In this document: positions 1 through 64,000 of the stretch, one piece after another
Numbering within the stretch: the first letter of the stretch is position 1
How the letters are laid out: the number at the start of each line of letters is the position of its first letter
Origin: Candidatus Margulisiibacteriota bacterium
GTDB taxonomy: Bacteria; Margulisbacteria; Marinamargulisbacteria; JBFWNS01
Direction: 5' to 3'
DNA length: 64,000 nt
Assembly: GCA_050250935.1 (NCBI GenBank)
Contig: JBFWNS010000002.1
Location: 67,130 to 131,129, forward strand
Position numbers and translations under genes: made by a program
Notes under the pieces: model-generated
The model's input: the letters and a program-made list of their open reading frames with translations, nothing else
Told to the model about the DNA's origin: nothing
The model's database searches: none

Positions 1-1
1 C

Positions 2-556
2 GGGAATCACCAAACAAAACCCCGTCCAAGCCACCACATACAAAATGCTATTGAAGGGGGCCAACAAGTGTTTAAGGTCTTGATAGAAACTTTTGTCGCT
101 GATCTTTTTTCTGAACCCATGACCCGGGGCAAACAACAAAATAATCCCTGTAAACGCTTGGTTAAACTCGTCCCAAGTGACCTCGCAATGGCCCCTGGCA
201 GGATCGTTGAGAAACACCCCCGTTTTACAAAATCCCTCGACCACCAAAAAATGATTAAAATTCCAAAACACCACAAAAGGCAAGGGCAACTGAGCGAGTT
301 CTTCCAGATTCTCTTTTTTGATGGCTTTGGCATCCAACCCATAGGTATGGGCTGCGCGAATGATATTCGAGGCCTTACTGCCATCCCGAGAAACCCCACA
401 ACTTAAGCGCAGGGTTTCCAGCGATTGCTCGTGGCCATAATAGGCCAAAATGATGCCCAAGGCTGCGGCACCGCATTCCACAGCTTCCATTTGCAACAAC
501 AAGGGGGTTTCCGCCCGTTGATAGGTTTTGTCGAAAAGGCGGCGTAGTCCCCGCAT
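2..556 (-). CDS. NHLP/NHLM-type bacteriocin export ABC transporter, C39 peptidase/permease subunit (5' part; runs off the left edge)
   Basis: Not in the ORF track. Manual translation from ATG at 556: MRGLRRLFDKTYQRAETPLLLQMEAVECGAAALGIILAYYGHEQSLETLRLSCGVSRDGSKASNIIRAAHTYGL...VFWNFNHFLVVEG...LNDPARG. This has the C39 motifs QMEAVECG (catalytic Cys), HF and NDPA, followed by the first TM segment. The ATG overlaps the HlyD stop (TAATG). Confidence 0.93.
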   Translation of the reverse strand, partial: MRGLRRLFDKTYQRAETPLLLQMEAVECGAAALGIILAYYGHEQSLETLRLSCGVSRDGSKASNIIRAAHTYGLDAKAIKKENLEELAQLPLPFVVFWNFNHFLVVEGFCKTGVFLNDPARGHCEVTWDEFNQAFTGIILLFAPGHGFRKKISDKSFYQDLKHLLAPFNSILYVVAWTGFCLVIP

Positions 557-1791
557 TACTGGGTCAGCCGTTTCAAGTAGGGCAAGACCAATTCGATGGG
601 GCGAATTTCAGACGTAACCACATGGGCCTCGCACAGATTTCCACTTTTGATAATGGCATTGGGACCCCGAGACGAGGTCCAAGCAAACCCACTGGGGCTT
701 TTATCGTCGGTATTCAGTTGCACCAACACCTCGATCACGGGGCCTGATTGACTGACCCGTTGAATCAACTGATCGTTGTCGATGTAGAGTTTCATCGCCG
801 CAAGGGTGGCCGGGTATTTTGAAACGTAAAGAACCTTGGCCAAAATCATGCCATAGCTTTCTTTTTTATAGCCTGAAGGCGAAACAAAAACCGGCATCCC
901 TTCGGACAACTGATCCCCCATTTCTGCTGGCACAAACACAATGGCCTGCAGTCCAGAATGGGCTAATCTCAGGTTTTCGACGCTAACGATGGGGTCTCCA
1001 GCATGGACCAGTTGACCATGCTTAACTTTTACTTCGACAATTTGACCGGTTAAAAACGAATGCAACACCCCGCTGTTGGCCAATTCGTCTTGATAATGCT
1101 GCAAGGGCAAATGAAGTGCTTCCAATCGACGGGCCATATCCGCACGTTCCCACCCTTGATTTTCCAAAACATTGGGCCTTAACGTTAACAAGTGAATGGC
1201 CGACTTGAGCACCAGTTTTTGATCGACCAGGGCTATTTTTTCTTCGGTGAGTTCGTTGAGCAGCCTGGATGCGTTGGTCGAAGAAATCGTTTCGATGTGA
1301 TGAAGGCGATGGTTTAACCGTTCTATGCGCAATTCGACTGCATGCAAACGCTCTACCAAAATCTGGTCGATATTTTCGGTGGGTACTGCACCAAAAGAAT
1401 CCACCAAAACAAGGGCTTTTTGACGGCGAATCAACCGGTCTTGTTCTTCGCCAAGCTCGGATGCTTTTCTGGCAATATCCAAGGGTTGAATTTGGGCTAT
1501 TTTTTGGCGGCGGAAAATCATTTGCCCCACATCCACAAAAATATCACCCACAAATCCCTCTTGAGGAGCTTGAATATCAATAACCCCACCATGGCGAATT
1601 AAGACACCTTCGGCCTCCACTGTAATGGGAACTCGCCCAAAAACAGACCAAAGGGCCACCACAACAAATAAAACCGTCACCCCAACCAAAAAGACCCAGG
1701 TTTTCGCCGAAACCATGGGAATGGGACGATCGAGTTGCTCTGGAGACTGCAAATGCTCCAAAGCGGCTTTTCTGAAAAGGGGGGATTTCAT
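556..1791 (-). CDS. NHLP/NHLM bacteriocin system HlyD-family secretion (membrane fusion) protein
   Basis: Signature LFRKAALEHLQSPEQLD, one TM helix, a coiled coil, and C-terminal SGFAWTSSRGP...RPIELVLP. Start placed at MKSPLFRK (1791); the ORF track extends to 1851. Confidence 0.92.
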   Translation of the reverse strand: MKSPLFRKAALEHLQSPEQLDRPIPMVSAKTWVFLVGVTVLFVVVALWSVFGRVPITVEAEGVLIRHGGVIDIQAPQEGFVGDIFVDVGQMIFRRQKIAQIQPLDIARKASELGEEQDRLIRRQKALVLVDSFGAVPTENIDQILVERLHAVELRIERLNHRLHHIETISSTNASRLLNELTEEKIALVDQKLVLKSAIHLLTLRPNVLENQGWERADMARRLEALHLPLQHYQDELANSGVLHSFLTGQIVEVKVKHGQLVHAGDPIVSVENLRLAHSGLQAIVFVPAEMGDQLSEGMPVFVSPSGYKKESYGMILAKVLYVSKYPATLAAMKLYIDNDQLIQRVSQSGPVIEVLVQLNTDDKSPSGFAWTSSRGPNAIIKSGNLCEAHVVTSEIRPIELVLPYLKRLTQ

Positions 1792-1816
1792 ACCGGACAG
1801 AAGTCTACACCATTTT

Positions 1817-1951
1817 CTATGCCCAATCAAAATGGGTTTCTTCAACCCCACCCATAATCAAGTCCAATTCTTCGTCGGACAAATCGGATTTTCCGGACTT
1901 TTTCGGATCAAAATCGGGTTGAATATATTTGGGAACTGCTCGCTTAGCCAT
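1817..1951 (-). CDS. 44-aa double-glycine leader peptide precursor (RiPP/bacteriocin/pheromone-like)
   Basis: Manual translation MAKRAVPKYIQPDFDPKKSGKSDLSDEELDLIMGG|VEETHFDWA*. SD AGGAGA lies upstream. The LSDEELxxxxGG motif is a C39 cleavage site, and the gene is immediately upstream of the HlyD and C39-ABC genes. Confidence 0.88.
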   Translation of the reverse strand: MAKRAVPKYIQPDFDPKKSGKSDLSDEELDLIMGGVEETHFDWA

Positions 1952-2047
1952 CGTGATCTATCTCCTGGCTTGGACACCTGGTTTTTTTACCTTTTTCCCC
2001 CATTTCCAACGTTCTAAACATCGAAAATTTCTGATAGACTGAACCCC

Positions 2048-2740
2048 ATGGTGAACCGTTCGTTTTGGCTTGTGCTTTTGATCTTTTTATTGGGTGTTCC
2101 ATTGATGGCCAAAGACACCTTGTCTTTTTGTTTTTTTCCAAAACCTGTTCCCCTTTTAAGCCAACCCAGCCTATCTGCCCCCACGGTTTCGACGCTGAAT
2201 TTTGGAACTGGGGTCTATGTTCTATCCAAAAAAGGCGCATGGACTCAGGTTAAAACCAACGAGGGTACCGGATTTGTGTTGTCGGACTATCTGTTGCCCT
2301 GGCCACCCAAAGTGTCTTCAGAAACCTTCGACCTATATTTTCAGTTTTTGGAATCGTTGGGGTATCCAACCGAAGGCGTGCATTTGGCACCTCGCAGCAC
2401 CGGTCTTTATCGGGAACTTTTCCAGTATTCGCTGCCCAAACTTAGCTTTAATCAGGCATTATTATTGTTAGGCAATTTGGAAAACATCGACCCCGACTTG
2501 GTTGTTAAAACCTGGGACTGGGTTCGTTCTGCACAGACCTCGAGCACCCTGTATCTGAATTCCAAAGCCCCAATGATCAACCCCAAAAGACAGTCTTTGG
2601 AAGTTCGATTTGACCCCCAAGGGCACCCCCGCATGCTGATTTATTATCTGCGCAACGAAGGATTAAGCAAAATGACCTATGTGCATACCCAAGCCAACGG
2701 CACCTTGGGCTTAAACATTGAAACGGTGATCGATCAATGA
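2048..2740 (+). CDS. Exported protein with N-terminal SH3b-like domain
   Basis: Signal peptide, then an SH3b-like pattern (GTGVYVLSKKGAWTQVKTNEGTGFVLSDYL). Confidence 0.7.
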   Translation: MVNRSFWLVLLIFLLGVPLMAKDTLSFCFFPKPVPLLSQPSLSAPTVSTLNFGTGVYVLSKKGAWTQVKTNEGTGFVLSDYLLPWPPKVSSETFDLYFQFLESLGYPTEGVHLAPRSTGLYRELFQYSLPKLSFNQALLLLGNLENIDPDLVVKTWDWVRSAQTSSTLYLNSKAPMINPKRQSLEVRFDPQGHPRMLIYYLRNEGLSKMTYVHTQANGTLGLNIETVIDQ

Positions 2741-3426
2741 AAAATCTGGGATTTTTTGTGCTTTTTTTGATGCTGGTCTCCACCCCGCTTTGGGCTGAAA
2801 CAGCATATAATTTTTCGCCAAAACCGCTGCCCATTTTTAATTCAACGACGCTACCAAACCAGCAGATGGCTTGGCTGCTTCCAGGCAAAAGCATCTCGGT
2901 CAATGCCATTTTGGCGGTTCCAGAAAAAAATGGTCCTTCCACCAATATCAGCTATTGGGCAGTGGTGTCTGACAAACCCTTTCGGGCCCTGGACTGCGCC
3001 TTTTTATTGCCCATTCCGACCCGTCCAACAACGCTTTCGTTCTCTAACTATGCCCGGCTGCTGAACGAGCAAGGCATTCGCGCCTATACCCAAGAAATCA
3101 AAGAAGATCAGCAGCGGTTCACCCGAAGCATTCAGCGTCTCTATATCGATTCTGTCGGCATCGAAGAGGCTTTTGTGGTGGCCTTACAGGTCTTTGCCAT
3201 GCCCGATTTAACCTATCGGCGCTATTGGCCCCTGACACCCTCAGAAACGTTTCAGATTTTTCCCTTGAGCACGACAACCCGAATCGAAACGGCCCTTTTA
3301 CCCGATAAAGGACTTCAATCGATTGATTGGATTCAAACCTTGCCCAAGCAGCAAACCACCATCAGCGCAGCATACGACAATACCCGTCGACTCTTCATTG
3401 AAAAAATGGTTTTGACCTACCGCTAA
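2737..3426 (+). CDS. Exported hypothetical protein, apparent paralogue of 2048-2740
   Basis: Signal peptide (PLWA|E), ATGA overlap with the upstream gene, and shared FxPKPxP, LLPxP and PDL motifs. Confidence 0.65.
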   Translation: MKNLGFFVLFLMLVSTPLWAETAYNFSPKPLPIFNSTTLPNQQMAWLLPGKSISVNAILAVPEKNGPSTNISYWAVVSDKPFRALDCAFLLPIPTRPTTLSFSNYARLLNEQGIRAYTQEIKEDQQRFTRSIQRLYIDSVGIEEAFVVALQVFAMPDLTYRRYWPLTPSETFQIFPLSTTTRIETALLPDKGLQSIDWIQTLPKQQTTISAAYDNTRRLFIEKMVLTYR

Positions 3427-3440
3427 GCGACTTGTATACT
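3412..3440 (+). promoter_or_regulatory. sigma70-type promoter for tRNA-Asn
   Basis: TTGACC-17 nt-TATACT, ending 19 nt before the tRNA. Confidence 0.75.
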
Positions 3441-3459
3441 GTGGCCCTGTTTTACGCTT

Positions 3460-3534
3460 TCCCCTGTAGCTCAATGGCAGAGCAACCGGCTGTTAACCGG
3501 TAGGTTGTTGGTTCGAATCCATCCGGGGGAGCCA
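3460..3534 (+). tRNA. tRNA-Asn (GTT)
   Basis: Cloverleaf: acceptor TCCCCTG/CGGGGGA, D arm GCTC/GAGC, anticodon arm ACCGG-CTGTTAA-CCGGT, T loop TTCGAAT, encoded CCA. Confidence 0.97.
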
Positions 3535-3552
3535 CCTTTTTGGTCTATTTTT

Positions 3553-5136
3553 TTAGTATTCAGATGTTGAATGGAATTGAAGGTCGGGGTTTTCTTTGAT
3601 TTCCCGTTCCAAACTCCATTTGGTTTCGGCCAAGTACACCGGACGGTCTTTCACGTCTTGGGCAATTTGAGACCCTCTGGCTCGCATAAACTCTGTTAGT
3701 TTCGTGGCATTGTCGGATTCCAGCCAACAGGCCTTGATAAACGACAAGCCCTCGAACCGGCATTGGGCGCCATATTCGTGCTCCAATCGGTATTGAATAA
3801 CCTCGAACTGCAAGGCCCCAACGGTGCCCACAATTTTTCGGCCATCATGGGCACGGGTAAATACTTGGGCCACCCCTTCTTCGCAAAGCTGTTCCAAACC
3901 TTTGTGCAGCTGTTTGATTTTGAGGGGATTTAAATTCACCACATATTTAAACAGCTCCGGCGAAAAACTGGGAATGCCTTTGAACATCATGGCTTCGCCT
4001 TCGGTTAAGGTGTCGCCGATTTTGAAATTGCCGGTGTCGTGAAGGCCTATAATGTCGCCGGGGAAGGCCTCTTCGATGATGTTTTTATCCTGGGCCATAA
4101 ACGCTGTCGGATTGGAAAACCGCATTTGCTTGCCGAGGCGAACATGGGAATACCAGGTGTTGCGTAAAAATTTACCGCTACAAATGCGTAAAAATGCGAT
4201 GCGATCTCGGTGTTTGGGGTCGATATTGGCATGAATTTTGAAAATAAAACCAGTAAATTTGTTCTCGTTGGGCTCTACAAATCGGGTTGTGGTTTCCCTG
4301 GACCTTGGGTCTGGGGCAATATCGATAAAACAATCCAACAATTCCCTAACCCCAAAATTGTTCAAGGCACTGCCAAAAAACACAGGGGTAATGTCGCCGG
4401 CCCGATAAGCTTCGATGGAAAATTCGGGATAGACCCCGGTTACCAGGGCCACATCGTCTCGCAGTTTTTGCGCTTGGCTTCCCAATAACTCATCGAGTTT
4501 GGGGTCGCTTAAGTCTTTGATTTCGACGGTTTCTGGTGAATTTTGTTTGGCATGGGGTTTAAACAAAATCAGGCGCTTTTCATAGAAGCTATACACCCCT
4601 TTAAATTCTTTTCCCATGCCAATGGGCCAACTTAAGGGGCAAACGGTCATGCCCAGTTTTTCTTCGATTTCGTCCAGCAAATCGATGGGGTCTTTGCCTT
4701 CCCGGTCGAGCTTGTTCATGAAGGTCAGAATCGGGGTTTGGCGCATGCGACAGACTTCGAGCAATTTATAGGTTTGGGCTTCGACCCCCTTGGAAGAATC
4801 GATGACCATGATGGCACTGTCCACAGCCGTTAAAGTTCGGAAAGTGTCTTCGCAAAAATCTTGGTGACCCGGGGTATCCAACAAATTAATTTTGATGCCA
4901 CGGTATTCAAAACCCATAACAGACGTGGCCACGGAAATACCCCGTTGGCGCTCGATTTCCATAAAGTCCGAGGTTACACCTCTGGCATCGCGCTTGGCTT
5001 TGACCGCACCGGCTACCTGAATGGCACCACCAAACAACAACAATTTCTCGGTTAAGGTTGTTTTACCGGCATCGGGGTGACTGATAATCCCAAAGGTTCG
5101 GCGGCGTTTGATTTCCGATTCGATGCCCTGGCTCAT
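3553..5136 (-). CDS. prfC: Peptide chain release factor 3
   Basis: [35 protein letters not shown]; 527 aa. Confidence 0.97.
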
Positions 5137-5753
5137 GACTGCTCCGCCAACCAGGCCGCCAAATCCCCACGAACTTGGCCGCTGGTTTCGTAGACAATGC
5201 CATGCAAGCCATGGTTTTTGGCTTCAGCAATGTTTTCTTTTAAATCGTCGATAAAGACTGTGAATTCGGGATTCAAGTCATAGGTTTGGATCAAGGCCCG
5301 ATAAATGTCGGGCTCGGGCTTCATGCGGTTTACTTTGGCCGACACAATGGCGCCGGTTGCTTTTTGCATAAACGGATAGGCCTCAATCAATTTATCGAAA
5401 GGCTTGTCCTGAAAATTGGATAAAAAGTACAGCGGATACCCCAACTCGTGGAGCTCTAGAAACAGCTTATGGGTGTCTTCGATGGGTTCTAGGTGATACA
5501 CAAAGTCGTTCAAAATCCGGGAAAATCCGGCCCTTAAATCGGGATGGGCTTCACAAAGCCGATCGATGGCCTCGTCTTGGGAAAGATCGCCCCGGTCCAG
5601 ATCCTGCCACAGCTGATGGTAAAACAGACGCTGCAAAAAAATGTCGGCATGGGGCGTATCGGGAAGCAACTGGGACAAAATGTACTCGGGTCTATACCCA
5701 AACAGGACTTTTCCGATATCAAAAACTATGGCTTGGGTGGGTTGTGTAGACAT
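5133..5753 (-). CDS. HAD-superfamily phosphatase (YihX-like)
   Basis: [19 protein letters not shown] and FIDD motifs. Confidence 0.88.
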
Positions 5754-5764
5754 ATTTAAATAAG

Positions 5765-5796
5765 AAAACCCAACCTGGGATCAGATTGGGTTTTTT
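5765..5796 (-). terminator. Rho-independent terminator after rpmB (possibly bidirectional)
   Basis: Minus strand AAAACCCAATCTG-ATCC-CAGGTTGGGTTTT hairpin with T-runs on both strands. Confidence 0.7.
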
Positions 5797-5821
5797 CCTT
5801 CAACACTTGGGAAATTAAAAA

Positions 5822-6013
5822 TTAGCTAACGACTTTTTTGGTGTAAGTGCGCAAACAAGACGTGCAAACTTTAACACGCTTTGCAATGCCAATCAGGTTC
5901 AATTTTAATGAATGCAGGTTGGGCAAAAAGCGGCGTTTGGTTCTGCGGTTGGAATGGCTCACGTTGTTGCCACTCAAAGGTCTTTTTCCACACATATCGC
6001 ATTGTCTTGACAT
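5822..6013 (-). CDS. rpmB: 50S ribosomal protein L28 (CxxC...CxxC form)
   Basis: [33 protein letters not shown]...VCTSCLR. Confidence 0.97.
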
Positions 6014-6048
6014 GACTCAATCCTCTTTAAACAAATAGTAGACACCAA

Positions 6049-6077
6049 AATGTACTACACTGCATCCCGAAATACAA
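6049..6077 (-). promoter_or_regulatory. Putative sigma70 promoter of rpmB
   Basis: Minus strand TTGTAT-17 nt-TACATT. Confidence 0.5.
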
Positions 6078-6170
6078 GCCAAAAACATCCCCCTAGACCT
6101 TGTCCGTCCTGTGGCTTACACTACTCCAGACTTCTGAAGATCCACTTCCTTCACCAATAAGGAGAAATCG

Positions 6171-7520
6171 TTGTTTAAAAAAGTACTGATCGCCAACCGT
6201 TCCGAAATCGCGCTCCGAATTATTCGTGCTTGCAAAGAGCTGGGCATTAAATCGGTCGCAGTGTATTCCGAAGCGGACCAAGATTCGCTGCACGTCAAAA
6301 TGGCCGACGAAGCCATTTGCATTGGACCGGCCTCTCCTAAAGAAAGCTATTTGAACATCCCGGCCATTATTTCGGCTGCCGAATTGTCGGGTGCCCAAGC
6401 CATTCATCCCGGCTATGGTTTTTTGGCTGAAAATCCCTATTTTAGTGAAGTGTGCAAAGCCAATAACATCGTCTTTATTGGGGCTTCTGCTGAAAACATT
6501 CGCTTGATGGGCAACAAAAGCGAAGCCAAAAAGACCATGAGAAAGCTGAAAGTCCCCACGGTTCCAGGGTCTGAAGGCGTTATTTCAACCGAAAAAGAAT
6601 TGCTGGCCATCGCCAAAGAAACAGGCTATCCGCTAATGATTAAAGCCTCGGCTGGGGGCGGCGGAAAAGGGATGCGCATTGTTCGCGATTCCAGCCAATT
6701 AAAAGAAATGTACAATCTGGCGGTTAACGAAGCCCAATCCGCGTTTGGAAACGGCGATGTGTATGTTGAAAAATACATTGAAGAACCCCGCCACATTGAA
6801 ATTCAAATTTTGTCGGATAAACATGGCAATGCGGTTCACCTTGGCGAACGGGATTGTTCAATTCAGCGCCGTCACCAAAAATTGATCGAAGAATCGCCTT
6901 CCCCCATTTTGGATGAAAAACTCCGCAAAAAAATGGGTGATTCTGCCGTTACTGTGGCCAAGGCCTTGAAATATCAGGGTGCTGGGACCATCGAATTTTT
7001 GGTGGACAAACACAAAAATTATTATTTTATGGAGATGAACACCCGGATTCAGGTGGAACACCCCGTTACTGAAATGGTAACAAATGTGGATTTGGTCAAA
7101 GAACAGATTTTGATTGCCGCTACGGGTAAATTGTCCCTCAAACAAAAAGACATTGCCTTTCATGGCCACGCCATTGAACTTCGGATTAATGCCGAGGATT
7201 TTCGCCGAAACTTTGCGCCTTGTCCTGGCAAAATCGATTTGTATTTGCCAGCTGGCGGACCTGGCATTCGCATTGATAGCCACATGTATCCAGGTTATGT
7301 GGTCCCCCCCTATTACGACTCGCTGCTGGGCAAATTGATTATTTGGGGAAAAGACCGCGAAGAAGCCTTACAACGGGCCGAGCGGGCCATCGACGAATTT
7401 ATTTTGGATGGGGTTCCCACCACCCTGGCTTTCCACAATCTGGTAATTCAACATCCCCTCTTTCGGAAAGGCCAGTTTGATACCGGCTTTGTCGAAAAAA
7501 ATGTGATGTGTCACCTGTAA
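6171..7520 (+). CDS. accC: Acetyl-CoA carboxylase, biotin carboxylase subunit
   Basis: KKVLIANRSEIALRI, HPGYGFLAEN, GGGGKG, EMNTRIQVEHPVTE; TTG start after SD AAGGAG. Confidence 0.96.
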   Translation: MFKKVLIANRSEIALRIIRACKELGIKSVAVYSEADQDSLHVKMADEAICIGPASPKESYLNIPAIISAAELSGAQAIHPGYGFLAENPYFSEVCKANNIVFIGASAENIRLMGNKSEAKKTMRKLKVPTVPGSEGVISTEKELLAIAKETGYPLMIKASAGGGGKGMRIVRDSSQLKEMYNLAVNEAQSAFGNGDVYVEKYIEEPRHIEIQILSDKHGNAVHLGERDCSIQRRHQKLIEESPSPILDEKLRKKMGDSAVTVAKALKYQGAGTIEFLVDKHKNYYFMEMNTRIQVEHPVTEMVTNVDLVKEQILIAATGKLSLKQKDIAFHGHAIELRINAEDFRRNFAPCPGKIDLYLPAGGPGIRIDSHMYPGYVVPPYYDSLLGKLIIWGKDREEALQRAERAIDEFILDGVPTTLAFHNLVIQHPLFRKGQFDTGFVEKNVMCHL

Positions 7521-7928
7521 ATGGGAAAACGAAACACCGGACGTAAATTGGCCATGCAGGCCTTGTATCAAGCCGACATTCGCCAAGTGGATATGGCCGA
7601 TGTGACCCCTTTGTTTTTGGACGAATCTGGGTACATGGAAGAAACCAAAACCTGGGCCTTGGAACTGGCCCACTCGGCCTGGGCCTATCGCCACCAAGCC
7701 GACACCTTGATCCAGCAATTTTCTATTGGCTGGTCTTTGGATCGATTAAACCCCATCGACAAGGCCATTTTACGCCTGGCCTTTTACGAGATGATCGAGG
7801 TTAAAACCGACCCTAGAATTGTAATTGACGAAGCTTTGGAAATTGCAAAAAAATATTCAGAAGACGATTCTGCCCGATTCATCAATGGAATTTTAGGGCA
7901 GTACATCAAAGACGGAACCACGGCATAA
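7521..7928 (+). CDS. nusB: Transcription antitermination factor NusB
   Basis: GRKLAMQALYQ, WSLDRLNPIDKAILRLA, FINGILG. Confidence 0.95.
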   Translation: MGKRNTGRKLAMQALYQADIRQVDMADVTPLFLDESGYMEETKTWALELAHSAWAYRHQADTLIQQFSIGWSLDRLNPIDKAILRLAFYEMIEVKTDPRIVIDEALEIAKKYSEDDSARFINGILGQYIKDGTTA

Positions 7929-7933
7929 CCGCT

Positions 7934-8536
7934 ATGTTTACAGGCTTAATTCAAGGACTGGGGACCGTTCAGAGCGTTTCTGCAAACGGAAAAGGGCTTC
8001 GAGCCGTCATTGAGACCCCCCTTTCGGCCAAGTTGACCGAAGGCGACAGCATTGCTGTAAATGGGGTTTGTTCTACAGCGTTGGCCATTTCGAACACCGC
8101 TTTTTCAGTGGATTATTTACCAGAAACCTTGCTTAAAACCACCTTTGCTTCCCTTCAAGTCCAAGACAAACTGAATTTGGAATGTTGTTTGACCCTTCAA
8201 ACCCCGCTGGGTGGGCACTTGGTTTCGGGGCACATCGATTGCACCGGCAAGATTTTAAACGTTGAAACCACGGGGCCATTTGCCATCCTTACCGTGGCGT
8301 ATCCTGGCGAGTTCGCCCCTTTTTTGATTCCCAAAGGGTCCATTGGGATTGATGGCATTAGTTTGACGGTTGTCGAAGTGACCGACGATTATTTTACCTG
8401 TCATTTGATTCCCCACACCTTGGCTTCCACCAATCTTCACACCAAAAAGGTAGGGGATTCGGTTAATTTAGAATTTGATACTCTGGCAAAATATCTTTAT
8501 CGTTTTTATAATCTTCAAAAACCTGTTTCATCTTAA
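7934..8536 (+). CDS. ribE: Riboflavin synthase alpha chain (ribE; ribC in E. coli nomenclature)
   Basis: MFTGLI N-terminus, GDSIAVNGVC, GGHLVSGHID, KGSIGIDGISLTV. Confidence 0.95.
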   Translation: MFTGLIQGLGTVQSVSANGKGLRAVIETPLSAKLTEGDSIAVNGVCSTALAISNTAFSVDYLPETLLKTTFASLQVQDKLNLECCLTLQTPLGGHLVSGHIDCTGKILNVETTGPFAILTVAYPGEFAPFLIPKGSIGIDGISLTVVEVTDDYFTCHLIPHTLASTNLHTKKVGDSVNLEFDTLAKYLYRFYNLQKPVSS

Positions 8537-8566
8537 CCAGATGTGACACCAGAAAAGAAGGTCACC

Positions 8567-9778
8567 ATGAAATCACCATTCAGTTCCATTCAAGATGCCA
8601 TCGACGATATTGCCAATGGCAGAATGGTGGTCGTTGTCGACGACGAAAACCGCGAAAACGAAGGCGATTTGGTGATGGCCGCCCACTTTGCCACCCCCGA
8701 TGCCATCAATTTTATGATCAAGCATGGCAAAGGGCTGGTTTGTTTGCCAGTTACTGAAGATATTTTGGATCGCCTCGAACTTAAAGACATGGTCCAAGAC
8801 AACACAGAGGCCCTTAAAACAGCCTTTACCGTTTCCATCGATGCCGCCAAAAAACATGGGGTTTCGACTGGGATTTCGGCCGCAGATCGGGCCAAAACGA
8901 TTCAGTGGGTCATTAACCCCACCAGCACCAAAGAGGATATCGTGACCCCTGGGCATATTTTCCCGCTCAAAGCCCAAAAAATGGGGGTTTTAAAACGGGC
9001 TGGCCACACCGAAGCAGCTGTGGATTTGGCCAAAATGGCTGGTTTAGAGCCCGCTGGGGTTATTTGTGAAATTATCAACGAGGATGGATCTATGGCCCGT
9101 GTGCCCGATTTAATCGAGTTCGCCAAACACCATGGTCTCAAACTCATTACCATCAAAGATCTGATTCAATACCGCCTTAAAAAAGACCGTCTTATCTCGA
9201 AAATCGAAACCACCCGATTGCCCACAGCCTACGGGGAATTTACCTTGGTTTGTTACCACGATACGGTTAACGACAAATACCATGTGGCCATCACCAAAGG
9301 CGATATCGAAAAACAAAAACACGTTTTGGTTCGGGTTCATTCCGAATGTTTGACCGGCGATGTGTTTCAATCCCAACGCTGCGATTGTGGGGATCAGCTA
9401 CATGCCGCCATGTCCATGATCGAAAAAGAAGGATCTGGCATTATTTTGTATATGCGCCAAGAAGGCCGTGGCATTGGACTTCCCAATAAACTGCGGGCCT
9501 ATCGCCTTCAAGACGATTTGGGCTTGGACACGGTTGAAGCCAATATTCGCCTTGGCTTTCCCCCAGACCTTCGGGACTATGGGGTTGGGGCTCAGATTTT
9601 GTTGGATTTGGGGGTCAAAAGCCTGCGTTTGTTGACCAACAATCCCACCAAGTTGGTGGCCCTTGAAGGGTATGGCATCGAAATTCACGAGCGCGTTCCC
9701 ATCATTTGCAAGCCCAACGCCCACAACGCCAGCTATCTTAAAACCAAGTCAGAAAAAATGGGGCATATGCTCCCCTAG
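8567..9778 (+). CDS. ribBA: Bifunctional DHBP synthase / GTP cyclohydrolase II
   Basis: [42 protein letters not shown]. Start placed at ATG 8567. Confidence 0.96.
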
Positions 9779-9787
9779 GAGACCGTC

Positions 9788-10249
9788 ATGATTTACGAAG
9801 GCCATTCTCATATCGGTAATTTGCGGTTTGCCATTGTGGTTGCCCGATTCAACGATTTTATTACCAAATCCTTGCTGGAAGGGGCGTTGACCACCCTTAA
9901 AAACTACGGCGCATCCGAAGAAAACATCGATGTGGTTTGGGTGCCTGGGGCTTTCGAAATCCCTGTGGCCGCCAAAAAAATTCTGCTTTCCAAAAAACCC
10001 GATGCTGTTATTTGTTTAGGAGCTATCATTCGGGGCGAAACTGCTCATTTTGAGTATGTGGCTGGTGAAGCGGCAAGAGGGATTGCAGCCCTGGCTTTGG
10101 AAACCACAACCCCCGTTATTTTGGGGGTCTTGGCCACCAATACCATCGATCAAGCGTTGGACCGCTGCGGTTCTAAGGCCGGAAACAAGGGCATTGAAGC
10201 CGCCATGGCCGCTGTGGAAATGGCCACCTTATTGCGTAGTTTGTCCTAA
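9788..10249 (+). CDS. ribH: 6,7-dimethyl-8-ribityllumazine synthase
   Basis: ARFNDFIT, VPGAFEIP, IRGETAHFEYV, NKG. Confidence 0.96.
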   Translation: MIYEGHSHIGNLRFAIVVARFNDFITKSLLEGALTTLKNYGASEENIDVVWVPGAFEIPVAAKKILLSKKPDAVICLGAIIRGETAHFEYVAGEAARGIAALALETTTPVILGVLATNTIDQALDRCGSKAGNKGIEAAMAAVEMATLLRSLS

Positions 10250-10267
10250 CCCCTTACAATTTTTTCG

Positions 10268-11926
10268 ATGGATATTGCACCCATAGGCCAACAACCGTTT
10301 CTACCCTACCTACAACAAGCCTCGAACGTGCAGGAGCCCAAGCACGTTTCTGAAAATCACAAACCAGACCCCATCCACCTTGAAGAACTTCACGAAATTC
10401 ACAATGCACCGCTTCCTGAAGGGGTTCAAAAAGCCGATGTAGAGCATGCCTCGGTTACGGTTAAAGAACTTCAAACCAACATTGAATCCCAATTAAAATC
10501 CATTAACGCCCACAAAAACGACCCCAGCACCCAAAGCCAACTTCAAGCAGTTCAAGGCTACAAAGGCTTGGCGACTCAGCACCAAAGCATGGCCATTATT
10601 GGTCTTTTAAGCATGATGCAAGGTCGAGGCCAAGATCCGTTTGTGACAGCCGAAATTATGAATACCCTCATTCCCTTTTTTAATACCGAAAACTACCACC
10701 TTCTGGAATCCATGCTGATTACCCTGGGACGGAACTTGGACGCCGTTCGAGGGCCCTACAAAGAACAGGTTCAACAAGCCCTTCAAAATGCCCTGGCCAC
10801 CCTCAATTTAACCAATCATCCCGAACCTGCCGTTCGGTTGGCCGCCATTCAGTTGCTGAACGCCCTCGAAGAAACGGGGGTGATCCCAGCAGCCATTTTG
10901 GCCCCCGAAATTCCGGCCGAAGCTGCAGCCGAGCAACCTGTTTTTGCCGAAGGATTTGTGCCAGCCCAAGCCCAACGAACCCCATCCACTGTTCCCGCAG
11001 ATCCTGCGCAAAACGCCTATGCCGCCAGTGCCATGGCCACCATGGCTTGGGGATCTTTCTTTGCCCGGGTTTTTGCGTTTTATCCCCTCTTGGACATGAG
11101 CCCCAGCTTGATTTATGCCCTGTTGTATGTGGCCGGCTTGGGCAGTGGGGGCAGTCGATCGGCTTATGCAAAAAATTCTAAAACGGTGGCCATTATTACC
11201 ACCCGGTCGGCCAGTTTACCCCGTGGGCAATTCGACTTTCCAGGTATCGAAGTGGTGGAAATGGGGCCGGAGCTTAGCGAAAAGAACTTTAGAACCAAAT
11301 ATCACGCCCTACTGACCAAGGGCATCCAAACCATCTATGTTATTTTGCCTGATTCCCGCTATTGGAACATCTATCACAACGCGTTTTCGGCCTCGGACAA
11401 CCGCCCCAACATCCGGGTCTTCGATTCCAGAACCTTTGGGATTGGGATGGCCTTGGTGGTTCGGCAATTGGGGAAAGCCTTGATTCGGACCAACTCCGGT
11501 CGCCAAATGGACTTTTTTATTCGCAGTTTCGCCAAAGTGGTTCGGTATTGGGTTGTTTTGGATAGTTTTGATCAAGTTAAAAACCATGCTTGGTTTGGCA
11601 AATTGCTGGGAAAACCCCTTGGAAAAAGCTCTTTCGATGTCCACAATATCGTGATGCAATTTCATGAACCCAGTGGCATCGTTGGCAAAGAGCCCACCCT
11701 GATTAAAGGGCTGTCTTATGTTAAAAAAGAACTACAACTCGATTGTATTCACCGCCAAAAAGAACCCCGAAAAATCTTTATCCAGCATCACGAACGGTCC
11801 AAAGAAGCCACCATGCTGGCCGATGCTTTGCGCAAAAAATACCCGAATTTAAATATCCAAGTCTTTCCGTCCAGCGACTATTTGGCCTCTCAGCTGGGCT
11901 GCCACGTTGGTGTGGCCATGCTTTGA
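10268..11926 (+). CDS. Protein with unknown N-terminal region and degenerate C-terminal DegV-like domain
   Basis: From about aa 307: VAIITTRSASLP...IRVFDSRTFGIGMALVV...IFIQH...LASQLGCHVGVAML follows the DegV layout. Confidence 0.6.
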   Translation: MDIAPIGQQPFLPYLQQASNVQEPKHVSENHKPDPIHLEELHEIHNAPLPEGVQKADVEHASVTVKELQTNIESQLKSINAHKNDPSTQSQLQAVQGYKGLATQHQSMAIIGLLSMMQGRGQDPFVTAEIMNTLIPFFNTENYHLLESMLITLGRNLDAVRGPYKEQVQQALQNALATLNLTNHPEPAVRLAAIQLLNALEETGVIPAAILAPEIPAEAAAEQPVFAEGFVPAQAQRTPSTVPADPAQNAYAASAMATMAWGSFFARVFAFYPLLDMSPSLIYALLYVAGLGSGGSRSAYAKNSKTVAIITTRSASLPRGQFDFPGIEVVEMGPELSEKNFRTKYHALLTKGIQTIYVILPDSRYWNIYHNAFSASDNRPNIRVFDSRTFGIGMALVVRQLGKALIRTNSGRQMDFFIRSFAKVVRYWVVLDSFDQVKNHAWFGKLLGKPLGKSSFDVHNIVMQFHEPSGIVGKEPTLIKGLSYVKKELQLDCIHRQKEPRKIFIQHHERSKEATMLADALRKKYPNLNIQVFPSSDYLASQLGCHVGVAML

Positions 11927-13155
11927 TGATGGACGCGTTTTTTGGGTTTACGGATTCTCTGGCCATCGAGGCCCAGCGCTTGTTTCCTTTTCCTAGGGGG
12001 ACGTTTCAGCATTCTGGCTCTCGCCTGACCAAGTCGTGGATTTCCTTTTCCCCCACCCTGACCCTGATCCATTATTTTTCGGCTTCGCCTTTTACCTTGA
12101 CTTTGGAATGGCCAGACTCGGTTTCTGTGATGACCTCTATACCGCTTTCCCCTGCACCCAATGGTGGGTCGCTTTCTTTTTCCGATGGGGTTGTGGTGGT
12201 GGTTTCTTCTGGACCTATTTCGAGGCGGATGGACCCCGTTGCCGCGTGGGATTCGGCTTGTATGGCGAAAGAGTGTGCTTTTGACGGTTCTGCGGAACCT
12301 TGGATTTTGGCCTTGCATCATGCGGCAGAGCATCCGGAAGCCCTCCAGTCTCCGCTTCAGAAGGTCCGGTCTTTGACAGGTTTGGGCTTGCTTTGGGATG
12401 AAAAGTCCGGGGTTTGGGACGCGCTGGTCTCTCCGCCCAAACTGACAGACCCAGAAACGGCCCTATGGTATTCTTGGGCGGTTTATCAGTGGCTACACGC
12501 CCCTTTAAATGAAGGCGAAACCCAGGAACATCGCCTCGAAGACTTGTTCTCTAGCCCCATTTGGGGACATCTCGAACACCTGACCCGACACATTATGCGG
12601 GGCAATTCTCGGGTTCAGATGCGACCCAACGGACTGCTTTGGGAAACCGAACACAACGGTGCACGGGTCGATTTGAATGCCTTGTGGTATAGCCACCTTC
12701 ATTTTTACAAAGACTTGCTGGTGGCCCGACACGAAGAACACCGGTTTCTGTTTCATCTTAATCAACTCAACCATGTCTTTTTTAAATCGTTTTGGCTGTC
12801 CAAAAGTCAGCATTTGTGCGCCGTTCACCGACCCGAAAAACGAGATACCAGTTGCAGTCTCAATCAACTTGTGGCGGCAGCCATGCCCTATTCTCATTTA
12901 ACCCACCCTCAAATTGTGTCGGTTCTTAAGGCCATCGACAAACAGATCCATCGTGCCAAAGACCTCGCTTTTGATCCCCAATATCTGGGACTGTGGTTGG
13001 ATGCCATGCAAAAAGTCAGTGCAACAACAGCCATTCAAACCCACATGACCCCCTTCTTGGCCGACCTTCAAGCCAGCCTCGAAGCAGGGTCCCCGCTTCC
13101 CGCCTTAACCGCTTGCGAAGTGATTCGGGCCCTCCACAATCGGCCTGTTTCCTAG
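11926..13155 (+). CDS. Degenerate amylo-alpha-1,6-glucosidase (glycogen debranching enzyme C-domain)-like protein
   Basis: ALWY, RVDLNALWY, FW...D.S...NQLVAAAMPYS and C-terminal ALTACEVIRA resemble GDE_C motifs. Start MMDAF overlaps the upstream stop (TGATG). Confidence 0.55.
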   Translation: MMDAFFGFTDSLAIEAQRLFPFPRGTFQHSGSRLTKSWISFSPTLTLIHYFSASPFTLTLEWPDSVSVMTSIPLSPAPNGGSLSFSDGVVVVVSSGPISRRMDPVAAWDSACMAKECAFDGSAEPWILALHHAAEHPEALQSPLQKVRSLTGLGLLWDEKSGVWDALVSPPKLTDPETALWYSWAVYQWLHAPLNEGETQEHRLEDLFSSPIWGHLEHLTRHIMRGNSRVQMRPNGLLWETEHNGARVDLNALWYSHLHFYKDLLVARHEEHRFLFHLNQLNHVFFKSFWLSKSQHLCAVHRPEKRDTSCSLNQLVAAAMPYSHLTHPQIVSVLKAIDKQIHRAKDLAFDPQYLGLWLDAMQKVSATTAIQTHMTPFLADLQASLEAGSPLPALTACEVIRALHNRPVS

Positions 13156-13168
13156 CAAGCAGCCTAGC

Positions 13169-16100
13169 TTATTTTAGTTTAATCAGCTTGCTGCGGACCT
13201 CTTGGGTTTCACCATCGCCTTCGGCAATAATTTTGTACAGATAGACCCCGTTGAGCACCCCACGGCCATCGCTGTCTTTGCCATTCCAACTTACGTCGTG
13301 GTATTCGGCCAGTAAACTGGAAGCCGAGGTATCGCCCTCCAATTCCCGAATCAAATCCCCGCCCAGGGTGAAAATTTGGATCCGAAGCCGGTTGACCGAT
13401 TTGCTGAGTTTATACCGAATTTTGGTACTGTCCTTAAACGGATTGGGATAGTTGATCACCCCTTCGATCTGCAGCTTGGGCGCCACATAAAACCCACCCG
13501 CTTCGCTGGAAACGGCTTGGCTGTTCAACGAGGGATTCAATTCCACCACCTGCCACTGCCACCACCCCGGCGCCAAGGTGTCGGTCCAGAGCGGTGTAAA
13601 GGCCAAGGTTGTGTTGGTTCGCTGAATCTGACTGGGCAGTAGATCCCATTTCTGGCTTCGGTCTTCGCTGGCAAAAGGCGTTGAGTCCATGGGCTCGACC
13701 CAATTTTGCTTCAATTCAATGCGGTATTGGAGGGCTGGATTGTAGGTGGGGACTTGCCAGGTGAAAGTGGGTTTGTTGGTTTGTAGGGTTGGGTTGTTTT
13801 TGGGGGAAACTAGGTCTAGACCAACTTCAATTGTAGTATTGCTTGAAACACCCAACAGGGTAGTCCCCGGTAGAACTGTAGCATAAATGCCATTTGATAT
13901 CTCGCCATCTAAGCGAACATAAACTGGGGTATCTATTTTGGAGACTACTTTCGTGGTGCCATTCTCTAAATATTTTTTAAAATATAAATATGCGGGGCCA
14001 GTAGATTGATAATGGAGGATCCACATTTCGTTTAACCCTTTTTGAAGGGGAATGGTTAATGGAACCGGACCAGGAACATGACTTGAAATGGCACTAATCA
14101 CGGTACCATTCACCTTAACCGTTTCATCATCATCAGACTCAATCAGAAAATTATGCTCTTGGGGGGTAATGGATTGGGGAGAGAAGTAGTAAAAATGGTA
14201 GTATTCACTCCAATCATTGCTTGCAAGATTCCCCCTCCCCCCTCCATTGGTACTCGAATAAAAGTTAATATCATCTAGAAACGATGTGTACGATAAACGT
14301 GAGTTTGAATTGGTTAGAAGTTTCTCGAAATTAACATTTCGAATTCCCCGCATCCATGAACTCATCAGAGCCTCATTCATCGATTGCTGCTCTGTGGTAT
14401 CCTGATAAAACCAGTTGGCCGGTATGAAGCTATTGTCTACATCCGTAAATGTCCAATCCATATGCCCCCCAGTATCCCAATTATCCGTCCATAAAATAAA
14501 AGGATAAGATACTTCCTCTTCCATGTTGACTTTTTTCATCACCGCTTCCTCTTTGGCTTCGGGCCGGCTATGCACCAAAGTTCCATTAATCCATAGACGA
14601 CACCCCCCAATATGGCTCACATAAAACTGTTTTAAGCCACCTTGCCCTCTTGGCGCTCTAATAAATCCTTTGACAATGGCACCGTACTGCCCATTTGTTG
14701 GGAAATCGAAATCCTCGGCCCTTAACCAAAATTGCTTATTTAGCATTACACGTGTAGACATTGGATGTGCATAGAAAGTCATACTACGATTGTCTCCTGT
14801 ACGGGTAAACGAATAGGTGTCGAGCCTAAAACCAGGCAGCAAAGTTGTGATTCTGGTTCGAAACCCTTCATAATCTACGGGCAATGAAATTTTGGTTCTT
14901 TGTGCTGAATCAGACTGAAGCACATAGACAACAACACCCCCATTTGGCCCGATATCTGACTGCACATCTAGTGCTTTACCGGCTGTTACACAAGAATATC
15001 GTGGGCTCCAACTCAACCCATCGTCGCTAAGGGCAATATCAACTTTGGCATCGGAAGGAACAACCGCCCATTGTTTATTATTAATTTTTCTGAATAAAAC
15101 AGGGTCTGCAGCCACCGTATAATTGGCAACATCTTGCTGATAAGTGAGCCTAAAAGAGATTGTTTTGCTTGTTGTAAAAACATTGTCAGACACAACAATC
15201 TCGGCATTATACGTTCCTTCCAATGGGGAATAGCCTTCAATGGTTTTCAAGTCCCAGAGCACATCGCTGACCTCTCCATTCAGTTTTTGACCCAAGAGTA
15301 GTGTTTTAACCACACTCCCATCCTGCCGCTTAATTTTGACCTGAACCGGCATGCTGGCGATGAGGTTGTCTGACACCCGGAAATGGATGACCATGTTGCC
15401 GTCGTAAACGGGGTTCACAGTGGGGGTCACTTGAACCTGGTCGATGACTGGGGCTGTCGAATCGAATCGATAGGTGCCTTGCCAGGTTCCGGTGTTGGTG
15501 GCGATGTCCCCTGCCCTTAATGCCAAAATATGGTCGCCATCTCCGGGAATGGGAATGGCCCCGCTGGCCCAGTCTGTCCAAGGACCGTTGTTCCAGCGGT
15601 ATTGGCGATAAGCCCACCCTGAATTTCCGTCGTCTGTCATGGATACCACAATGCCAGACAACGCCGTTCGCCATTGATCCGAACTGCCAGCAGCCGAAAC
15701 CACAGGGGCTTGGGTGTCTTGGGCATAAACCGCGTTCCAAACCGTACTGGGGTTAAAGGCTTGGTCCCAGGCTTGAAGGTAGAGGGTGTGGGTACCTTCG
15801 CTGGGAATGGCGGTTGTTTGGCCGTTGGCAAACACAGTTCCGTTGCTGACATCGGGATTATCCCAGCGGTATTTTACATAGCCGGGATTTAACCCAGAGC
15901 CAGGGGTCGGATCGGTGGCCGTTAAGGTGATGTTCCCAATGGCCGTGGTATACCAGCCCAATTGCACTTTATTGGCACTCACGACTGGGACTTGGGTGTC
16001 TTGTTGATAGGGCCCACTCCACACGGTACTGGCATTGCCCGCAGCATCCCAAGCTTGCAGGTAGAGGGTGTGGGCCCCTTCGCCTGGGATTGTGAGGGTT

Positions 16101-19100
16101 TGTCCTGTTGAAAACGATGTTCCATTGGCCACAGCGACATTGTCCCAGCGGTATTTTGCGCCGCTCAATCCGCTGCCCGGTGCCGCATCGGACACCGACA
16201 GGGTGATGGTTCCAATGGGCACCACCGACCATTGGGAACTGCTTTTGTCTGCCAAAACCACTGGGGGTACCGTGTCGATGTTGTAGTCCCCTGTCCACAA
16301 TCCGGACACATTGCCAGCAGTATCGTAGGCCTTCAGATAGAGGGTATGACGCCCTTCTCCAGGCACCGTAATGCCCGTTCCATTCGCAAACGAGGTTCCA
16401 GAATCCACCAGAACATTGTCCCAGCGATACTTGGTTCGAACTGGATCCAAACCCGAACCTGGCACCCCATCGGTAGCCGTCAGGGTGATGGTTCCCAGCG
16501 AAAACAAATACCACCCCGAATTGGATAAATTGGCCGAAGTTTGGGGTGTCGCCGTGTCTTGCTTGTACAACCCGCTCCACACCACGCCAGCATTCCCCGC
16601 CAAATCCCAGACCTGAATATAGAGGGTATGGGATCCCTCGCTTGGGATGACTGTGGTCTGGCCAGAACTATAGGGTGTTCCATTGGACACATCGCTGTTG
16701 TCCCACCGGTATTTGGCTGTTCCCACCCCAGATCCCGGTGACGGATCGCTGGTATTTAGGGTGATGGTTCCCAGCGCCGTTGTAGACCAACTGAGCGACG
16801 ATTTATCGGCACTTCCCGATGGGGCTTGAGTGTCTTGTTTATATGTCCCAGTCCACACCGCACCTGCATTGCCGGCCACATCCCAACTTTGAACGTACAG
16901 GGTATGGCTTCCCTCGGCTGGAATGGTGATGGTTTGACCCGACACAAAGGTCGTTCCATTGGCCACATCTGGGTTGTCCCACCGGTATTTCGAAGTGCTG
17001 ATGCCCGAGCCAGGTTGTGGATCGCTTACGGTTAATGTGATGTTTCCAATGGCCGTGGTTTTCCAAGTACCCGAGGATTTATCTGCAGTGGCAACGGGGG
17101 GTTGGGTATCTTGTTTATAGGTACCTGTCCACACAGAACCTGCATTTCCTGCCACATCCCAACTTTGGATATACAAGGTATGGCTTCCCTCGGCAGGCAT
17201 CGTCATGGTCTGCCCCGACACAAAGGCCGTTCCATTGGCCACATCGGCGTTGTCCCAGCGGTATTTCGCGGTGGTAATACCCGACCCAGGCAAGGCATCG
17301 GTGGCCGACAGGGTGATGTTCCCAATCGCCGTCGTCTGCCAAGAACTGGAAGACTGGGTGGCGGTTGCGACCGGGGCTTGGGTGTCTTGGTTATAGCTTC
17401 CAGACCAAAGCGTAGTGCTGTTTCCGGCGATATCTTGAACTTTCAAATAGAGGGTGTGACTTCCTTCTCCGGGTGACGACAGAACTTGCCCGTTGCTAAA
17501 CAAAGAACCGTTCACCACATCCGAATTGTCCCAACGATACATCACGAAATTGGGATTCAAACCAGAGCCCGGTACAGGGTCACTTGCCGTGAGGGTGATG
17601 GATCCGATCGGAGAAACCGACCATCCCGCCTGGGCCTTATTGGCATTGACGGTTGGGGTTTGGGTGTCTTGCAAATAGGTACCTGACCAGGTTTGGGTAT
17701 TGCCTGCCATATCGATTGCCGTTAAATAGAGGGTATGACTGCCTTCTGCTGGCAGGGTAATGCTTTGAGAGGCTACAAACGTGGTTCCATTGGCGGCATC
17801 GGCATTGTCCCAGCGGTAATGGGCCGACACCAAACCCGAGAGTGCATCGGAAGCGGATAAGGTAATGGCACCAATGGCTGTCTTGGTCCAAAGACCCGTT
17901 ATTTTATCGGCACCTAAAGTGGGTGGGGTCGCATCAAAAACAGTGGTTCTGATTAGGGTTTCCGATTGATTTCCCAATCGGTCCCGAAGTCGATAGGCGA
18001 TTTGCTGGGTGCCCTCGTTGCTAAACGTCACCCCGTCAGAGATTGGGGACAGGCTGTTTAGGGTTTGGATTACGGTAAAGGAGCCGCCATTGAGTGCCCG
18101 TTCCAAAGTCAGGGGAAGACTGGCGTCCGAGAGCCCACTCAGGTTTAGGGTTGCCGAATTCGCTTTCATAAATCCAGCCAAGTTTGAAACCGAGACGGTT
18201 GGCGCCAAAGAATCCACCCAAAGGGACTTATTCAGAAGGGTGGTATTTCCAGCCAAATCGGATACCGTCACCACCACTGGAAACGTGCCATTGATTCCAG
18301 TTGTGTTCACCGAGTAAAGCCCATTCGCCGACACCACCATAGCTCCATTCACGGCGACTTGAACGGCATTCAAATTGACTTCAGAAATCGTCACGCTAAA
18401 CGCCACATTGGTTGAAACCTCTCGGTCTGTGGCTGGCAGGGTCGATGCCAACCCATTTTGCCATAGAATCGAGGCCGAGGGTGCGATGGAATCGTAAACC
18501 ACCGAGGCCGTTGCCACCGCCGATGTATTGCCGGCTCGGTCTTTGGCCTGAAGGGTGATGGTTTGTGTCCCTTGAATCGCTTGAAGTGGAAGGGTTGGCC
18601 CTGTGACCAACACCCCATTGGCATAAAAGTTCAGCTGTGCTGGGGAATCGGTGTTGTCTTGCGCTATTTTGGTGTGGGCAATGGACAAAGCATTGGTATA
18701 CGCCGATCCCAAGGCAAACTGGGTGATGGTTGGCGGGGTATTGTCGATGACCATTTGGTTATTCGCCACCACATTTTGGGTGGCCCCATTTCCCGCATTA
18801 TCGGTAGCGCGAATCTCGACCCGGTACACCCCATCAGGAACCAAAGTTCCACGAAGTGCCACAACAGAATGGTCGGCTGCATATCGGCCATCCCAAACAG
18901 TTGAAACTGGGCTAAACATCGCCGTGATGGTCGCTTGCTTGGTCAACACAGGCTGGTTCGGCTGACCTTCGGGATAAATCCGCAGTTCGTAGGTTCCCCA
19001 GCTGGGCAGTGCGAAGGGTTTGAAATCTTTATTCGGGTAGAGGGCTTTAAAATCAGCACTGGTTCGAATACGCTCATCCACAAACGAGAACATATAATTA

Positions 19101-22100
19101 ATCGGCACAGTTTGATCCAACCCTGGGGCTTTGGGCTCTACGGGCAACGGTGATGATAGCCGAACCCCCGTGTCTTGATGCAACACCGAAATGTACCCAT
19201 CAATATTTTGGTTTGCCAGATTTCCTGCTTTGTCTTTGGCGGTAACGGTTACATAATAAAAATACTGGCTTTTGGCATTGCCCACGAGCTTTCCAGTCTC
19301 GTCTTTACCGTCCCAGACAAAACTGTATTCATCCCCATTGGGGCCTGTTTTGGTTGGGTTTGTTAGGGTTTTAACCAAGACATTGGGGCTAACTTGAACA
19401 ATCTGTATCGCCGAAACCAAGGCCGGTTCGCTCAGGGTAAACCACACCCGCAACTGATCCTGCTGACCCGAAACCCCATAGGGCTTTATCACCCCATAAT
19501 ACAGATCGTTTTTGTCCACCGTAATGCCATTATCAGCACCATGATTCGTCACCACAGGGGCTTCCATATCCAACACGATGGGCAAGGATTGAGGGCTCAG
19601 CAGGTTGCCAGCAACATCCCGGGCATTTTCAATTTCCAAGGTGGCGTCTACCTCGTTTGGGTTGGCCAAGAAGCCCAGATCCGCAGCCTTAATCAACACC
19701 TTAAATTCGGCTGTCGAAACGGCATTTGGGGTTACCGTCATCCACGTGGCTTCTTTTCGAATGCCTTGAACAGCAACAAAAACCTTGGGATTCATCACCG
19801 GTTTTGAAAAAGAAAGAGCGGCCGTCAAATACCCTTGGGCAATCTTGAGTCCCTGGGTATTAAACTGAGAAAGCGCGGTCGGATCTGGCAACGCATCGGT
19901 GTTGAGGGTGACGGTTTTCAGGTCGGGTGGAACCAGATCGAGAGCATAGGTTTTTGCGTAAGGAGCCATGGCATTTCCTGCTTGGTCTTGAATGCCAGCC
20001 AGCTCAAACACCGCAGAGGAGCCCACCAATTGGGCTTCGGTGATGGTTATCTGAACTGCGCTCGTAGTGATTTGTTGAATGGGAAGCGCAATCGTTCCAA
20101 AAGAAGCGGTAGCAAGGGTACTCGATATCGGCTCGCTAAACGTCACCAAGATTGTTTTGTCGCTTCGGTACAAGGGTTCGGGATCAGGTTGACCAGCAGA
20201 ATCCAACACCGTAACCGAAACAACCTGAGGAGGTGTAAAGTCGGTGATGGTTTCCCGGGTGTTGGTTTCAGATACATTGCCCAACCTATCTCGCAAACGA
20301 AGCTTTAGGGTTTGTGTTCCTTCGGTGGCAAACGTCACATTCTGGGCGGCAGATCCGGGTTCTTGGACCAATGGACCTTCCTGCCAGACCCCACCATTCA
20401 AAGACCATTCCAGTTGAACAGGGAACGAGGCATCGGCAATGGCCGATACTTGCAGGGTCGCTGCTCTTGTTGAAATAAACGCTGGAAAATCGGCTATAGA
20501 CGCTGTTGGGGGTTGGGTGTCGATACCATAGAGCACAGGGGTCAGCTGGGTGGTGTTTCCTGCGCGATCGGTAGCCGTAATCGTCACGGAGGCTGTTCCC
20601 TGTTGGGCCGTGGGAAGAATCAGGGTTTGGAAACCGCCGCCGGGCAGGGCTTGCATGGGGCTGTCGTTAAAGGTTGCGTTTAAGGTTGCCAGGGTTTCGT
20701 CTGTGGTTACCGTTAAGGTGATGGTTCCTGTGCTGACGGTTTGGAAAACCTCCGATGAGAGTTTTAGCGTGGGAGCAAGGGTGTCGATTTCAAACAATGT
20801 TTCTGTTTGGCTGGTGGTGTTTCCAGCCAAATCGATTCCGGTTGCCAATAGAACTGCTGGGCCTTGGGCATCTGTGGCCTCGATGATCGTTGTAAAAACA
20901 TCACCAGAAGCGGTCATGGGGCGATTATTTAGCCAAAGGGTCTGGGAGGACAAGGCTTCGTTGGCGGTCAGGGTAACCGTCACTGGGCCAGTGCTTACAA
21001 AGGCAGGGGCATTGGTGGAAAGCGTTAGGGTTGGGGCAATGGTGTCGATTTCGAAGGGGATTAGGGTTTCTTCGGTTCCATTGCCGACGCTGTCTTGGGC
21101 CGAGACGACCAGCGTAGCGGGACCCTGAAACGCGGTCGAGGTGATGGTAAAGGCAAGACTATTGCCACTCACACTCATCGGGAATCCATTGAGCATTGCG
21201 GATAAGCGGGAGAGGGTCTCGTTTGCGGATACCGTTACCACCACGTTTCCGGTACTCAGCCGGCCGCTGGGTGTTGAAAGGGTCAAAATTGGCTTTTCGG
21301 TGTCGATTCGGATGGGTGTTGCTGTTACAACGGTTTGATTGCCCACGGTGTCCGAAGCCAGAAGCATGAGCTGGGCTAGACCCTGGTTGTCTTCTGCGGT
21401 AATGGTTCCGGCAAGTTCGATGGACCCAGAATCGACTATTGTCACCTCGAGGGGCTTTCCATTTAATGTTGCATTTACGGTGGCCAACGGTTCGTTAACC
21501 GTCACCTCAAAGCGAATCGCACCGGTGCTGACGGCTTCAGCTGCAGCGGGCTGCAGGGTTAAAACGGGGGCAATGGTGTCGATTTCGAAAGGACTCAGGG
21601 TTAATTCGGTTCCATTGCCAACCGTATCTTGAGCTGAAACCACAAGGGTGGCTGGACCCTGTTGTTCTGTTTGCAGAATGGTTGTACTGAGGGTATTCCC
21701 GCTCACCGTCATGGCCTTGCTGTTGAGGGTAGCCGTCAGGGTTAATAAGGGTTCATTGGCGTTAATCATCACTTGGATGGGGCCAGTGCTGATTCGATTG
21801 GGCAGCATAGACACCAGATTTAAACTGGGCGCAACCGTATCCACAACAAAAACCGACGCGGTAACGGAGGACTGATTTCCCACCTCGTCCACCGCTTCTA
21901 CCTCGATATCTGCCGTTCCCTGTGTATCGGCTGGGGTGATGGTGTATCGAAAAACACCCTGCCCCACAGCGGTCATGGGTTGATGATTAATGCTCGCTCT
22001 TAGACTAGACAAGGTTTCGCTCGCATTCACCGTTACTGTGACGCTTCCCAGCCCCACCAGAACGCTGTCACTGGGGCTCAGACTAAGTTTTGGCCCAACA

Positions 22101-25100
22101 GTGTCGACTACAAAAGGGCTAATTTGGACAACGGTTGCGTTACCCGCCAAATCTTTCGCCCGGACTTCGAAGTTGGCTGTTCCTTGGGCATCCGCCGAAC
22201 TGACTACATACCCAAAAACACCACCGCCAACAGCACTCATGGGATGTCCGTTGATGCTGACGGTGGGGGTTGAAATGTTTTCGCTGGCATTAATCGTCAC
22301 CTGAACCCATCCCAGACCAACGGTTCTAAAGGGGTCCGCCTGAACAGACACAGTGGGAGCAAGCGTATCCACTACCCAAGCTTGTCGGCTATCGTTTAGG
22401 CCATTACCCGCAGCATCTTTGGCCATCGTGGTGATGGTTGCCATTCCTTGAACTTCGTCTCCCACGATGGGAACCGACAGCTGAAAGCTTGAACTTCCGG
22501 TTTGAACCCCAGGAATAGTCTTCCCATTCACTGTAAATTTGGGCGATACAACAGCCTCGCTAAACGTCACCCGTACTTCGATGCTTCCCAAACTGGAAAT
22601 GGGTTTATTCCAGTTCATGGCCAGAATCTGGGGCTGAACAGTGTCCACCACTACCGTGTTCATCGTGACCACAGCGCTGTTTCCAGCCGCATCGACCAGG
22701 GTGACGATAATATTGGCCGTTCCTTGGACCTCGTCTTGGCCAATGGTATAGCTCCAGCGCACGGTATTGTCTGCTGTTGATTGGGTGGTCATGGGGTGAC
22801 CATTAAAAGTGGCGTTTGCGCTAACCCCTTCGTTGATATTAAGTGTAACCACCACATCGCCTGTTGAAACCGTTCGGATGCCGCTAATCGTCACCGCTTT
22901 TGGAGGGGTAGTGTCGATTACGAAGGGGAGCTGCACGGAGGTGGTCACCCCAGCCTGATTTTGAACCGAACTCAACTGAAGCAAGGCCGTCCCGTTCATC
23001 CCCGCTGTAATCGCAGCCGAAACCGTCACCGTATTGCCCGACACCGTCAAACTGCAGGGGGTTTCCAGCTGATTCAACGTCCATCCTGCCGACAAAACCG
23101 TCACCGGTTCCGAAAACACCAGTGTCCCCTGCCAAAGCCCAACGGAGGCGGGATTCGCACTAAACCGATAGGTTTGTAAAACGGCCGGATCAAACCGTTG
23201 GGTGATGATAATCGGCACAGACCATTCGCTTTGATTGCCTGCCAGATCTCGACTGGCAAAAGACAATTGGTTTTCCCCGGCCTTAAGTGGCAACGAGGTC
23301 CAGGGTTGGGCTTGCCCGGTCAATAGAACTTGTGTCGATGCCACCTGTCCATTCTGACTCACCCACAATTCGGAACCCACATCGCCCAGGAGGGTGACGG
23401 AAACCTGCGCTTGATTGGATTGGGGAGAAAACGTTACCACCTGTGGCACCGAGGGGGGAACCGTGTCGATACTGAACGGGATTTCGGTGAGGGTACTGGT
23501 ATTGCCTGCCCTGTCCGTCAGGGTTGCTGTAAAGGTTGCCACGCCCTGCGCATCAGAAGAGGTAATGGTATAGGTCCAAAGCCCTTCGCCAACTGGCGTC
23601 ATGGGGTGTCCATTTAAACGGGCACTTTGGCTGGCAATCAGTTCATTGACCGACACCCCCAGGGTGATGGTTCCAGCCTTAACCCAAGCGGGGTTGGTGT
23701 TTTTGAGGGTCAGAATCGGGGCAATGGTGTCGATTTCGAAAGGAATTAGGGTTAATTCGGTTCCATTGCCGACCTTGTCTTTGGCCAAAACCACCAGGGT
23801 AGCAGGACCCTGGTGAGCTGTTTGTAAGAGGGTTGTACTGAGGGTATTCCCACTAACCGTCATGGCGGTGCCGTTTAGGGTTGCTTTAAGGCTAGCAAGG
23901 GATTCATTTGCATTAATCGTCACCTGAATTGGCCCGGTGCTGATTCGGCTGGGCAGATTCAAAACGGCGTTCAGGCTGGGGGCTATTGTATCCACGCTAT
24001 AGGGCGCTGTGGTTAGGGTAGATTCATTACCGGCCAGATCTTTGGAATGAACCACCACGGTTAGAGCACCTTGGGGCTCTGAATTTGAAATGGCATAGGT
24101 ATAGACCCCTGCCCCAAGGGACGTCATAGGTGTTCCATTGAAGGTTACGCTGGCCGTAGCCAGGGTTTCGCTGGCATTCACCGTCACTTGAATGGAACCA
24201 GAAGAGACGGTTTGTTGTGTGATGGGCAGTAAGTTCAACTCCGGTGGTACGGTGTCCACCGCAAAGGGCGTAGCCGCTAGGATAGACGTGTTTCCAGCCA
24301 AATCTTGGGCAGTGAACTGAATAGAGGCCGTTCCTTGGTTTTCTGTTGCTCGGATGTCAATACCAAAAACCCCAGACCCAAAAGCTGTCATGGGGGTTCC
24401 ATTGAAGGTTGCCGATACTGTTTTTAAGGCTTCGTTGGCCGTCACAACCACTTGTTGATAGCCAGTACTCACCCACCCCGCCGCAGCAGAAAGCAAGGAT
24501 AGAACGGGCGGTGTTGTGTCCATCACCACCGAGACCGTAGGCGACCAATCGCTGGTATTGCCCATGGCATCTGTGGATCGGAACTGAAGGGTGTTGTTCC
24601 CCTCAACCAACCCCGTAATCGTCACCTGTTTTCCGGAGGCAATGGGCAGCGTTTGAATTGGAACGTTCTGCCCATTCAAGCTCAGGCTCAAGACAGAACC
24701 CGCTTCATCGGCCACAGCCAGGGTTAGGATTGATGTCGTCACCAAAGCCGGGGCCGATACCGATGGCGTTGCAGGCGGCAAGGTGTCGATCATCAGATAG
24801 CCAATCGTCACATCCCCAACCGATTTGATTTCGGTCTGAAGGGGGTTTCCGGCTTGGTCCACAACACCAGACAAACTCAAAGACAGGGTCCCTGCCAAGT
24901 TCAGCGACGGTGATGAAAGGCTAAAACGATGGGTCACCGACAGGGTGGGACTCAACAGCTCTTGCACCGAAACACTCGGGCTTGCCATATCCACCCCTTT
25001 CACCACCAATCCCCCACCCGGCACCCACACCGGCTTCGAAAACGTCACCGAAGCGGTTGCCGTTTGGTTGGCCCCCAATAGGGTTGACGACACGGAAGCC

Positions 25101-28100
25101 GAGACAACCGTAGGAGAAATTCGGTCCAAGAGTACCGTCACAGCATTGCCGGTTGCGCTGGCATTGCCCAAGGTATTTAAGGCTGTTGCTTTAAAAGTAT
25201 TGGTTCCCTCGGTTAACGAAACCGTGGCCGTGGCCACATTTCCAGACACTGCCAAGGTTTGGATTTGCCCAACAGTGTTCATCAATCGAACGGTTTTTGC
25301 CCCAGGGGCCGAAACCATCAGCACCGCCACAGATTGACTGGTCACTTGAGGCCCCGCCAACGCCATGCTGGGCGTCACAGGACCACTGCGACTCACCACC
25401 ACCTGTACCGGGGTTGTTTCGAATACATTCAAGATCGAGTCTTCCATTCGAATCGTCACCGGATAGGTTCCATCGGGAAGATCATTGGCCCAAGCAGGGC
25501 TCAAAACAAGGGCCGTCGAGGTTCTGTTTTTCAAATCAAACCCATCGGTCAGCAGGATCTTTTTAACCCCACCGACGGTTACGGTTCCATTTAATTTGAG
25601 TTCTGTGGAGAGAAAATCAGCCCGAAACAACACATCACTGGCCACTACCTGGGCATTAAGGGTGATGGTTCCCAAATTGGGGGAATAGGCAATCGGTGAT
25701 GCAAGGCTCAGCACTGGTTTTTGGGCAATCATGGCAAAGGGATATCTTTTGCTTTCTAAAAGCCCCCCATCTTCGGCCGTCACCTCGGCAACAAGTGCAT
25801 AAAGTCCATCGGGCTGAGCCATGCGATTCACATCGTATCCACCCCAGGTTACTGGCAAAGACTGACCCCGTTGCAACTTGGTTTTGGCCAAGGCAGGCAC
25901 CAGAACTTTTCCCCCTTCGGTTTCAACCCGTACTTGGACGTCGACCTGGGATTCTGTTGAATCCACCCCAACGCTGGCATTCAGGACCTCCAAAATGCCA
26001 TCCCCATTGGGGGTAAAAAAGGGCTTTTCCGAGTGGATGGTGGCCGTGCCTTTTACGGCTAGTTTGTAGTCGATATCAAAGACAGATTGAGCTCGATTTT
26101 GAGCCTCGTCAACGGCATAGAGTTGAATTTTATAAGAACCATCCAGGCGATCTGTTTTCCCCGACCCCATCAAATCGGTTAGGGTTAGCGCCGATTTGTT
26201 CACCGACTGGTATCGGGGTTTTTCGTACAGGGTATCCAAGGTTTTTCCTTGAGCATCCAACAACGCAATGCCAAACACCCAAGCAGGATCTATGTCGATA
26301 TTTTGAATCGTAATGGGAAAGCGGTCTTTGCGCAGTTGGGTTCGGGATAACGTGGGATAGAAAACCGGACCTCGGGTTTTGATAATCAAGCGCTTTTTGT
26401 TGGTTACAGGCTCTGCAATCCCTGCTTTATTGGCCTCGGCAACCCAGTCGTAAATCCCGTCTTTGAGGGGAACACCCGAATCGTCTTTACCATCGAAAGT
26501 CAGGGTGTACACACCCGCTTTCATGGGTTTTGAAGGGACCAGGGTTCTTGCGACAGTTCCGCGCTGGGAATCGGTTAGTTTAAGGGATAGGGCGTCGTAG
26601 TCGGTATTGAGGCGTAAATAGAGGGTTAAAGATCCGGTTTGAGGATTCATGGCTTCGGCTGTGGCGTCGATCCACAGGTTGGGGAAGTCGTTGATTTGGC
26701 TGAGGGTTACGGTGGCCGTGCTGGTGTTGTCCGCCAAATCGGTGGCCGTTGCAACCACCTTATATGTTCCTTCAGGCAAATAAACGGAAGGCGACTTTCG
26801 ACCTGTCCACGTTACCGTTGCGGTATCGTGTCGGTTATTCCAAGCAATCTCTGGAATCCACGCTTCCACAGGTTTGTTGTCAGCGCCTATCACCTTCACA
26901 TTCAGCAAAGACAATGGTTCTGAACTGCGGAAAACCAGGTCGGTTTGACCTTGATCGTAGGCTTTAAAGGCCACCGTTTCGGGATGAGTCAGCTCGGGCG
27001 GTGTGGAATCCCACGTTAAGGGCAAAGAAAGGCTGGATTTGATGCCAGATTTGGACAGTGCCGCCACCACCACTTGCCCCACCCCATCAGGTAGGTTATT
27101 TGGAAAAGTTAAGGCTGTTCCACTCTCCCAAGCGCCCAAGGCTACTGGGCTTCCAGAAGCCGGTTGAAATTGAAGCTGAACATCGGTCCATTCAATGGTA
27201 TTTTGAAGGGTCAATTTGACCGGTGTATTCCGGCCAGCCAGGGTCCGGGATAAGGTTGAATCTGCAATGGCCAGGGGTTGATTTTGAATCACCAAATACT
27301 GATTCGGGAAGGCCGGTTGAGCTTGATAAAAGGTCCCCCGCAACACATCGGACACCCACACCTCGGTTTTGAGGGTATAGCCCGCACCATCGGCCCAAGC
27401 CGCCGTGGGTTTAAGGCTAAAAGCCCATTGGGTTTGATTCAATCGGTCATCAAACACGGTGACAACCGGTTTTTCGTCGTTGACGAGGGAGATTTTAAGA
27501 CGAACATCTTGGCTAACAACAGCAGCCAAGGCCGAAACATTAACGGTAACCGTGATGGGCTTTGCAACCGACCCGTATCGGTCCCCAATTTGCCAGACGG
27601 GTGCTGGAAGGGATTGAATCACCGGCAAGGTATTTTGAGTCGACACCGACCACCCTGCCGCATCGGTAACGGTAACACGTAGCGCCACCGAATCGGCTTT
27701 GGTTCGTTGCCCCATCACCAAACCAACAGGGACTGCAACCACAGGGTTGGTTGTAATGGTCTCCCATTCGAAGGTGGGAAGGGCAATTTTATAGATCAGC
27801 GGACTGCCAGAAGCATCGGTGGCTTGGATTGAAACCGTCGCGATACCTGGCTCTAAAAACAAGGGTCGAGGACTGAGGGTGATTCGAGTAATAACCGGAG
27901 GCGCACGGTCGAGTAAAACCTTTACCGAGCCTGTGCTGGTATGTCCAAAACGGTCTACGGCCTGAATGGCCAACACCGTGGTGCCCTCCGGCCAATCTGA
28001 GACATCGAGGGTCATCGGGATTTCTTGGGTTGGGTTGACCGTAACAGATTGTGGGCTTCCTTTGGTGGGAATTAAGGTGACCCGAACCGGACTTTGGTCC

Positions 28101-31100
28101 CAAATTTTAGGGGTGATCTTTAAGGTATTGCTGGTGACACCAAGGGTTTCGGGTAGGCTTATTACGGGCGCTTCTCGGTCGAACAGAAAAGAACCCTGGG
28201 CTGTTTGGGTATTTCCCGCTTTGTCGGTGGCCGTAACCAGATAAAAAATCTGATTAACCTTGGCATCCTCGATCAAGGGTTGTTTTAGAACCGCCCCATT
28301 GGCCAAAAAGGTGATTTGCGTGTTTAAAGTCGTCGAAACGTTGTCCGTGACCTTAATTACAGAGGCCAGATTTTCGGTGGGCAGGGCCGCAAACACGGCA
28401 TTTTCAAACGGTATGAGGATCGTTGGCGGAAGTTGGTCTTGGATCACAGTGCTTGTCCAGGGGGTGCCGGTGTTTCTATAGACATCCTGAAACGTCAGCG
28501 TCCAGGTATATCCCCCATCGGGAGCGCCAGACAAGGGCCAAACCTGAACCCACCGGTTCCCGCTGACCCCGGTTTCCCAAACCGATTTTCCAGCGGCATT
28601 GGTCAATACCAAACGCCCAGTAACCGGTGCCGAAAAACCCAAATCCAAGCTGGAAAAAGTTTTGGCCTTGGGCGAGAACTTAGGCGACACAACATTGGCC
28701 GTTACCAATTGGGGGGGATTCATCACCAAGGCCACATTAAACGTTGCCATCGTGCTTAAATAGCCGTCGGATATTCGGGCAGAGACCCGAACCTCGCCAT
28801 CTTCGGGATGCAAATTTTGCCAGATAGAGAATGGCACATTCAGACGACTCCCAGTCCCAATCGACATGGTTTCGGTCTTGGTCTCGACTTGCCATTGAAT
28901 GTCCAAATTGGCAGAAGACACCCGGTTGTCCCAGGCCGCAACCCCAAAGGTCACGCCTTTTTCAGCCAGACTTTGGTTAATCGTGATGGTTTTACCTTCC
29001 CAAAGTTTTCCCAAGGCCCACTTTTTAACCACCGTCGGGGCTTCATGATCGACCATCACATTTACACTGACAGCAGAACTGTTGCCTGCCATATCTCGGG
29101 TCCATAGCGAGGCAGTAACAGGCCCCACATACGTCTTGGGCAGGGCATCCAGCAAATAATGGACCGCGTCCACCGAAATCGTTATGGTGGGCTGCAGGGC
29201 CTCCCCACTTTGCAAGGGTATGGATAGCGATGCCACCTGTTGTCCGGCTGCCATCAGCCTCAATTGCGCCCGAGACAGCGCGGCATTGTCCGAAAATACC
29301 AAGGTCCAAGGGACCAGGCTTTCTGGATCTGCATACGACCAAAACGCGGGCGCTTTGACCGATACCGTCGGCGGGGTTTGATCCACCACCACCCCAAACT
29401 GAGCTTGAGATTGGTTCAAAGCTTCGTCCAAATAGGTCACATAGAGGGTGTAGCGCCCTTCTGGAACCGCCAGATTGGGTCGCACATCCCGACTGGGAAT
29501 CGCAACATCCACACAGCCATTCCACCTAAAGGTCAAGGGTTGGGACAAATCCGAAACGGACAGCACGGTATTGGCCATTGTTTTTCCGGCCGTATCCGCC
29601 ACCAAAAATCGAACCGTTCCAGCTTCGGAGGGATAAAACGAAAACCGCACCTCGTCCCCTCGCCCATCGCCATTGGGGGAAAACACCACCGTGGTATTCC
29701 CCGACACATAATTGCCCTGAAGCTGGGTCTGAATGAAGGTTGGGGGCGTGGTATCCCGAACCACCGATATTTTGGCATAAGGTCGGTTCAAAATTTTCAG
29801 ATTTCCAGTGGGATAGGTTAAAAAGAAAGTGTTTGGACCTTCCTGCAACGGCACATTAACGAGCTTGAGATTGTAAGACGGATTGCCCTCAAGCCATTGA
29901 ATTTGGTCGGGTTTCAGCTGAATTTGGTTATTTTGGTCCAAGCCCCCCGCATAAAGCGCAAGGCCCAGTGGCATCAGACGGCCATCTTGGGTGACATTTT
30001 TTTCCAAATAACCGTAGAGGGTCACCGTATTGGCGGCTGTTTTGGTTGTTTCAGCGCTAAATTTGGGTTGATCGGGAATCAACCCTTCCAAAGACGCGTA
30101 AATGGAAAAATGGTCCAACTCGGCCGAAATGGTATACAAATCGCCCTTTGAGCCCAAGACGCCGTCGCCATCCAGATCGCTCCACCGTCCACCGGTTGTG
30201 GCTTTGGCTGGGGTTAAGATCCCCGACTCCGAAATGTGATAAATCGCCACATTATCCAAATTTACGGGCTTGCTTAAACCTGGATAGGTTCCTGCTTCGA
30301 TGGCTTTGACCTCGTCGGCTGTGTATTGGTATTTGAGGGTAACGGTTTTATTAAAATTGGCAGAGGCCGTTTCGGGCAAAATTTCGACAATGGGCATGAA
30401 ATCCAAATCTTGTATATCTGGGCTATTCGTAATGTGTAAATCGGCCAAAGCGACTGGGGTAACCGTGATGAGTTTATCTTGGGCAAAGGTTCCGGCAGGG
30501 ATCATCACCTGGACACGGCCATAGGGGCTTTTGACCACGGCGGCTTCGGCCGGGCGTACGGGAGTCCCCACCATCACCCGGGTTAGGGCCACGGTGTTGC
30601 CGTTTTTGAGTCGAATATCTTGCCACCCATTTTTTCGTCCCACATTCCACAACCCCAATCGGCTCCCTGTGGGTTTTGAAATCAACTCAATGGGCTCCCA
30701 AGCCGCTTGGGTTCTGGTACTCAATTCCCAATCAGGATTCAACTGTTGCTTGGCATAAAAGGGCGTATAAAAGGCTTTTTGTTTGGCCGAAGCAATCGAC
30801 ACCGTAAAGCCAGCCCAAAGCGGATCGGCACCCACAACCCCATCACAGCTCAGATCGGGATGCACCCCACCGGTTTCATCAAACAATTTAACCGGCGTCC
30901 ACGAGGTGACTTCCACGTTGGGGTTCACCCCCTCTTTCCAAAACAAGGCCCCAGGCAAATTGGCCGAAACCGGGGGGTATCCCGACTTCACCAATACCGT
31001 ATCCATTTTTTGCTTGCCATTAAAAAGCGGCACTTGAATATCCATCACCAAGCCTTGTAGTTTGCCTTCTTTTGAAACCAAATTGGGATCCTGGGTGGAA

Positions 31101-34100
31101 TCCCAATACTGGCCCCAGACCGGCTTGCTGATGCGAACCACCAAATCGCTGGACAAACTGGTTCCAGGTAAAACCGCCTCGGTCCCATTAAAGACTGCAT
31201 CCAAACTGTTGCTCGACACCGGCCCCGAATTAACCGTCAATGCAGTCACAGACAGCCGATACGAAGACCGGTCCACATTTGCTGGCAACTTGGCGTTTAA
31301 ACTCGGAATTAATGCCGAGGCCACCAAGGTTGTTTTGTACTCGCCTTGGGTGTTGGCACTGGGATAGTTCAAGGCAAACGGAAAAGTAAACTGCCCCGGC
31401 CCATCACTGAGGGCGCCTTGGGGAATCTCGACCCAATACTCGCTGACCCGGCTGAGTTGGCCATTGGGCAGCTCTGGGGATAGGGTCAATCGGTTAATCA
31501 GGGCTTTTTCGTATTGGTTCAACAGTCGGTTCAACATCAAGCGCTTCAGGCTATTGGAGCTGTTAAACGCATCATCACTGCGCTGGTTCAGGGTGGCAAT
31601 CAGTTCCGCGTCCAAGGGATAAGGCACCTGAACTTCGGCCACTTTATCCGTGGCAACGGTGTATTTGGCCTTGGACCGGATATTTTCAGACCCCGCCAAT
31701 GGCGAAGGCACCGGCGAAATGGTGTACCAGCCGCCGGTTTTGCCAGGATCGCTTAAATTCACCACGATCAATTCGAATTTTTCGTCGTCGAGATAATTGT
31801 AATAGCTAGACCCCAGTTTCGAGACCTCGTCCCATTTTTGAAACGGGGTGGTCATCAGTTGGGTGATGGCATCTGTGCTGCCATTTTTGATATCCGCCAC
31901 GTTATAGGCGATCACTTTGTTTAGGTTTTTAATGTAGTCGTCGTAAGGCTGTTCAAAAAAACCGGTTCTTGGAAAACCCAACTGAGAGGGATCTTCCAAG
32001 AACCCCGAAAAATCGATAGCCGCCAGCGGACTGCCTTTTTTGGTCTTGTTCACAATCCCAAACCAGGGCATAAACCGGTTGTTGAGGCGGGAGTATTTCA
32101 TGTCTTCTTCGAGTTGAATATCCGCAGTAAACACATAGTGGTCTCGGTCCAATCGCTCCAAACCACCCTTATAGACAAAGGCGCCTTTTTCCCCAGCTTT
32201 AAAGTTTGGGATTTCGTTGCGCCACCCTTCTGATGCCACATAGTCCTCGTAGTACCCCACAACCTCCGGTTCGATATTCATGGCGTTGATCTTTGAATAA
32301 TATTTTTGGTAGTCCCATGCTGATTTTGGAACATAGATTAGATCGACATCAAATCGTCCAGGTTCAAGAAGCTTGGTATATTTTCGCTTTGTGACTCGGC
32401 TATAGTAGGACAAATCACTGATTGTTTTCTTCTCTATCTCCTTGCCGTCTGGGGTTCGAACACGCACGGTCAACACAATGGATTCTGGTTCGTTAATATC
32501 GTCTTGGCTTTGGGATAAAAAGTGAAAATTCTCAGGGATTTCCAAGGGATAAACCAGGGTGTATTTATTTTGCGAATTTTGCTTAAAGGAAAGTGCTTTT
32601 TCCATAACCCTATGTATCGTGTTGTAATTTTTAATCCACCCTTGCGTGTTAAAAAAGCCATCAGCACGCTCCCAATGACGATACCGAATATCCAGCTCAT
32701 AGGTCACATTCACATTAACCGTCTCAAACCACCGATGCGCCACTGTAACAAAGGGGACATAGGGATAGGCGGTGACGTTTTGCCAGCCATTTTGTAAATC
32801 AACACCCACTTGGCCAGTGATGGGGTCATAGCGGTTTCCTTTTGCTTGGGTTTCCCAAAACACTGCCGTTTTACCTTGAACAATCGGCACCGGCTGGCCG
32901 TTGATGGTTTCCGTTTTAATGTCCATGCTGACCCAGTTGTCCCATTGGGAGGCTGAGGCGCCGGTTTGTTTTAGGGTGAGGGGCAAGGTGATGGTTTTAT
33001 CCCCCACCCCGTCTTCCGCTCTTAGGTTTACATTCAAAACATAATTGCCGGCGGCAGCCAAAAGGCCGTCCTGGTTTTTACCATTCCAGGTAAACGCATA
33101 AGCCCCATCGGCTGTGGTGGGTTGAACGGTTAGTCCGTCTGCAAGGGTCAAGACTTCGGCGCCTTGGCTGTCCCGGACTTTGGCCCTTGCCACAGCCTTC
33201 TTACTGGCGGTGACGTAAACCGTGGCCACATCGCTTTGAGAATAAGGATCGATGGTTAGGGTGGGTAGTCCCAAGGCATCCCCCAAATTCGCCTTGGCTG
33301 TTCCCGCTTTTAACGCAAAGGGTGTTTGCAAGCTAAACGCCGAGGCCGTACTGACCACCGCGTTCGAACTGGGATTTTCCAGGGTCAGTACGGCATCGTA
33401 GCCGCCGCTGTTGGGATATCCGCCATTCAGCCCTTTCCCATCCCAAGAAAAGGTGACGATCGGCTGAACCTGGTTGCTTAACATCACCGGATTCATGAGG
33501 GGATGATTTTTCCCCACCCCCAAATACAGATCCCCGGTTTGCAAGAAATTTTGCTCTTGGCCATCCATCACAACATTCACCATCAACAAAGGATCCGAGA
33601 AGGTTTCAGTCAGATTAAACAACACCCGCCCAAGCGTGGTGATGGTGCCTTCAAACACCACCCCATTGCCCAGGGTTTTAAGTTGGTTGCTGGGAATATT
33701 CACGGTTTGAACCCCAGTTACCTGCCCTTTGAGTGGGGTAACCGTCACCTTAAAGGATTGTGCAGACCCATTGGTTCGCATGGCTATTCCCCATTGTCCA
33801 GAACTGGGGTCTTTATAAATATAGGTCCCGCCACGGTCTGTATAGAGATCCGGCACACCCATGTAGTCCGGTGATGATAAACCCGAATATGTCCGGCTCA
33901 TCACCACTTGCTGCGAGGTTTTGTTGACGATATCAACGGTTAGGTTTCCGCCGCCATTCAGCACCCCCGCTTGAAAGGTTAAGGGCGATTGGGCCACATT
34001 CGTGGTTACTGGTTTTTGAATCCAGGACAGCATGCCCACCCCCGTTGCCGTGGCCGTTTCAACATCTCCAAAAACAGCCAAGGTGATGGTTGTAAAAGCC

Positions 34101-35431
34101 GTTTCCAGGCCATCTTGTGCGACCAGGGCAACGGCATATTCGCCTTCGGCCAAGCCAGCGGTCTGCAAATAGCCCAAACTATCCACCCCACGTATTTCCA
34201 CATTGCCTTCGCTGGAACTTCCTGTTTGGGCAAAGGTCCCTTTTCGGAACCGGGCACTGACGGCTAAAGCTGGATTAGGGGCATAATCGCTCAGCTGATT
34301 GGTGGCCTCCCCTGCCTTAAAAAGCAGCTTGAATTTCTGAAGGGGCTGTCCGTTGGTCAGGTCTGGATCCATCACCAGGCCCCGAATCGCCACCGTCTCG
34401 CCACGGTTAATTTGTTCGTGGTCCAAGGGTGTGGACAGAATGGGCACAGACCCATCTTTAACAATCGCCACCCGTCTCTCGTTTTGATTCCCATAGGCAT
34501 CTTGCACCCGAATCATCACGGTATAACTGCCTTTGGGAAGTCCGGCCAAAGACAGGGTTTGGGTTGACGATTGCCCCGCCTCTAGCACGAGATTTCGGCT
34601 GGTGACAACGGCATTTTTGTCATTCATCACCAAAAGGGTTCCGTTTAAACTTTCGGTTTGACGGGATGTGGGCAGATTGGCCAACACCTGAACCATCACC
34701 ATATCGTCTTGAACGCTGGTCACCACCAGGGGGGTTACCGTTTCGACAATGTCCGGCGCCGTTCTCACAATGGTGATGGAAGAGGTGACCATTGACTCGT
34801 TTCCTGCCTCGTCCTGGATCCCAATTTCAAGGGTATAGACGCCATCTGGCCAATTGGTATCCAGGGTTATATCGGCTTGGTACTGCCAGATTTGGGCATT
34901 TTGCGTTACCTGGGTTTGTCCCAGAGCCATCACCTGCCCCATCGAATCTTTGAGGGTTATGGAGGCCGAGGTTACCTCTGAAGTATTAAAAAAAAGCTGT
35001 AGGTTTCGATCTCCCAAAGCATAAGCCTGGATTCCATTAGTGGCCGCCTTGGCAAACCTAAGCGAGCTGAGGGTCGGTGGGGTTCCGTCGACGAAGAGAT
35101 CACTTTCAATGGTATCTTGGTTGCCAATGGTGTCTTTTAAGGCAATTTTGATTCGATATACCCCATCCTCCAGCGCCGATTGCGGCACCCAGGACAAAGT
35201 CCGAACCCCATAACTGCCCGAAGGTGTTGTCTGTAGGGTTTGAAGGGGGCCTATGGCACTTCTTCCCTGGCCATCCTCAATTCGTTGAAAGGTAATGGCT
35301 TCTTCCTGCCACAGTTTTGTTCCAGAGTCTTCGACAGAATAGGTAAAGTTGAGCGTGGGGATCACAACCGCTGCCTGCGTTATATTTCCTAAAAAAACCA
35401 CAAAGAGCAGCACCCCAAACAAGCGGTTCAT
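13169..35431 (-). CDS. Giant (7420 aa) secreted multi-Ig protein with FlgD-Ig repeats, ZU5-like domain, PA14-like domains and C-terminal YPNPF sorting-like domain
   Basis: Uninterrupted 22.3-kb ORF with a Sec signal (MNRLFGVLLFVVFLGNITQA), dozens of DxxPP...DxAGN Ig-like units, about 10 WxG...G.Y FlgD-Ig motifs, and C-terminal INYPNPF...WNGKDSDG...NGVYLYKI...KLIKLK. Confidence 0.93.
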   Translation of the reverse strand: MNRLFGVLLFVVFLGNITQAAVVIPTLNFTYSVEDSGTKLWQEEAITFQRIEDGQGRSAIGPLQTLQTTPSGSYGVRTLSWVPQSALEDGVYRIKIALKDTIGNQDTIESDLFVDGTPPTLSSLRFAKAATNGIQAYALGDRNLQLFFNTSEVTSASITLKDSMGQVMALGQTQVTQNAQIWQYQADITLDTNWPDGVYTLEIGIQDEAGNESMVTSSITIVRTAPDIVETVTPLVVTSVQDDMVMVQVLANLPTSRQTESLNGTLLVMNDKNAVVTSRNLVLEAGQSSTQTLSLAGLPKGSYTVMIRVQDAYGNQNERRVAIVKDGSVPILSTPLDHEQINRGETVAIRGLVMDPDLTNGQPLQKFKLLFKAGEATNQLSDYAPNPALAVSARFRKGTFAQTGSSSEGNVEIRGVDSLGYLQTAGLAEGEYAVALVAQDGLETAFTTITLAVFGDVETATATGVGMLSWIQKPVTTNVAQSPLTFQAGVLNGGGNLTVDIVNKTSQQVVMSRTYSGLSSPDYMGVPDLYTDRGGTYIYKDPSSGQWGIAMRTNGSAQSFKVTVTPLKGQVTGVQTVNIPSNQLKTLGNGVVFEGTITTLGRVLFNLTETFSDPLLMVNVVMDGQEQNFLQTGDLYLGVGKNHPLMNPVMLSNQVQPIVTFSWDGKGLNGGYPNSGGYDAVLTLENPSSNAVVSTASAFSLQTPFALKAGTAKANLGDALGLPTLTIDPYSQSDVATVYVTASKKAVARAKVRDSQGAEVLTLADGLTVQPTTADGAYAFTWNGKNQDGLLAAAGNYVLNVNLRAEDGVGDKTITLPLTLKQTGASASQWDNWVSMDIKTETINGQPVPIVQGKTAVFWETQAKGNRYDPITGQVGVDLQNGWQNVTAYPYVPFVTVAHRWFETVNVNVTYELDIRYRHWERADGFFNTQGWIKNYNTIHRVMEKALSFKQNSQNKYTLVYPLEIPENFHFLSQSQDDINEPESIVLTVRVRTPDGKEIEKKTISDLSYYSRVTKRKYTKLLEPGRFDVDLIYVPKSAWDYQKYYSKINAMNIEPEVVGYYEDYVASEGWRNEIPNFKAGEKGAFVYKGGLERLDRDHYVFTADIQLEEDMKYSRLNNRFMPWFGIVNKTKKGSPLAAIDFSGFLEDPSQLGFPRTGFFEQPYDDYIKNLNKVIAYNVADIKNGSTDAITQLMTTPFQKWDEVSKLGSSYYNYLDDEKFELIVVNLSDPGKTGGWYTISPVPSPLAGSENIRSKAKYTVATDKVAEVQVPYPLDAELIATLNQRSDDAFNSSNSLKRLMLNRLLNQYEKALINRLTLSPELPNGQLSRVSEYWVEIPQGALSDGPGQFTFPFALNYPSANTQGEYKTTLVASALIPSLNAKLPANVDRSSYRLSVTALTVNSGPVSSNSLDAVFNGTEAVLPGTSLSSDLVVRISKPVWGQYWDSTQDPNLVSKEGKLQGLVMDIQVPLFNGKQKMDTVLVKSGYPPVSANLPGALFWKEGVNPNVEVTSWTPVKLFDETGGVHPDLSCDGVVGADPLWAGFTVSIASAKQKAFYTPFYAKQQLNPDWELSTRTQAAWEPIELISKPTGSRLGLWNVGRKNGWQDIRLKNGNTVALTRVMVGTPVRPAEAAVVKSPYGRVQVMIPAGTFAQDKLITVTPVALADLHITNSPDIQDLDFMPIVEILPETASANFNKTVTLKYQYTADEVKAIEAGTYPGLSKPVNLDNVAIYHISESGILTPAKATTGGRWSDLDGDGVLGSKGDLYTISAELDHFSIYASLEGLIPDQPKFSAETTKTAANTVTLYGYLEKNVTQDGRLMPLGLALYAGGLDQNNQIQLKPDQIQWLEGNPSYNLKLVNVPLQEGPNTFFLTYPTGNLKILNRPYAKISVVRDTTPPTFIQTQLQGNYVSGNTTVVFSPNGDGRGDEVRFSFYPSEAGTVRFLVADTAGKTMANTVLSVSDLSQPLTFRWNGCVDVAIPSRDVRPNLAVPEGRYTLYVTYLDEALNQSQAQFGVVVDQTPPTVSVKAPAFWSYADPESLVPWTLVFSDNAALSRAQLRLMAAGQQVASLSIPLQSGEALQPTITISVDAVHYLLDALPKTYVGPVTASLWTRDMAGNSSAVSVNVMVDHEAPTVVKKWALGKLWEGKTITINQSLAEKGVTFGVAAWDNRVSSANLDIQWQVETKTETMSIGTGSRLNVPFSIWQNLHPEDGEVRVSARISDGYLSTMATFNVALVMNPPQLVTANVVSPKFSPKAKTFSSLDLGFSAPVTGRLVLTNAAGKSVWETGVSGNRWVQVWPLSGAPDGGYTWTLTFQDVYRNTGTPWTSTVIQDQLPPTILIPFENAVFAALPTENLASVIKVTDNVSTTLNTQITFLANGAVLKQPLIEDAKVNQIFYLVTATDKAGNTQTAQGSFLFDREAPVISLPETLGVTSNTLKITPKIWDQSPVRVTLIPTKGSPQSVTVNPTQEIPMTLDVSDWPEGTTVLAIQAVDRFGHTSTGSVKVLLDRAPPVITRITLSPRPLFLEPGIATVSIQATDASGSPLIYKIALPTFEWETITTNPVVAVPVGLVMGQRTKADSVALRVTVTDAAGWSVSTQNTLPVIQSLPAPVWQIGDRYGSVAKPITVTVNVSALAAVVSQDVRLKISLVNDEKPVVTVFDDRLNQTQWAFSLKPTAAWADGAGYTLKTEVWVSDVLRGTFYQAQPAFPNQYLVIQNQPLAIADSTLSRTLAGRNTPVKLTLQNTIEWTDVQLQFQPASGSPVALGAWESGTALTFPNNLPDGVGQVVVAALSKSGIKSSLSLPLTWDSTPPELTHPETVAFKAYDQGQTDLVFRSSEPLSLLNVKVIGADNKPVEAWIPEIAWNNRHDTATVTWTGRKSPSVYLPEGTYKVVATATDLADNTSTATVTLSQINDFPNLWIDATAEAMNPQTGSLTLYLRLNTDYDALSLKLTDSQRGTVARTLVPSKPMKAGVYTLTFDGKDDSGVPLKDGIYDWVAEANKAGIAEPVTNKKRLIIKTRGPVFYPTLSRTQLRKDRFPITIQNIDIDPAWVFGIALLDAQGKTLDTLYEKPRYQSVNKSALTLTDLMGSGKTDRLDGSYKIQLYAVDEAQNRAQSVFDIDYKLAVKGTATIHSEKPFFTPNGDGILEVLNASVGVDSTESQVDVQVRVETEGGKVLVPALAKTKLQRGQSLPVTWGGYDVNRMAQPDGLYALVAEVTAEDGGLLESKRYPFAMIAQKPVLSLASPIAYSPNLGTITLNAQVVASDVLFRADFLSTELKLNGTVTVGGVKKILLTDGFDLKNRTSTALVLSPAWANDLPDGTYPVTIRMEDSILNVFETTPVQVVVSRSGPVTPSMALAGPQVTSQSVAVLMVSAPGAKTVRLMNTVGQIQTLAVSGNVATATVSLTEGTNTFKATALNTLGNASATGNAVTVLLDRISPTVVSASVSSTLLGANQTATASVTFSKPVWVPGGGLVVKGVDMASPSVSVQELLSPTLSVTHRFSLSSPSLNLAGTLSLSLSGVVDQAGNPLQTEIKSVGDVTIGYLMIDTLPPATPSVSAPALVTTSILTLAVADEAGSVLSLSLNGQNVPIQTLPIASGKQVTITGLVEGNNTLQFRSTDAMGNTSDWSPTVSVVMDTTPPVLSLLSAAAGWVSTGYQQVVVTANEALKTVSATFNGTPMTAFGSGVFGIDIRATENQGTASIQFTAQDLAGNTSILAATPFAVDTVPPELNLLPITQQTVSSGSIQVTVNASETLATASVTFNGTPMTSLGAGVYTYAISNSEPQGALTVVVHSKDLAGNESTLTTAPYSVDTIAPSLNAVLNLPSRISTGPIQVTINANESLASLKATLNGTAMTVSGNTLSTTLLQTAHQGPATLVVLAKDKVGNGTELTLIPFEIDTIAPILTLKNTNPAWVKAGTITLGVSVNELIASQSARLNGHPMTPVGEGLWTYTITSSDAQGVATFTATLTDRAGNTSTLTEIPFSIDTVPPSVPQVVTFSPQSNQAQVSVTLLGDVGSELWVSQNGQVASTQVLLTGQAQPWTSLPLKAGENQLSFASRDLAGNQSEWSVPIIITQRFDPAVLQTYRFSANPASVGLWQGTLVFSEPVTVLSAGWTLNQLETPCSLTVSGNTVTVSAAITAGMNGTALLQLSSVQNQAGVTTSVQLPFVIDTTPPKAVTISGIRTVSTGDVVVTLNINEGVSANATFNGHPMTTQSTADNTVRWSYTIGQDEVQGTANIIVTLVDAAGNSAVVTMNTVVVDTVQPQILAMNWNKPISSLGSIEVRVTFSEAVVSPKFTVNGKTIPGVQTGSSSFQLSVPIVGDEVQGMATITTMAKDAAGNGLNDSRQAWVVDTLAPTVSVQADPFRTVGLGWVQVTINASENISTPTVSINGHPMSAVGGGVFGYVVSSADAQGTANFEVRAKDLAGNATVVQISPFVVDTVGPKLSLSPSDSVLVGLGSVTVTVNASETLSSLRASINHQPMTAVGQGVFRYTITPADTQGTADIEVEAVDEVGNQSSVTASVFVVDTVAPSLNLVSMLPNRISTGPIQVMINANEPLLTLTATLNSKAMTVSGNTLSTTILQTEQQGPATLVVSAQDTVGNGTELTLSPFEIDTIAPVLTLQPAAAEAVSTGAIRFEVTVNEPLATVNATLNGKPLEVTIVDSGSIELAGTITAEDNQGLAQLMLLASDTVGNQTVVTATPIRIDTEKPILTLSTPSGRLSTGNVVVTVSANETLSRLSAMLNGFPMSVSGNSLAFTITSTAFQGPATLVVSAQDSVGNGTEETLIPFEIDTIAPTLTLSTNAPAFVSTGPVTVTLTANEALSSQTLWLNNRPMTASGDVFTTIIEATDAQGPAVLLATGIDLAGNTTSQTETLFEIDTLAPTLKLSSEVFQTVSTGTITLTVTTDETLATLNATFNDSPMQALPGGGFQTLILPTAQQGTASVTITATDRAGNTTQLTPVLYGIDTQPPTASIADFPAFISTRAATLQVSAIADASFPVQLEWSLNGGVWQEGPLVQEPGSAAQNVTFATEGTQTLKLRLRDRLGNVSETNTRETITDFTPPQVVSVTVLDSAGQPDPEPLYRSDKTILVTFSEPISSTLATASFGTIALPIQQITTSAVQITITEAQLVGSSAVFELAGIQDQAGNAMAPYAKTYALDLVPPDLKTVTLNTDALPDPTALSQFNTQGLKIAQGYLTAALSFSKPVMNPKVFVAVQGIRKEATWMTVTPNAVSTAEFKVLIKAADLGFLANPNEVDATLEIENARDVAGNLLSPQSLPIVLDMEAPVVTNHGADNGITVDKNDLYYGVIKPYGVSGQQDQLRVWFTLSEPALVSAIQIVQVSPNVLVKTLTNPTKTGPNGDEYSFVWDGKDETGKLVGNAKSQYFYYVTVTAKDKAGNLANQNIDGYISVLHQDTGVRLSSPLPVEPKAPGLDQTVPINYMFSFVDERIRTSADFKALYPNKDFKPFALPSWGTYELRIYPEGQPNQPVLTKQATITAMFSPVSTVWDGRYAADHSVVALRGTLVPDGVYRVEIRATDNAGNGATQNVVANNQMVIDNTPPTITQFALGSAYTNALSIAHTKIAQDNTDSPAQLNFYANGVLVTGPTLPLQAIQGTQTITLQAKDRAGNTSAVATASVVYDSIAPSASILWQNGLASTLPATDREVSTNVAFSVTISEVNLNAVQVAVNGAMVVSANGLYSVNTTGINGTFPVVVTVSDLAGNTTLLNKSLWVDSLAPTVSVSNLAGFMKANSATLNLSGLSDASLPLTLERALNGGSFTVIQTLNSLSPISDGVTFSNEGTQQIAYRLRDRLGNQSETLIRTTVFDATPPTLGADKITGLWTKTAIGAITLSASDALSGLVSAHYRWDNADAANGTTFVASQSITLPAEGSHTLYLTAIDMAGNTQTWSGTYLQDTQTPTVNANKAQAGWSVSPIGSITLTASDPVPGSGLNPNFVMYRWDNSDVVNGSLFSNGQVLSSPGEGSHTLYLKVQDIAGNSTTLWSGSYNQDTQAPVATATQSSSSWQTTAIGNITLSATDALPGSGITTAKYRWDNADVANGTAFVSGQTMTMPAEGSHTLYIQSWDVAGNAGSVWTGTYKQDTQPPVATADKSSGTWKTTAIGNITLTVSDPQPGSGISTSKYRWDNPDVANGTTFVSGQTITIPAEGSHTLYVQSWDVAGNAGAVWTGTYKQDTQAPSGSADKSSLSWSTTALGTITLNTSDPSPGSGVGTAKYRWDNSDVSNGTPYSSGQTTVIPSEGSHTLYIQVWDLAGNAGVVWSGLYKQDTATPQTSANLSNSGWYLFSLGTITLTATDGVPGSGLDPVRTKYRWDNVLVDSGTSFANGTGITVPGEGRHTLYLKAYDTAGNVSGLWTGDYNIDTVPPVVLADKSSSQWSVVPIGTITLSVSDAAPGSGLSGAKYRWDNVAVANGTSFSTGQTLTIPGEGAHTLYLQAWDAAGNASTVWSGPYQQDTQVPVVSANKVQLGWYTTAIGNITLTATDPTPGSGLNPGYVKYRWDNPDVSNGTVFANGQTTAIPSEGTHTLYLQAWDQAFNPSTVWNAVYAQDTQAPVVSAAGSSDQWRTALSGIVVSMTDDGNSGWAYRQYRWNNGPWTDWASGAIPIPGDGDHILALRAGDIATNTGTWQGTYRFDSTAPVIDQVQVTPTVNPVYDGNMVIHFRVSDNLIASMPVQVKIKRQDGSVVKTLLLGQKLNGEVSDVLWDLKTIEGYSPLEGTYNAEIVVSDNVFTTSKTISFRLTYQQDVANYTVAADPVLFRKINNKQWAVVPSDAKVDIALSDDGLSWSPRYSCVTAGKALDVQSDIGPNGGVVVYVLQSDSAQRTKISLPVDYEGFRTRITTLLPGFRLDTYSFTRTGDNRSMTFYAHPMSTRVMLNKQFWLRAEDFDFPTNGQYGAIVKGFIRAPRGQGGLKQFYVSHIGGCRLWINGTLVHSRPEAKEEAVMKKVNMEEEVSYPFILWTDNWDTGGHMDWTFTDVDNSFIPANWFYQDTTEQQSMNEALMSSWMRGIRNVNFEKLLTNSNSRLSYTSFLDDINFYSSTNGGGRGNLASNDWSEYYHFYYFSPQSITPQEHNFLIESDDDETVKVNGTVISAISSHVPGPVPLTIPLQKGLNEMWILHYQSTGPAYLYFKKYLENGTTKVVSKIDTPVYVRLDGEISNGIYATVLPGTTLLGVSSNTTIEVGLDLVSPKNNPTLQTNKPTFTWQVPTYNPALQYRIELKQNWVEPMDSTPFASEDRSQKWDLLPSQIQRTNTTLAFTPLWTDTLAPGWWQWQVVELNPSLNSQAVSSEAGGFYVAPKLQIEGVINYPNPFKDSTKIRYKLSKSVNRLRIQIFTLGGDLIRELEGDTSASSLLAEYHDVSWNGKDSDGRGVLNGVYLYKIIAEGDGETQEVRSKLIKLK
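15464..17935 (-). repeat. Nine tandem ~85-94-aa Ig-like repeats with YRW(D/N)N motif (intragenic)
   Basis: Consensus DTQxPxxxAxKxxxxWxxxxIGxITLxxxDxxPGSGxxxxKYRWDNxDVxNGTxFxxGQTxxxPxEGSHTLYxQxWDxAGN; eight YRWDN copies plus one YRWNN. Confidence 0.9.
20522..24520 (-). repeat. Array of ~88-95-aa Ig-like repeats, second family (intragenic)
   Basis: About 13 copies of DTxAPxL...STGxIxVTxxANExL...LNGxPMT...QGxAT...DxxGN. Nucleotide near-identity (GGGGCAATGGTGTCGATTTCGAA) near 21033, 21567 and 23718. Confidence 0.85.
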
Positions 35432-38298
35432 TTTTGTCCCTTATGCGGGTTATAAACCCCCATTTTCAAAATCTTAATCCGCGGCGGCGTTCTGTCCACC
35501 GAAAACCCATACCGCAAATAACTTTCTGTGTTATACGCATCATGCGCCTTGGCAATGATGGTGTACCGTCCATCGGGCAAACTCGGCAGCGTGTACACCA
35601 GCTCCAACCGGTTCAGGTTGTTCACATTCGGCTGGCTTTTGCGCACCTGGTCTGGGAAGGCCGTGATGATGTTCGTGGTTGGGCTAAAGGGGATGCTTGG
35701 CGTCGGCACCCCTGGGTTTTGAATCGGGTCCACTTGCACATACAACTCGTCGATCGCAATCTTATTCGCCGCTGTGTCGCTGTACTTCATGTTTTGGTAC
35801 ACCAACTTCACTTGGATGGTTTTGTTGTTTGTAATCGAATCCGGTTGCGGGCTCAGTTCGTCCAACACCGGTTGTAGGGTGATGCCGGTTTTGAGGATTT
35901 TGAGGTATTGGTTACTACTATACCCGGCCTGGTTTCGCAGCTTAAACGCCACAATATTTTGACCTTCCGACAACGGAATCGGTCCCAGTTCAAACCGGCC
36001 ATCTTCTTGAATCCTGGACTGTAAATCTGTCCAACCCCCAAAGTTCATGCTGTACTGGGCCACCACTTTTTTGGGCACCAGGTCTTGGATCAGACCCCGC
36101 AAATAGAGTCGTTCTTTATCCGTTGCGATCACCGACAACTTTTGGTCGCCCACCGTCCCATCTGGCCCCTGACCCCTCGGGTCTGCATTGAACAAAATCC
36201 GCTCGGGATCGTCCAACGATGTGGTTTCTTGGTTCAACGTCGCGATCCGCAAAATTTGAAACGTCTCTCCCCCACTGGTTACCGTGATGGGCTGGTACAA
36301 TTCCCCAGCACTGGCGCTAGCCTGGGCATTTTTTGTCACTTCAAAAACTCCTCCCCACAGGATGTTTTGGCTGGCCAGATATTGGCTGTCTTTGAAGGTG
36401 ATTAGAGGGGTGTCGAGTAGGCCTTTGATGATCTCGTCGTGGGCCCCATACATCTCTTGGTGCGCCAAATGATAGTATTGGAATTTCCCCTGCAATTCGA
36501 TGTATTTGCCCGTGATGTAGCTGATGATTCCCAACCGTCCCCCCATCAACACCAATTCTTGGGTCGAGGGACCTCCGTAAATTAGGGCCAAAACCCCAGC
36601 GCCTTCTACTGCCCCCACCATCATGGGCACGGTTTTACCCATCACCTCGTCCCATTCGGGAACATCGAACCGTTTTTCGATGCGCAGTGCGTCTTTGAGG
36701 TGGGCTGTTTTTTCCCCCCTACCCGACCAAACAGGAACTGCCAAATCGCTGTCTTGGGTAAAGGTCAAATACCCTGCAAATTTCCGGGTCCACATCGAGC
36801 TTTCAAATTGGCTCGTTGCACTTCCCAAGCCGGTATACCCGTTGCTTAAAACCTCGGTGGGCACTTCGCTGCTCAATACGGTGCTTAATCCCGCTTTTTT
36901 GAGCAAGGACCGGTAACTGTCTGCAAAACTTAGGGTTGGCAATCCTCGGCCGTACACCAAACTATAGCTCGGCTCTTCCCGTTTATCCGCTTTCTGAACT
37001 TGTTTTAACGCATGCACTACACGCCCCCAACCCTCCTTTGCATCCCCTATTGTATTTAAATTCACCGTACTAAATCCCAAATCCAATTCGTCTGGCACCA
37101 ATTCCAATGCCGCCTGATTCCAACCCCTCGGCTCTCCGCGAATCCCCAACATTGTCTCGATTGGGGCTTTGGAGGCTATCAGCTGCCCAACCAAATCCAC
37201 TTTCTGGATAAACCAATTCGATTCGGTAAAAGGCCACCACGGGTTTTTTACCGTTAACAACGGGTTTTTTAACCGGTTTAACCACAACCCCATCTGGTCT
37301 CCAACATCTTCCCCAGCCTTGGTGTACGTTTTGGCCGGTTCCAATCCCGCTGGACTGTTTAGCCCATTGGCTACCCCAGGCACCACATTATTCAGATTCA
37401 TCCCGGCATTAAACCCCTGCTGCATCTCTTTAACGATACCCCCACCCTGAGCGTAAATTTGAACAATCGGGCTTAAAGGACTCAGCACCGCCAATTCCGA
37501 CCCTTCCGTTGGCGCCGCCACCATCACAGCTTTGACCACGTCGTTTCGGTAAAACCCTTTGGTAAACAACCATTTCCGTTCAGCCAACTCGTTGCTGTAG
37601 ATGTACAACCGTGTACTAAAATTCCCCATTGAATGCGAAATAATGATGTATTTTTTCGGGACGATGCTGGCGGGAATGAGTTCGATGGTCTGATATTTTA
37701 GCCCTCTTGGTTGCGAAGGATCCTTGTTTAAATCACTGGTCAGGTACCACTGCTTCCAATCTTTCACCGCTTGCTCTAAAAAACAATTCCCAGGCTCAAC
37801 CCCTGTGGGAAAATATTGGTCCAAGGCTGGGTTATAGCTGAAATATTCATTGCGCTGGGTTTTATTGTTATAGGCAACATACGGCAATGGATTCCCATCC
37901 AACTGCCGCAACCAAGGTACGTCTTGAACCGCTCCTTTGATGCTATCTGTCCCACTCTCCAAAACCACGTTCCCCTTACGCAGCGGCGCACGAAACCCCC
38001 TATACCCCAACTCCATCGCGTTTTGCAGGTTGGTTCCTCGGCATTGGGTGTAGCTGTAGTTTTGAATATGCCCAAGTGGAATCCCCACCCGATCTCTCAG
38101 CATTTTCACCACATTGGTCCGCTCCCGCTTGGCCGCATCCCATTCGGAGTTGGTCCCGTCAAACGAGTTCTTATAATCGTTGATCCCGTGCACCAAAATA
38201 ATAATATAATCCTGATACGGACTCAGTTTTTGCCCACCCACTGTGACCCCACATAAGACCAACCACATTAAGAGCATCGCCCCCACTTTTTTCATCAT
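35428..38298 (-). CDS. Secreted alpha/beta-hydrolase (PGAP1/lipase-like) with C-terminal Ig-like domains
   Basis: Signal peptide, IILVHGIND, nucleophile elbow SHSMG, APTEGS, SDLAVP (candidate Asp) and LAHQE (candidate His), then Ig units (LSEGQNIV; LPDGRYTIIAKAHDAYN). ATGA overlap with the giant gene. Confidence 0.82.
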   Translation of the reverse strand: MMKKVGAMLLMWLVLCGVTVGGQKLSPYQDYIIILVHGINDYKNSFDGTNSEWDAAKRERTNVVKMLRDRVGIPLGHIQNYSYTQCRGTNLQNAMELGYRGFRAPLRKGNVVLESGTDSIKGAVQDVPWLRQLDGNPLPYVAYNNKTQRNEYFSYNPALDQYFPTGVEPGNCFLEQAVKDWKQWYLTSDLNKDPSQPRGLKYQTIELIPASIVPKKYIIISHSMGNFSTRLYIYSNELAERKWLFTKGFYRNDVVKAVMVAAPTEGSELAVLSPLSPIVQIYAQGGGIVKEMQQGFNAGMNLNNVVPGVANGLNSPAGLEPAKTYTKAGEDVGDQMGLWLNRLKNPLLTVKNPWWPFTESNWFIQKVDLVGQLIASKAPIETMLGIRGEPRGWNQAALELVPDELDLGFSTVNLNTIGDAKEGWGRVVHALKQVQKADKREEPSYSLVYGRGLPTLSFADSYRSLLKKAGLSTVLSSEVPTEVLSNGYTGLGSATSQFESSMWTRKFAGYLTFTQDSDLAVPVWSGRGEKTAHLKDALRIEKRFDVPEWDEVMGKTVPMMVGAVEGAGVLALIYGGPSTQELVLMGGRLGIISYITGKYIELQGKFQYYHLAHQEMYGAHDEIIKGLLDTPLITFKDSQYLASQNILWGGVFEVTKNAQASASAGELYQPITVTSGGETFQILRIATLNQETTSLDDPERILFNADPRGQGPDGTVGDQKLSVIATDKERLYLRGLIQDLVPKKVVAQYSMNFGGWTDLQSRIQEDGRFELGPIPLSEGQNIVAFKLRNQAGYSSNQYLKILKTGITLQPVLDELSPQPDSITNNKTIQVKLVYQNMKYSDTAANKIAIDELYVQVDPIQNPGVPTPSIPFSPTTNIITAFPDQVRKSQPNVNNLNRLELVYTLPSLPDGRYTIIAKAHDAYNTESYLRYGFSVDRTPPRIKILKMGVYNPHKGQK

Positions 38299-38301
38299 GG
38301 T

Positions 38302-39249
38302 CTATTTGATAATCCTTCTATTGGTTCCATCAACATTCACTATTCCAATCCCCTCTTTTGCACCACCCCCATAGTTTGTGTACCCCGTTGTAAACATCAC
38401 CTCTTCCACATTCGTCGGATTTAATGGGTTTGTGGCCAACTGGTGCTCACCATTTATTGGCTCTCCAATCGCTATTGCCGCATCCAGGCTCGGATAGGTT
38501 TCGATTACCGTGAAATCAGAAGTTCGTCTTTTTGCAGTTGTATTTCCTGTCACGCCGCCCAAGAAATAAGTGCCCCCAGGGTAATACTGATCCGCTCCAC
38601 TTGGCATGGCATCATGAATAATGTCGCCAGTCTCGCTAACCATTCGAATCACATTGTTTGGATAGTTGCCATATTGACCGATTATGTTTGGGGCATACTT
38701 CCAACACTGTACCAACCCAAGACTATTCAGGGCACTTACAAACGCCCCATCCCTTGTATAAAGTTTAGCCCCGCCACTCTCGGTTCGAACCACTATCTTG
38801 GTTTCGTCGGGGCTCCAATCAAATTCTCGAATCACGCCGTCGTTTCTTGGAATTTCGATATCACTCACTTTTTGGAAACCCGGATACGACCATACTTCCA
38901 AGCCTATCCCACCCACCGTCACCACATAATTGCCAGACGGCGAGGCATTGGCCCGCATATATTCCTCGTACCCCAACCCCAGAATCTCCCGTTCTCCACT
39001 GCCGTCTGCATTCATGATCACCCAATGGTTTTTCTTGATTTGGCTGTTGCTGCCCCCACCCAGCCCCCCTTGGGTGACCGTCTCGATCCGCTCTCGCGTG
39101 GCCAGGATCTTGCCGTCCGCTGTCCATGCGGGATTGTAGTAGTAGTCCGAGGTTGTGGTTTTTCCGCCGCAGCCTGATAGCACAAATGCAAACAGCAGCG
39201 CCACCACTCCCAATAGTCCCTTTGTTTTTTTGTTTTGCAGTCTTGTCAT
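38302..39249 (-). CDS. Lipoprotein with TolB/PD40-like beta-propeller
   Basis: Lipobox VLSG-C; NPAWTADG, MNADGSGEREI, ASPSG, WSPDETKI, VNVDGTNRRI. Confidence 0.8.
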   Translation of the reverse strand: MTRLQNKKTKGLLGVVALLFAFVLSGCGGKTTTSDYYYNPAWTADGKILATRERIETVTQGGLGGGSNSQIKKNHWVIMNADGSGEREILGLGYEEYMRANASPSGNYVVTVGGIGLEVWSYPGFQKVSDIEIPRNDGVIREFDWSPDETKIVVRTESGGAKLYTRDGAFVSALNSLGLVQCWKYAPNIIGQYGNYPNNVIRMVSETGDIIHDAMPSGADQYYPGGTYFLGGVTGNTTAKRRTSDFTVIETYPSLDAAIAIGEPINGEHQLATNPLNPTNVEEVMFTTGYTNYGGGAKEGIGIVNVDGTNRRIIK

Positions 39250-39462
39250 TTGGCTTCCCTTGATACCCTTTGAATGTTTTTTGTGTAGTATATCCGAATT
39301 TTGAGGGTCATGGGTTGGATTTTTTGAAGTCGATTTTAAGAAGAAAGTTAAAACTCTGCTTTATGTCGTTCCAAGAGTTTATCCCAGGAAATGCCGATGC
39401 GCAAGTTTTTGTTTTGATATTTTTTTATTTACAATTAAAAAGACTTTAACCCCATGAATGGA

Positions 39463-40788
39463 TTAAAAAAAATAGGTCAGTACAACTTGCAAAGAAGTTC
39501 CACCCCAGGCCTTTTGCCCTGAAGACCCAGAGCCTGCCCCATCAGTCGAAGAGGTATCTGATGCAGGCTCGTTGGATGAGGCCTCCACCGTTTTGCTCCA
39601 CAGCGGAATCCATTGCGAAAGCCCCGTTTTTAGCTCTATCGAAGAGCCTATCTGCCACTTTTTAACCAACGAGATTTGGGCCAAATACACCCATTCCAGA
39701 CTCAGAGGCGCGGATCTTTCAAAATGATTGCCTACCAAAATTCGAGAATATTGGTCTATCGCACCGGCCCCCTCCATTTTGGATAGGGTGCACGCCAGCT
39801 CCCAATCGGATGCACGATAATTTCCTTGCACGCTATACTCTCTAAACGCTGCAGCAGGAATTGAATAAGCCGAAGTTCCAAAGCCATCCCAGGGCGGGGA
39901 GAGCCCATTACTGGTTTGGGCATAGCCGCGGGTTAGATCGGATCTTTTGTAGCCCAACCGTAACCCCAAAGAAGCCAATTCCCAATCCAAACTGGCTTCT
40001 TCAGACTCCAAAATTCCCTCCCCACTCAGCATTTCTTTGCCACTATAAACGGCTCCAAGCTTGAACTCGGTGGGCTCGCCTCTGCTATAGATGGCTTGCC
40101 AAGCACCAGTGTCGGTCTGCACTTTACAACCCAGCGTTAAAAACCTTGGTTCAAAGTTGCCGTTAAGTTGGTTTTGAGCACTTGATTCTCCACCCCACTG
40201 ATACACCCGACGCCCAGAACCCGCTTGAACTTGAATCCATTCATTAAGAGAAACCCCAACACCCACCTCGACATGGGCCAGGGTTTCGATGGGCTTAAAA
40301 ATCGCAACACTGTCTCCATTCGAAACAGAAAGAAATCGGTCCTGATTGTCTGTCTTTTCTGACCCATAAATTTCGATGGGCCCCAAAAAGAGCTTACCGC
40401 CGATCTCGTGAGATGGAAAATCGAGTCCAGAGGTGAGGCTATGGGTCGAAAAATATCCGCCCCACCCCTGCCACCAGGTCCCATCAAAGTGGGACCAGAC
40501 CCCGAGTTTTTTGGATTCCGAAGACAAGTGAACCTGAGTCTGAGGATCCCTAAAATCAAATTGATCGTTTGTCTGCACGTGAAGAATTCGAATTCTTCCA
40601 ATTTCTCCCCCAAAGCCCATCTCGGACTGAACCGTCTGGACCTGTCGCCAGCACTGGGTTTTAGAATCCTGAAACAACAGATCATGGGACAGATCTACCG
40701 CCAAAAAAGACCTATCTTGAGACCAAGCGGCCAACGAGATAAACACGCAGCAGCCGGCTAGAACACCGGCTGCACAAAACTTATTCAT
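39463..40788 (-). CDS. Putative outer-membrane beta-barrel protein
   Basis: Signal peptide, alternating amphipathic strands rich in G/W/Y, and C-terminal beta-signal LQVVLTYFF. Confidence 0.65.
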   Translation of the reverse strand: MNKFCAAGVLAGCCVFISLAAWSQDRSFLAVDLSHDLLFQDSKTQCWRQVQTVQSEMGFGGEIGRIRILHVQTNDQFDFRDPQTQVHLSSESKKLGVWSHFDGTWWQGWGGYFSTHSLTSGLDFPSHEIGGKLFLGPIEIYGSEKTDNQDRFLSVSNGDSVAIFKPIETLAHVEVGVGVSLNEWIQVQAGSGRRVYQWGGESSAQNQLNGNFEPRFLTLGCKVQTDTGAWQAIYSRGEPTEFKLGAVYSGKEMLSGEGILESEEASLDWELASLGLRLGYKRSDLTRGYAQTSNGLSPPWDGFGTSAYSIPAAAFREYSVQGNYRASDWELACTLSKMEGAGAIDQYSRILVGNHFERSAPLSLEWVYLAQISLVKKWQIGSSIELKTGLSQWIPLWSKTVEASSNEPASDTSSTDGAGSGSSGQKAWGGTSLQVVLTYFF

Positions 40789-40794
40789 TAAAAC

Positions 40795-42990
40795 CTAAAG
40801 CTTAACCACCCGAAGCCCACCACTTGCATTGATCCAAATGGTTTTTCCATCGTTCCCAAAGATTGCGGTTCTTAATTCATCAACCGTACTTGGAGTGAAA
40901 TCCATATATTGCTTCTCTGTAATGCTAGACCCACTCAAGGTGTAGATAACTATGAGTCCGGACCGGAATTGAATCAAAGCCTTGTCGCCCTGAACATCAA
41001 GACTGGAAATTCCTGCTGGTGGGGATATCCTCCTAGCCAAAGACATGGTTCCCTGCGGGGATATAGCGTAAAACTCAATGTACTGAGTCCCGTAGTAACC
41101 AGCGCTTCCGCAAACAACAGCCAGCTTGCTAGACATCTTCATACCACGTACATACCAAAGCTGGGTTGTATAGGACGAAATCGCTCCCGACACATCCAAA
41201 AACAACCGGCTTTCCCCACTCCAAGCTGGCTGGTACCCCATGACTCTGTCGTCAGAAAAATCACTAATGTAATAGGAAGAAAGAGCACGTTGGGAAAGCA
41301 GGACTGGGGCCTCGGGATCACTTACATCATATCGGTACAAAGTCCCAGATCCATACACACTCAAAGTTGTCCCAGAAAGACTACATCTTGACGCGCCACT
41401 AACCCCAAACTCCCCAATCTTTTGAATGGTGCCATTGCTGATTTTCAGAATTTCTGGTTTCCCATAACTTTCGTTGAGAAGAAAAATAATATTTTTATAA
41501 GCCGAAAACTGGGGGCGACTGGAGCCAAAGTAGCCAGACTGCTGGGTATAATTGGTCACAAACTGGTGGGTAGAAGCATCATAAACCTGTATCAGACCGC
41601 GAGACCAATTGCTATTCGACATCACAATATAGCGATCAGTTTGAACAATATTTGGCCAAAGCTCATAGATATTCTCACGAAGCCCCAAAGATTCCCCCTC
41701 GGATTTGTAAAACCGAAGACCCAAAAAGGCATTTTCTCGCCAATCTTCGAAGCTTTTTAAGGTTGGAAAAAGACCGTGAATGGTAAAATCGAAACCGGCA
41801 GGAAAATCGGCGGCATCCAACTCGCCCTCTAGGTTAATACCCAACAGCGATCGAAAATCGCGAATGGGGTTGTCAAAAAAGGCCTTTAGATTGATGGGCA
41901 AATTGACACTTCGGAATTCGTTATCTCCTTCACCCAGTTTCACTTTGTACACCAAATCGGTGGTTTCCCCCTTAATCGATCGGTAGACGTTTTCGATATT
42001 CAAGCGTGTCACGGTCAAATCGCCTGCAAATCCATATCGAGCCTGAAGATCGGGGTTTGGCATGGCATTTTTAAGGAGTCCCAGGTACGCAAACAGCGCA
42101 TTCCCAAAACTAATTCTGGCCTCTTGCATCGACTTCAGCCCATCTGGCCTTAGGGTTCCAAACGAGGAATTTTTTGAAAAAGCTTCAGCACCACTCACAT
42201 AAGACCCTTCTGGCAAAACCATGTCGTAGGCCACCACTGTGCTGATGACCCCTCTAAAGGCGGAAAGCGCAGAATACAAGGCCAAAATATCGTTTCGGTA
42301 TACCGTCGTGGGATGGCCTGGAGCAGCTTCAACCGAAAATGAAAAATTGTCTTTTCCGTGCAATAAAATCTGATGCAAATGGGCAATCACAGCATCAAGC
42401 GCTGGCAAAGATTTTTCTAAAACCGTGCGTGTTTTTTGTTGAATCACAACACCGGAAGGCCCAACCACCAAGGCCGCATTGATGATCCCGTAAGTCAAAA
42501 CAGGATCCGAAGCCGCCATCTTAGCCCCACCTAAAGCAAAAACGCCTGTACCCGACACCGTTTTTCCGGTCAACTCGCTAAGCAGGTCACCATAGGCTGC
42601 TTTGAGTTCGCTGTCTTGACTCATAACATACAAATCGTTGTCTACCAGGTACAAATTAGCAACCGGATGGGTTGGGTCCAACTGAATTAACTGCTGGGCA
42701 ACATCAGTGGCCTGGGACCTATTGGCCATCGACGCATTCAAATCGTCTGTCAGCGCGTTAACAGAGGCTGTTTGCTCTGGGCTCAGGCTAGGGGCTCCAG
42801 TAGCCTCTAAATCCGTCTCCAGGGAAGATAGTGTCGTTTGAATCGAGGAAATTCCTCCAGAACCGCCATCGTTGGCCGAGGACATCCCCGGCAATTTTGA
42901 ACACCCAAGCAGTAACAAAACGCCAACTAGGATACAACTTCCCTCGGCTACTCTTCCTAGAAATCGCTTTGGTTTTTTATTTTTATCCAT
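40795..42990 (-). CDS. Lipoprotein with helical N-domain and C-terminal beta-propeller (LVIVD-like repeats)
   Basis: Lipobox LLLG-C, Gly/Ser linker, and repeats such as LYRYDVSDPEAPVLLS and LIQVYDAST. Confidence 0.7.
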   Translation of the reverse strand: MDKNKKPKRFLGRVAEGSCILVGVLLLLGCSKLPGMSSANDGGSGGISSIQTTLSSLETDLEATGAPSLSPEQTASVNALTDDLNASMANRSQATDVAQQLIQLDPTHPVANLYLVDNDLYVMSQDSELKAAYGDLLSELTGKTVSGTGVFALGGAKMAASDPVLTYGIINAALVVGPSGVVIQQKTRTVLEKSLPALDAVIAHLHQILLHGKDNFSFSVEAAPGHPTTVYRNDILALYSALSAFRGVISTVVAYDMVLPEGSYVSGAEAFSKNSSFGTLRPDGLKSMQEARISFGNALFAYLGLLKNAMPNPDLQARYGFAGDLTVTRLNIENVYRSIKGETTDLVYKVKLGEGDNEFRSVNLPINLKAFFDNPIRDFRSLLGINLEGELDAADFPAGFDFTIHGLFPTLKSFEDWRENAFLGLRFYKSEGESLGLRENIYELWPNIVQTDRYIVMSNSNWSRGLIQVYDASTHQFVTNYTQQSGYFGSSRPQFSAYKNIIFLLNESYGKPEILKISNGTIQKIGEFGVSGASRCSLSGTTLSVYGSGTLYRYDVSDPEAPVLLSQRALSSYYISDFSDDRVMGYQPAWSGESRLFLDVSGAISSYTTQLWYVRGMKMSSKLAVVCGSAGYYGTQYIEFYAISPQGTMSLARRISPPAGISSLDVQGDKALIQFRSGLIVIYTLSGSSITEKQYMDFTPSTVDELRTAIFGNDGKTIWINASGGLRVVKL

Positions 42991-43053
42991 AACCCACTCC
43001 CCTAAAATCGTAATTGCAATATTTTTATTACTTGTTTATTTTATAACGCAATT

Positions 43054-43082
43054 ACTCTACAGACCAAGACCTCTACTGTCAA
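43054..43082 (-). promoter_or_regulatory. sigma70 promoter of the lipoprotein/beta-barrel pair
   Basis: Minus strand TTGACA-17 nt-TAGAGT in an AT-rich intergenic region. Inverted repeat GTAATTGC (43010-17) / GCAATTAC (43048-55) lies just downstream. Confidence 0.65.
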
Positions 43083-43134
43083 TAGATATTTATTAAAATA
43101 AAAATATTACCTAATAATGTAATAAGACTATCTT

Positions 43135-44904
43135 TTAATCACCGCGCCCCACCTCGTAAACATAAACATCATAAGGCACTTCGGAGGCTGAAAACTGATT
43201 GACCAAAACCAACTGAATAGCTTCGGGATGGGCAAAAGGAACCGCAGAAAAGACGTATCGTCCTCCCATTTTTTTGAAGGCTTCGGTGTTGAAGTTGAAG
43301 GACTGGATGGGAATTGCTTTTTCCTTGGGAACCAACCAATCGTGGAGCTCGGCGGGCATCAGATAACATCGGCTTCCAAACGTATCGAAATACGATTTTT
43401 TCTGAGGATCTTTGTCTAGCTCTTCTGCCATCAATTGCCGAAATTGATGCTTATAGCTTAGCGGGTAACAATTTTGGTAAGCATCGAGGGTATAAAAGCC
43501 ATTGTACGTAAGGATGCTGGGATACAACCCCACCGCAACGACACGATAAGTGCTTGGCGGTGGCAGTTGCGATTTAATTTGGGCGAATAAATCCACGGCA
43601 TAAAACCGTTCATAGGTTAGTTTTTGAGCAGAATTTCCCATCAGCGTTCCCCAGTTATCCTTAAAAATGGGGTTTTTATCGATGACAAATACCAATTGTG
43701 CCACCAAGAGCAAAATGGCCCACCGGCGAGCCCGGGTCTGGCAGATTAAATGAATGCCAATCGCAAATAAAAGGTACCAAAGCAACGGGTTAAACCAATA
43801 AAACCGGCTTGCATTAAATTCCACTAAAAAAGGGAAGACTTTTCGAATTTCAATCAACCCTTGCCACCCCCAAAACCCATAAAAAAACGAGAACGCCACA
43901 CAAAGCGTGAACAACCCCACGAGGGTTTTGCGATACTGCTTTTTGTATAAAGCGATTCCCAAAGCGATTGGAAAAACCAAAACAGCAATGCCCAAATGTG
44001 CGCTGATCACATGCCCCGAACTGTTGAAGAAAAAATCCCAGGTTTGAAGAAGGGACTGCCTAAACGTCTGGTCTCCAAGACTAAATTCTGCGCGCTGGGA
44101 GATCAGTTGATGCGTTAACATCAACTTCAACAGCGGCGCCTCTACAACTGCATAGGTAATGCCCAAAACACCCATTGCCATCAAAAGGGGTCGATGGAGC
44201 TTTTTTTCTTTGACCCAAAAGACGCCAACCGCCAGGGAGCATCCAATCAAAATAAAAAGACCGCCAAAAAATAAGGATGAATAAAAAGCAAAGCCCATAA
44301 CCACACCAAAATGTCGGTATCGATACTGTCGCCAAGCTATCTGGTAGAGTGCATACAAAAGCAAAGGCTGCCCCGCAACCGTAAGCCCGTAAACCGTGAT
44401 AAACGACAAGCTTGCAAAACAAAGGGCAATCCACCACCCCATCCAAGCCTGTTCGGGCTCTTTGAAAAATAGGGCCGTTGTTAGCAGGCCCATCCCCAAA
44501 AAGGCCAAACAACGAATTAAAATCTCGTTGGTGATAAAAGCAGCAATCGGCGACATCAGCGCATAGAGCAGGTTTGTCACTGAATAGGCCGATGGCAACA
44601 CGGCTCGGGGAATTCCATTCATGATTTGAGGCACTGTTGACGTTGTGCTTCGGTCCCAAAAGGTATGACTATCCACCAGTACTGTACGCCAAGCAATTTC
44701 GCTATCGTGTTGGTCCCAAGCCGATATGGCAACCCTTTCGCCCAAGACAAACAGAGGCAAGAGGGTAAAAGCAAATAACCCCACGACCAAAGTTTTTTTC
44801 CAATCCCATTTCCCCCTCAGTTGGCCATACAGATCGTGGATGTTTCTCCAAAACCAAAGCAGCCAGCCGAGAGCTAGTGAAAAATAGGCACTAATATCCC
44901 TCAT
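43135..44904 (-). CDS. DUF6044-like polytopic membrane protein
   Basis: Many TM segments, and a C-terminal YRVVAVGLYPS...YNGFYTLDAY...YPLSYKHQFR...YFDTFGSRCY motif recognised as DUF6044-like. Confidence 0.75.
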   Translation of the reverse strand: MRDISAYFSLALGWLLWFWRNIHDLYGQLRGKWDWKKTLVVGLFAFTLLPLFVLGERVAISAWDQHDSEIAWRTVLVDSHTFWDRSTTSTVPQIMNGIPRAVLPSAYSVTNLLYALMSPIAAFITNEILIRCLAFLGMGLLTTALFFKEPEQAWMGWWIALCFASLSFITVYGLTVAGQPLLLYALYQIAWRQYRYRHFGVVMGFAFYSSLFFGGLFILIGCSLAVGVFWVKEKKLHRPLLMAMGVLGITYAVVEAPLLKLMLTHQLISQRAEFSLGDQTFRQSLLQTWDFFFNSSGHVISAHLGIAVLVFPIALGIALYKKQYRKTLVGLFTLCVAFSFFYGFWGWQGLIEIRKVFPFLVEFNASRFYWFNPLLWYLLFAIGIHLICQTRARRWAILLLVAQLVFVIDKNPIFKDNWGTLMGNSAQKLTYERFYAVDLFAQIKSQLPPPSTYRVVAVGLYPSILTYNGFYTLDAYQNCYPLSYKHQFRQLMAEELDKDPQKKSYFDTFGSRCYLMPAELHDWLVPKEKAIPIQSFNFNTEAFKKMGGRYVFSAVPFAHPEAIQLVLVNQFSASEVPYDVYVYEVGRGD

Positions 44905-45095
44905 GTTTGTTCCTTTTTTATTCAAAAAAGAAAAACAGAGGTATTCAAAAATGAGGTCGACTTCAACCTCAAACCAGGGTTTTAACAGGACTTCTTTTAA
45001 CTAAGTTTGCAGATCATACTAGAAAAAAGGGCCGTAAAACAACCCACTTTATTTTTTACCTGCAATTTTCCACCAAAATCCCCGATAATTGTGCA

Positions 45096-45503
45096 ATGTT
45101 ACCCAAGCTTGTTTCGACCGATCAAAGAACTTTAACCAGGACCAGTCGCCTTAGAGATCTATTTGTTCTAGCGACAGATAGCCACACACAGGGCACCACC
45201 CCCTCACATCCGCTCTACACACTTCCAAGTTCAGTGACCCCCTCTCAGCAAGAGGTCATTGAGATCATAAGGGCTGAGTTAATGCAGCTCCACCCAAGAA
45301 ACATGGATTTTGGGTCGCATGAAGTCAGGCGTCGCGATTTAGAGGCTCTAAAAACCATATTTACAATTGAAATAGAAAAACTTGATTCACCCCGTCCTTC
45401 GGGTGCAAGTTCAAAACTCGTTTTTAGGCCTGGATTCGGACAAACAACAACATTTTATCTGACTGTTCGAGACTCATCCAACGACTGCTGCACCCTGCTG
45501 TAG
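45096..45503 (+). CDS. Hypothetical protein (orphan)
   Basis: 135-aa ORF filling an intergenic gap; no recognisable motif. Confidence 0.5.
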   Translation: MLPKLVSTDQRTLTRTSRLRDLFVLATDSHTQGTTPSHPLYTLPSSVTPSQQEVIEIIRAELMQLHPRNMDFGSHEVRRRDLEALKTIFTIEIEKLDSPRPSGASSKLVFRPGFGQTTTFYLTVRDSSNDCCTLL

Positions 45504-45576
45504 GGGCTTTATACAATCCCCTTTGGCTTGGTACACTTTAAGCCTTCATCTTTGTTGGGCTTAAGGAACACAGGTT

Positions 45577-47157
45577 ATGAAAAACAGACTTTGGGTGGTT
45601 CTCGTGTTGATGGTGGGGCTTTTTGTGGCCGGGTGTTCGGGATCGGGTTCGAAACAACCGAAAACCTTAACCTTTCATTTGAGTGCCGAACCCGGCAATT
45701 TAAACCCCTTGCTCTATACCGATGTGTATTCGGGAACGGTCTGTGACGCCGTGTTTAATGGTCTTTTAAAGGCCAACGAAGATCTGGAAATCGTGCCTGA
45801 TTTGGCCGAGTCCTATAGCGTAAGTCCCGATGGCCTGACCTATACCTTTAAACTTAAAAAAACCGTGACCTGGCACGATGGCAAACCGTTTACATCCGCC
45901 GACGTCTTGTTTACGTTTAAAACCCTGTTTGACCCCAAAACCAATACGGTTCGGCGCAGTCAGTTTATTGTGGATGGGAAGCCCATTCGGTTTTCGGCCC
46001 CAGATCCGCTCACGGTGGTGGCCACTTTGCCCAAACCTTTTGCCCCCTTTTTAAGCGCCATGACCCAGGCCATTATTCCAGAACACCTTTTAAAAACCGT
46101 TGATGTGAACAAAGCGGCGTTTAATCGCCAGCCCGTCGGCACGGGACCTTTTGTCTTTGTAGAATGGAAACCTGGGCAATTTGTCACCCTAAAGCGGAAC
46201 CCCCATTATTTTGGAAATTTGGCGAAATCCGAAACCCTGCGGTTTAAAATCATTCCCAATACCAACACCACCCTCTTGGCCCTGAAAAAAGGGGAAATTG
46301 ACGAAGCCTCGGACCTTCAACCCCAAGATTTTGAAGCCCTTCAGTCCGATCGGAACCTGGCCACCTATAAACTGCCCCAACTTCGCTATACCTATATTGG
46401 CTTTAATTTGAAACATCCCCTGCTGTCCCAGTTGGCGTTTCGCCAAGCGCTGGCTTTGGCCATCAACAAAGACGCCATTGTGGCCTCGGTGCTTAAAGGC
46501 TATGGCCAACCCGCCGAATTGCCCCAAAGTCCCTATGCGTGGTCTTATCCCAAAACCGCAAAAGCCTTGTACCCATATAATCCCACCGAATCCAAAAAAC
46601 ACCTGAAAACCCTGGGCTTTGTTTTTAATCCCAAATCCGGCTATTTCGAAAAAAATGGAAAACCCATTGAACTGACCTTGATTACTGCCAAAGACAACAA
46701 ACGGTCTGAAAAAACCGCGGAAATTGTTCAGCAATTTTTCAAAAATGTGGGGGTCAAGCTGAACATTCAACTGCTGGAATGGCAATCGTTTTTGAAAATT
46801 ATCACGGCACCCCAAGACCCGAAAGGCTACGATTTGTGCATGCTCAGTTGGTCGTTAAACATCGATCCAGACGCCTATGATGTCTGGCATTCCAGTCAAT
46901 ATCCCGCTGGGTTTAATTTTGTGGCCTATCACAACCCCAGCGTTGACCAATTGCTCGAGCAAGGTCGTTTGACCGTTGAGCCTGAAAAACGCAAGGTGAT
47001 TTACAAAAAAGCCTACACCCAAATTGCCAGCGATCTGCCCTATGTGTTTTTGTTTTATCCCGATGCCTTATCGGCGGTTAGCAAGCAGTTGTCCGGGCTT
47101 TCCAAACCCGGCCCTGCAGGGTTGTTTGTTCACCTCGAAAATATTGAAAAACGCTAG
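45577..47157 (+). CDS. Peptide ABC transporter substrate-binding lipoprotein (family 5, OppA/AppA-like)
   Basis: Lipobox VAG-C, PDLAESY, WHDGKPFTSADV, PVGTGPF. Confidence 0.93.
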   Translation: MKNRLWVVLVLMVGLFVAGCSGSGSKQPKTLTFHLSAEPGNLNPLLYTDVYSGTVCDAVFNGLLKANEDLEIVPDLAESYSVSPDGLTYTFKLKKTVTWHDGKPFTSADVLFTFKTLFDPKTNTVRRSQFIVDGKPIRFSAPDPLTVVATLPKPFAPFLSAMTQAIIPEHLLKTVDVNKAAFNRQPVGTGPFVFVEWKPGQFVTLKRNPHYFGNLAKSETLRFKIIPNTNTTLLALKKGEIDEASDLQPQDFEALQSDRNLATYKLPQLRYTYIGFNLKHPLLSQLAFRQALALAINKDAIVASVLKGYGQPAELPQSPYAWSYPKTAKALYPYNPTESKKHLKTLGFVFNPKSGYFEKNGKPIELTLITAKDNKRSEKTAEIVQQFFKNVGVKLNIQLLEWQSFLKIITAPQDPKGYDLCMLSWSLNIDPDAYDVWHSSQYPAGFNFVAYHNPSVDQLLEQGRLTVEPEKRKVIYKKAYTQIASDLPYVFLFYPDALSAVSKQLSGLSKPGPAGLFVHLENIEKR

Positions 47158-48120
47158 ATGTTAAAGGCAGCAGCGTATCGGCTTTTGGCCGCGATTCCCT
47201 TGCTGATAGGCATTACCCTGGTCTCGTTTTGCTTGATGAAACTGGCCCCAGGCGATCCGGTTACCCAATTTTTAGACCCCCGATCCAGCGCCCAAGACAT
47301 TGCCCAAATGCGACACAATTTGGGGCTGGACCAACCCATTCCGATTCAATATGCCAAATGGCTGGGCGGGATTTTGAAAGGTCATTTTGGCTATTCGTAT
47401 AGCACGGGCCAACCCGTTTTAACCCTGATTCTCGATCGGATCGGCCCAACCCTGCTGCTGTCTTGTTCGGCCCTGCTGTTGATTTTTGGCTTGGCTTTGC
47501 CTGTGGGGTTATGGACGGGTGCCCATGCCGGAAAAAAAGCGGATTCCTGGGTTACCGTCCTCTCGTTTATTGGTTATTCCATGCCCACTTTTTGGCTGGG
47601 CCTGATGCTGATTGTGATTTTTTCGGTTCAATTTAATGCCTTCCCCACTTCGGGATTCATGGACCCCGGTTTGGAAGACAGCGCTTGGTGGATGCAAGCC
47701 GGCAACGTGATTTGGCACATGGGACTGCCCTTGTTAACCATCGTGATTGGCGGCTGCGCTGGCATGATTCGATACACACGCTCGAGTGCCATTCGGGTTT
47801 TGGGTCAGGACTACATTAAAGCAGCAAGGGCCCGAGGTCTTTCCGAAGCTCGCCTGCTCTCGAAGCACGCCCTTAAAAACGCGGCCTTGCCCATCATTAC
47901 CATTTTGGGGCTGGAATTACCTGGTTTGATTGGGGGGTCGTTTGTGATTGAGTATATTTTTTCCTGGCCAGGGCTAGGCCAATTGGGCATTGCCTCGGTG
48001 TTTTCCAGAGACTACCCAGTGGTGATGGCCACCCTCCTGTTTTCGTCGATTTTGATGATTGTGGGTAATCTATTGGCCGACTTGGCCTATCAATGGGCCG
48101 ATCCGCGGATTTCGGACTAA
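47158..48120 (+). CDS. Peptide ABC transporter permease (OppB/DppB-like)
   Basis: LAPGDP, GLDQPIPIQY, DYIKAARARGL (EAA loop), ADLAYQWADPRI. Confidence 0.93.
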   Translation: MLKAAAYRLLAAIPLLIGITLVSFCLMKLAPGDPVTQFLDPRSSAQDIAQMRHNLGLDQPIPIQYAKWLGGILKGHFGYSYSTGQPVLTLILDRIGPTLLLSCSALLLIFGLALPVGLWTGAHAGKKADSWVTVLSFIGYSMPTFWLGLMLIVIFSVQFNAFPTSGFMDPGLEDSAWWMQAGNVIWHMGLPLLTIVIGGCAGMIRYTRSSAIRVLGQDYIKAARARGLSEARLLSKHALKNAALPIITILGLELPGLIGGSFVIEYIFSWPGLGQLGIASVFSRDYPVVMATLLFSSILMIVGNLLADLAYQWADPRISD

Positions 48121-48476
48121 AACTCTAGCCTAGGCCTCAAGACAATGGCTAGATTTTGGATAAGCTTGTCTTTGGAGTCTGAATCCAAAACACCCAAATA
48201 AGAAACAAACCGTTTGTTATCAATCGCCCTAATTTGATCCACCAAAATATCCGATTTTTTGTTGATTTGAACCCGATCAGGATCTAGATGAACCCGAAGC
48301 AAGGATGCCTTTTCATGGATCTGGGTTGAAATGGGACACACAAGGGTACTGGGATGCCCCACATCGTTGAGTAAATCCGTTTGTACCACCACCACTGGTC
48401 TTGTCTTACCCGGCTCTGTCCCAAACCGAGGGCTTAAATCTGCCAAATACAGATGAAATTGTTTAATCTCAAGCAC
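48117..48476 (-). CDS. mazF: Type II toxin, PemK/MazF family endoribonuclease
   Basis: YLADLSPRFGTEPGKTRPVVVVQ...VCPIST...DQIRAIDNKRF; GTG start at 48476. Confidence 0.9.
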   Translation of the reverse strand: MLEIKQFHLYLADLSPRFGTEPGKTRPVVVVQTDLLNDVGHPSTLVCPISTQIHEKASLLRVHLDPDRVQINKKSDILVDQIRAIDNKRFVSYLGVLDSDSKDKLIQNLAIVLRPRLEF

Positions 48477-48478
48477 CG

Positions 48479-48706
48479 TTACTCTTCTAAAGCCTCGAAT
48501 TCTTTCAACACTTCCATGGATTGGCGGCCTACCCATTTTGACTCTCGAGACAGTTGCTTTTTGAGCAATTTCTCTTGGTTGATATGGTTGTAATAAGACA
48601 CCGCCTCGTTAATATAGGCATTTCGAGACAGATGCAAGTGATGCGTAATTTCTTCGGTTTGTTTCAAAATATCTGGGGCTAGTTTTAATGAAATGGAAAA
48701 CGCCAT
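48479..48706 (-). CDS. Ribbon-helix-helix antitoxin
   Basis: ISLKL...SRNAYINEAV RHH pattern with an acidic C-terminus, directly upstream of the toxin. Confidence 0.82.
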   Translation of the reverse strand: MAFSISLKLAPDILKQTEEITHHLHLSRNAYINEAVSYYNHINQEKLLKKQLSRESKWVGRQSMEVLKEFEALEE

Positions 48707-48783
48707 GAAAATCACATCCTTTTAAGATATGCTTTTATGATATCAGATTAGACTGTAAAAGAACACCATCAGGACAATCCTGC

Positions 48784-50073
48784 CTATTTCGCGACCACTG
48801 TCCCCATCATCCCCTTGTCCGAAACCGATTCCAGCTTGACGGGCAGCAGTTGGTTCGACAGCGCCTCGCTTGAATCGACAAACACCCGAATGTAGTGGTC
48901 GGTCAGGCCGGTCCACAGCCCATTTTTTTGTTGTTCGAACAAGACCCACTCGGTTTTGCCCAGTTGGCGGGTCATGAAGGCTTGTCGCTTTTGGTCGCTG
49001 AGGTGCCGAAGGGTTTCGCTGCGGCGATGAATGATGTCGGCTGGAACCTGATCGGCCAGCTTGCTGCTTCGGGCCAGTTTTCGCTCGGAATAGCTGAACA
49101 CATGGAAATAATCGAGGGGCAGCCGCTTAAGGGTTTCGACGGTTTCGGCGAAGAGGTCGTCGGTTTCGCCGGGAAAGCCCACAATCACATCGGTGCCGAT
49201 GCAGCCTTCGGGCATTTCGGCGTGAATGTCGTTCAAAATGGCTTCGAATTCGGCAACGCTATAGTGGCGGCTCATGGCCTTCAAAATGGTATCGGACCCG
49301 CTTTGTAGGGGCACGTGGGCATAGCGACACAGTTTGGTTTTGCCCTGCCCTAGCCCCTGGATAACGGCTTTCGGAATGGTGGTAGGCTCAATGGACGAAA
49401 TGCGAATTCTGGCGATACCAGGCTCTGCGGCAATGCCTTGGATCACATCGGTGACGCTGTAGGCCCCATCTTGATAGGTGCCCAGGTTGATTCCGGTTAG
49501 CACCACTTCTTTGTGGCCATGTTCGGCCAACACCTTCACTTCTTTTAAGATATCGTCGAACTGGCGGCTTCTGGCCGGCCCGCGGGCAAAAGGAATCACA
49601 CAAAACGAGCAATAAAAATCGCAACCATCTTGAATTTTAATGTTGGCCCGGGTGTGGTGGGCATGAATGCCTGGGGTTTCTTGGGTAAAGGTCTCGCGCT
49701 TGATTTTACTAACCAAAAGTTGAGGCGTTTCACTGGGGCGCTCGAAAATGTCGGGAAGACGCATTTTATCGGTGTTCCCCACCACCCAACGAACACCAGG
49801 CAATTGCAACAAAACCTCTTTAAGAACCTGGGCTTGGCATCCCACCAAAGCAATTTTGGCTTCGGGATTTTGCCGGTTGATTTTATTGACCAAGCGCCGA
49901 GTATCCGCATCGCCGTTTTCGGTGACAGTGCAAGTGTTGACCACCACAATATCAGCTGGCTTGGCAAAGGGAACGACGGTATACCCCCGGTGCAAAAAGC
50001 TTTGCTCCAAAACCGATGTCTCGGCCTGATTCAACCGGCATCCTTGGTTATAAAATGAAATGGTTTGGGTCAT
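48784..50073 (-). CDS. mtaB: tRNA t6A37 methylthiotransferase MtaB
   Basis: GCRLNQAE, VNTCTVT, KIQDGCDFYCSFC (radical SAM), RISSIEP, HVFSYSER. Confidence 0.93.
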   Translation of the reverse strand: MTQTISFYNQGCRLNQAETSVLEQSFLHRGYTVVPFAKPADIVVVNTCTVTENGDADTRRLVNKINRQNPEAKIALVGCQAQVLKEVLLQLPGVRWVVGNTDKMRLPDIFERPSETPQLLVSKIKRETFTQETPGIHAHHTRANIKIQDGCDFYCSFCVIPFARGPARSRQFDDILKEVKVLAEHGHKEVVLTGINLGTYQDGAYSVTDVIQGIAAEPGIARIRISSIEPTTIPKAVIQGLGQGKTKLCRYAHVPLQSGSDTILKAMSRHYSVAEFEAILNDIHAEMPEGCIGTDVIVGFPGETDDLFAETVETLKRLPLDYFHVFSYSERKLARSSKLADQVPADIIHRRSETLRHLSDQKRQAFMTRQLGKTEWVLFEQQKNGLWTGLTDHYIRVFVDSSEALSNQLLPVKLESVSDKGMMGTVVAK

Positions 50074-50702
50074 AGGGTGATTTTTCGACGCAGGATATCC
50101 GAGGGTTTTGCCCCTCTGAAAAACGGATTGGTTCGTTTTTGATTGCCCAGCGTATCCGTTTTTTTGACATTATACTTGTGGCCTGGATAAACCACCAAAT
50201 CGTCTGGCAAGCGCAACAACTTATTAAAACTTTCAAACAAGGTCGCTTCGTCCCCGCCTTGCAAATCGCAACGTCCCGCCGCACCAATAAACAAGGTATC
50301 GCCAGAGATCAAGTTATTTTCAATCCAAAAACACACGCAGCCAGGGGTGTGGCCGGGGGTGTGAATCACCTTAAAGGCCGATTCGCCTAGGGGAATGGTA
50401 TCGCCGTCTTTTAGGTCTATAAGTGGACAATTGGGCCGATAAACCTCGATTTCGTGTTCGGACAAATAAACCGGAACCGGGATCTCTTTAAGCAAACCCG
50501 GCAACCCATTCACGTGGTCGTAGTGGCCGTGGGTCAGCAAGACTTTGGATAAGATCAGTGCTTCGTCTTGGATAAACTGTAAAATGGCCGGCACGTCCCA
50601 AGCAGGATCGATAACAACCGCCTCTTTGGTAATGCTGTCCCAAACCACATAGATATTATTTTCCATGGGTCCAAGTTCGAGTTGTTTGATGATGATGCTC
50701 AC
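50070..50702 (-). CDS. MBL-fold metallo-hydrolase (glyoxalase II-like)
   Basis: THGHYDHV, HTPGHTPG, GDTLF, YPGH; GTG start after AAGGAG. Confidence 0.9.
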   Translation of the reverse strand: MSIIIKQLELGPMENNIYVVWDSITKEAVVIDPAWDVPAILQFIQDEALILSKVLLTHGHYDHVNGLPGLLKEIPVPVYLSEHEIEVYRPNCPLIDLKDGDTIPLGESAFKVIHTPGHTPGCVCFWIENNLISGDTLFIGAAGRCDLQGGDEATLFESFNKLLRLPDDLVVYPGHKYNVKKTDTLGNQKRTNPFFRGAKPSDILRRKITL

Positions 50703-50797
50703 GGGTAGGCTCCTTGAAAAAACGAGGGTGGATGTGTACACTTTTTTTAGTGGTGCACCGGAACGGAGAAACCGGCGCTTTTTTTGGGCTTAGCTAC

Positions 50798-50890
50798 TTA
50801 CCTGCCAAGATAGAGTGCTAAGCCCAGGTTACTCATCACAAGACAAAAAATCAAAAATTCTTCGACTGTGAACTCAAACCCTATTTTCAC
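50798..50890 (-). CDS. 30-aa hydrophobic peptide, candidate type I toxin
   Basis: Manual translation from GTG: MKIGFEFTVEEFLIFCLVMSNLGLALYLGR*. Very strong SD AGGAGGGGGGTGA, with flanking hairpins. Confidence 0.6.
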   Translation of the reverse strand: MKIGFEFTVEEFLIFCLVMSNLGLALYLGR

Positions 50891-51006
50891 ACTAATCACC
50901 CCCCTCCTACATCCAAAGATATGTCGGGGGATTGGCATTCAATAGCTCCGTTTTGATTGAGTATAACTTAGGGATCTCCTTTTTAAAATATCCAGGTTTT
51001 TTTATT

Positions 51007-51615
51007 TTATTTGCTTTGTTTTTCGAATACCCCACTGTGTCCAGTTCGGCCACCGAGGGTGCTGTAGTGTTGCCAGTTGGTTTTGTAATAACTTTCCCAA
51101 AATTCTGGCTCTTGGACAGGGGCAAAATCGGGGTGATGGTTCAGGGTTTCGGCCATGGCCTCCCAAAGCGGTTCCACATCGGTGGACACATAGAGCCTGG
51201 CATTGGGTTTGAGTTTGGGGGAAATCAGGTCCAAAAACCCGGGATTAATCACCCGCCGCTTGTGATGCCTTTTTTTAAACCAGGGATCGGGATGGAACAC
51301 AAACACCTTCGAGACTGATGCCTCTGGAATTAAGTCGGCAAACACCCGTTCTGCGGTGGAATAAATTAAATGCACATTGCAAATGTCCGCTTCAGTCAAC
51401 CGCTTTTGCACGTTTGTAACGACTTGTTCGCGGATATCCATGGCCACAAAACAGGCTTCGGGATGGGCTTCGGCATAGGTTTGAATGAAAGTTCCCAACC
51501 CAAAACCCACCTCGACTTGCAGGTCTCCAGAAAAAGTTGGAAAAACTCGGTCCCATTCTCGTGGCTCCAGCTTGTGAATAAAATGAAAAGGATTGGCGTG
51601 GGTTCGAATTCTCAT
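51007..51615 (-). CDS. trmB: tRNA (guanine-N7)-methyltransferase
   Basis: MRIRTHANP, EVGFGLG, FHPDPWFKKRHHKRR, STDV. Confidence 0.93.
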   Translation of the reverse strand: MRIRTHANPFHFIHKLEPREWDRVFPTFSGDLQVEVGFGLGTFIQTYAEAHPEACFVAMDIREQVVTNVQKRLTEADICNVHLIYSTAERVFADLIPEASVSKVFVFHPDPWFKKRHHKRRVINPGFLDLISPKLKPNARLYVSTDVEPLWEAMAETLNHHPDFAPVQEPEFWESYYKTNWQHYSTLGGRTGHSGVFEKQSK

Positions 51616-51619
51616 GGGA

Positions 51620-52342
51620 TTATCGGGTATGCTTTGAAATAAAGGCGTGGATGTCTTCCATAAAGATGTTGTCGGCGCTGAAAAACCAGGCCCGATCCGC
51701 ATCGTATTCTTTTAAGCGCATTTCTTGGTGAGATTGATTTAGGACTCGGTACATAAATTTGGCCATTCTGACCTTCCAGGTCTTGTCGTTGGTGGCCATG
51801 ACAAACAAAATGGGCGTGTTGACCTTGGGCGCATCCCGAAGCACCTGGGCCAAAGACAATTTTCCAGAATCGTGAATCGATTCGGGAGCCACAAAACACA
51901 GGCTGCGAATCTCGGGATAATCGGGCAAGCACAGCAGGGACATAAAGGCCCCTTCCGCCACCCCAACCAGGTGAATGTTGTCGGCCCGAAGCTCGGGCTG
52001 GGTTTTGCAGTACACAATGGATCCTTTGATGGCGCTGAGTTTTCGGTACCGTTCCAAGGGGATGATCACGGCATAACCCCATTGGCTCATTTCGGTCATG
52101 ATGGTATCCAGATCGTAGCCCCGTCGGGCTGCCAAGACGGGACCTGCCCAATCGTAGTATTGGTCGTAGTTGTAGATGATAACGGGGAAAGGACCATTGC
52201 CATCTGGAATCAACACCTTGGCCTTAAAATTCCCCCCTTGGAACGAATAGCGAACATCGTGAATTTCGCCAGCCACTGCCAAGTGGGTCCAGATCATCAC
52301 CACCAAACAGCAGAGGGCAACGCAGCGTCGGCTATTGATCAA
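51620..52342 (-). CDS. Exported alpha/beta-hydrolase-fold protein (dienelactone hydrolase-like), nucleophile position is Ala
   Basis: PDGNGPFPVIIY, IHLVGVAEGA, PILFVMATND. Start uncertain (TTG 52342). Confidence 0.6.
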   Translation of the reverse strand: MINSRRCVALCCLVVMIWTHLAVAGEIHDVRYSFQGGNFKAKVLIPDGNGPFPVIIYNYDQYYDWAGPVLAARRGYDLDTIMTEMSQWGYAVIIPLERYRKLSAIKGSIVYCKTQPELRADNIHLVGVAEGAFMSLLCLPDYPEIRSLCFVAPESIHDSGKLSLAQVLRDAPKVNTPILFVMATNDKTWKVRMAKFMYRVLNQSHQEMRLKEYDADRAWFFSADNIFMEDIHAFISKHTR

Positions 52343-54170
52343 TGTGGCTTTTCCAATACGGTAAGGGCAAAGAGCCAATCCACATCAACAACAGTTGGCT
52401 AAACACAAAAAGAACCAACCACAAAAAGGCTTGCTCCATAAACCCATACGAATGGAGGCCTACCCCCAACATGTTCACCCCAAACCAGGAAAAACTGGTT
52501 ACAATGTTGCCAAAAATAGCCATCACCATCAGGCCACGGGGTTTAATGAGCCCAGCCAGGCGGGTGTGCAGAACCACCGCGCACCACAAGACAATCAGCA
52601 AAGCCCCATTTTCTTTGGGATCCCAGCCCCAGAATCGGCCCCAACTTTGGTCGGCCCAAATGCCGCCTAAAACCGTGCCAATAAAGCTGAATAACAGGGC
52701 AAAACACAGGGTTCCATAGACCATTCGAACCAAATTTTTCTGGGTTTCGGCATCCAAGGATTTGCTAAAGACGCCCCGCAGCACATACACGATGGCCAAA
52801 AATCCTGCCAAAAAGGTTGCGCTATACCCAATGGTTACTGTCACCACGTGGGTGGACAGCCAAAAATTGGAGTCGAGAACGGCTTGCATCATTTCGAGGG
52901 TGTCTCCCTGCAAAGACAAATGGTGGGCGATAATTAAGGTTAAAAAGCCCGTTAAAGCGGCGATTAGAGAGGGAATGCTGTTGCGGTAGAGTTTTTCCAA
53001 AATCAAGGCCATCACGATCACGGCCCAACCAATGAAGACTGCAGACGAATACAAATTGGTTACCGGAGGTCGGCCTTGAAACCACATGCGAAGCCCCAAG
53101 CCGATTGTATGGGCCAAAAAGGTGGTTCCCAAAATACCCGTGGCAATGGGCATGCACCACTCTGGCTTCACCATCCATCCTATAAAAATAATCAGAAAAG
53201 CCAGGGCATAAAGGGCAATGGCCACAATAAAGAGCATGGACGCGTTAAATTGCACTTCGCTTCGGATTTTGAACATAAACCAGGGTTGATCTTGCCCATA
53301 CTGATCCAACATCTGGTGCACAGCTCGGTTAAATGGTTCAGGCTGATTTTTCGAGTAGGCCGACAAGGCATTGCCATAGCCAATAATGGCGGGATTCAAG
53401 GGTGTTTTGCCATCCAAACACTTCAAAAAGGCAGTCCCCAAACTGGTCCACTGGCTGGGGTTGTTGATGGCGGTATGGGTTGGAACGGCCAAAAACAAAG
53501 CCGACCGATTTAGAAAATCAAATTTATGGAAAAACAAGGCCAAAATACCCACGGCATCGTGGTTGTCTTGAGCCGCTTTTAGGCCTTCTTTTTGAATTAA
53601 GGGCAGTGCTTCTTGTAGGGATTTTTGATAGCCCGCCACATCTTCGGACAAGGTACTCCCCTCGGCTTGGAGGGTATTTTTAAGCTTAAAATAGGTCATG
53701 GCTCTGTCATTTAGCAGTAAGATTTCGCGCTGAAAAGCCGTGCGATGGCGGGCATCCACAGCTTGGGCTTGTGTGGCCAAGTTTTCGAGCTGAGGGATAT
53801 AGGGTTTGAGATCGTTAAAGCTTAGGTATTTTTCCTGGCTCTGGGCCAAGCCCATCAAGCCCAAAACCTCGGGATTGGTTTCGTAAAACACCTTCACCTC
53901 ATCGGCTTTTTGAGGGTTGGTGATGGTCTCTAAGAACCACTGGGTGGGATTAACCGATTTTCCATCCCATTGAAGGGTTTGTTTGCCGTGTAAAACCAAC
54001 AAAGTGGTTCGGGCCACCGTATCCAAAGGCTTGATGCGACCTTGATGCAACACCGGCAAAGTCCCAAAGGCTTTTAAATCGAAGGGGGTTTTCTGGGGCG
54101 CAAAAAGCCCGGATATCAAGATTAACGCGGTAACAGCAGCAGAGCTCCAAGCCAGCAGACGGCGTTTCAT
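52332..54170 (-). CDS. ccsA: Cytochrome c biogenesis protein CcsA (system II)
   Basis: GRIKPLDT, RPPVTNLY, WLSTHV, WWD motif GGIWADQSWGRFWGWDPKE, GLHSY. Confidence 0.93.
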   Translation of the reverse strand: MKRRLLAWSSAAVTALILISGLFAPQKTPFDLKAFGTLPVLHQGRIKPLDTVARTTLLVLHGKQTLQWDGKSVNPTQWFLETITNPQKADEVKVFYETNPEVLGLMGLAQSQEKYLSFNDLKPYIPQLENLATQAQAVDARHRTAFQREILLLNDRAMTYFKLKNTLQAEGSTLSEDVAGYQKSLQEALPLIQKEGLKAAQDNHDAVGILALFFHKFDFLNRSALFLAVPTHTAINNPSQWTSLGTAFLKCLDGKTPLNPAIIGYGNALSAYSKNQPEPFNRAVHQMLDQYGQDQPWFMFKIRSEVQFNASMLFIVAIALYALAFLIIFIGWMVKPEWCMPIATGILGTTFLAHTIGLGLRMWFQGRPPVTNLYSSAVFIGWAVIVMALILEKLYRNSIPSLIAALTGFLTLIIAHHLSLQGDTLEMMQAVLDSNFWLSTHVVTVTIGYSATFLAGFLAIVYVLRGVFSKSLDAETQKNLVRMVYGTLCFALLFSFIGTVLGGIWADQSWGRFWGWDPKENGALLIVLWCAVVLHTRLAGLIKPRGLMVMAIFGNIVTSFSWFGVNMLGVGLHSYGFMEQAFLWLVLFVFSQLLLMWIGSLPLPYWKSHIDQ

Positions 54171-55312
54171 GACGATCTCCTTCGGCTCAAAAATCGGGTC
54201 AAGGAAAGTCCAAATTGGACCAATAATCCCAGGGCAATCAGGGAAGAAGACACATAGGGCAACAACCAGCCTTTGTTTTCCACCACTTGCAGAACCGTCA
54301 TGGTATCCCCTTTGCCAAAACTAGCCTGATAAAAGGTTTTGCCGGCATAGCGCAAGGGCGTGTTCATAAAAATCAGAACATCGCGGCGTTCATGGGTTTG
54401 GGGGTTGTTGAGGGTGATCAAGGACGAGAAATTTTTGGGAATGGTGGTGCCAGGATACACGTCGTGGCGAAAATCTTTCAGGGTCAGGCTATAGGGCAAA
54501 TAATAGCGGGCGGGACGCATCTGAAGCCGAATCGTTTGAGACCCAGCGGACACCGATTGCGCAGCACCCAGTCCCGTAGACACCAACCAGGTTCCCAGGG
54601 ATTGGCCTTGATACAGCACCTCTACCACCGCAGAAGTTAGGTTTCGCAGGTCATCGGCTGTGACTTCTGGGGCATTTTCAACCGCAATTTGCATGCCGAT
54701 GCCCCGGTTGACCCAAGGATTGGGTTGGGCGCCATCAGGCTTGGCCATGCTAAGGTTGGCGTTTGGAAAATAAGCTTTAATGCGAAGGGTAATGGGCATT
54801 TCGGGATTCGACAGGGTTTTTCCAGCGGCCAAAGCACTTTGGTCGAAGGCAATCACGGTTTCTTCGTTGCCCTTGGGAAGGCTGATCGCCAGCTCGGATT
54901 GTCGCAGGTCTTCGACGTAGTTTTTGGTTTGACCTTCCTCGATGGTCATTTGGGTTTCGTGGCTGGCCATGCTGACGTATCCGCTGCCGATGATCAAAAC
55001 AATCAGCCCCACGTGGGTCAGCCAGATGCCAGACTTTTGCCAGGTCCATTTAAACCGATAAAAATGGGCCACGATTAAATTAATCACCAACAACCAGCCA
55101 ATGAAAAAACCACTTGGGAAAATGGGCAGTCGAAACCCGCCCACAGACTGCATCACAAACCAGCCTTCAAAATAGGCTTTTTTGGCCGCATAAATACCCA
55201 TATCCACCTGAGACAGGGTTGTCACAAAAACCAAAATCATCAAACCAATCAAACAGGCAATGGTTAATTTCAAAGACGACAACGCCGACAACATTCGTTT
55301 AATGATCGACAT
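54167..55312 (-). CDS. Cytochrome c biogenesis protein ResB/CcsB-like
   Basis: LSSLKLTI, TM His (LTHVGL), YPGTTIPKNFSS, MNTPLRYAGKTFYQASF. Confidence 0.88.
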   Translation of the reverse strand: MSIIKRMLSALSSLKLTIACLIGLMILVFVTTLSQVDMGIYAAKKAYFEGWFVMQSVGGFRLPIFPSGFFIGWLLVINLIVAHFYRFKWTWQKSGIWLTHVGLIVLIIGSGYVSMASHETQMTIEEGQTKNYVEDLRQSELAISLPKGNEETVIAFDQSALAAGKTLSNPEMPITLRIKAYFPNANLSMAKPDGAQPNPWVNRGIGMQIAVENAPEVTADDLRNLTSAVVEVLYQGQSLGTWLVSTGLGAAQSVSAGSQTIRLQMRPARYYLPYSLTLKDFRHDVYPGTTIPKNFSSLITLNNPQTHERRDVLIFMNTPLRYAGKTFYQASFGKGDTMTVLQVVENKGWLLPYVSSSLIALGLLVQFGLSLTRFLSRRRSS

Positions 55313-55835
55313 GCATGCTCCCTAAAAACTGCATTAAATACGGTTTTTCTTGTTCGATAGAGGCAACATCGCCCGTTAATTTGACGAACCACATGCCTTG
55401 AGACGTTTGAATCATGGCCGCCAAAATGCGTTTGTCGCTTGATTTAAGATCGATTAGGTCCATTGGGATTCCCCCCAAGGTTTGGGGTTGAAGTCGTTTG
55501 CTAAGCTCGGCTTCAGAAATGGGGGCCAAATTCAACTGACCCAACCAGCGGTTGACGTTGGCCAGTTTTCCACCCGCATCGCCACCCAAAAAGACCACGG
55601 ATACATCGACGGGTTTCGGGCCATTTTTAGCCTCAAAACTGCCTTGCCTCATGCCATCGGATGGTTTTTCTTGCCAGCCTTTTGGCACAGTCCAATGACC
55701 GGCCGATGGGGCTTCTGCTTGGGCCATGGGCAGGGTTTGGGTTTCAACGGGAACATGATGATACACGCGAACCTGAGGCTTTGGCTGACACCCCAGCAGA
55801 ACACCAGACAGTAACACCAACAAACAAAGACGCAT
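55299..55835 (-). CDS. Conserved lipoprotein associated with ccsBA
   Basis: Lipobox LLG-C; WTVPKGW, GGKLANVNRWLGQL, WFVKLTG. Confidence 0.7.
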   Translation of the reverse strand: MRLCLLVLLSGVLLGCQPKPQVRVYHHVPVETQTLPMAQAEAPSAGHWTVPKGWQEKPSDGMRQGSFEAKNGPKPVDVSVVFLGGDAGGKLANVNRWLGQLNLAPISEAELSKRLQPQTLGGIPMDLIDLKSSDKRILAAMIQTSQGMWFVKLTGDVASIEQEKPYLMQFLGSMHVDH

Positions 55836-55849
55836 GGGAAACTCCAGGT

Positions 55850-58192
55850 TTATCGAATTGAAACAGGACAAGCGGACAAAAGGGCCTCTACCAATCCCCC
55901 ATGCGCTTGGTTGACGGCCTCATCGGACACGGTTTTTTCGGTGTCTTGGTAGATGAAAGCCAGCGCCAAACTTTTTTGATCGGTTCCCAACTGATCCGAC
56001 TCGTAATGGTCGAAAAGGTGGTAGGACGCCAAAAGGGCGGGCCGATGGGATTCTATCACAGAAACAAGGTCCCCAAAAGCCAGGGTCTTGGGCATCATCA
56101 TCGCCAAATCGCGGCGACTGGATGGAAATTTAGAAGGCCCTGAAACGGTACTTTTAGGTTCAAAAAGTGCCAATTCAAACTCGGCATACACAATAGGTTC
56201 CGAAACCCCATAGCCCGCACAATAGTCGGGGTGCAGCTCGCCCATGATTCCCAAACACCGATCCCCTTTCCAAATCGAAGCCGTTCGCCCTGGATGAAAC
56301 GCTGGGTGTTGATCTTGTTTGTAGGTAACCGTTGAACCCAATCGGGATTCGATGAGTGCTTTGAGGGCAAAAAAATCGGTGGCATTCGCGGCTTTGTCTG
56401 GGCCAAAATACACAGGTTCAAACCAAGGTCCTGTGGCGGCAACGGCCACTTTTTGGGTTTGAACGACCTCTTGGCCTTTGAGTTCAAAAACAGGGCCAAT
56501 TTCAAAGAGTTTAAGGGTGGTAACCTGACGCAACAGTTGGGCAGCCATCACCGGCATTAACGAAGCCAAAATATGGGGCCGAAGGACGGACTGTGCCGGG
56601 GTTAATGGGTTGGTCATTACAACGTCTGGGGTTCGGCCAACTGCGGCCACATCGTCGGGAGACACCATCGAAAAGGTTATGGCTTCGTGAAAACCCTGGG
56701 CCGTCAGATAGTGACGCCACACCTGGGCTTGCACCACAACTTCAGGCAAGGCTGCCGCCGGGGTAGAAACGGTGGGGACAACGGTTGGAATACGGTCATA
56801 GCCCAAAATTCTGGCCACTTCTTCGGCCAAACAGGGCCATTCTTGAATATCAAACTGACGCCAAGACGGCACCAAAACCGCTTGGTCTTTTTCCTCGAAG
56901 CCCAAACGCTGAAGGGCGTTTTGCATCTCTTGTTGACTAAACTCGGTGCCCAACAGTCCATTGATTTGGCCAGGGTTAAACGGAATCCATTTGGGCTGAA
57001 AAATAGGATGACCTTCGTCTTTGAACTCGGTTCGGGGGCCCACTGTGGCCGAAGCCAATGTTTGAAGCAACCCTGCAGCCCGGTCCGAGGCCCAGGCAAC
57101 ACCACCCACATCCACCCCTTTTTCAAAACGGGCAGAGCTTTCGGATCGAAGACCCAAACGGGAGGCGGTTTTACGCACTTTTCCAGGATCAAAATAGGCG
57201 GCTTCCAATACCAGGGTTGTGGTGGCTTCTGTCACCCCACTGTGTTTGCCACCCATCACCCCAGCCAAGGCCACGGGTCCTGTTGCATCGGCAATCACGA
57301 TATCGCTGGGGAGCAACTTTTGCGATTCGTCGTCCAAGGTGATGAGTGTTTCTCCAGCTTGAGCTGGACGGCAAACCAAGTCGCCTTGAAGTTTATCGGC
57401 ATCAAACACATGCAAGGGTTGACCACATTCCAACAACACATAGTTGGTGATGTCCACAGCCAAGGAAATGGGGCGAATGCCCATTAATTGCAATCGGCGT
57501 TGCATCTGGAGTGGGGTTTTGGCCGAGGGGTCTAGGGTTAAGGTTCGAAGCGAATACAACGGAGACCCGCCGTCGACCCGAACACTGGGAGCCTGTAGTG
57601 CTTGCGACACAAGCGGTTGAGGGTTGGGCTTGCACAACGGCAATTGAAGCAAGGCCGCAATTTCTCGGGCCAAGCCCACTACGCTTTGACAATCCCCTTT
57701 ATTGGGCAAAATGGCGATGTCCAAGAGGGTGTCTTGTAGCAAGGCCTCTTTGACAAAATCCACACCCAAAGGCGTATCGGCAGGCAAGAGCCAAATGCCC
57801 GAAGCTTGGTCTGCAACCCCCAATTCGGATTCTGAACACAACATCCCAAACGAAGGAACTCCTCGCAATTTGGCTGGCTTAATTTCCATGCCATTGGCCA
57901 AAACAGCGCCGGGCAAACTGACAGGCACAATGGCCCCTTCGACAATATTGGTGGCCCCGGTGACGATTTGGTGGTTCGTGGTCCCATCAAAAATGGTGGT
58001 GATGTGGAGGCGATCGGCATCGGGGTGTTTTTCGATTTTATCAATGCGTCCGGTGACAATTCCTTTAAGCTGCTGGCCAAATGGCGTGACCGATTCTACT
58101 TCCAACCCCGACAAGGACAAAACGTCCGCCAGTTCTTGAGGCGATACGGGAATGGATACAAATTCGTTTAACCAGGAAAACAACACTTTCAT
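55850..58192 (-). CDS. pheT: Phenylalanine-tRNA ligase beta subunit
   Basis: HPDADRL, GMLCSESELG, DITNYVLLECGQPLHVFD, RFEKGVD, FPSSRRDL. Confidence 0.96.
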   Translation of the reverse strand: MKVLFSWLNEFVSIPVSPQELADVLSLSGLEVESVTPFGQQLKGIVTGRIDKIEKHPDADRLHITTIFDGTTNHQIVTGATNIVEGAIVPVSLPGAVLANGMEIKPAKLRGVPSFGMLCSESELGVADQASGIWLLPADTPLGVDFVKEALLQDTLLDIAILPNKGDCQSVVGLAREIAALLQLPLCKPNPQPLVSQALQAPSVRVDGGSPLYSLRTLTLDPSAKTPLQMQRRLQLMGIRPISLAVDITNYVLLECGQPLHVFDADKLQGDLVCRPAQAGETLITLDDESQKLLPSDIVIADATGPVALAGVMGGKHSGVTEATTTLVLEAAYFDPGKVRKTASRLGLRSESSARFEKGVDVGGVAWASDRAAGLLQTLASATVGPRTEFKDEGHPIFQPKWIPFNPGQINGLLGTEFSQQEMQNALQRLGFEEKDQAVLVPSWRQFDIQEWPCLAEEVARILGYDRIPTVVPTVSTPAAALPEVVVQAQVWRHYLTAQGFHEAITFSMVSPDDVAAVGRTPDVVMTNPLTPAQSVLRPHILASLMPVMAAQLLRQVTTLKLFEIGPVFELKGQEVVQTQKVAVAATGPWFEPVYFGPDKAANATDFFALKALIESRLGSTVTYKQDQHPAFHPGRTASIWKGDRCLGIMGELHPDYCAGYGVSEPIVYAEFELALFEPKSTVSGPSKFPSSRRDLAMMMPKTLAFGDLVSVIESHRPALLASYHLFDHYESDQLGTDQKSLALAFIYQDTEKTVSDEAVNQAHGGLVEALLSACPVSIR

Positions 58193-58203
58193 AACAGCGT
58201 CCT

Positions 58204-59232
58204 CTATTTCACAAACTGACGCAGAAAACGAGAGTCGTTTTCATACAACCAGCGAATGTCTTGAATGCCAAATTTCAACATGGCGATGCGGTCGATTCCA
58301 AGGCCAAAAGCAAAACCCGTCACCAAATCTGGATCGTGGCCAGCGGCGCGAAACACCGCACGGTTTACCATGCCTGCGCCCAAAATTTCCAACCATCCGG
58401 TGTGTTTACAAGAAGGGCATCCCGCACCACTGCAATGGACACATTCCACATCCACTTCGGCAGAAGGTTCGGTAAAAGGGAAATAGCTGGGTCGAAATCG
58501 AACTTTTCTGTTTTGGCCAAACAAGGTTCTCAAAAACACTTCCAACACCCCTTTAAGCTGGGCAAAGGTCACCCCTTCTCCCACATATAGCCCTTCGATT
58601 TGGTGAAACATGGGCGAATGGGTCACATCGGAGTCACAGCGATAGACCCTGCCAGGCACAATGATTTTGAGGGGGGCTTTTTCGGTTTCCATCACCCGAA
58701 TTTGAACCGGGGTGGTGTGGGTTCGGAGCAAATCGCCTGTATTCACGTAGAAAGTATCGTGCATGTCTCGGGCCGGATGGTCGGCAGGAATATTCAGCGC
58801 GGTAAAATTATAATGATCGGTCTCCACATCAGGACCGGATTTGTAGGAAAATCCAAGGGCCGAAAAAATCCCCACAATTTCATCAATGACTTGTTGAATG
58901 GGGTGAATGGCGCCAATCCCTGTTTTTTTGGCAGGCAGGGTTACATCCACGGTTTCTTGGCTGAGTTTAAAGGCCTGTTCTTGGGTTTTGAGTTCTTCAA
59001 AACGGGCTTCCAACAGGGTAGATAATTCGGTTTTCACCACATTGGCTTGTTGCCCAGCAGCAGGTCTTTCTTCGACGCTGAGGGTGGCCAATCCCTTCAA
59101 GACTTCGGTGAGTCCGCCTTTTTTGCCCAAAACGGCGACACGCAACTGCTCGACTTCGGCTGTTGTTGTGGTTTGGGCCAATTGGGTGCGGGTTTGTTCA
59201 ACCAAATTTTGAAGGTGAAGGGTGAGGCTCAT
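58204..59232 (-). CDS. pheS: Phenylalanine-tRNA ligase alpha subunit
   Basis: HPARDMHDTFY, LRTHT, FHQIEG, FRPSYFPFTEPS, GFAFGLGIDR. Confidence 0.97.
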   Translation of the reverse strand: MSLTLHLQNLVEQTRTQLAQTTTTAEVEQLRVAVLGKKGGLTEVLKGLATLSVEERPAAGQQANVVKTELSTLLEARFEELKTQEQAFKLSQETVDVTLPAKKTGIGAIHPIQQVIDEIVGIFSALGFSYKSGPDVETDHYNFTALNIPADHPARDMHDTFYVNTGDLLRTHTTPVQIRVMETEKAPLKIIVPGRVYRCDSDVTHSPMFHQIEGLYVGEGVTFAQLKGVLEVFLRTLFGQNRKVRFRPSYFPFTEPSAEVDVECVHCSGAGCPSCKHTGWLEILGAGMVNRAVFRAAGHDPDLVTGFAFGLGIDRIAMLKFGIQDIRWLYENDSRFLRQFVK

Positions 59233-60059
59233 TGAACCTCCGAGTGTAGCTTAAAACGCCTAAATTTGAAAAGTGAGAGGATGTAAAGACCAGCCACTCC
59301 AAAGATGATGACTGGGCTTGCAGGCACATTGTACACATAGCCCAAGGTAATGCCGGCTGTGGTGGAGGCCATGGCAATCATCACCGAGACGATTTGCATG
59401 GATTTTAGGCTGTTACACCAATTTTTTGCAGCCGCAGAAGGCATGGTTAAGAGGGCAATCACCAAAATAATGCCCACGGCCCGGATCAACAAAACCGCGG
59501 TTAAGGCAATCAGGGTTAATAAAATCAGGTTCACCACCAGGACTGGCACATTAATCACGGTTGAAAATTCTTCGTCAAACGTCACCGCTTGTAAGACCCG
59601 ATACAACACCATGGTGACGGCCAAGATCAGGCCATCCAGGGCCAATAACAGCCACAAATCTTGGGTTGAAATTAATAAAATGTTGCCAAACAAATACCCA
59701 AACAAATCCGAGGCAATGGTAGGCGTCAGAAAAATAAAAAAGATACCAACCGCCATCCCAACAGCCCAAATGGCCCCAATTAAGGCATCTTCGTCTTGGG
59801 AAAACCAGTGACGAATCACGCCCATCATCCAGGCACAAATTACCCCAAATCCCATGGCAGAAATCAGGGGGTTAACCCCAAAATAATAGCCCATCCCCAC
59901 CCCACCAAAGGCCGCATGGGCAACGCTACCAGCAATAAAGGAAATGCGTTTTACAACCACATAAGTCCCCACAATGCCCAGGGCAATGCTGATGAGAATG
60001 CCAGCCAAAATGGCGTGTTGAAAAAATGGAAAACCCAGCATGGTCATCAGGCTAGTCAT
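59229..60059 (-). CDS. znuB: Zn/Mn ABC transporter permease
   Basis: GSVAHAAFGG, YLFGNIL, FDEEF, VGIILVIALL. Confidence 0.88.
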   Translation of the reverse strand: MTSLMTMLGFPFFQHAILAGILISIALGIVGTYVVVKRISFIAGSVAHAAFGGVGMGYYFGVNPLISAMGFGVICAWMMGVIRHWFSQDEDALIGAIWAVGMAVGIFFIFLTPTIASDLFGYLFGNILLISTQDLWLLLALDGLILAVTMVLYRVLQAVTFDEEFSTVINVPVLVVNLILLTLIALTAVLLIRAVGIILVIALLTMPSAAAKNWCNSLKSMQIVSVMIAMASTTAGITLGYVYNVPASPVIIFGVAGLYILSLFKFRRFKLHSEVQ

Positions 60060-60792
60060 GGGCGCGTAACACCCGGTGCGAAACCCCGTGGGCCAGCAAA
60101 TCCACATCACAACCATAGGTATGGTGCAAATCGTGGTCCGTCAGCTCGGCGTTACCATGATAGACCAATCGACGATTCAAACAAGCCACGGTTTTGGCCA
60201 TCCGCACCACCGAGGAAATATCGTGGGAAATCATTAATATCGCGACCTCGTTGTTCAGTTGTTTTAATAAATCGTTAAAACCTTCTTCTGCATGGACATC
60301 CACGCTGGCCATGGGTTCGTCTAGAATCAGAAGCTTGGGATTGTTCATTAAAGCCCTTGCCAGAAAAACCCGCTGTTTTTCCCCACCCGACAAAGCCGCG
60401 ATCGGTCTGTGTTTAAGATGTGCGATGCCCAATTTTGTTAGCCAGGCAACGGCGTCGTCCTTGTCTTTTTGGGTGGCAAAAAAAACCAGTTTGTCTTTTA
60501 GTCGGGTCATCAGCACCACATCCAAAACGGAAATGGGGAATTGTAAATCCACCTGGGCGTATTGGGATAAATAGCCCACTTGCTTGCGGCCTTCTTTGGG
60601 CGGCAATCCAAACAGGGTGATGTTTCCAGAAAACGGCACCAACCCCATAATGGCTTTAATGAGGGTGGACTTTCCCCCGCCATTCGGGCCAATAACCGCC
60701 AAAAAATCTCGTTCCTCCATCGAAAACGACACCCCCTCCAACACCAGCTGCTGGCCATAGTGGCAAGAGACATTTTCGAGGGATAAAATCAT
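60052..60792 (-). CDS. znuC: Zn/Mn ABC transporter ATPase
   Basis: GPNGGGKS, LSGGEKQR, LDEP, ISHD...CLN, His-rich tail. Confidence 0.9.
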   Translation of the reverse strand: MILSLENVSCHYGQQLVLEGVSFSMEERDFLAVIGPNGGGKSTLIKAIMGLVPFSGNITLFGLPPKEGRKQVGYLSQYAQVDLQFPISVLDVVLMTRLKDKLVFFATQKDKDDAVAWLTKLGIAHLKHRPIAALSGGEKQRVFLARALMNNPKLLILDEPMASVDVHAEEGFNDLLKQLNNEVAILMISHDISSVVRMAKTVACLNRRLVYHGNAELTDHDLHHTYGCDVDLLAHGVSHRVLRAHD

Positions 60793-60801
60793 GGGAAGTT
60801 C

Positions 60802-60830
60802 AGAGTAATTTGAATGGGATTTACTGTCAA
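60802..60830 (-). promoter_or_regulatory. sigma70 promoter of znuCB with possible overlapping Fur/Zur-type box
   Basis: Minus strand TTGACA-17 nt-TACTCT. Degenerate 7-1-7 sequence TGGGATT-T-ACTGTCA at 60815-60829. Confidence 0.5.
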
Positions 60831-60851
60831 ATCGTGCTAGATTGGGAGCCC

Positions 60852-61679
60852 ATGAAAACTGTTTTATCCTTTTTATTTATGCTGATCTTTGGCGTTTCTA
60901 TACAAGCAGCTCCGCTTCAAGTTGCCGTTAGTATTCCCACCCAAGCCGAGTGGGTTCGGCGCATCGCAGGGCCCTATGTCCAGGTGATGGTTTTGATCCC
61001 CCCCGGCTCCAGCCACGAACTCTATGAACCCAGCCCGAAGCAACTTAAACAGCTCTCGAAAGCCAAACTGGTGTTTTGGGTCGGGACTATTCCCTTTGAA
61101 AAAACCTTTTCTCAAAAACTAAAAAGCCTCTATCCAACCCTCAAACCCATCAACACATCAGAACAATTGCTCCTGATGATGCAACCCGGCACCCAAACCC
61201 CAGATCCCCATATTTGGATGAGTCCCGTTTTGGCCAAAGCTCAAATTCAACGCATCAGTACTGCCCTTCAGCAAGAAGACCCCAGCCACAAAGCCTATTA
61301 CCAAACCCACACCCAAGCCCTGCTTAAAGAGATGGATCGGCTTTCCTTCGATTGCGCGGCCCAGCTTAAAGGAAAACAAGGGAAACGCTTCATCGCCTTG
61401 CATCCTTTTTTGGGCTATTTTGCCAGAGACTTTGGCCTGGTTCAGGTGGGCATCGAAACCGAAGAAAAACCCTTAACGGGAAAAGCATTAACCGATATGA
61501 TTCGGGAGGCTAAAAAATCCCACATTCGCTTGGTGATTGTGGATCAGAATGCCCCAGCGCCACAGGCCACATCGCTTTCCAAGGCCATTTCGGCCAAGGT
61601 GATTAAGGTCAATTCAACACCGGCAGACTATTCAACAGCCCTGCTGGACCTTGCCAAAACCTTGGCCAAAACACTTTAA
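60852..61679 (+). CDS. znuA: Zn/Mn ABC transporter substrate-binding protein
   Basis: Signal peptide, SSHELYEPSP, DPHIWMSP, LHPFLGYFA; divergent from znuC. Confidence 0.88.
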   Translation: MKTVLSFLFMLIFGVSIQAAPLQVAVSIPTQAEWVRRIAGPYVQVMVLIPPGSSHELYEPSPKQLKQLSKAKLVFWVGTIPFEKTFSQKLKSLYPTLKPINTSEQLLLMMQPGTQTPDPHIWMSPVLAKAQIQRISTALQQEDPSHKAYYQTHTQALLKEMDRLSFDCAAQLKGKQGKRFIALHPFLGYFARDFGLVQVGIETEEKPLTGKALTDMIREAKKSHIRLVIVDQNAPAPQATSLSKAISAKVIKVNSTPADYSTALLDLAKTLAKTL

Positions 61680-61710
61680 AAATCAGCATTTACACCCATA
61701 AGGAGACCCT

Positions 61711-63459
61711 ATGCAAGCCATTCACCAAACCACGCTTCAAGACCAACTGTCGAACATGGAAAACAAAAATTCTTTTTTGGAAAATGAACTTCGACATTTC
61801 GAACCCACCCTATTGCCCATTTTTAGGGCAACGCCTGCTGTTTCGTTTGAGACAACACCGACAACACTGGGAAGCATTAACGATACCCTTTTGGGGACTT
61901 TTCCCTCGACCATTAAAGCCCATCAAAACCGCTGTCTAGAGGCCACAACCGGAACCCCTGTACGAGGCAAACGGGTTGCCGTTCTGTTTTCGGGTGGACC
62001 GGCTGCCGGGGGGCATAATGTGATTGCTGGTATCAAACGCAGTTTGGGCGAAGACAATACCCTGTTTGGCATTAAAAAAGGCCCCAAAGGACTGATCGAA
62101 GGGCAATTGTTCGAGATTACCCAAAGCGCCATCGATGGGGTCACCAACCTGGGTGGTTTCGACTTTTTGGGCTCGGACCGCACCAAAATTAAAACCGAAG
62201 AACAATTCGCAGCCGTTCTGAACACCGTTCGCCGTTTTAAATTGGACGGCATTATCGTGGTGGGTGGTGATGATTCGAACACAAACGCCGCCTTTTTGGC
62301 AGAACACCTTTTTGCAGAAGGCTGTGCCGTGATTGGCGTTCCCAAAACCATCGACGGCGACCTTCAGGTTGGCCAACATCTGCCCATTACCTTTGGGTTT
62401 GATACCGCCACTAAAATTTATGCCGAGTTGGTGGGCAACGTGCTTCAAGACACCCCATCTTCGGTCAAATATTGGCATTTCGTTAAATTAATGGGCCGTA
62501 GCGCCAGCCATGTCGCCTTGGAAGTAGCCCTGCAATGCCGCCCTACCCTAACCCTGATTTCCGAAGAAATTCAAGAAAAAAATACCCGCCTCGGCGCGCT
62601 GATCAACCATATCGCCAGCGTTATTTTAACCCGGGCGGCAAAAGGCATTTCCCACGGCGTGGTGGTCTTACCAGAAGGTCTGATTGAATTTATTCCAGAA
62701 TTCAAAACCTTGGTGGGTGCGTTGAATCATTTGTTGGCCGAACTTGAGGTCGATCTTAAAGGGGTAAGTTTAGAAGAAAAGATTCTGATGATTGATGATA
62801 AGTTGCCCCACGATTTGGCGCATTTATTACGGTCTTTGCCAGTGCCTGTTCGACACAAATTACTCGAAGACCGGGATTCCCATGGGAATCTTCAGGTGTC
62901 TCAGATTCCCACCGAGCTGTTGTTAATTGAAATGGTTGCTCAAAAATTAAAAGAACTGAAAGCTCACCCCGAAAAATTGAACTCGGAACTCAACTTAACC
63001 TTCACAGAAGAAGAAAAAACCTTGGTTTCCAAATTCAAATTTGCGACCAATACCCACTTTTTTGGCTACGAGGGCCGCTGCGGAGCCCCCAGCGCATTCG
63101 ACCTTAGCTATACCTTCAACCTGGGCCTGATTGCTGGTTCCCTAGCCTTGTCTGGAAAAACGGGCTACATGGCCGCCATTGGGGATTTCAAAACCGGTGG
63201 AAAAGCCCTGGCCCTCCCGCTAACCGGACTCATTACCGCCGAAAAGAGAGGGACCTCGCATGCCATGGTCATCGAAAAAGCCCTGGTTACCCTCGATTCT
63301 CCAGCCTTTCGCTATTTCGAGAGTCGCCGCGACACCTGGGCCCAAGAGGACGTTTTCTCTAGCCCTGGGCCTCGCCAATGGTGGGGACCCACCGCCTCTC
63401 AATTGCCCATGACAGTGGCCTTGAATCAAGAATTGGACTCGGTCTTTTTCTCGTTCTAG
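61711..63459 (+). CDS. pfp: Pyrophosphate-dependent phosphofructokinase (long clade)
   Basis: FSGGPAAGGHNVI, GGDDSNT (PPi-type), PKTIDGD, MGRSASH, FGYEGR. Confidence 0.93.
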   Translation: MQAIHQTTLQDQLSNMENKNSFLENELRHFEPTLLPIFRATPAVSFETTPTTLGSINDTLLGTFPSTIKAHQNRCLEATTGTPVRGKRVAVLFSGGPAAGGHNVIAGIKRSLGEDNTLFGIKKGPKGLIEGQLFEITQSAIDGVTNLGGFDFLGSDRTKIKTEEQFAAVLNTVRRFKLDGIIVVGGDDSNTNAAFLAEHLFAEGCAVIGVPKTIDGDLQVGQHLPITFGFDTATKIYAELVGNVLQDTPSSVKYWHFVKLMGRSASHVALEVALQCRPTLTLISEEIQEKNTRLGALINHIASVILTRAAKGISHGVVVLPEGLIEFIPEFKTLVGALNHLLAELEVDLKGVSLEEKILMIDDKLPHDLAHLLRSLPVPVRHKLLEDRDSHGNLQVSQIPTELLLIEMVAQKLKELKAHPEKLNSELNLTFTEEEKTLVSKFKFATNTHFFGYEGRCGAPSAFDLSYTFNLGLIAGSLALSGKTGYMAAIGDFKTGGKALALPLTGLITAEKRGTSHAMVIEKALVTLDSPAFRYFESRRDTWAQEDVFSSPGPRQWWGPTASQLPMTVALNQELDSVFFSF

Positions 63460-63557
63460 ATCCAACACATTCAAAAAAAAGAATGCATAGTCCCCTTTAA
63501 ATCTGTCGATATCCATGGTGTAACAGGACAACGATAGCATAAAGGGGAGTTGCAGCC

Positions 63558-63698
63558 ATGGAACCGAAATTTTTTTTAGAAGACGATGTGATTGTTCTTG
63601 AAGGTTATTTTTTCTTACCCAAAAAAACACTCAAAAGCAATAACCCTGTCGTTCAGCAAACCATTCAAGAGCTGTATCGGTTTGTGAGTAATAATTAG
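63558..63698 (+). CDS. 46-aa hypothetical small protein
   Basis: MEPKFFLEDDVIVLEGYFFLPKKTLKSNNPVVQQTIQELYRFVSNN*, preceded by SD AAAGGGGAG. Not in the ORF track. Confidence 0.5.
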   Translation: MEPKFFLEDDVIVLEGYFFLPKKTLKSNNPVVQQTIQELYRFVSNN

Positions 63699-63703
63699 AG
63701 ACG

Positions 63704-64000
63704 ATTAGAAACACAAATGCACTGCATTTGTGGGGCGGCATTTGGAATGAATCCAAATTCCTCCCGCTGCGCGGCGATTATTAGAAACACAACTGCACTG
63801 CATTTGTGGGTCGCAAGCCAAACCAAGTTTGCCCTGCTCCCGCTTCGCGGAAAAGAAAAAATGCTAGCTTTTCCTTAAACTATTGATCACCAATCCCGTT
63901 ATCAGTTTCGGGTAAAAATACGTCGACTTCTGGGGCATTTCTGTTTTGATTGTTATCACAAATGCACTGCATTTGTGGGTCGCAAGCCAAACCAAGTTTG
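63704..64000. repeat. Three copies of a palindromic REP/MITE-like element
   Basis: CACAAATGCA-C-TGCATTTGTG at 63712-63732, 63788-63808 (one mismatch) and 63957-63977. Copies 2 and 3 continue identically with GGTCGCAAGCCAAACCAAGTTTG. Copies 1 and 2 end in CTCCCGCT(G/T)CGCGG. Confidence 0.85.

Follow-up and report, generated by a model that had tools for sequence, protein, structure and literature searches.

The window, the whole stretch of 64,000 nucleotides analysed here (Candidatus Margulisiibacteriota bacterium, assembly GCA_050250935.1, contig JBFWNS010000002.1, positions 67,130 to 131,129), carries three co-oriented genes on its minus strand, encoding proteins of 315, 956 and 7420 amino acids (aa) that we call L, H and G. 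The 3-bp gap and the ATGA overlap that an earlier note on this DNA had reported between them are real. In the direction of transcription, the features are:

38302..39249, minus: L, a beta-propeller lipoprotein of 315 aa (Cys27) from a family found directly upstream of heads; a candidate for the head's immunity protein or its periplasmic chaperone
38299..38301, minus: intergenic gap of 3 bp between L and H
35428..38298, minus: H, the head, 956 aa: a signal peptide, a hydrolase of lipase type, a pair of Ig domains and a putative terminal donor strand, but no separate sorting domain
36412..38223, minus: variable alpha/beta hydrolase domain of H, residues 26-629, with H37-G38, S223, D518, H613 and a large helical lid
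35431..36426, minus: conserved tail of H, residues 625-956
35431..35496, minus: putative terminal donor segment of H (residues 935-956), carrying strands A and A' of the Ig domain that follows
35428..35431, minus: ATGA overlap of the H stop and the G start
13169..35431, minus: G, the stalk, 7420 aa
35372..35431, minus: signal peptide of G, at the site of fusion in relatives, assigned by eye and hydropathy
35090..35356, minus: putative acceptor Ig domain of G, residues 26-114, strands B-G without strand A (complex-model support weak)
30032..30694, minus: conserved ZU5-like domain of G (ZU5 from weak leads) with HFS at 30104-30112, a candidate self-cleavage site
15632..29434, minus: Ig-module array of G, residues about 2000-6600, with 33 of 36 D-x-x-G-N motifs
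13900..15180, minus: low-GC segment of G close to its anchor end, containing two PA14-like modules
13172..13456, minus: C-terminal T9SS type A-like (FlgD-Ig) sorting domain of G, likely export signal and anchor

H has the signal peptide, alpha/beta fold and two Ig domains expected of the Sec-exported hydrolase with an Ig tail that the earlier note had described. The top structural matches of its hydrolase domain are ordinary secreted lipases (Z 16.6-17.9; the best, VIA, with rmsd 3.4 and 221 aligned), and Tle4 ranks below them (Z 15.9, rmsd 4.5, 279 aligned). The label PGAP1-like suits the family, of which 8 of 26 members match the Pfam profile, but not the window's own protein, which has no match. 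S223 and H613 occur in all 24 alignment rows that cover them and D518 in 20 of 24, read by eye; the Ser-Asp-His triad is assigned from this alignment, and the nucleophile motif is S-H-S-M-G. Foldseek returned only Ig matches for the whole head, and SiiE (PDB 2yn5) as the top match for its tail. The lipase parts of the genome's two complete heads share 18-70% identity and the tails 94-100%, a level that the tail of H keeps against the C3 copy in each 50-residue bin from 651 to 950. The last 1 kb of the head copies is 93% identical in DNA, and pN of 0.017 and pS of 0.264 over 330 codons indicate that the tail is under purifying selection. Heads and upstream genes vary and tails are conserved. 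All heads seen belong to one family of alpha/beta hydrolases, the family with which the searches were seeded, and no swap of the head to another toxin type was found in them.

G is a giant with an HFS motif, Ig modules (36 D-x-x-G-N motifs) and a C-terminal sorting-like domain, as had been claimed. Its C terminus is FlgD_ig/Por_Secre_tail-like, scoring 22.1 bits with TIGR04183 (cut-off 23) and matching FlgD_ig too. The HFS site, at residue 1774, is shared by 22 of 24 homologue rows, a count with duplicates. Its domain matches ZU5 at E 0.24 in one of 11 members and has an Atlas lead (0.86) of whose members 21% carry ZU5; a PDB profile search with this domain gave one short surface-protein match and no ZU5 structure. 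The PA14-like modules are visible, but below the cut-off only (E 0.003); they suggest adhesion. Of the patchy GC content proposed for these genes, one clear dip stands (0.42-0.43 at G residues 6751-7250), the rest being modest. The giant does have a non-repetitive head region, but this is the conserved part of the family and not a variable tip. The window is free of Rhs genes, as the earlier note had said, but they are present elsewhere in the genome, where the second giant is linked to an array of Rhs toxins.

H and G are split within one Ig domain: H retains strand A, and G begins at strand B after a 25-residue leader at the break that includes a signal peptide of its own. The end of H and the start of G are complementary in sequence. 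Residues 935-956 are unpaired and of low confidence when H is modelled alone; in the model of a fused junction, the segment that free heads retain is a strand at model residues 116-120, and model residues 110-219 form one domain by comparison with solved single beta-sandwiches (4xed: Z 11.3, rmsd 1.9, 94 aligned). In chaperone-usher pili, type V pili and archaeal cannulae, the terminal strand of one subunit completes the incomplete Ig fold of the next. The same arrangement fits here by sequence and domain boundary, with an acceptor lacking a strand that the partner's terminus supplies, although those systems build polymers of pilins and this would be a single joint between an enzyme and a stalk made of one polypeptide.

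A complex model of the docking joint, a check that the earlier note had proposed for the lipase and the N-domain of the giant, scored 0.60 against 0.00 for the best control, a weak score that comes with no interface. Contacts in these runs agree to at least 90%, with partner pLDDT of at least 66. Of the solved pairs, 51 of 78 attained the score mark, as did 2 of 108 mismatched pairs; at 0.60 or under, however, only 5 of the 78 solved pairs pass, as against all 4 passing mismatches of 180, and halves of one split gene tend to pass by likeness. The first domain of the stalk has a pLDDT of 82 with the head tail and of 69-71 with unrelated partners. From the genomic evidence and the models together, we consider it likely that the head docks on the stalk by strand complementation.

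In most relatives, head and stalk are one protein. The head is in frame at 24 of 30 stalk loci, while three stalks begin with a signal peptide, two are cut by contig ends and one is truncated; 34 of 38 metagenome loci, a set that overlaps the genomes, are also fused, and none of the 38 is split at the window's junction. These fusions put the lipase at the N-terminal tip of the stalk, as the tethered-tip mechanism of the earlier note required, but that mechanism had missed the split Ig domain and the several spare heads per stalk. The window's genome has one stalk start but four 3' ends of H, which all terminate at one and the same codon and are followed by unrelated DNA. In genome G143 the gene is likewise split and the stalk has a signal peptide; the same holds for G144 (another class), with the layout head, ATGA, signal-peptide stalk and PorV-like gene, and with seven head matches. 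In G007, three gene ends lie at a second site within an Ig domain, and one signal-peptide stalk resumes there; both G144 and G007 hold several heads. The joint between enzyme and stalk arose by gene splitting at least twice independently.

Since most relatives are fused, the split might reflect misassembly or a frameshift that recently inactivated the gene. We reject this reading, which has next to no chance of being correct, because the junction is covered without gaps by contigs from run X1 (possibly the source sample) and again in run X2 from another study (13 differences in 317 nt), the break carries a 25-residue signal-peptide leader, the stop is common to four copies and G144 has the matching layout. 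Read depth in X1 is higher over the tail than over its flanks, a depth that gives no copy number.

The stop codon was verified for 17 free heads: it follows strand A directly in 11 of them and lies elsewhere in six, and for three of the 11 the stalk in the source is fused or unresolved. Free heads also stand beside fused stalks, and stand-alone spare cassettes share the conserved junction. The G006 protein ends on a strand-A-like tail, and two queries found no continuation of it. No member of the Ig and LolA-like family that comes after some free heads turned up among the ORFs of the window's genome, and residues 21-420 of the giant, run in a word-indexed search against proteins of 4081-12985 aa, revealed no further split stalks. 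The several variant heads whose common stop falls in the first Ig domain of the stalk imply that tips are likely interchangeable on it.

The spare heads could instead be DNA cassettes that recombine into the stalk locus through the shared tail, or released lipases, with no docking of proteins or with joining only by occasional frameshifting at the overlap. Recombining cassettes are typical of classical polymorphic systems (PMC3482391), and the near-identity of the last 1 kb between copies, the free heads beside fused stalks, the six that end elsewhere and the weak complex score all agree with this. Yet three genomes have a stalk that begins with a signal peptide at the break, and a fourth has one at another site; a read-through product would hold that hydrophobic peptide inside an Ig loop. 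The tails are moreover conserved as protein, and a stalk without its first strand would be an incomplete domain, as the pLDDT values above also suggest. We therefore regard cassettes without docking as improbable, and note that recombination and docking can coexist.

The lipobox of L reads LSGC, its Cys27 being conserved in all 20 aligned relatives, and the protein has a TolB/WD40 beta-propeller fold (Atlas; family profile against TolB, E 6e-9), which agrees with its earlier description as a TolB-like lipoprotein. It is not a generic TolB, a reading that we reject because its closest family matches abut heads: the best 25 of 59 matches all do, of which 19 were in the profile and only six are new. 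A weaker paralogue adjoins a gene that we take to be Lon-like from its motif, with no head in the nine loci read. The proposed synteny of lipoprotein, lipase and giant is conserved across the phylum, with a head in 49 of 146 genomes, and L itself is directly upstream of 38 of 77 head starts. The slot at the other 39 is mostly filled by a small gene, the non-L genes belonging to several unrelated families. Five of the 77 heads, at loci L140-L144, lack a candidate immunity gene: the only gene directly upstream of them is LolA-like. Four of these heads have an intact nucleophile motif. The head at L145 has no close gene on the same strand. At L006, L045, L160, L184 and L188, surplus L genes and head fragments accumulate upstream, and some spare L genes survive where the head is reduced to fragments or is absent. 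A promoter scan gave no sites upstream of L (0.7 expected) and two upstream of the C3 copy (0.5 expected), of which no evidential use is made.

The immunity proteins of Tle effectors are mostly periplasmic or lipoproteins, according to PMC9860674, and L is a candidate immunity lipoprotein of the head. Docking could also be as proposed with another purpose, the heads being lipases or esterases for feeding or attachment (particles, biofilm matrix, host surface), L a chaperone for folding or transit, and head diversity a means of widening the substrate range. The resemblance of H to ordinary secreted lipases, the five heads without a candidate immunity gene and the hint of adhesion in the PA14-like modules speak for this, as does PMC3482391, where large ZU5 surface proteins with lipases are read as possibly degrading extracellular polymers. 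In a mirror test of equivocal outcome, L also tracked the tail more than the head (partial rho 0.62 versus 0.26; p about 0.02 for the head), over 14 of 17 pairs (three were dropped when the anchor pattern failed) with rough boundaries and kin that are not independent. However, an upstream slot filled by several unrelated families suits immunity better than a foldase, as do spare L genes with only head fragments or none, and two copies with an identical tail anchor region differ in both L (about 37% identity) and head (about 41%). We hold the feeding or attachment reading to be rather unlikely, and antagonism, given docking, to be somewhat favoured.

Several export routes were considered. Delivery by a T6SS is not supported, since H has a signal peptide and TssC was not found in the 95.85% complete genome, with a control detected in E. 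coli. Delivery by TPS/CDI is set aside as well: the three proteins contain no TPS domain or filamentous haemagglutinin repeats, and ShlB has one marginal match, on another contig. The PorV family NF033709 has 11 matches in the genome, one of them over the cut-off, and Pfam PorV has none; in relatives a PorV-family gene adjoins the stalk, scoring over the cut-off in two of the three such genes scanned. SprA gave weak partial matches in three large genes, with weak similarity among neighbours. GldM, GldN and SprA_N had no match in the genome, for profiles whose controls were also silent.

We propose, with a probability of roughly 0.5, that the products of the operon include a giant Ig stalk and a head, exported on its own, that docks at the N-terminal tip of the stalk, where variant heads are interchangeable, and that the whole is a contact-dependent, membrane-attacking effector with its immunity lipoprotein upstream. 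All three proteins would enter the periplasm by Sec, where L would bind and silence the head and the last strand of the head would complete the first domain of the stalk. The C-terminal sorting domain of the stalk would drive export through SprA-like and PorV-like barrels and then remain as the anchor, with the head roughly 0.15-0.2 micrometre out at the distal tip of the filament, a length scaled from SiiE. The HFS site may free the distal part, and the head would hydrolyse lipids of a contacted cell. A tethered lipase would have to reach phospholipid beneath an LPS layer, which counts against the reading as a weapon.

Our best reading is an inverted polymorphic effector system with a T9SS-like C-terminal anchor and interchangeable lipase tips. 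As described in PMC3482391, polymorphic toxins (CDI/CdiA, Rhs) also have a long conserved carrier with a variable enzymatic tip, a linked variable small gene and spare cassettes, and the candidate ZU5 self-cleavage site is a further likeness. Their toxin domain is C-terminal, whereas the variable enzyme here is N-terminal and its partner gene upstream; the C-terminal anchor would account for this inversion, in which the effector leads and its immunity gene lies ahead of it. Here a single enzyme family is found at the tip, the spare cassettes are complete genes for secreted proteins, and the tip can be encoded separately from the stalk. T6SS Tle1-4/Tli pairs (Tle4-Tli4, PDB 4r1d; PMC9860674) share the alpha/beta hydrolase, Ser-Asp-His triad, large lid and adjoining lipoprotein gene, but H has its own signal peptide, an Ig tail and S-H-S-M-G instead of GxSxG, its partner is a beta-propeller, and the genome has no detected TssC. 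T9SS cargo and adhesins with a type A CTD and PorV shuttle (PMC12618676) share the C-terminal sorting-like domain and the PorV-family neighbour seen in relatives; this locus lies outside Bacteroidota, and its head, without a CTD, would hitchhike. Giant Ig adhesins such as SiiE likewise have dozens of bacterial Ig modules, but G has no RTX-type C terminus and its tip would be exchangeable. Predation-linked Omnitrophota proteins are similarly giant (10.1101/2023.11.21.568195), and the word lipase occurs in neither of two papers on giant genes.

We found no description of such a system in the literature searched, mostly the main text of open papers; ZU5-lipase proteins of related type may appear in Additional File 1 of PMC3482391. 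More tentatively, the system could be a phylum-wide, back-to-front contact weapon, whose split Ig domain serves as plug and socket in at least three lineages, so that one costly 22-kb stalk gene displays many separately encoded warheads and the donated strand is their export ticket. The split Ig joint, occurring at two different domains, would be a natural peptide-tag/catcher pair with possible use in protein engineering. If our reading is true, it would extend the logic of polymorphic toxins to systems with an N-terminal effector and a C-terminal anchor, and T9SS-like export beyond Bacteroidota. Very large genes are abundant in Margulisbacteria according to giant-gene surveys (10.1101/2023.11.21.568195), and the system would give a first concrete role to these giant proteins, common yet uncharacterised in two surveys, and hint at how bacteria with small genomes attack or feed on their neighbours.

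As an earlier note on this DNA had claimed, the operon consists of three co-oriented genes, with a 3-bp gap between L and H and an ATGA overlap at the H/G junction, an arrangement that agrees with the ORF coordinates:

38302-39249, minus strand, ORF of L, the lipoprotein, 315 aa
35428-38298, minus strand, ORF of H, the lipase-type head, 956 aa
13169-35431, minus strand, ORF of G, the giant Ig stalk, 7420 aa

L carries a lipobox with Cys27 and a TolB/WD40-like propeller, and its description as a TolB-like lipoprotein stands. The predicted structure of H is good (mean pLDDT 81); residues 26-629 are modeled as an alpha/beta hydrolase whose nearest structures are secreted lipases (BlEst2, Z 17.9), with Tle4 slightly lower (Z 15.9), and in the family S223 and H613 are kept in 24/24 rows covering them and D518 in 20/24. 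The model continues with two Ig domains and then residues 935-956, unpaired and of low confidence. In G, for which SiiE offers a comparison in length among giant Ig adhesins, all the parts listed in the earlier note were found: a conserved non-repetitive region, the HFS motif (a candidate ZU5 self-cleavage site, kept in 22/24 homologue rows, with ZU5 leads weak), 36 Ig-module motifs, two PA14-like modules within a stretch of low GC, and, at the C-terminus, a sorting-like domain scoring just below the T9SS type A cut-off. The signal peptide of G was assigned by eye and hydropathy. Upstream of the operon, at 39463-42990, lie two co-oriented genes with no Pfam or NCBIfam match, of 441 aa (signal peptide, terminal Phe, barrel-like by eye) and 731 aa; a PemK/MazF-family toxin gene at 48117-48536 has no relation to the operon finding.

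Judged by sequence, H and G correspond to the two parts of a single protein family. The head profile matches 49/146 genomes of the phylum, as does the stalk-start profile, part of whose matches are weaker Ig matches. At the 30 best stalk loci the head is fused in frame in 24, which bears out the synteny looked for in related genomes; three stalks start with their own signal peptide (G000, the window's own genome, G143 and G144), two are cut by contig ends and one is truncated. In 38 metagenome loci, a sample that overlaps with these, fusion was seen 34 times and a split at the H/G junction never. One relative (G009) has a lipoprotein gene, a 10,112-codon open frame of head plus stalk, a LolA-like gene and a PorV-like gene, in that order. 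Because the head is fused in frame to the stalk in relatives, the lipase lies at the stalk's N-terminal end, as its proposed place at the tip implied. That the split in G000 (1.95 Mb, 95.85% complete) is an artefact is scarcely credible; contigs from two runs of different studies, one possibly the source sample, span the junction gap-free. A 1938-aa fused protein in G006 (L024:8314-14130) has a degenerate-looking head, and its strand-A-like terminal tail falls at yet another, third position; two queries did not find its continuation.

The H/G split falls within an Ig domain. In the modeled natural fused junction of G007, a strand at 116-120 follows the D-T-x-x-P linker; in alignments with known structures, residues 110-219 together correspond to a single beta-sandwich domain. 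H terminates just past strand A and a short A' partner, and G resumes at strand B behind its leader, the domain's invariant residues intact. The terminal strand of H would thus complete the first Ig domain of G, much as in the donor-strand mechanism of pili. Modeling H 805-956 in complex with G 21-232 lends weak support (score 0.60 vs best control 0.00; contacts agreeing at least 90% between runs; pLDDT of the partner 66 or more). The score mark was passed by 51/78 solved and 2/108 mismatched pairs, but only 5/78 solved pairs, and all 4 passing mismatches (n=180), passed at 0.60 or under; split-gene halves tend to pass through likeness, and the output for this pair contained no interface. The genomic evidence for docking outweighs this score.

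In G000, whose contig C2 contains the window (C2:67130-131129), another complete L+H pair lies at C3:23279-26952. Contigs C5 and C6 each begin with a further H 3' end, C1 finishes with an L start, and the stalk-start profile found only one stalk start. The stop falls at the same codon position in all four H ends, and the DNA after it is unrelated. The heads on C2 and C3 share 18-70% identity in 50-residue bins as far as residue 650, then 94-100% over 651-950; over the last 330 codons, pN is 0.017 and pS 0.264. Heads might swap only as DNA cassettes, without protein docking, which we think improbable; stalks with signal peptides and broken Ig domains recur elsewhere. G144, of another class, has seven head matches and the order head, ATGA, signal-peptide stalk, PorV-like gene; here the break lies between A and A', earlier by a few residues. 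In G143 the stalk also starts with a signal peptide, and a broken head is found on a separate contig. G007 is fused at the H/G junction, yet three of its genes end after strand C of a more distal Ig domain (strands assigned by eye; L023:9780-10200; L203; L204), where one signal-peptide stalk resumes; this is a second, independent mid-Ig split.

Among the loci collected, 85 distinct head-tail frames were counted: 56 are fused, 11 run open to the locus end, 1 is unrelated, and 17 are free heads closed by a stop. Of the free heads, 11 stop directly behind strand A and the other 6 at different places (L183, placed by script in the strand-A class, was moved by hand to the latter). The three signal-peptide-stalk genomes account for eight of the 11, and close behind each of the remaining three is a gene of one secreted Ig+LolA-like family, whose product could be an alternative acceptor or chaperone. 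This family (L038:12282-13280, L039:573-1643, L031:1765-2883, L048:5376-6248) immediately follows three free heads, occurs close to further ones, and was not found in G000. Two heads with identical ends, inverted around an integrase-like gene cluster (L052:12203-22316, L092), hint at a route of cassette duplication, and L034 and L050 place the cassette on contigs titled as other phyla (mis-binning or transfer). Right after the C6 head copy (L104:282-1587), genes for a 206-aa protein and a 240-aa protein, the latter lysozyme-like by eye and with DUF3892, are possibly another effector pair.

Our best reading, at roughly even odds (about 0.5), is an inverted polymorphic effector system, in which strand-docked, exchangeable lipase tips would be paired with upstream immunity. 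L lies directly upstream of 38 of 77 head starts and something else of 39; among the non-L genes read are small proteins of various unrelated types, mostly with signal-like N-termini. The best 25 L matches all adjoin a head (six new to the profile). Spare L genes and head fragments pile up upstream of fused genes, mirroring the arrays of cassettes described for C-terminal polymorphic toxins (PMC3482391). Against immunity stand five heads with only a LolA-like gene upstream, one head without a close neighbour, the closer tracking of L with the tail than with the head, and the lack of any other enzyme type seen at the stalk tip in searches seeded with this family. In the main rival, docking stands, but the heads would serve in feeding or attachment and L would be a chaperone; ZU5 surface proteins bearing lipases are brought up in that connection in PMC3482391. 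We consider this rival less likely than our best reading, though more plausible than cassette exchange alone. Separately, an L paralogue sits directly behind a gene that looks Lon-like by its motif in 9/9 loci read (L126-L133, L135), with no head nearby.

We infer that export is T9SS-like and the anchor C-terminal. Type A CTDs support surface anchoring or release in Bacteroidota (PMC12618676). G000 has 11 PorV-family matches, one over the cut-off, and weak SprA similarity in three large genes; core T9SS genes gave no match in G000, nor did positive controls. In relatives, but not in this window, PorV-family genes are found behind the stalk. As H has no sorting domain, docking on G would double as its way out of the cell. 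A second giant in G000 (5758 aa; G000:C9:31978-68831; L101:6858-20000, L102:1-18831) has a C-terminal domain of the same type; SprA-like, PorV-like and LolA-like genes precede it. Behind it come genes for an NHL protein and for an Rhs protein that has a signal peptide and a CHAP tip, then more Rhs fragments with small partner genes, a second Rhs start lying on C10. As an analogy, and no more, this arrangement is suggestive for the effector reading.

The layout resembles those of classical polymorphic toxins, Tle effectors and CDI, but the system belongs to none of them: its polarity is opposite to that of the first, and H has a signal peptide while no T6SS was found in G000 (TssC gave no match), unlike for Tle effectors. 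Two surveys note giant genes in Margulisbacteria, lipases going unmentioned in the parts available, and the literature searched gave no description of this system. On a fuller reading, which we hold tentatively at somewhat under even odds, the inverted effector system would be a phylum-wide, back-to-front contact weapon, its split-Ig stalk displaying an arsenal of lipases.

Follow-up and report, generated by a model that had tools for sequence, protein, structure and literature searches.

Probable donor-strand docking of lipase-like heads onto a giant stalk protein through a split Ig-like domain in a Margulisbacterium

Introduction

In chaperone-usher pili, Ig-like folds undergo donor-strand complementation, in which an N-terminal extension supplies the last strand. 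These pili share with the Enterococcus WxL/Elr pilus (bioRxiv 10.64898/2026.10.17.759780) and, as predicted, with the locus described here a strand-deficient Ig-like fold that a second secreted protein completes with one of its strands. Also common to them are variable payloads, carried at the tip of a fiber on an invariant attachment module. Unlike in the pili, the donor here would be the cargo's C-terminal strand, providing strand A, and the stalk is a single polypeptide rather than a polymer. Neither PapD nor an usher was found.

Polymorphic toxin systems (CdiA, Rhs, MafB) likewise have a long carrier, a variable enzymatic domain, a small gene adjoining each cassette, and orphan cassettes with a common recombination-prone region (PMC4436062). 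In our locus, by contrast, the variable domain is at the N-terminus, with the candidate immunity gene upstream, and the orphans keep their signal peptides. Heads could be exchanged at the protein level, and the toxin role is putative.

In SiiE, the type I calcium site takes one Asp from the preceding domain and two from the following domain. SiiE is one chain, secreted by a T1SS and without a hydrolase head (PMC5466336), whereas the putative site here spans two gene products. Giant proteins are frequent and uncharacterized in Margulisbacteria, a phylum enriched in them (PMC11573180; bioRxiv 10.1101/2023.11.21.568195). The passages on giant proteins in these two sources mention neither a lipase head nor a split domain, and the word ‘lipase’ is absent from the main text of the preprint.

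Results

The window analyzed is a stretch of 64,000 nucleotides from a Candidatus Margulisiibacteriota genome. Two adjacent genes on its minus strand encode a secreted lipase-like head of 956 residues (35428..38298) and a giant Ig-repeat stalk protein of 7,420 residues (13169..35431). The head is composed of a signal peptide, a variable alpha/beta-hydrolase, a conserved Ig-like C-terminal third and a tail. The stalk has Pfam matches to Big_13, Big_3 and FlgD_ig and a C-terminal T9SS-CTD-like domain (about 13172-13468), where Por_Secre_tail scores 24.5 bits, below the cut-off of 27. Full-length fused homologues have the same C-terminus.

The lipase-like ORF ends in ...FSVDRTPPRIKILKMGVYNPHKGQK* at 35428, where strand A of an Ig-like domain has just been completed. 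Its end and the beginning of the giant ORF overlap in an ATGA. Its tail (residues 935-956, 35431..35496) contains the linker D935-x-x-P-P939, the putative donor strand A (I941, I943) and an A’/loop motif, YNP. The giant opens with a signal-peptide-like stretch of 20-21 residues (residues 1-20, 35372..35431), recognized by eye and by a hydropathy peak of 3.24 over 9 residues. This stretch is absent from the fused homologues and was gained at the cut. The mature protein, IPTLNFTYSVED...DGVYRIKIALKDTIGN, starts at strand B. Its first Ig-like domain, the candidate acceptor (residues 24-114, 35090..35362), has strands B to G only, judging from the model and the alignment with fused homologues. The original prediction of a domain begun in the lipase, interrupted by a signal peptide and resumed without its first strand was confirmed, and an internal unit that matches both halves put together, KPVLSLASPIAYSPN, is present at giant residue 3238. 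Its proposal that Ig units begin with DxxPP-strand-(Y/F)SPN was overstated in the second part. The giant contains 2 (Y/F)SP(N/D) motifs against 31 DxxxP linkers, so the general unit start is DxxP plus a strand. Such a tail is found at the C-terminus of none of 118 other Ig-repeat proteins from the searches, many of them partial, and among 1,523 ORFs examined in this genome only in the 4 lipase copies, which argues against a chance ending.

In relatives across Margulisbacteria, head and stalk usually form one ORF. The search for fused homologues yielded 42 distinct fused forms over all fetched loci. The fused state is found in 9/9 loci that reach the junction (L006 ended before it) and in P0003, and 6 full-length fused giants occur among the 150 representatives listed. 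The lipase tail and giant domain 1 match the single fused domain of these relatives. In the alignment columns of the tail, D, P and I/V/L are each present in 31/31 fused homologues and I/M/V/L in 30/31. The lipase and giant genes thus derive from a single ancestral gene that was split in two behind strand A of an Ig-like domain. Fused ancestors remain common, which makes the origin by fission visible.

Split giants are also found in genomes G143 and G144, with the signal peptide directly before strand B or the A-B loop. A single origin for these and the giant of this genome (G000) was rejected (p-AU 0.004, 21 of 38 rows). The split state requires 3 changes on the 38-row tree, in which the acceptor of this genome is on a long branch. 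By sequence comparison, the same cut arose at least twice, in this genome and in G143/G144.

In the AlphaFold model of giant residues 24-226 (mean pLDDT 86.6), domain 1 has six strands and the complete second domain (residues 115-226, 34754..35089) has seven. In a natural fused homologue, domain 1 is modeled with an additional first strand and a short A’ strand, and the strands at 111-115 and 118-120 match the lipase-tail region. The acceptor is predicted to lack strand A, with the tail filling its groove. AlphaFold models the six-stranded domain alone with high confidence, but from an input alignment built on fused forms, and the result carries little information on stability. The best VIA-align matches cover the second domain (Z 8-10).

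Three Asp residues, D935 in the head and D35 and D100 in the stalk, are invariant in 31/31 fused rows, are kept in the split forms and align with SiiE. Its BIg repeats (PDB 2yn3) are the best PDB sequence match of a three-domain profile (E 7e-12) and Foldseek ranks 9-10 (TM 0.43-0.51). Both families conserve the Asp of the linker together with two Asp of the domain that follows, suggesting that two chains here jointly retain the three Asp of an interdomain calcium site of the SiiE type.

The hydrolase occupies about residues 25-632 of the head. Its motifs (HG 37-38, S223, D518 and H613) are invariant in 9/9 homologues of alignment A7. The nearest Atlas clusters are PGAP1/DUF676/LCAT (0.91-0.94), and the 956-residue protein itself has no Pfam hydrolase match. 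Upstream lies a lipoprotein of 315 residues (38302..39249, minus strand), a candidate immunity protein. A paralogue (36% identity) precedes the lipase copy on contig C3, the end of contig C1 holds the start of a third, and homologues, one matching PD40, precede lipase genes in many fetched loci. The heads are probably antibacterial toxins that attack lipids, each paired with a putative immunity lipoprotein encoded upstream.

This genome contains four tail copies and one stalk. G144, the other genome with an adjacent split giant, also has 4 tails, so both hold several heads. A look for other cargo genes with the same tail had been proposed; those found are all lipase paralogues, with no unrelated enzymes. 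The hydrolase parts of the C2 and C3 copies diverge with large indels, and the C5 and C6 copies lack their N-terminal parts in the assembly. The tail-ending state requires 5 changes on a 41-row tree.

Discussion

The gene is cut just after the first strand of one Ig domain, suggesting that the head regains its place on the stalk by fitting its final strand into it. In the best reading, a reasonably probable one from sequences and models, the lipase heads are interchangeable and probably antibacterial, and they dock by donating a strand. The repeated cut at the same strand, the multi-copy tailed heads and the conserved interface Asp support both docking and modular loading. Docking and recent fission had been posed as alternatives; an ancestrally fused gene did undergo fission, and the evidence points to both. 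Head and stalk would each cross the inner membrane by Sec and pair in the periplasm, where the separately secreted lipase likely inserts its C-terminal strand into the incomplete domain at the stalk tip. As in type I sites of SiiE, a calcium ion is predicted to bridge D935 and D35/D100. Lacking a CTD-like domain itself, the head would be exported on the stalk; PorV was not found in this genome. Since the heads vary in the hydrolase domain, any of several enzymes could be loaded on one costly stalk of 7,420 residues.

An unlikely alternative, though one to be taken seriously, is a polymorphic-toxin locus in which the stand-alone lipases represent orphan cassettes. Heads would then be exchanged when DNA recombines within the shared 3’ third, and the cut would be a tolerated fission of proteins that do not bind. 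Orphan modules recombining with a full gene are known (PMC4436062), the copies of this genome share 93-94% nucleotide identity in the 3’ part, and the tree groups copies by genome, as expected from gene conversion. Of the distinct stand-alone ends, 21 are scattered over profile positions 120-807 of 831, in tandem cassettes with junk ends, as silent cassettes would be. The other 16 of 37 all stop within a 14-residue window, 11-24 residues past the linker Asp, with the strand whole in all and strand B reached in none. Recombination leaves this unexplained, as it does the signal peptide gained at the same loop by three giants of at least two lineages and the retention of both calcium-site Asp in the acceptor. 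In addition, tail-ending copies retain signal peptides and show purifying selection; C2 and C3 differ at 55 synonymous and 11 non-synonymous sites in the last 335 codons. Recombination and docking can coexist.

It is somewhat more doubtful that the tail is a functional strand serving another partner, such as the head's own last domain, a second head or, in Saganbacteria, a conserved secreted protein with Ig-like and LolA-like parts (alignment A8). Giant domain 1 would then be completed by another protein or be stable with six strands. The A8 gene follows 9/15 tail-ending genes examined, where it may offer the tail a different partner, and its N-terminal domain resembles the last Ig domain of the lipase (hhalign probability 92%). 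Strong matches among 146 genomes occur only in G142, G134, G137 and G139, plus an inverted fragment in G144. G142 and G137 have tail-ending heads, yet the only orthologous giant found is fused; none was found in G134, which also has such heads (89% complete, 250 contigs). However, A8 was not found in this genome or G143, and by eye a first strand is already present in its Ig domain, outside the hhalign-aligned part. In the fused model, the last domain of the head likewise possesses an A strand.

A minor variant, for which we see little likelihood, is that the halves dock but loading is confined to the adjacent lipase, unlinked copies being secreted free or decaying. Over the last 69 nt, the other three tails differ mutually at 1-2 positions, and the adjacent one differs from them at 9-10. 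Its differences (F instead of L at 944, I instead of M at 946 and R instead of K at 956) are nevertheless conservative and keep the register, and no lipase adjoins the giant in G143. Counting against docking in general, the single lipase found in G143 carries an in-frame stop, and one L161 lipase is frameshifted.

An assembly or sequencing artefact masking one fused ORF has a negligible chance: the junction adjoins a collapsed repeat in which contigs C5 and C6 start, but contigs of two studies span it without indels, and no fused form has the hydrophobic insert that lies between the halves. Run X1, which may be the source sample, yields a 28.5-kb contig identical to the window over 33500-35521. 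From another study, a contig of run X3 with a depth of about 4 bridges 35171-35487 without a gap, differing by 13 substitutions over 317 nt. The hydrophobic core of the signal-peptide-like start is unchanged in strain X3/X5, with codon effects read by hand.

The lipase and giant genes meet inside an Ig-like domain

The lipase-like head gene (35428-38298, minus strand, 956 aa) has the C-terminal end FSVDRTPPRIKILKMGVYNPHKGQK. Its stop codon overlaps the start of the giant stalk gene (13169-35431, minus strand, 7,420 aa) in an ATGA. Visual inspection and hydropathy both suggest a Sec signal peptide at the N-terminus of the giant, a short hydrophobic run that is followed by PTLNFTYSVED. The original prediction held that the lipase ends after the start of an Ig unit and that the giant begins in the middle of a domain without its first strand, and both the sequence and the structural models agree with this. 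The (Y/F)SPN motif proposed for such units in general is too narrow: the giant contains only two (Y/F)SP(N/D) motifs, versus 31 DxxxP linkers.

The genome (1.95 Mb, 17 contigs, 95.85% complete) was compared with contigs from sequencing runs. In run X1, possibly the source sample, a single contig spans 33500-35521 with 0 differences. In run X3, from a separate study, a contig of depth about 4 spans 35171-35487 with 13 substitutions. Both cross the junction without a gap. The contig in run X5 ends at the junction and run X7 yielded no contig here, so both are uninformative on the fused or split state. Contig depth summed over the tail (lipase residues 935-956, from the linker Asp through strand A and the A'/loop motif) is several times that of the flanks and is not usable as a copy number. 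The junction between the lipase and the giant is real and is not an assembly product.

Elsewhere in the stalk, at giant residues ~5830-6660 (window ~15450-17940, minus strand), near-identical Ig repeats that share a YRWDN motif form a block, which suggests a recent internal amplification.

Head and stalk derive from a single gene

Lipase matches were found in 13 of the 61 genomes searched, mostly within open frames thousands of residues long. The tail is in frame with the first domain of the giant in all nine loci that reach the junction. In the fused protein of genome G007, DTEAPSVTVTGSVAFNPDRG is directly followed by PLSVGYTVAD, with the cut point lying between them, and the homologue P0003 is likewise fused. 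A phylum search gave matches in 47 of 146 genomes. Its 35 best loci, which were chosen for full-length matches and are partly duplicates, are all fused. The fused homologues that the original prediction proposed looking for exist, in 42 distinct forms among 101 fused rows across all fetched loci. The head, the intact domain and the C-terminal domain of the giant occur together in six complete proteins of 4,446-7,779 aa among the best 150 of 104,527 representatives. The lipase and the giant are halves of one gene. Loci of the same family belong to Margulisbacteria, mostly Saganbacteria/WOR-1, and the window genome belongs to a different class of Margulisbacteria.

No relative was found when contigs of metagenomes and genomes were scanned with the tail region of the window genome. 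Scans with an alignment of nine lipase homologues gave Saganbacteria-type sequences only (for the metagenomes, among the matches listed). Searches with two further alignments, A5 (longer proteins) and A4 (best 150 of 104,527 representatives), returned mainly generic Ig-repeat proteins, and the only head-first giants among the matches listed are those of the window and of genome G143. One fused-type gene (L004:1462-3192, on contig C16 of genome G054) survives as 576 aa only, without the hydrolase and with little of the stalk.

The same cut recurs

Two other genomes contain split giants. In G144, the lipase end DTKPPNITFTMKQVRKK overlaps the giant start, and the giant signal peptide is followed by STPPELFSPVDNNTLTLTY. 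The G143 giant begins with a signal peptide followed by TLEAFSAKKPLIIKF, and no lipase lies upstream of it. The G143 lipase is located on a separate contig (L056:3982-6495), ends in DTKPPEIEISF and has an in-frame stop in the middle of the gene. The giant of G142, from the same family, is fused.

In a stalk-start tree of 38 rows, the three split giants require three changes. A single origin of the three was rejected (p-AU 0.004, 21 of the 38 rows); a joint origin of the G143 and G144 splits was not (p-AU 0.075, same 21 rows). The long branch of the window giant makes its precise position uncertain, though outside the supported Saganbacteria clade. Together, the trees, the AU test and this position indicate at least two fissions. 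The split is real and repeated.

The predicted acceptor domain and the proposed donor strand

In the AlphaFold model of giant residues 24-226, the first domain has six strands and the second has seven. In the model of the natural fused fragment from G007, a first strand (111-115) and a short strand (118-120) precede the same six. The fused domain therefore has strands A and A' ahead of the six, and the cut falls after them. Compared to the complete domain of the fused homologue, the predicted acceptor (giant residues 24-114) is an Ig-like domain without one strand. The six-stranded model is confident on its own, which counts against docking. Fold searches returned generic Ig-like matches only.

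In the proposed donor strand, I941 and I943 fall in alignment columns with a hydrophobic residue in 31/31 and 30/31 fused rows, respectively, and the hydrophobic strand is intact in 16 of 16 distinct tails. Docking of the tail in the first domain of the giant by donor-strand complementation, as originally predicted, has good comparative support and would restore the missing strand.

The best match among solved structures is SiiE (E 7e-12), aligning to 2yn3. Its type I calcium site is described in PMC5466336 as composed of the linker Asp of one domain and two Asp of the next. The three matching positions are Asp in 31/31 fused rows. Here they correspond to D935 in the lipase and D35 and D100 in the giant, and the G143 and G144 halves retain the same three. 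The matching positions point to a putative SiiE-type calcium site that would be shared by the two chains. A first domain without an upstream partner would have little reason to retain the site residues on a long branch.

Several heads end in the same tail

The window genome contains four tails: in the window, in a complete paralogue on contig C3, and at the very start of C5 and C6 (269 bases each). All four stop at the same codon, and only the window copy is then followed by a giant. The check for other cargo genes with this tail, proposed in the original prediction, gave these lipase copies only: among the 1,523 ORFs examined in the genome, no other ORF ends in the tail and no cargo type besides the lipase carries it. 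No second head-first acceptor was found in this genome. The C2 and C3 proteins are near-identical over their last 330 residues, with 55 synonymous and 11 non-synonymous codon differences in 335, and their hydrolase parts have strongly diverged. A lipoprotein gene precedes each of the two lipases. These lipoproteins share 36% identity, and the end of C1 contains the start of a third. Four tails are also found in G144, and the assembly containing loci L123 and L124 has four further lipase pieces cut by contig ends (L125, L137-L139).

Closed stand-alone genes in all fetched loci have 16 distinct ends located 11-24 residues past the linker Asp. These include the full hydrophobic strand, and none extends as far as strand B. 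Another 21 distinct ends are spread over positions 120-807 of the 831-position profile; some of them belong to broken genes of which they are the first half, or to copies in assemblies that are closely related. Merging at 97% reduced 35 rows to the 16 and 30 rows to the 21, and 25 edge-cut distinct rows were excluded. In a tree of 41 rows, built after 7 of 48 had been dropped as short or redundant, the nine tail-ending rows require five changes, and they cluster with the other copies of their respective genomes. None of 118 other Ig-repeat proteins used as a control ends in the tail.

Many other heads are plain cassettes cut short, which counts against docking. In L163, L165-L169, L136, L104 and L127, lipoprotein-lipase cassettes stand in tandem and break off at scattered positions; they resemble orphan toxin-immunity modules with an N-terminal toxin. 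At L161:1332-3778, a tail-ending lipase is broken mid-gene by a frameshift.

Tail-ending lipases without a split giant

Genomes G142 and G137 each contain a tail-ending lipase, and the only orthologous giant found in them is fused. This counts against docking on the giant. In 9 of 15 cases examined, the gene after the tail-ending lipase encodes A8, a conserved secreted protein of ~360 aa. A8 lies directly behind Saganbacteria tail-ending lipases at L119:8444-9529 and L129:8282-9277 and in L131, L154, L157, L160, L161, L162 and L164. It contains an Ig-like domain related to the last Ig domain of the lipase and a weakly LolA-like remainder, and belongs to no Pfam family. Strong matches were found in 5 of 146 genomes, including an inverted fragment in G144, and none in the window genome or G143. 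A8 did not match the acceptor profile, and its Atlas leads are all below 0.9. Possible roles for A8 are those of an alternative tail partner, a chaperone or an immunity protein.

The head enzyme and the upstream lipoprotein

The motifs HG, HSxG, DGD and AH occur without variation in 9/9 lipase homologues and are present in the window lipase (HG 37-38, S223, D518 and H613). In alpha/beta hydrolases of this kind, HG is the oxyanion motif, and the nucleophile-elbow Ser, the Asp and the His follow in that order. Pfam assigned no hydrolase family to the window lipase, and a PGAP1 match was found in one of the nine homologues (1.2e-6). The nearest Atlas clusters are PGAP1/DUF676/LCAT hydrolases (0.94, 182 shared features). 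By motif order, the head is probably a PGAP1/LCAT/DUF676-like alpha/beta hydrolase, with putative lipase or phospholipase activity.

The conserved carrier, variable enzymatic domain and orphan cassettes are as in polymorphic toxin systems. The usual arrangement, with the toxin domain C-terminal and the immunity gene downstream, is not seen: the variable domain is N-terminal and the conserved small neighbor is upstream. By analogy, the hydrolase, the variable upstream lipoprotein and the orphan cassettes appear to work like a polymorphic-toxin locus of reversed polarity (PMC4436062). The head would then be toxic and the lipoprotein would confer immunity. Upstream of the cassette, 39463-42990 (minus strand) encodes a lipoprotein of 731 aa and a secreted protein of 441 aa that resembles an outer-membrane barrel. 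Both are single-copy in the genome, with no Pfam match.

Comparison with known systems and a possible mechanism

In chaperone-usher pili, an N-terminal extension fills the place of the last strand, and subunits that have both a donor and an acceptor polymerise. Here the donor would be C-terminal and replace the first strand, with the head as donor only, the stalk as acceptor only, one joint and no polymer. The proposed docking shares the donor-strand principle and an acceptor missing one strand, and differs from both the chaperone-usher pilus and the WxL pilus (bioRxiv 10.64898/2026.10.17.759780). PapD-like chaperone and usher (PF00345, PF00577) gave 0 matches in the window genome, with controls matched. 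Two surveys note that Margulisbacteria are rich in giant proteins, which are uncharacterised. The DDxP proteins of PMC7730722 have other repeats than those of the giant. Literature searches, covering few subscription journals, found nothing on the lipase-giant family or its split.

We tentatively propose, as a possibility we rate somewhat below even, a polymorphic-toxin display of the plug-and-socket type: Margulisbacteria have repeatedly cut the lipase-tipped surface giant within one Ig domain, and strand A has become a calcium-locked plug. Separately encoded lipase-immunity cassettes would load one stalk after translation and be exported with it. In lineages with fused giants, the plug might serve a dedicated adaptor, or might exchange after nicking of the A-B loop. 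If true, simple gene fission would have given rise to donor-strand complementation repeatedly, in a phylum where fused and split forms occur side by side, and its use would be the exchange of enzyme heads on one giant protein, not the building of a pilus. It would provide a first testable function for one family of these giants and a natural 22-residue tag with a 91-residue catcher.

Export-related features

The giant C-terminus matches Por_Secre_tail, the sorting domain of T9SS cargo, below the cut-off (E 3.3e-5, 24.5 bits). PorV gave 0 matches in the window genome, with the control matched; the SprA_N search matched nowhere, controls included. Two subtilase-like proteases in this genome have the same type of C-terminal domain (C2:140486-142102, C3:220356-222728). 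Proteins with this domain also occur in relatives (L056:6983-9588, L127:2-3197), where the next gene is PorV-like by eye. A second giant (C9:36858-54134, 5,758 aa) has Ig repeats and the same type of C-terminal end, without a hydrolase head or a head-first acceptor match. The next gene (C9:55188-60641) is Rhs-like and encodes 1,817 aa, and a near-identical start of this gene is found on C10.
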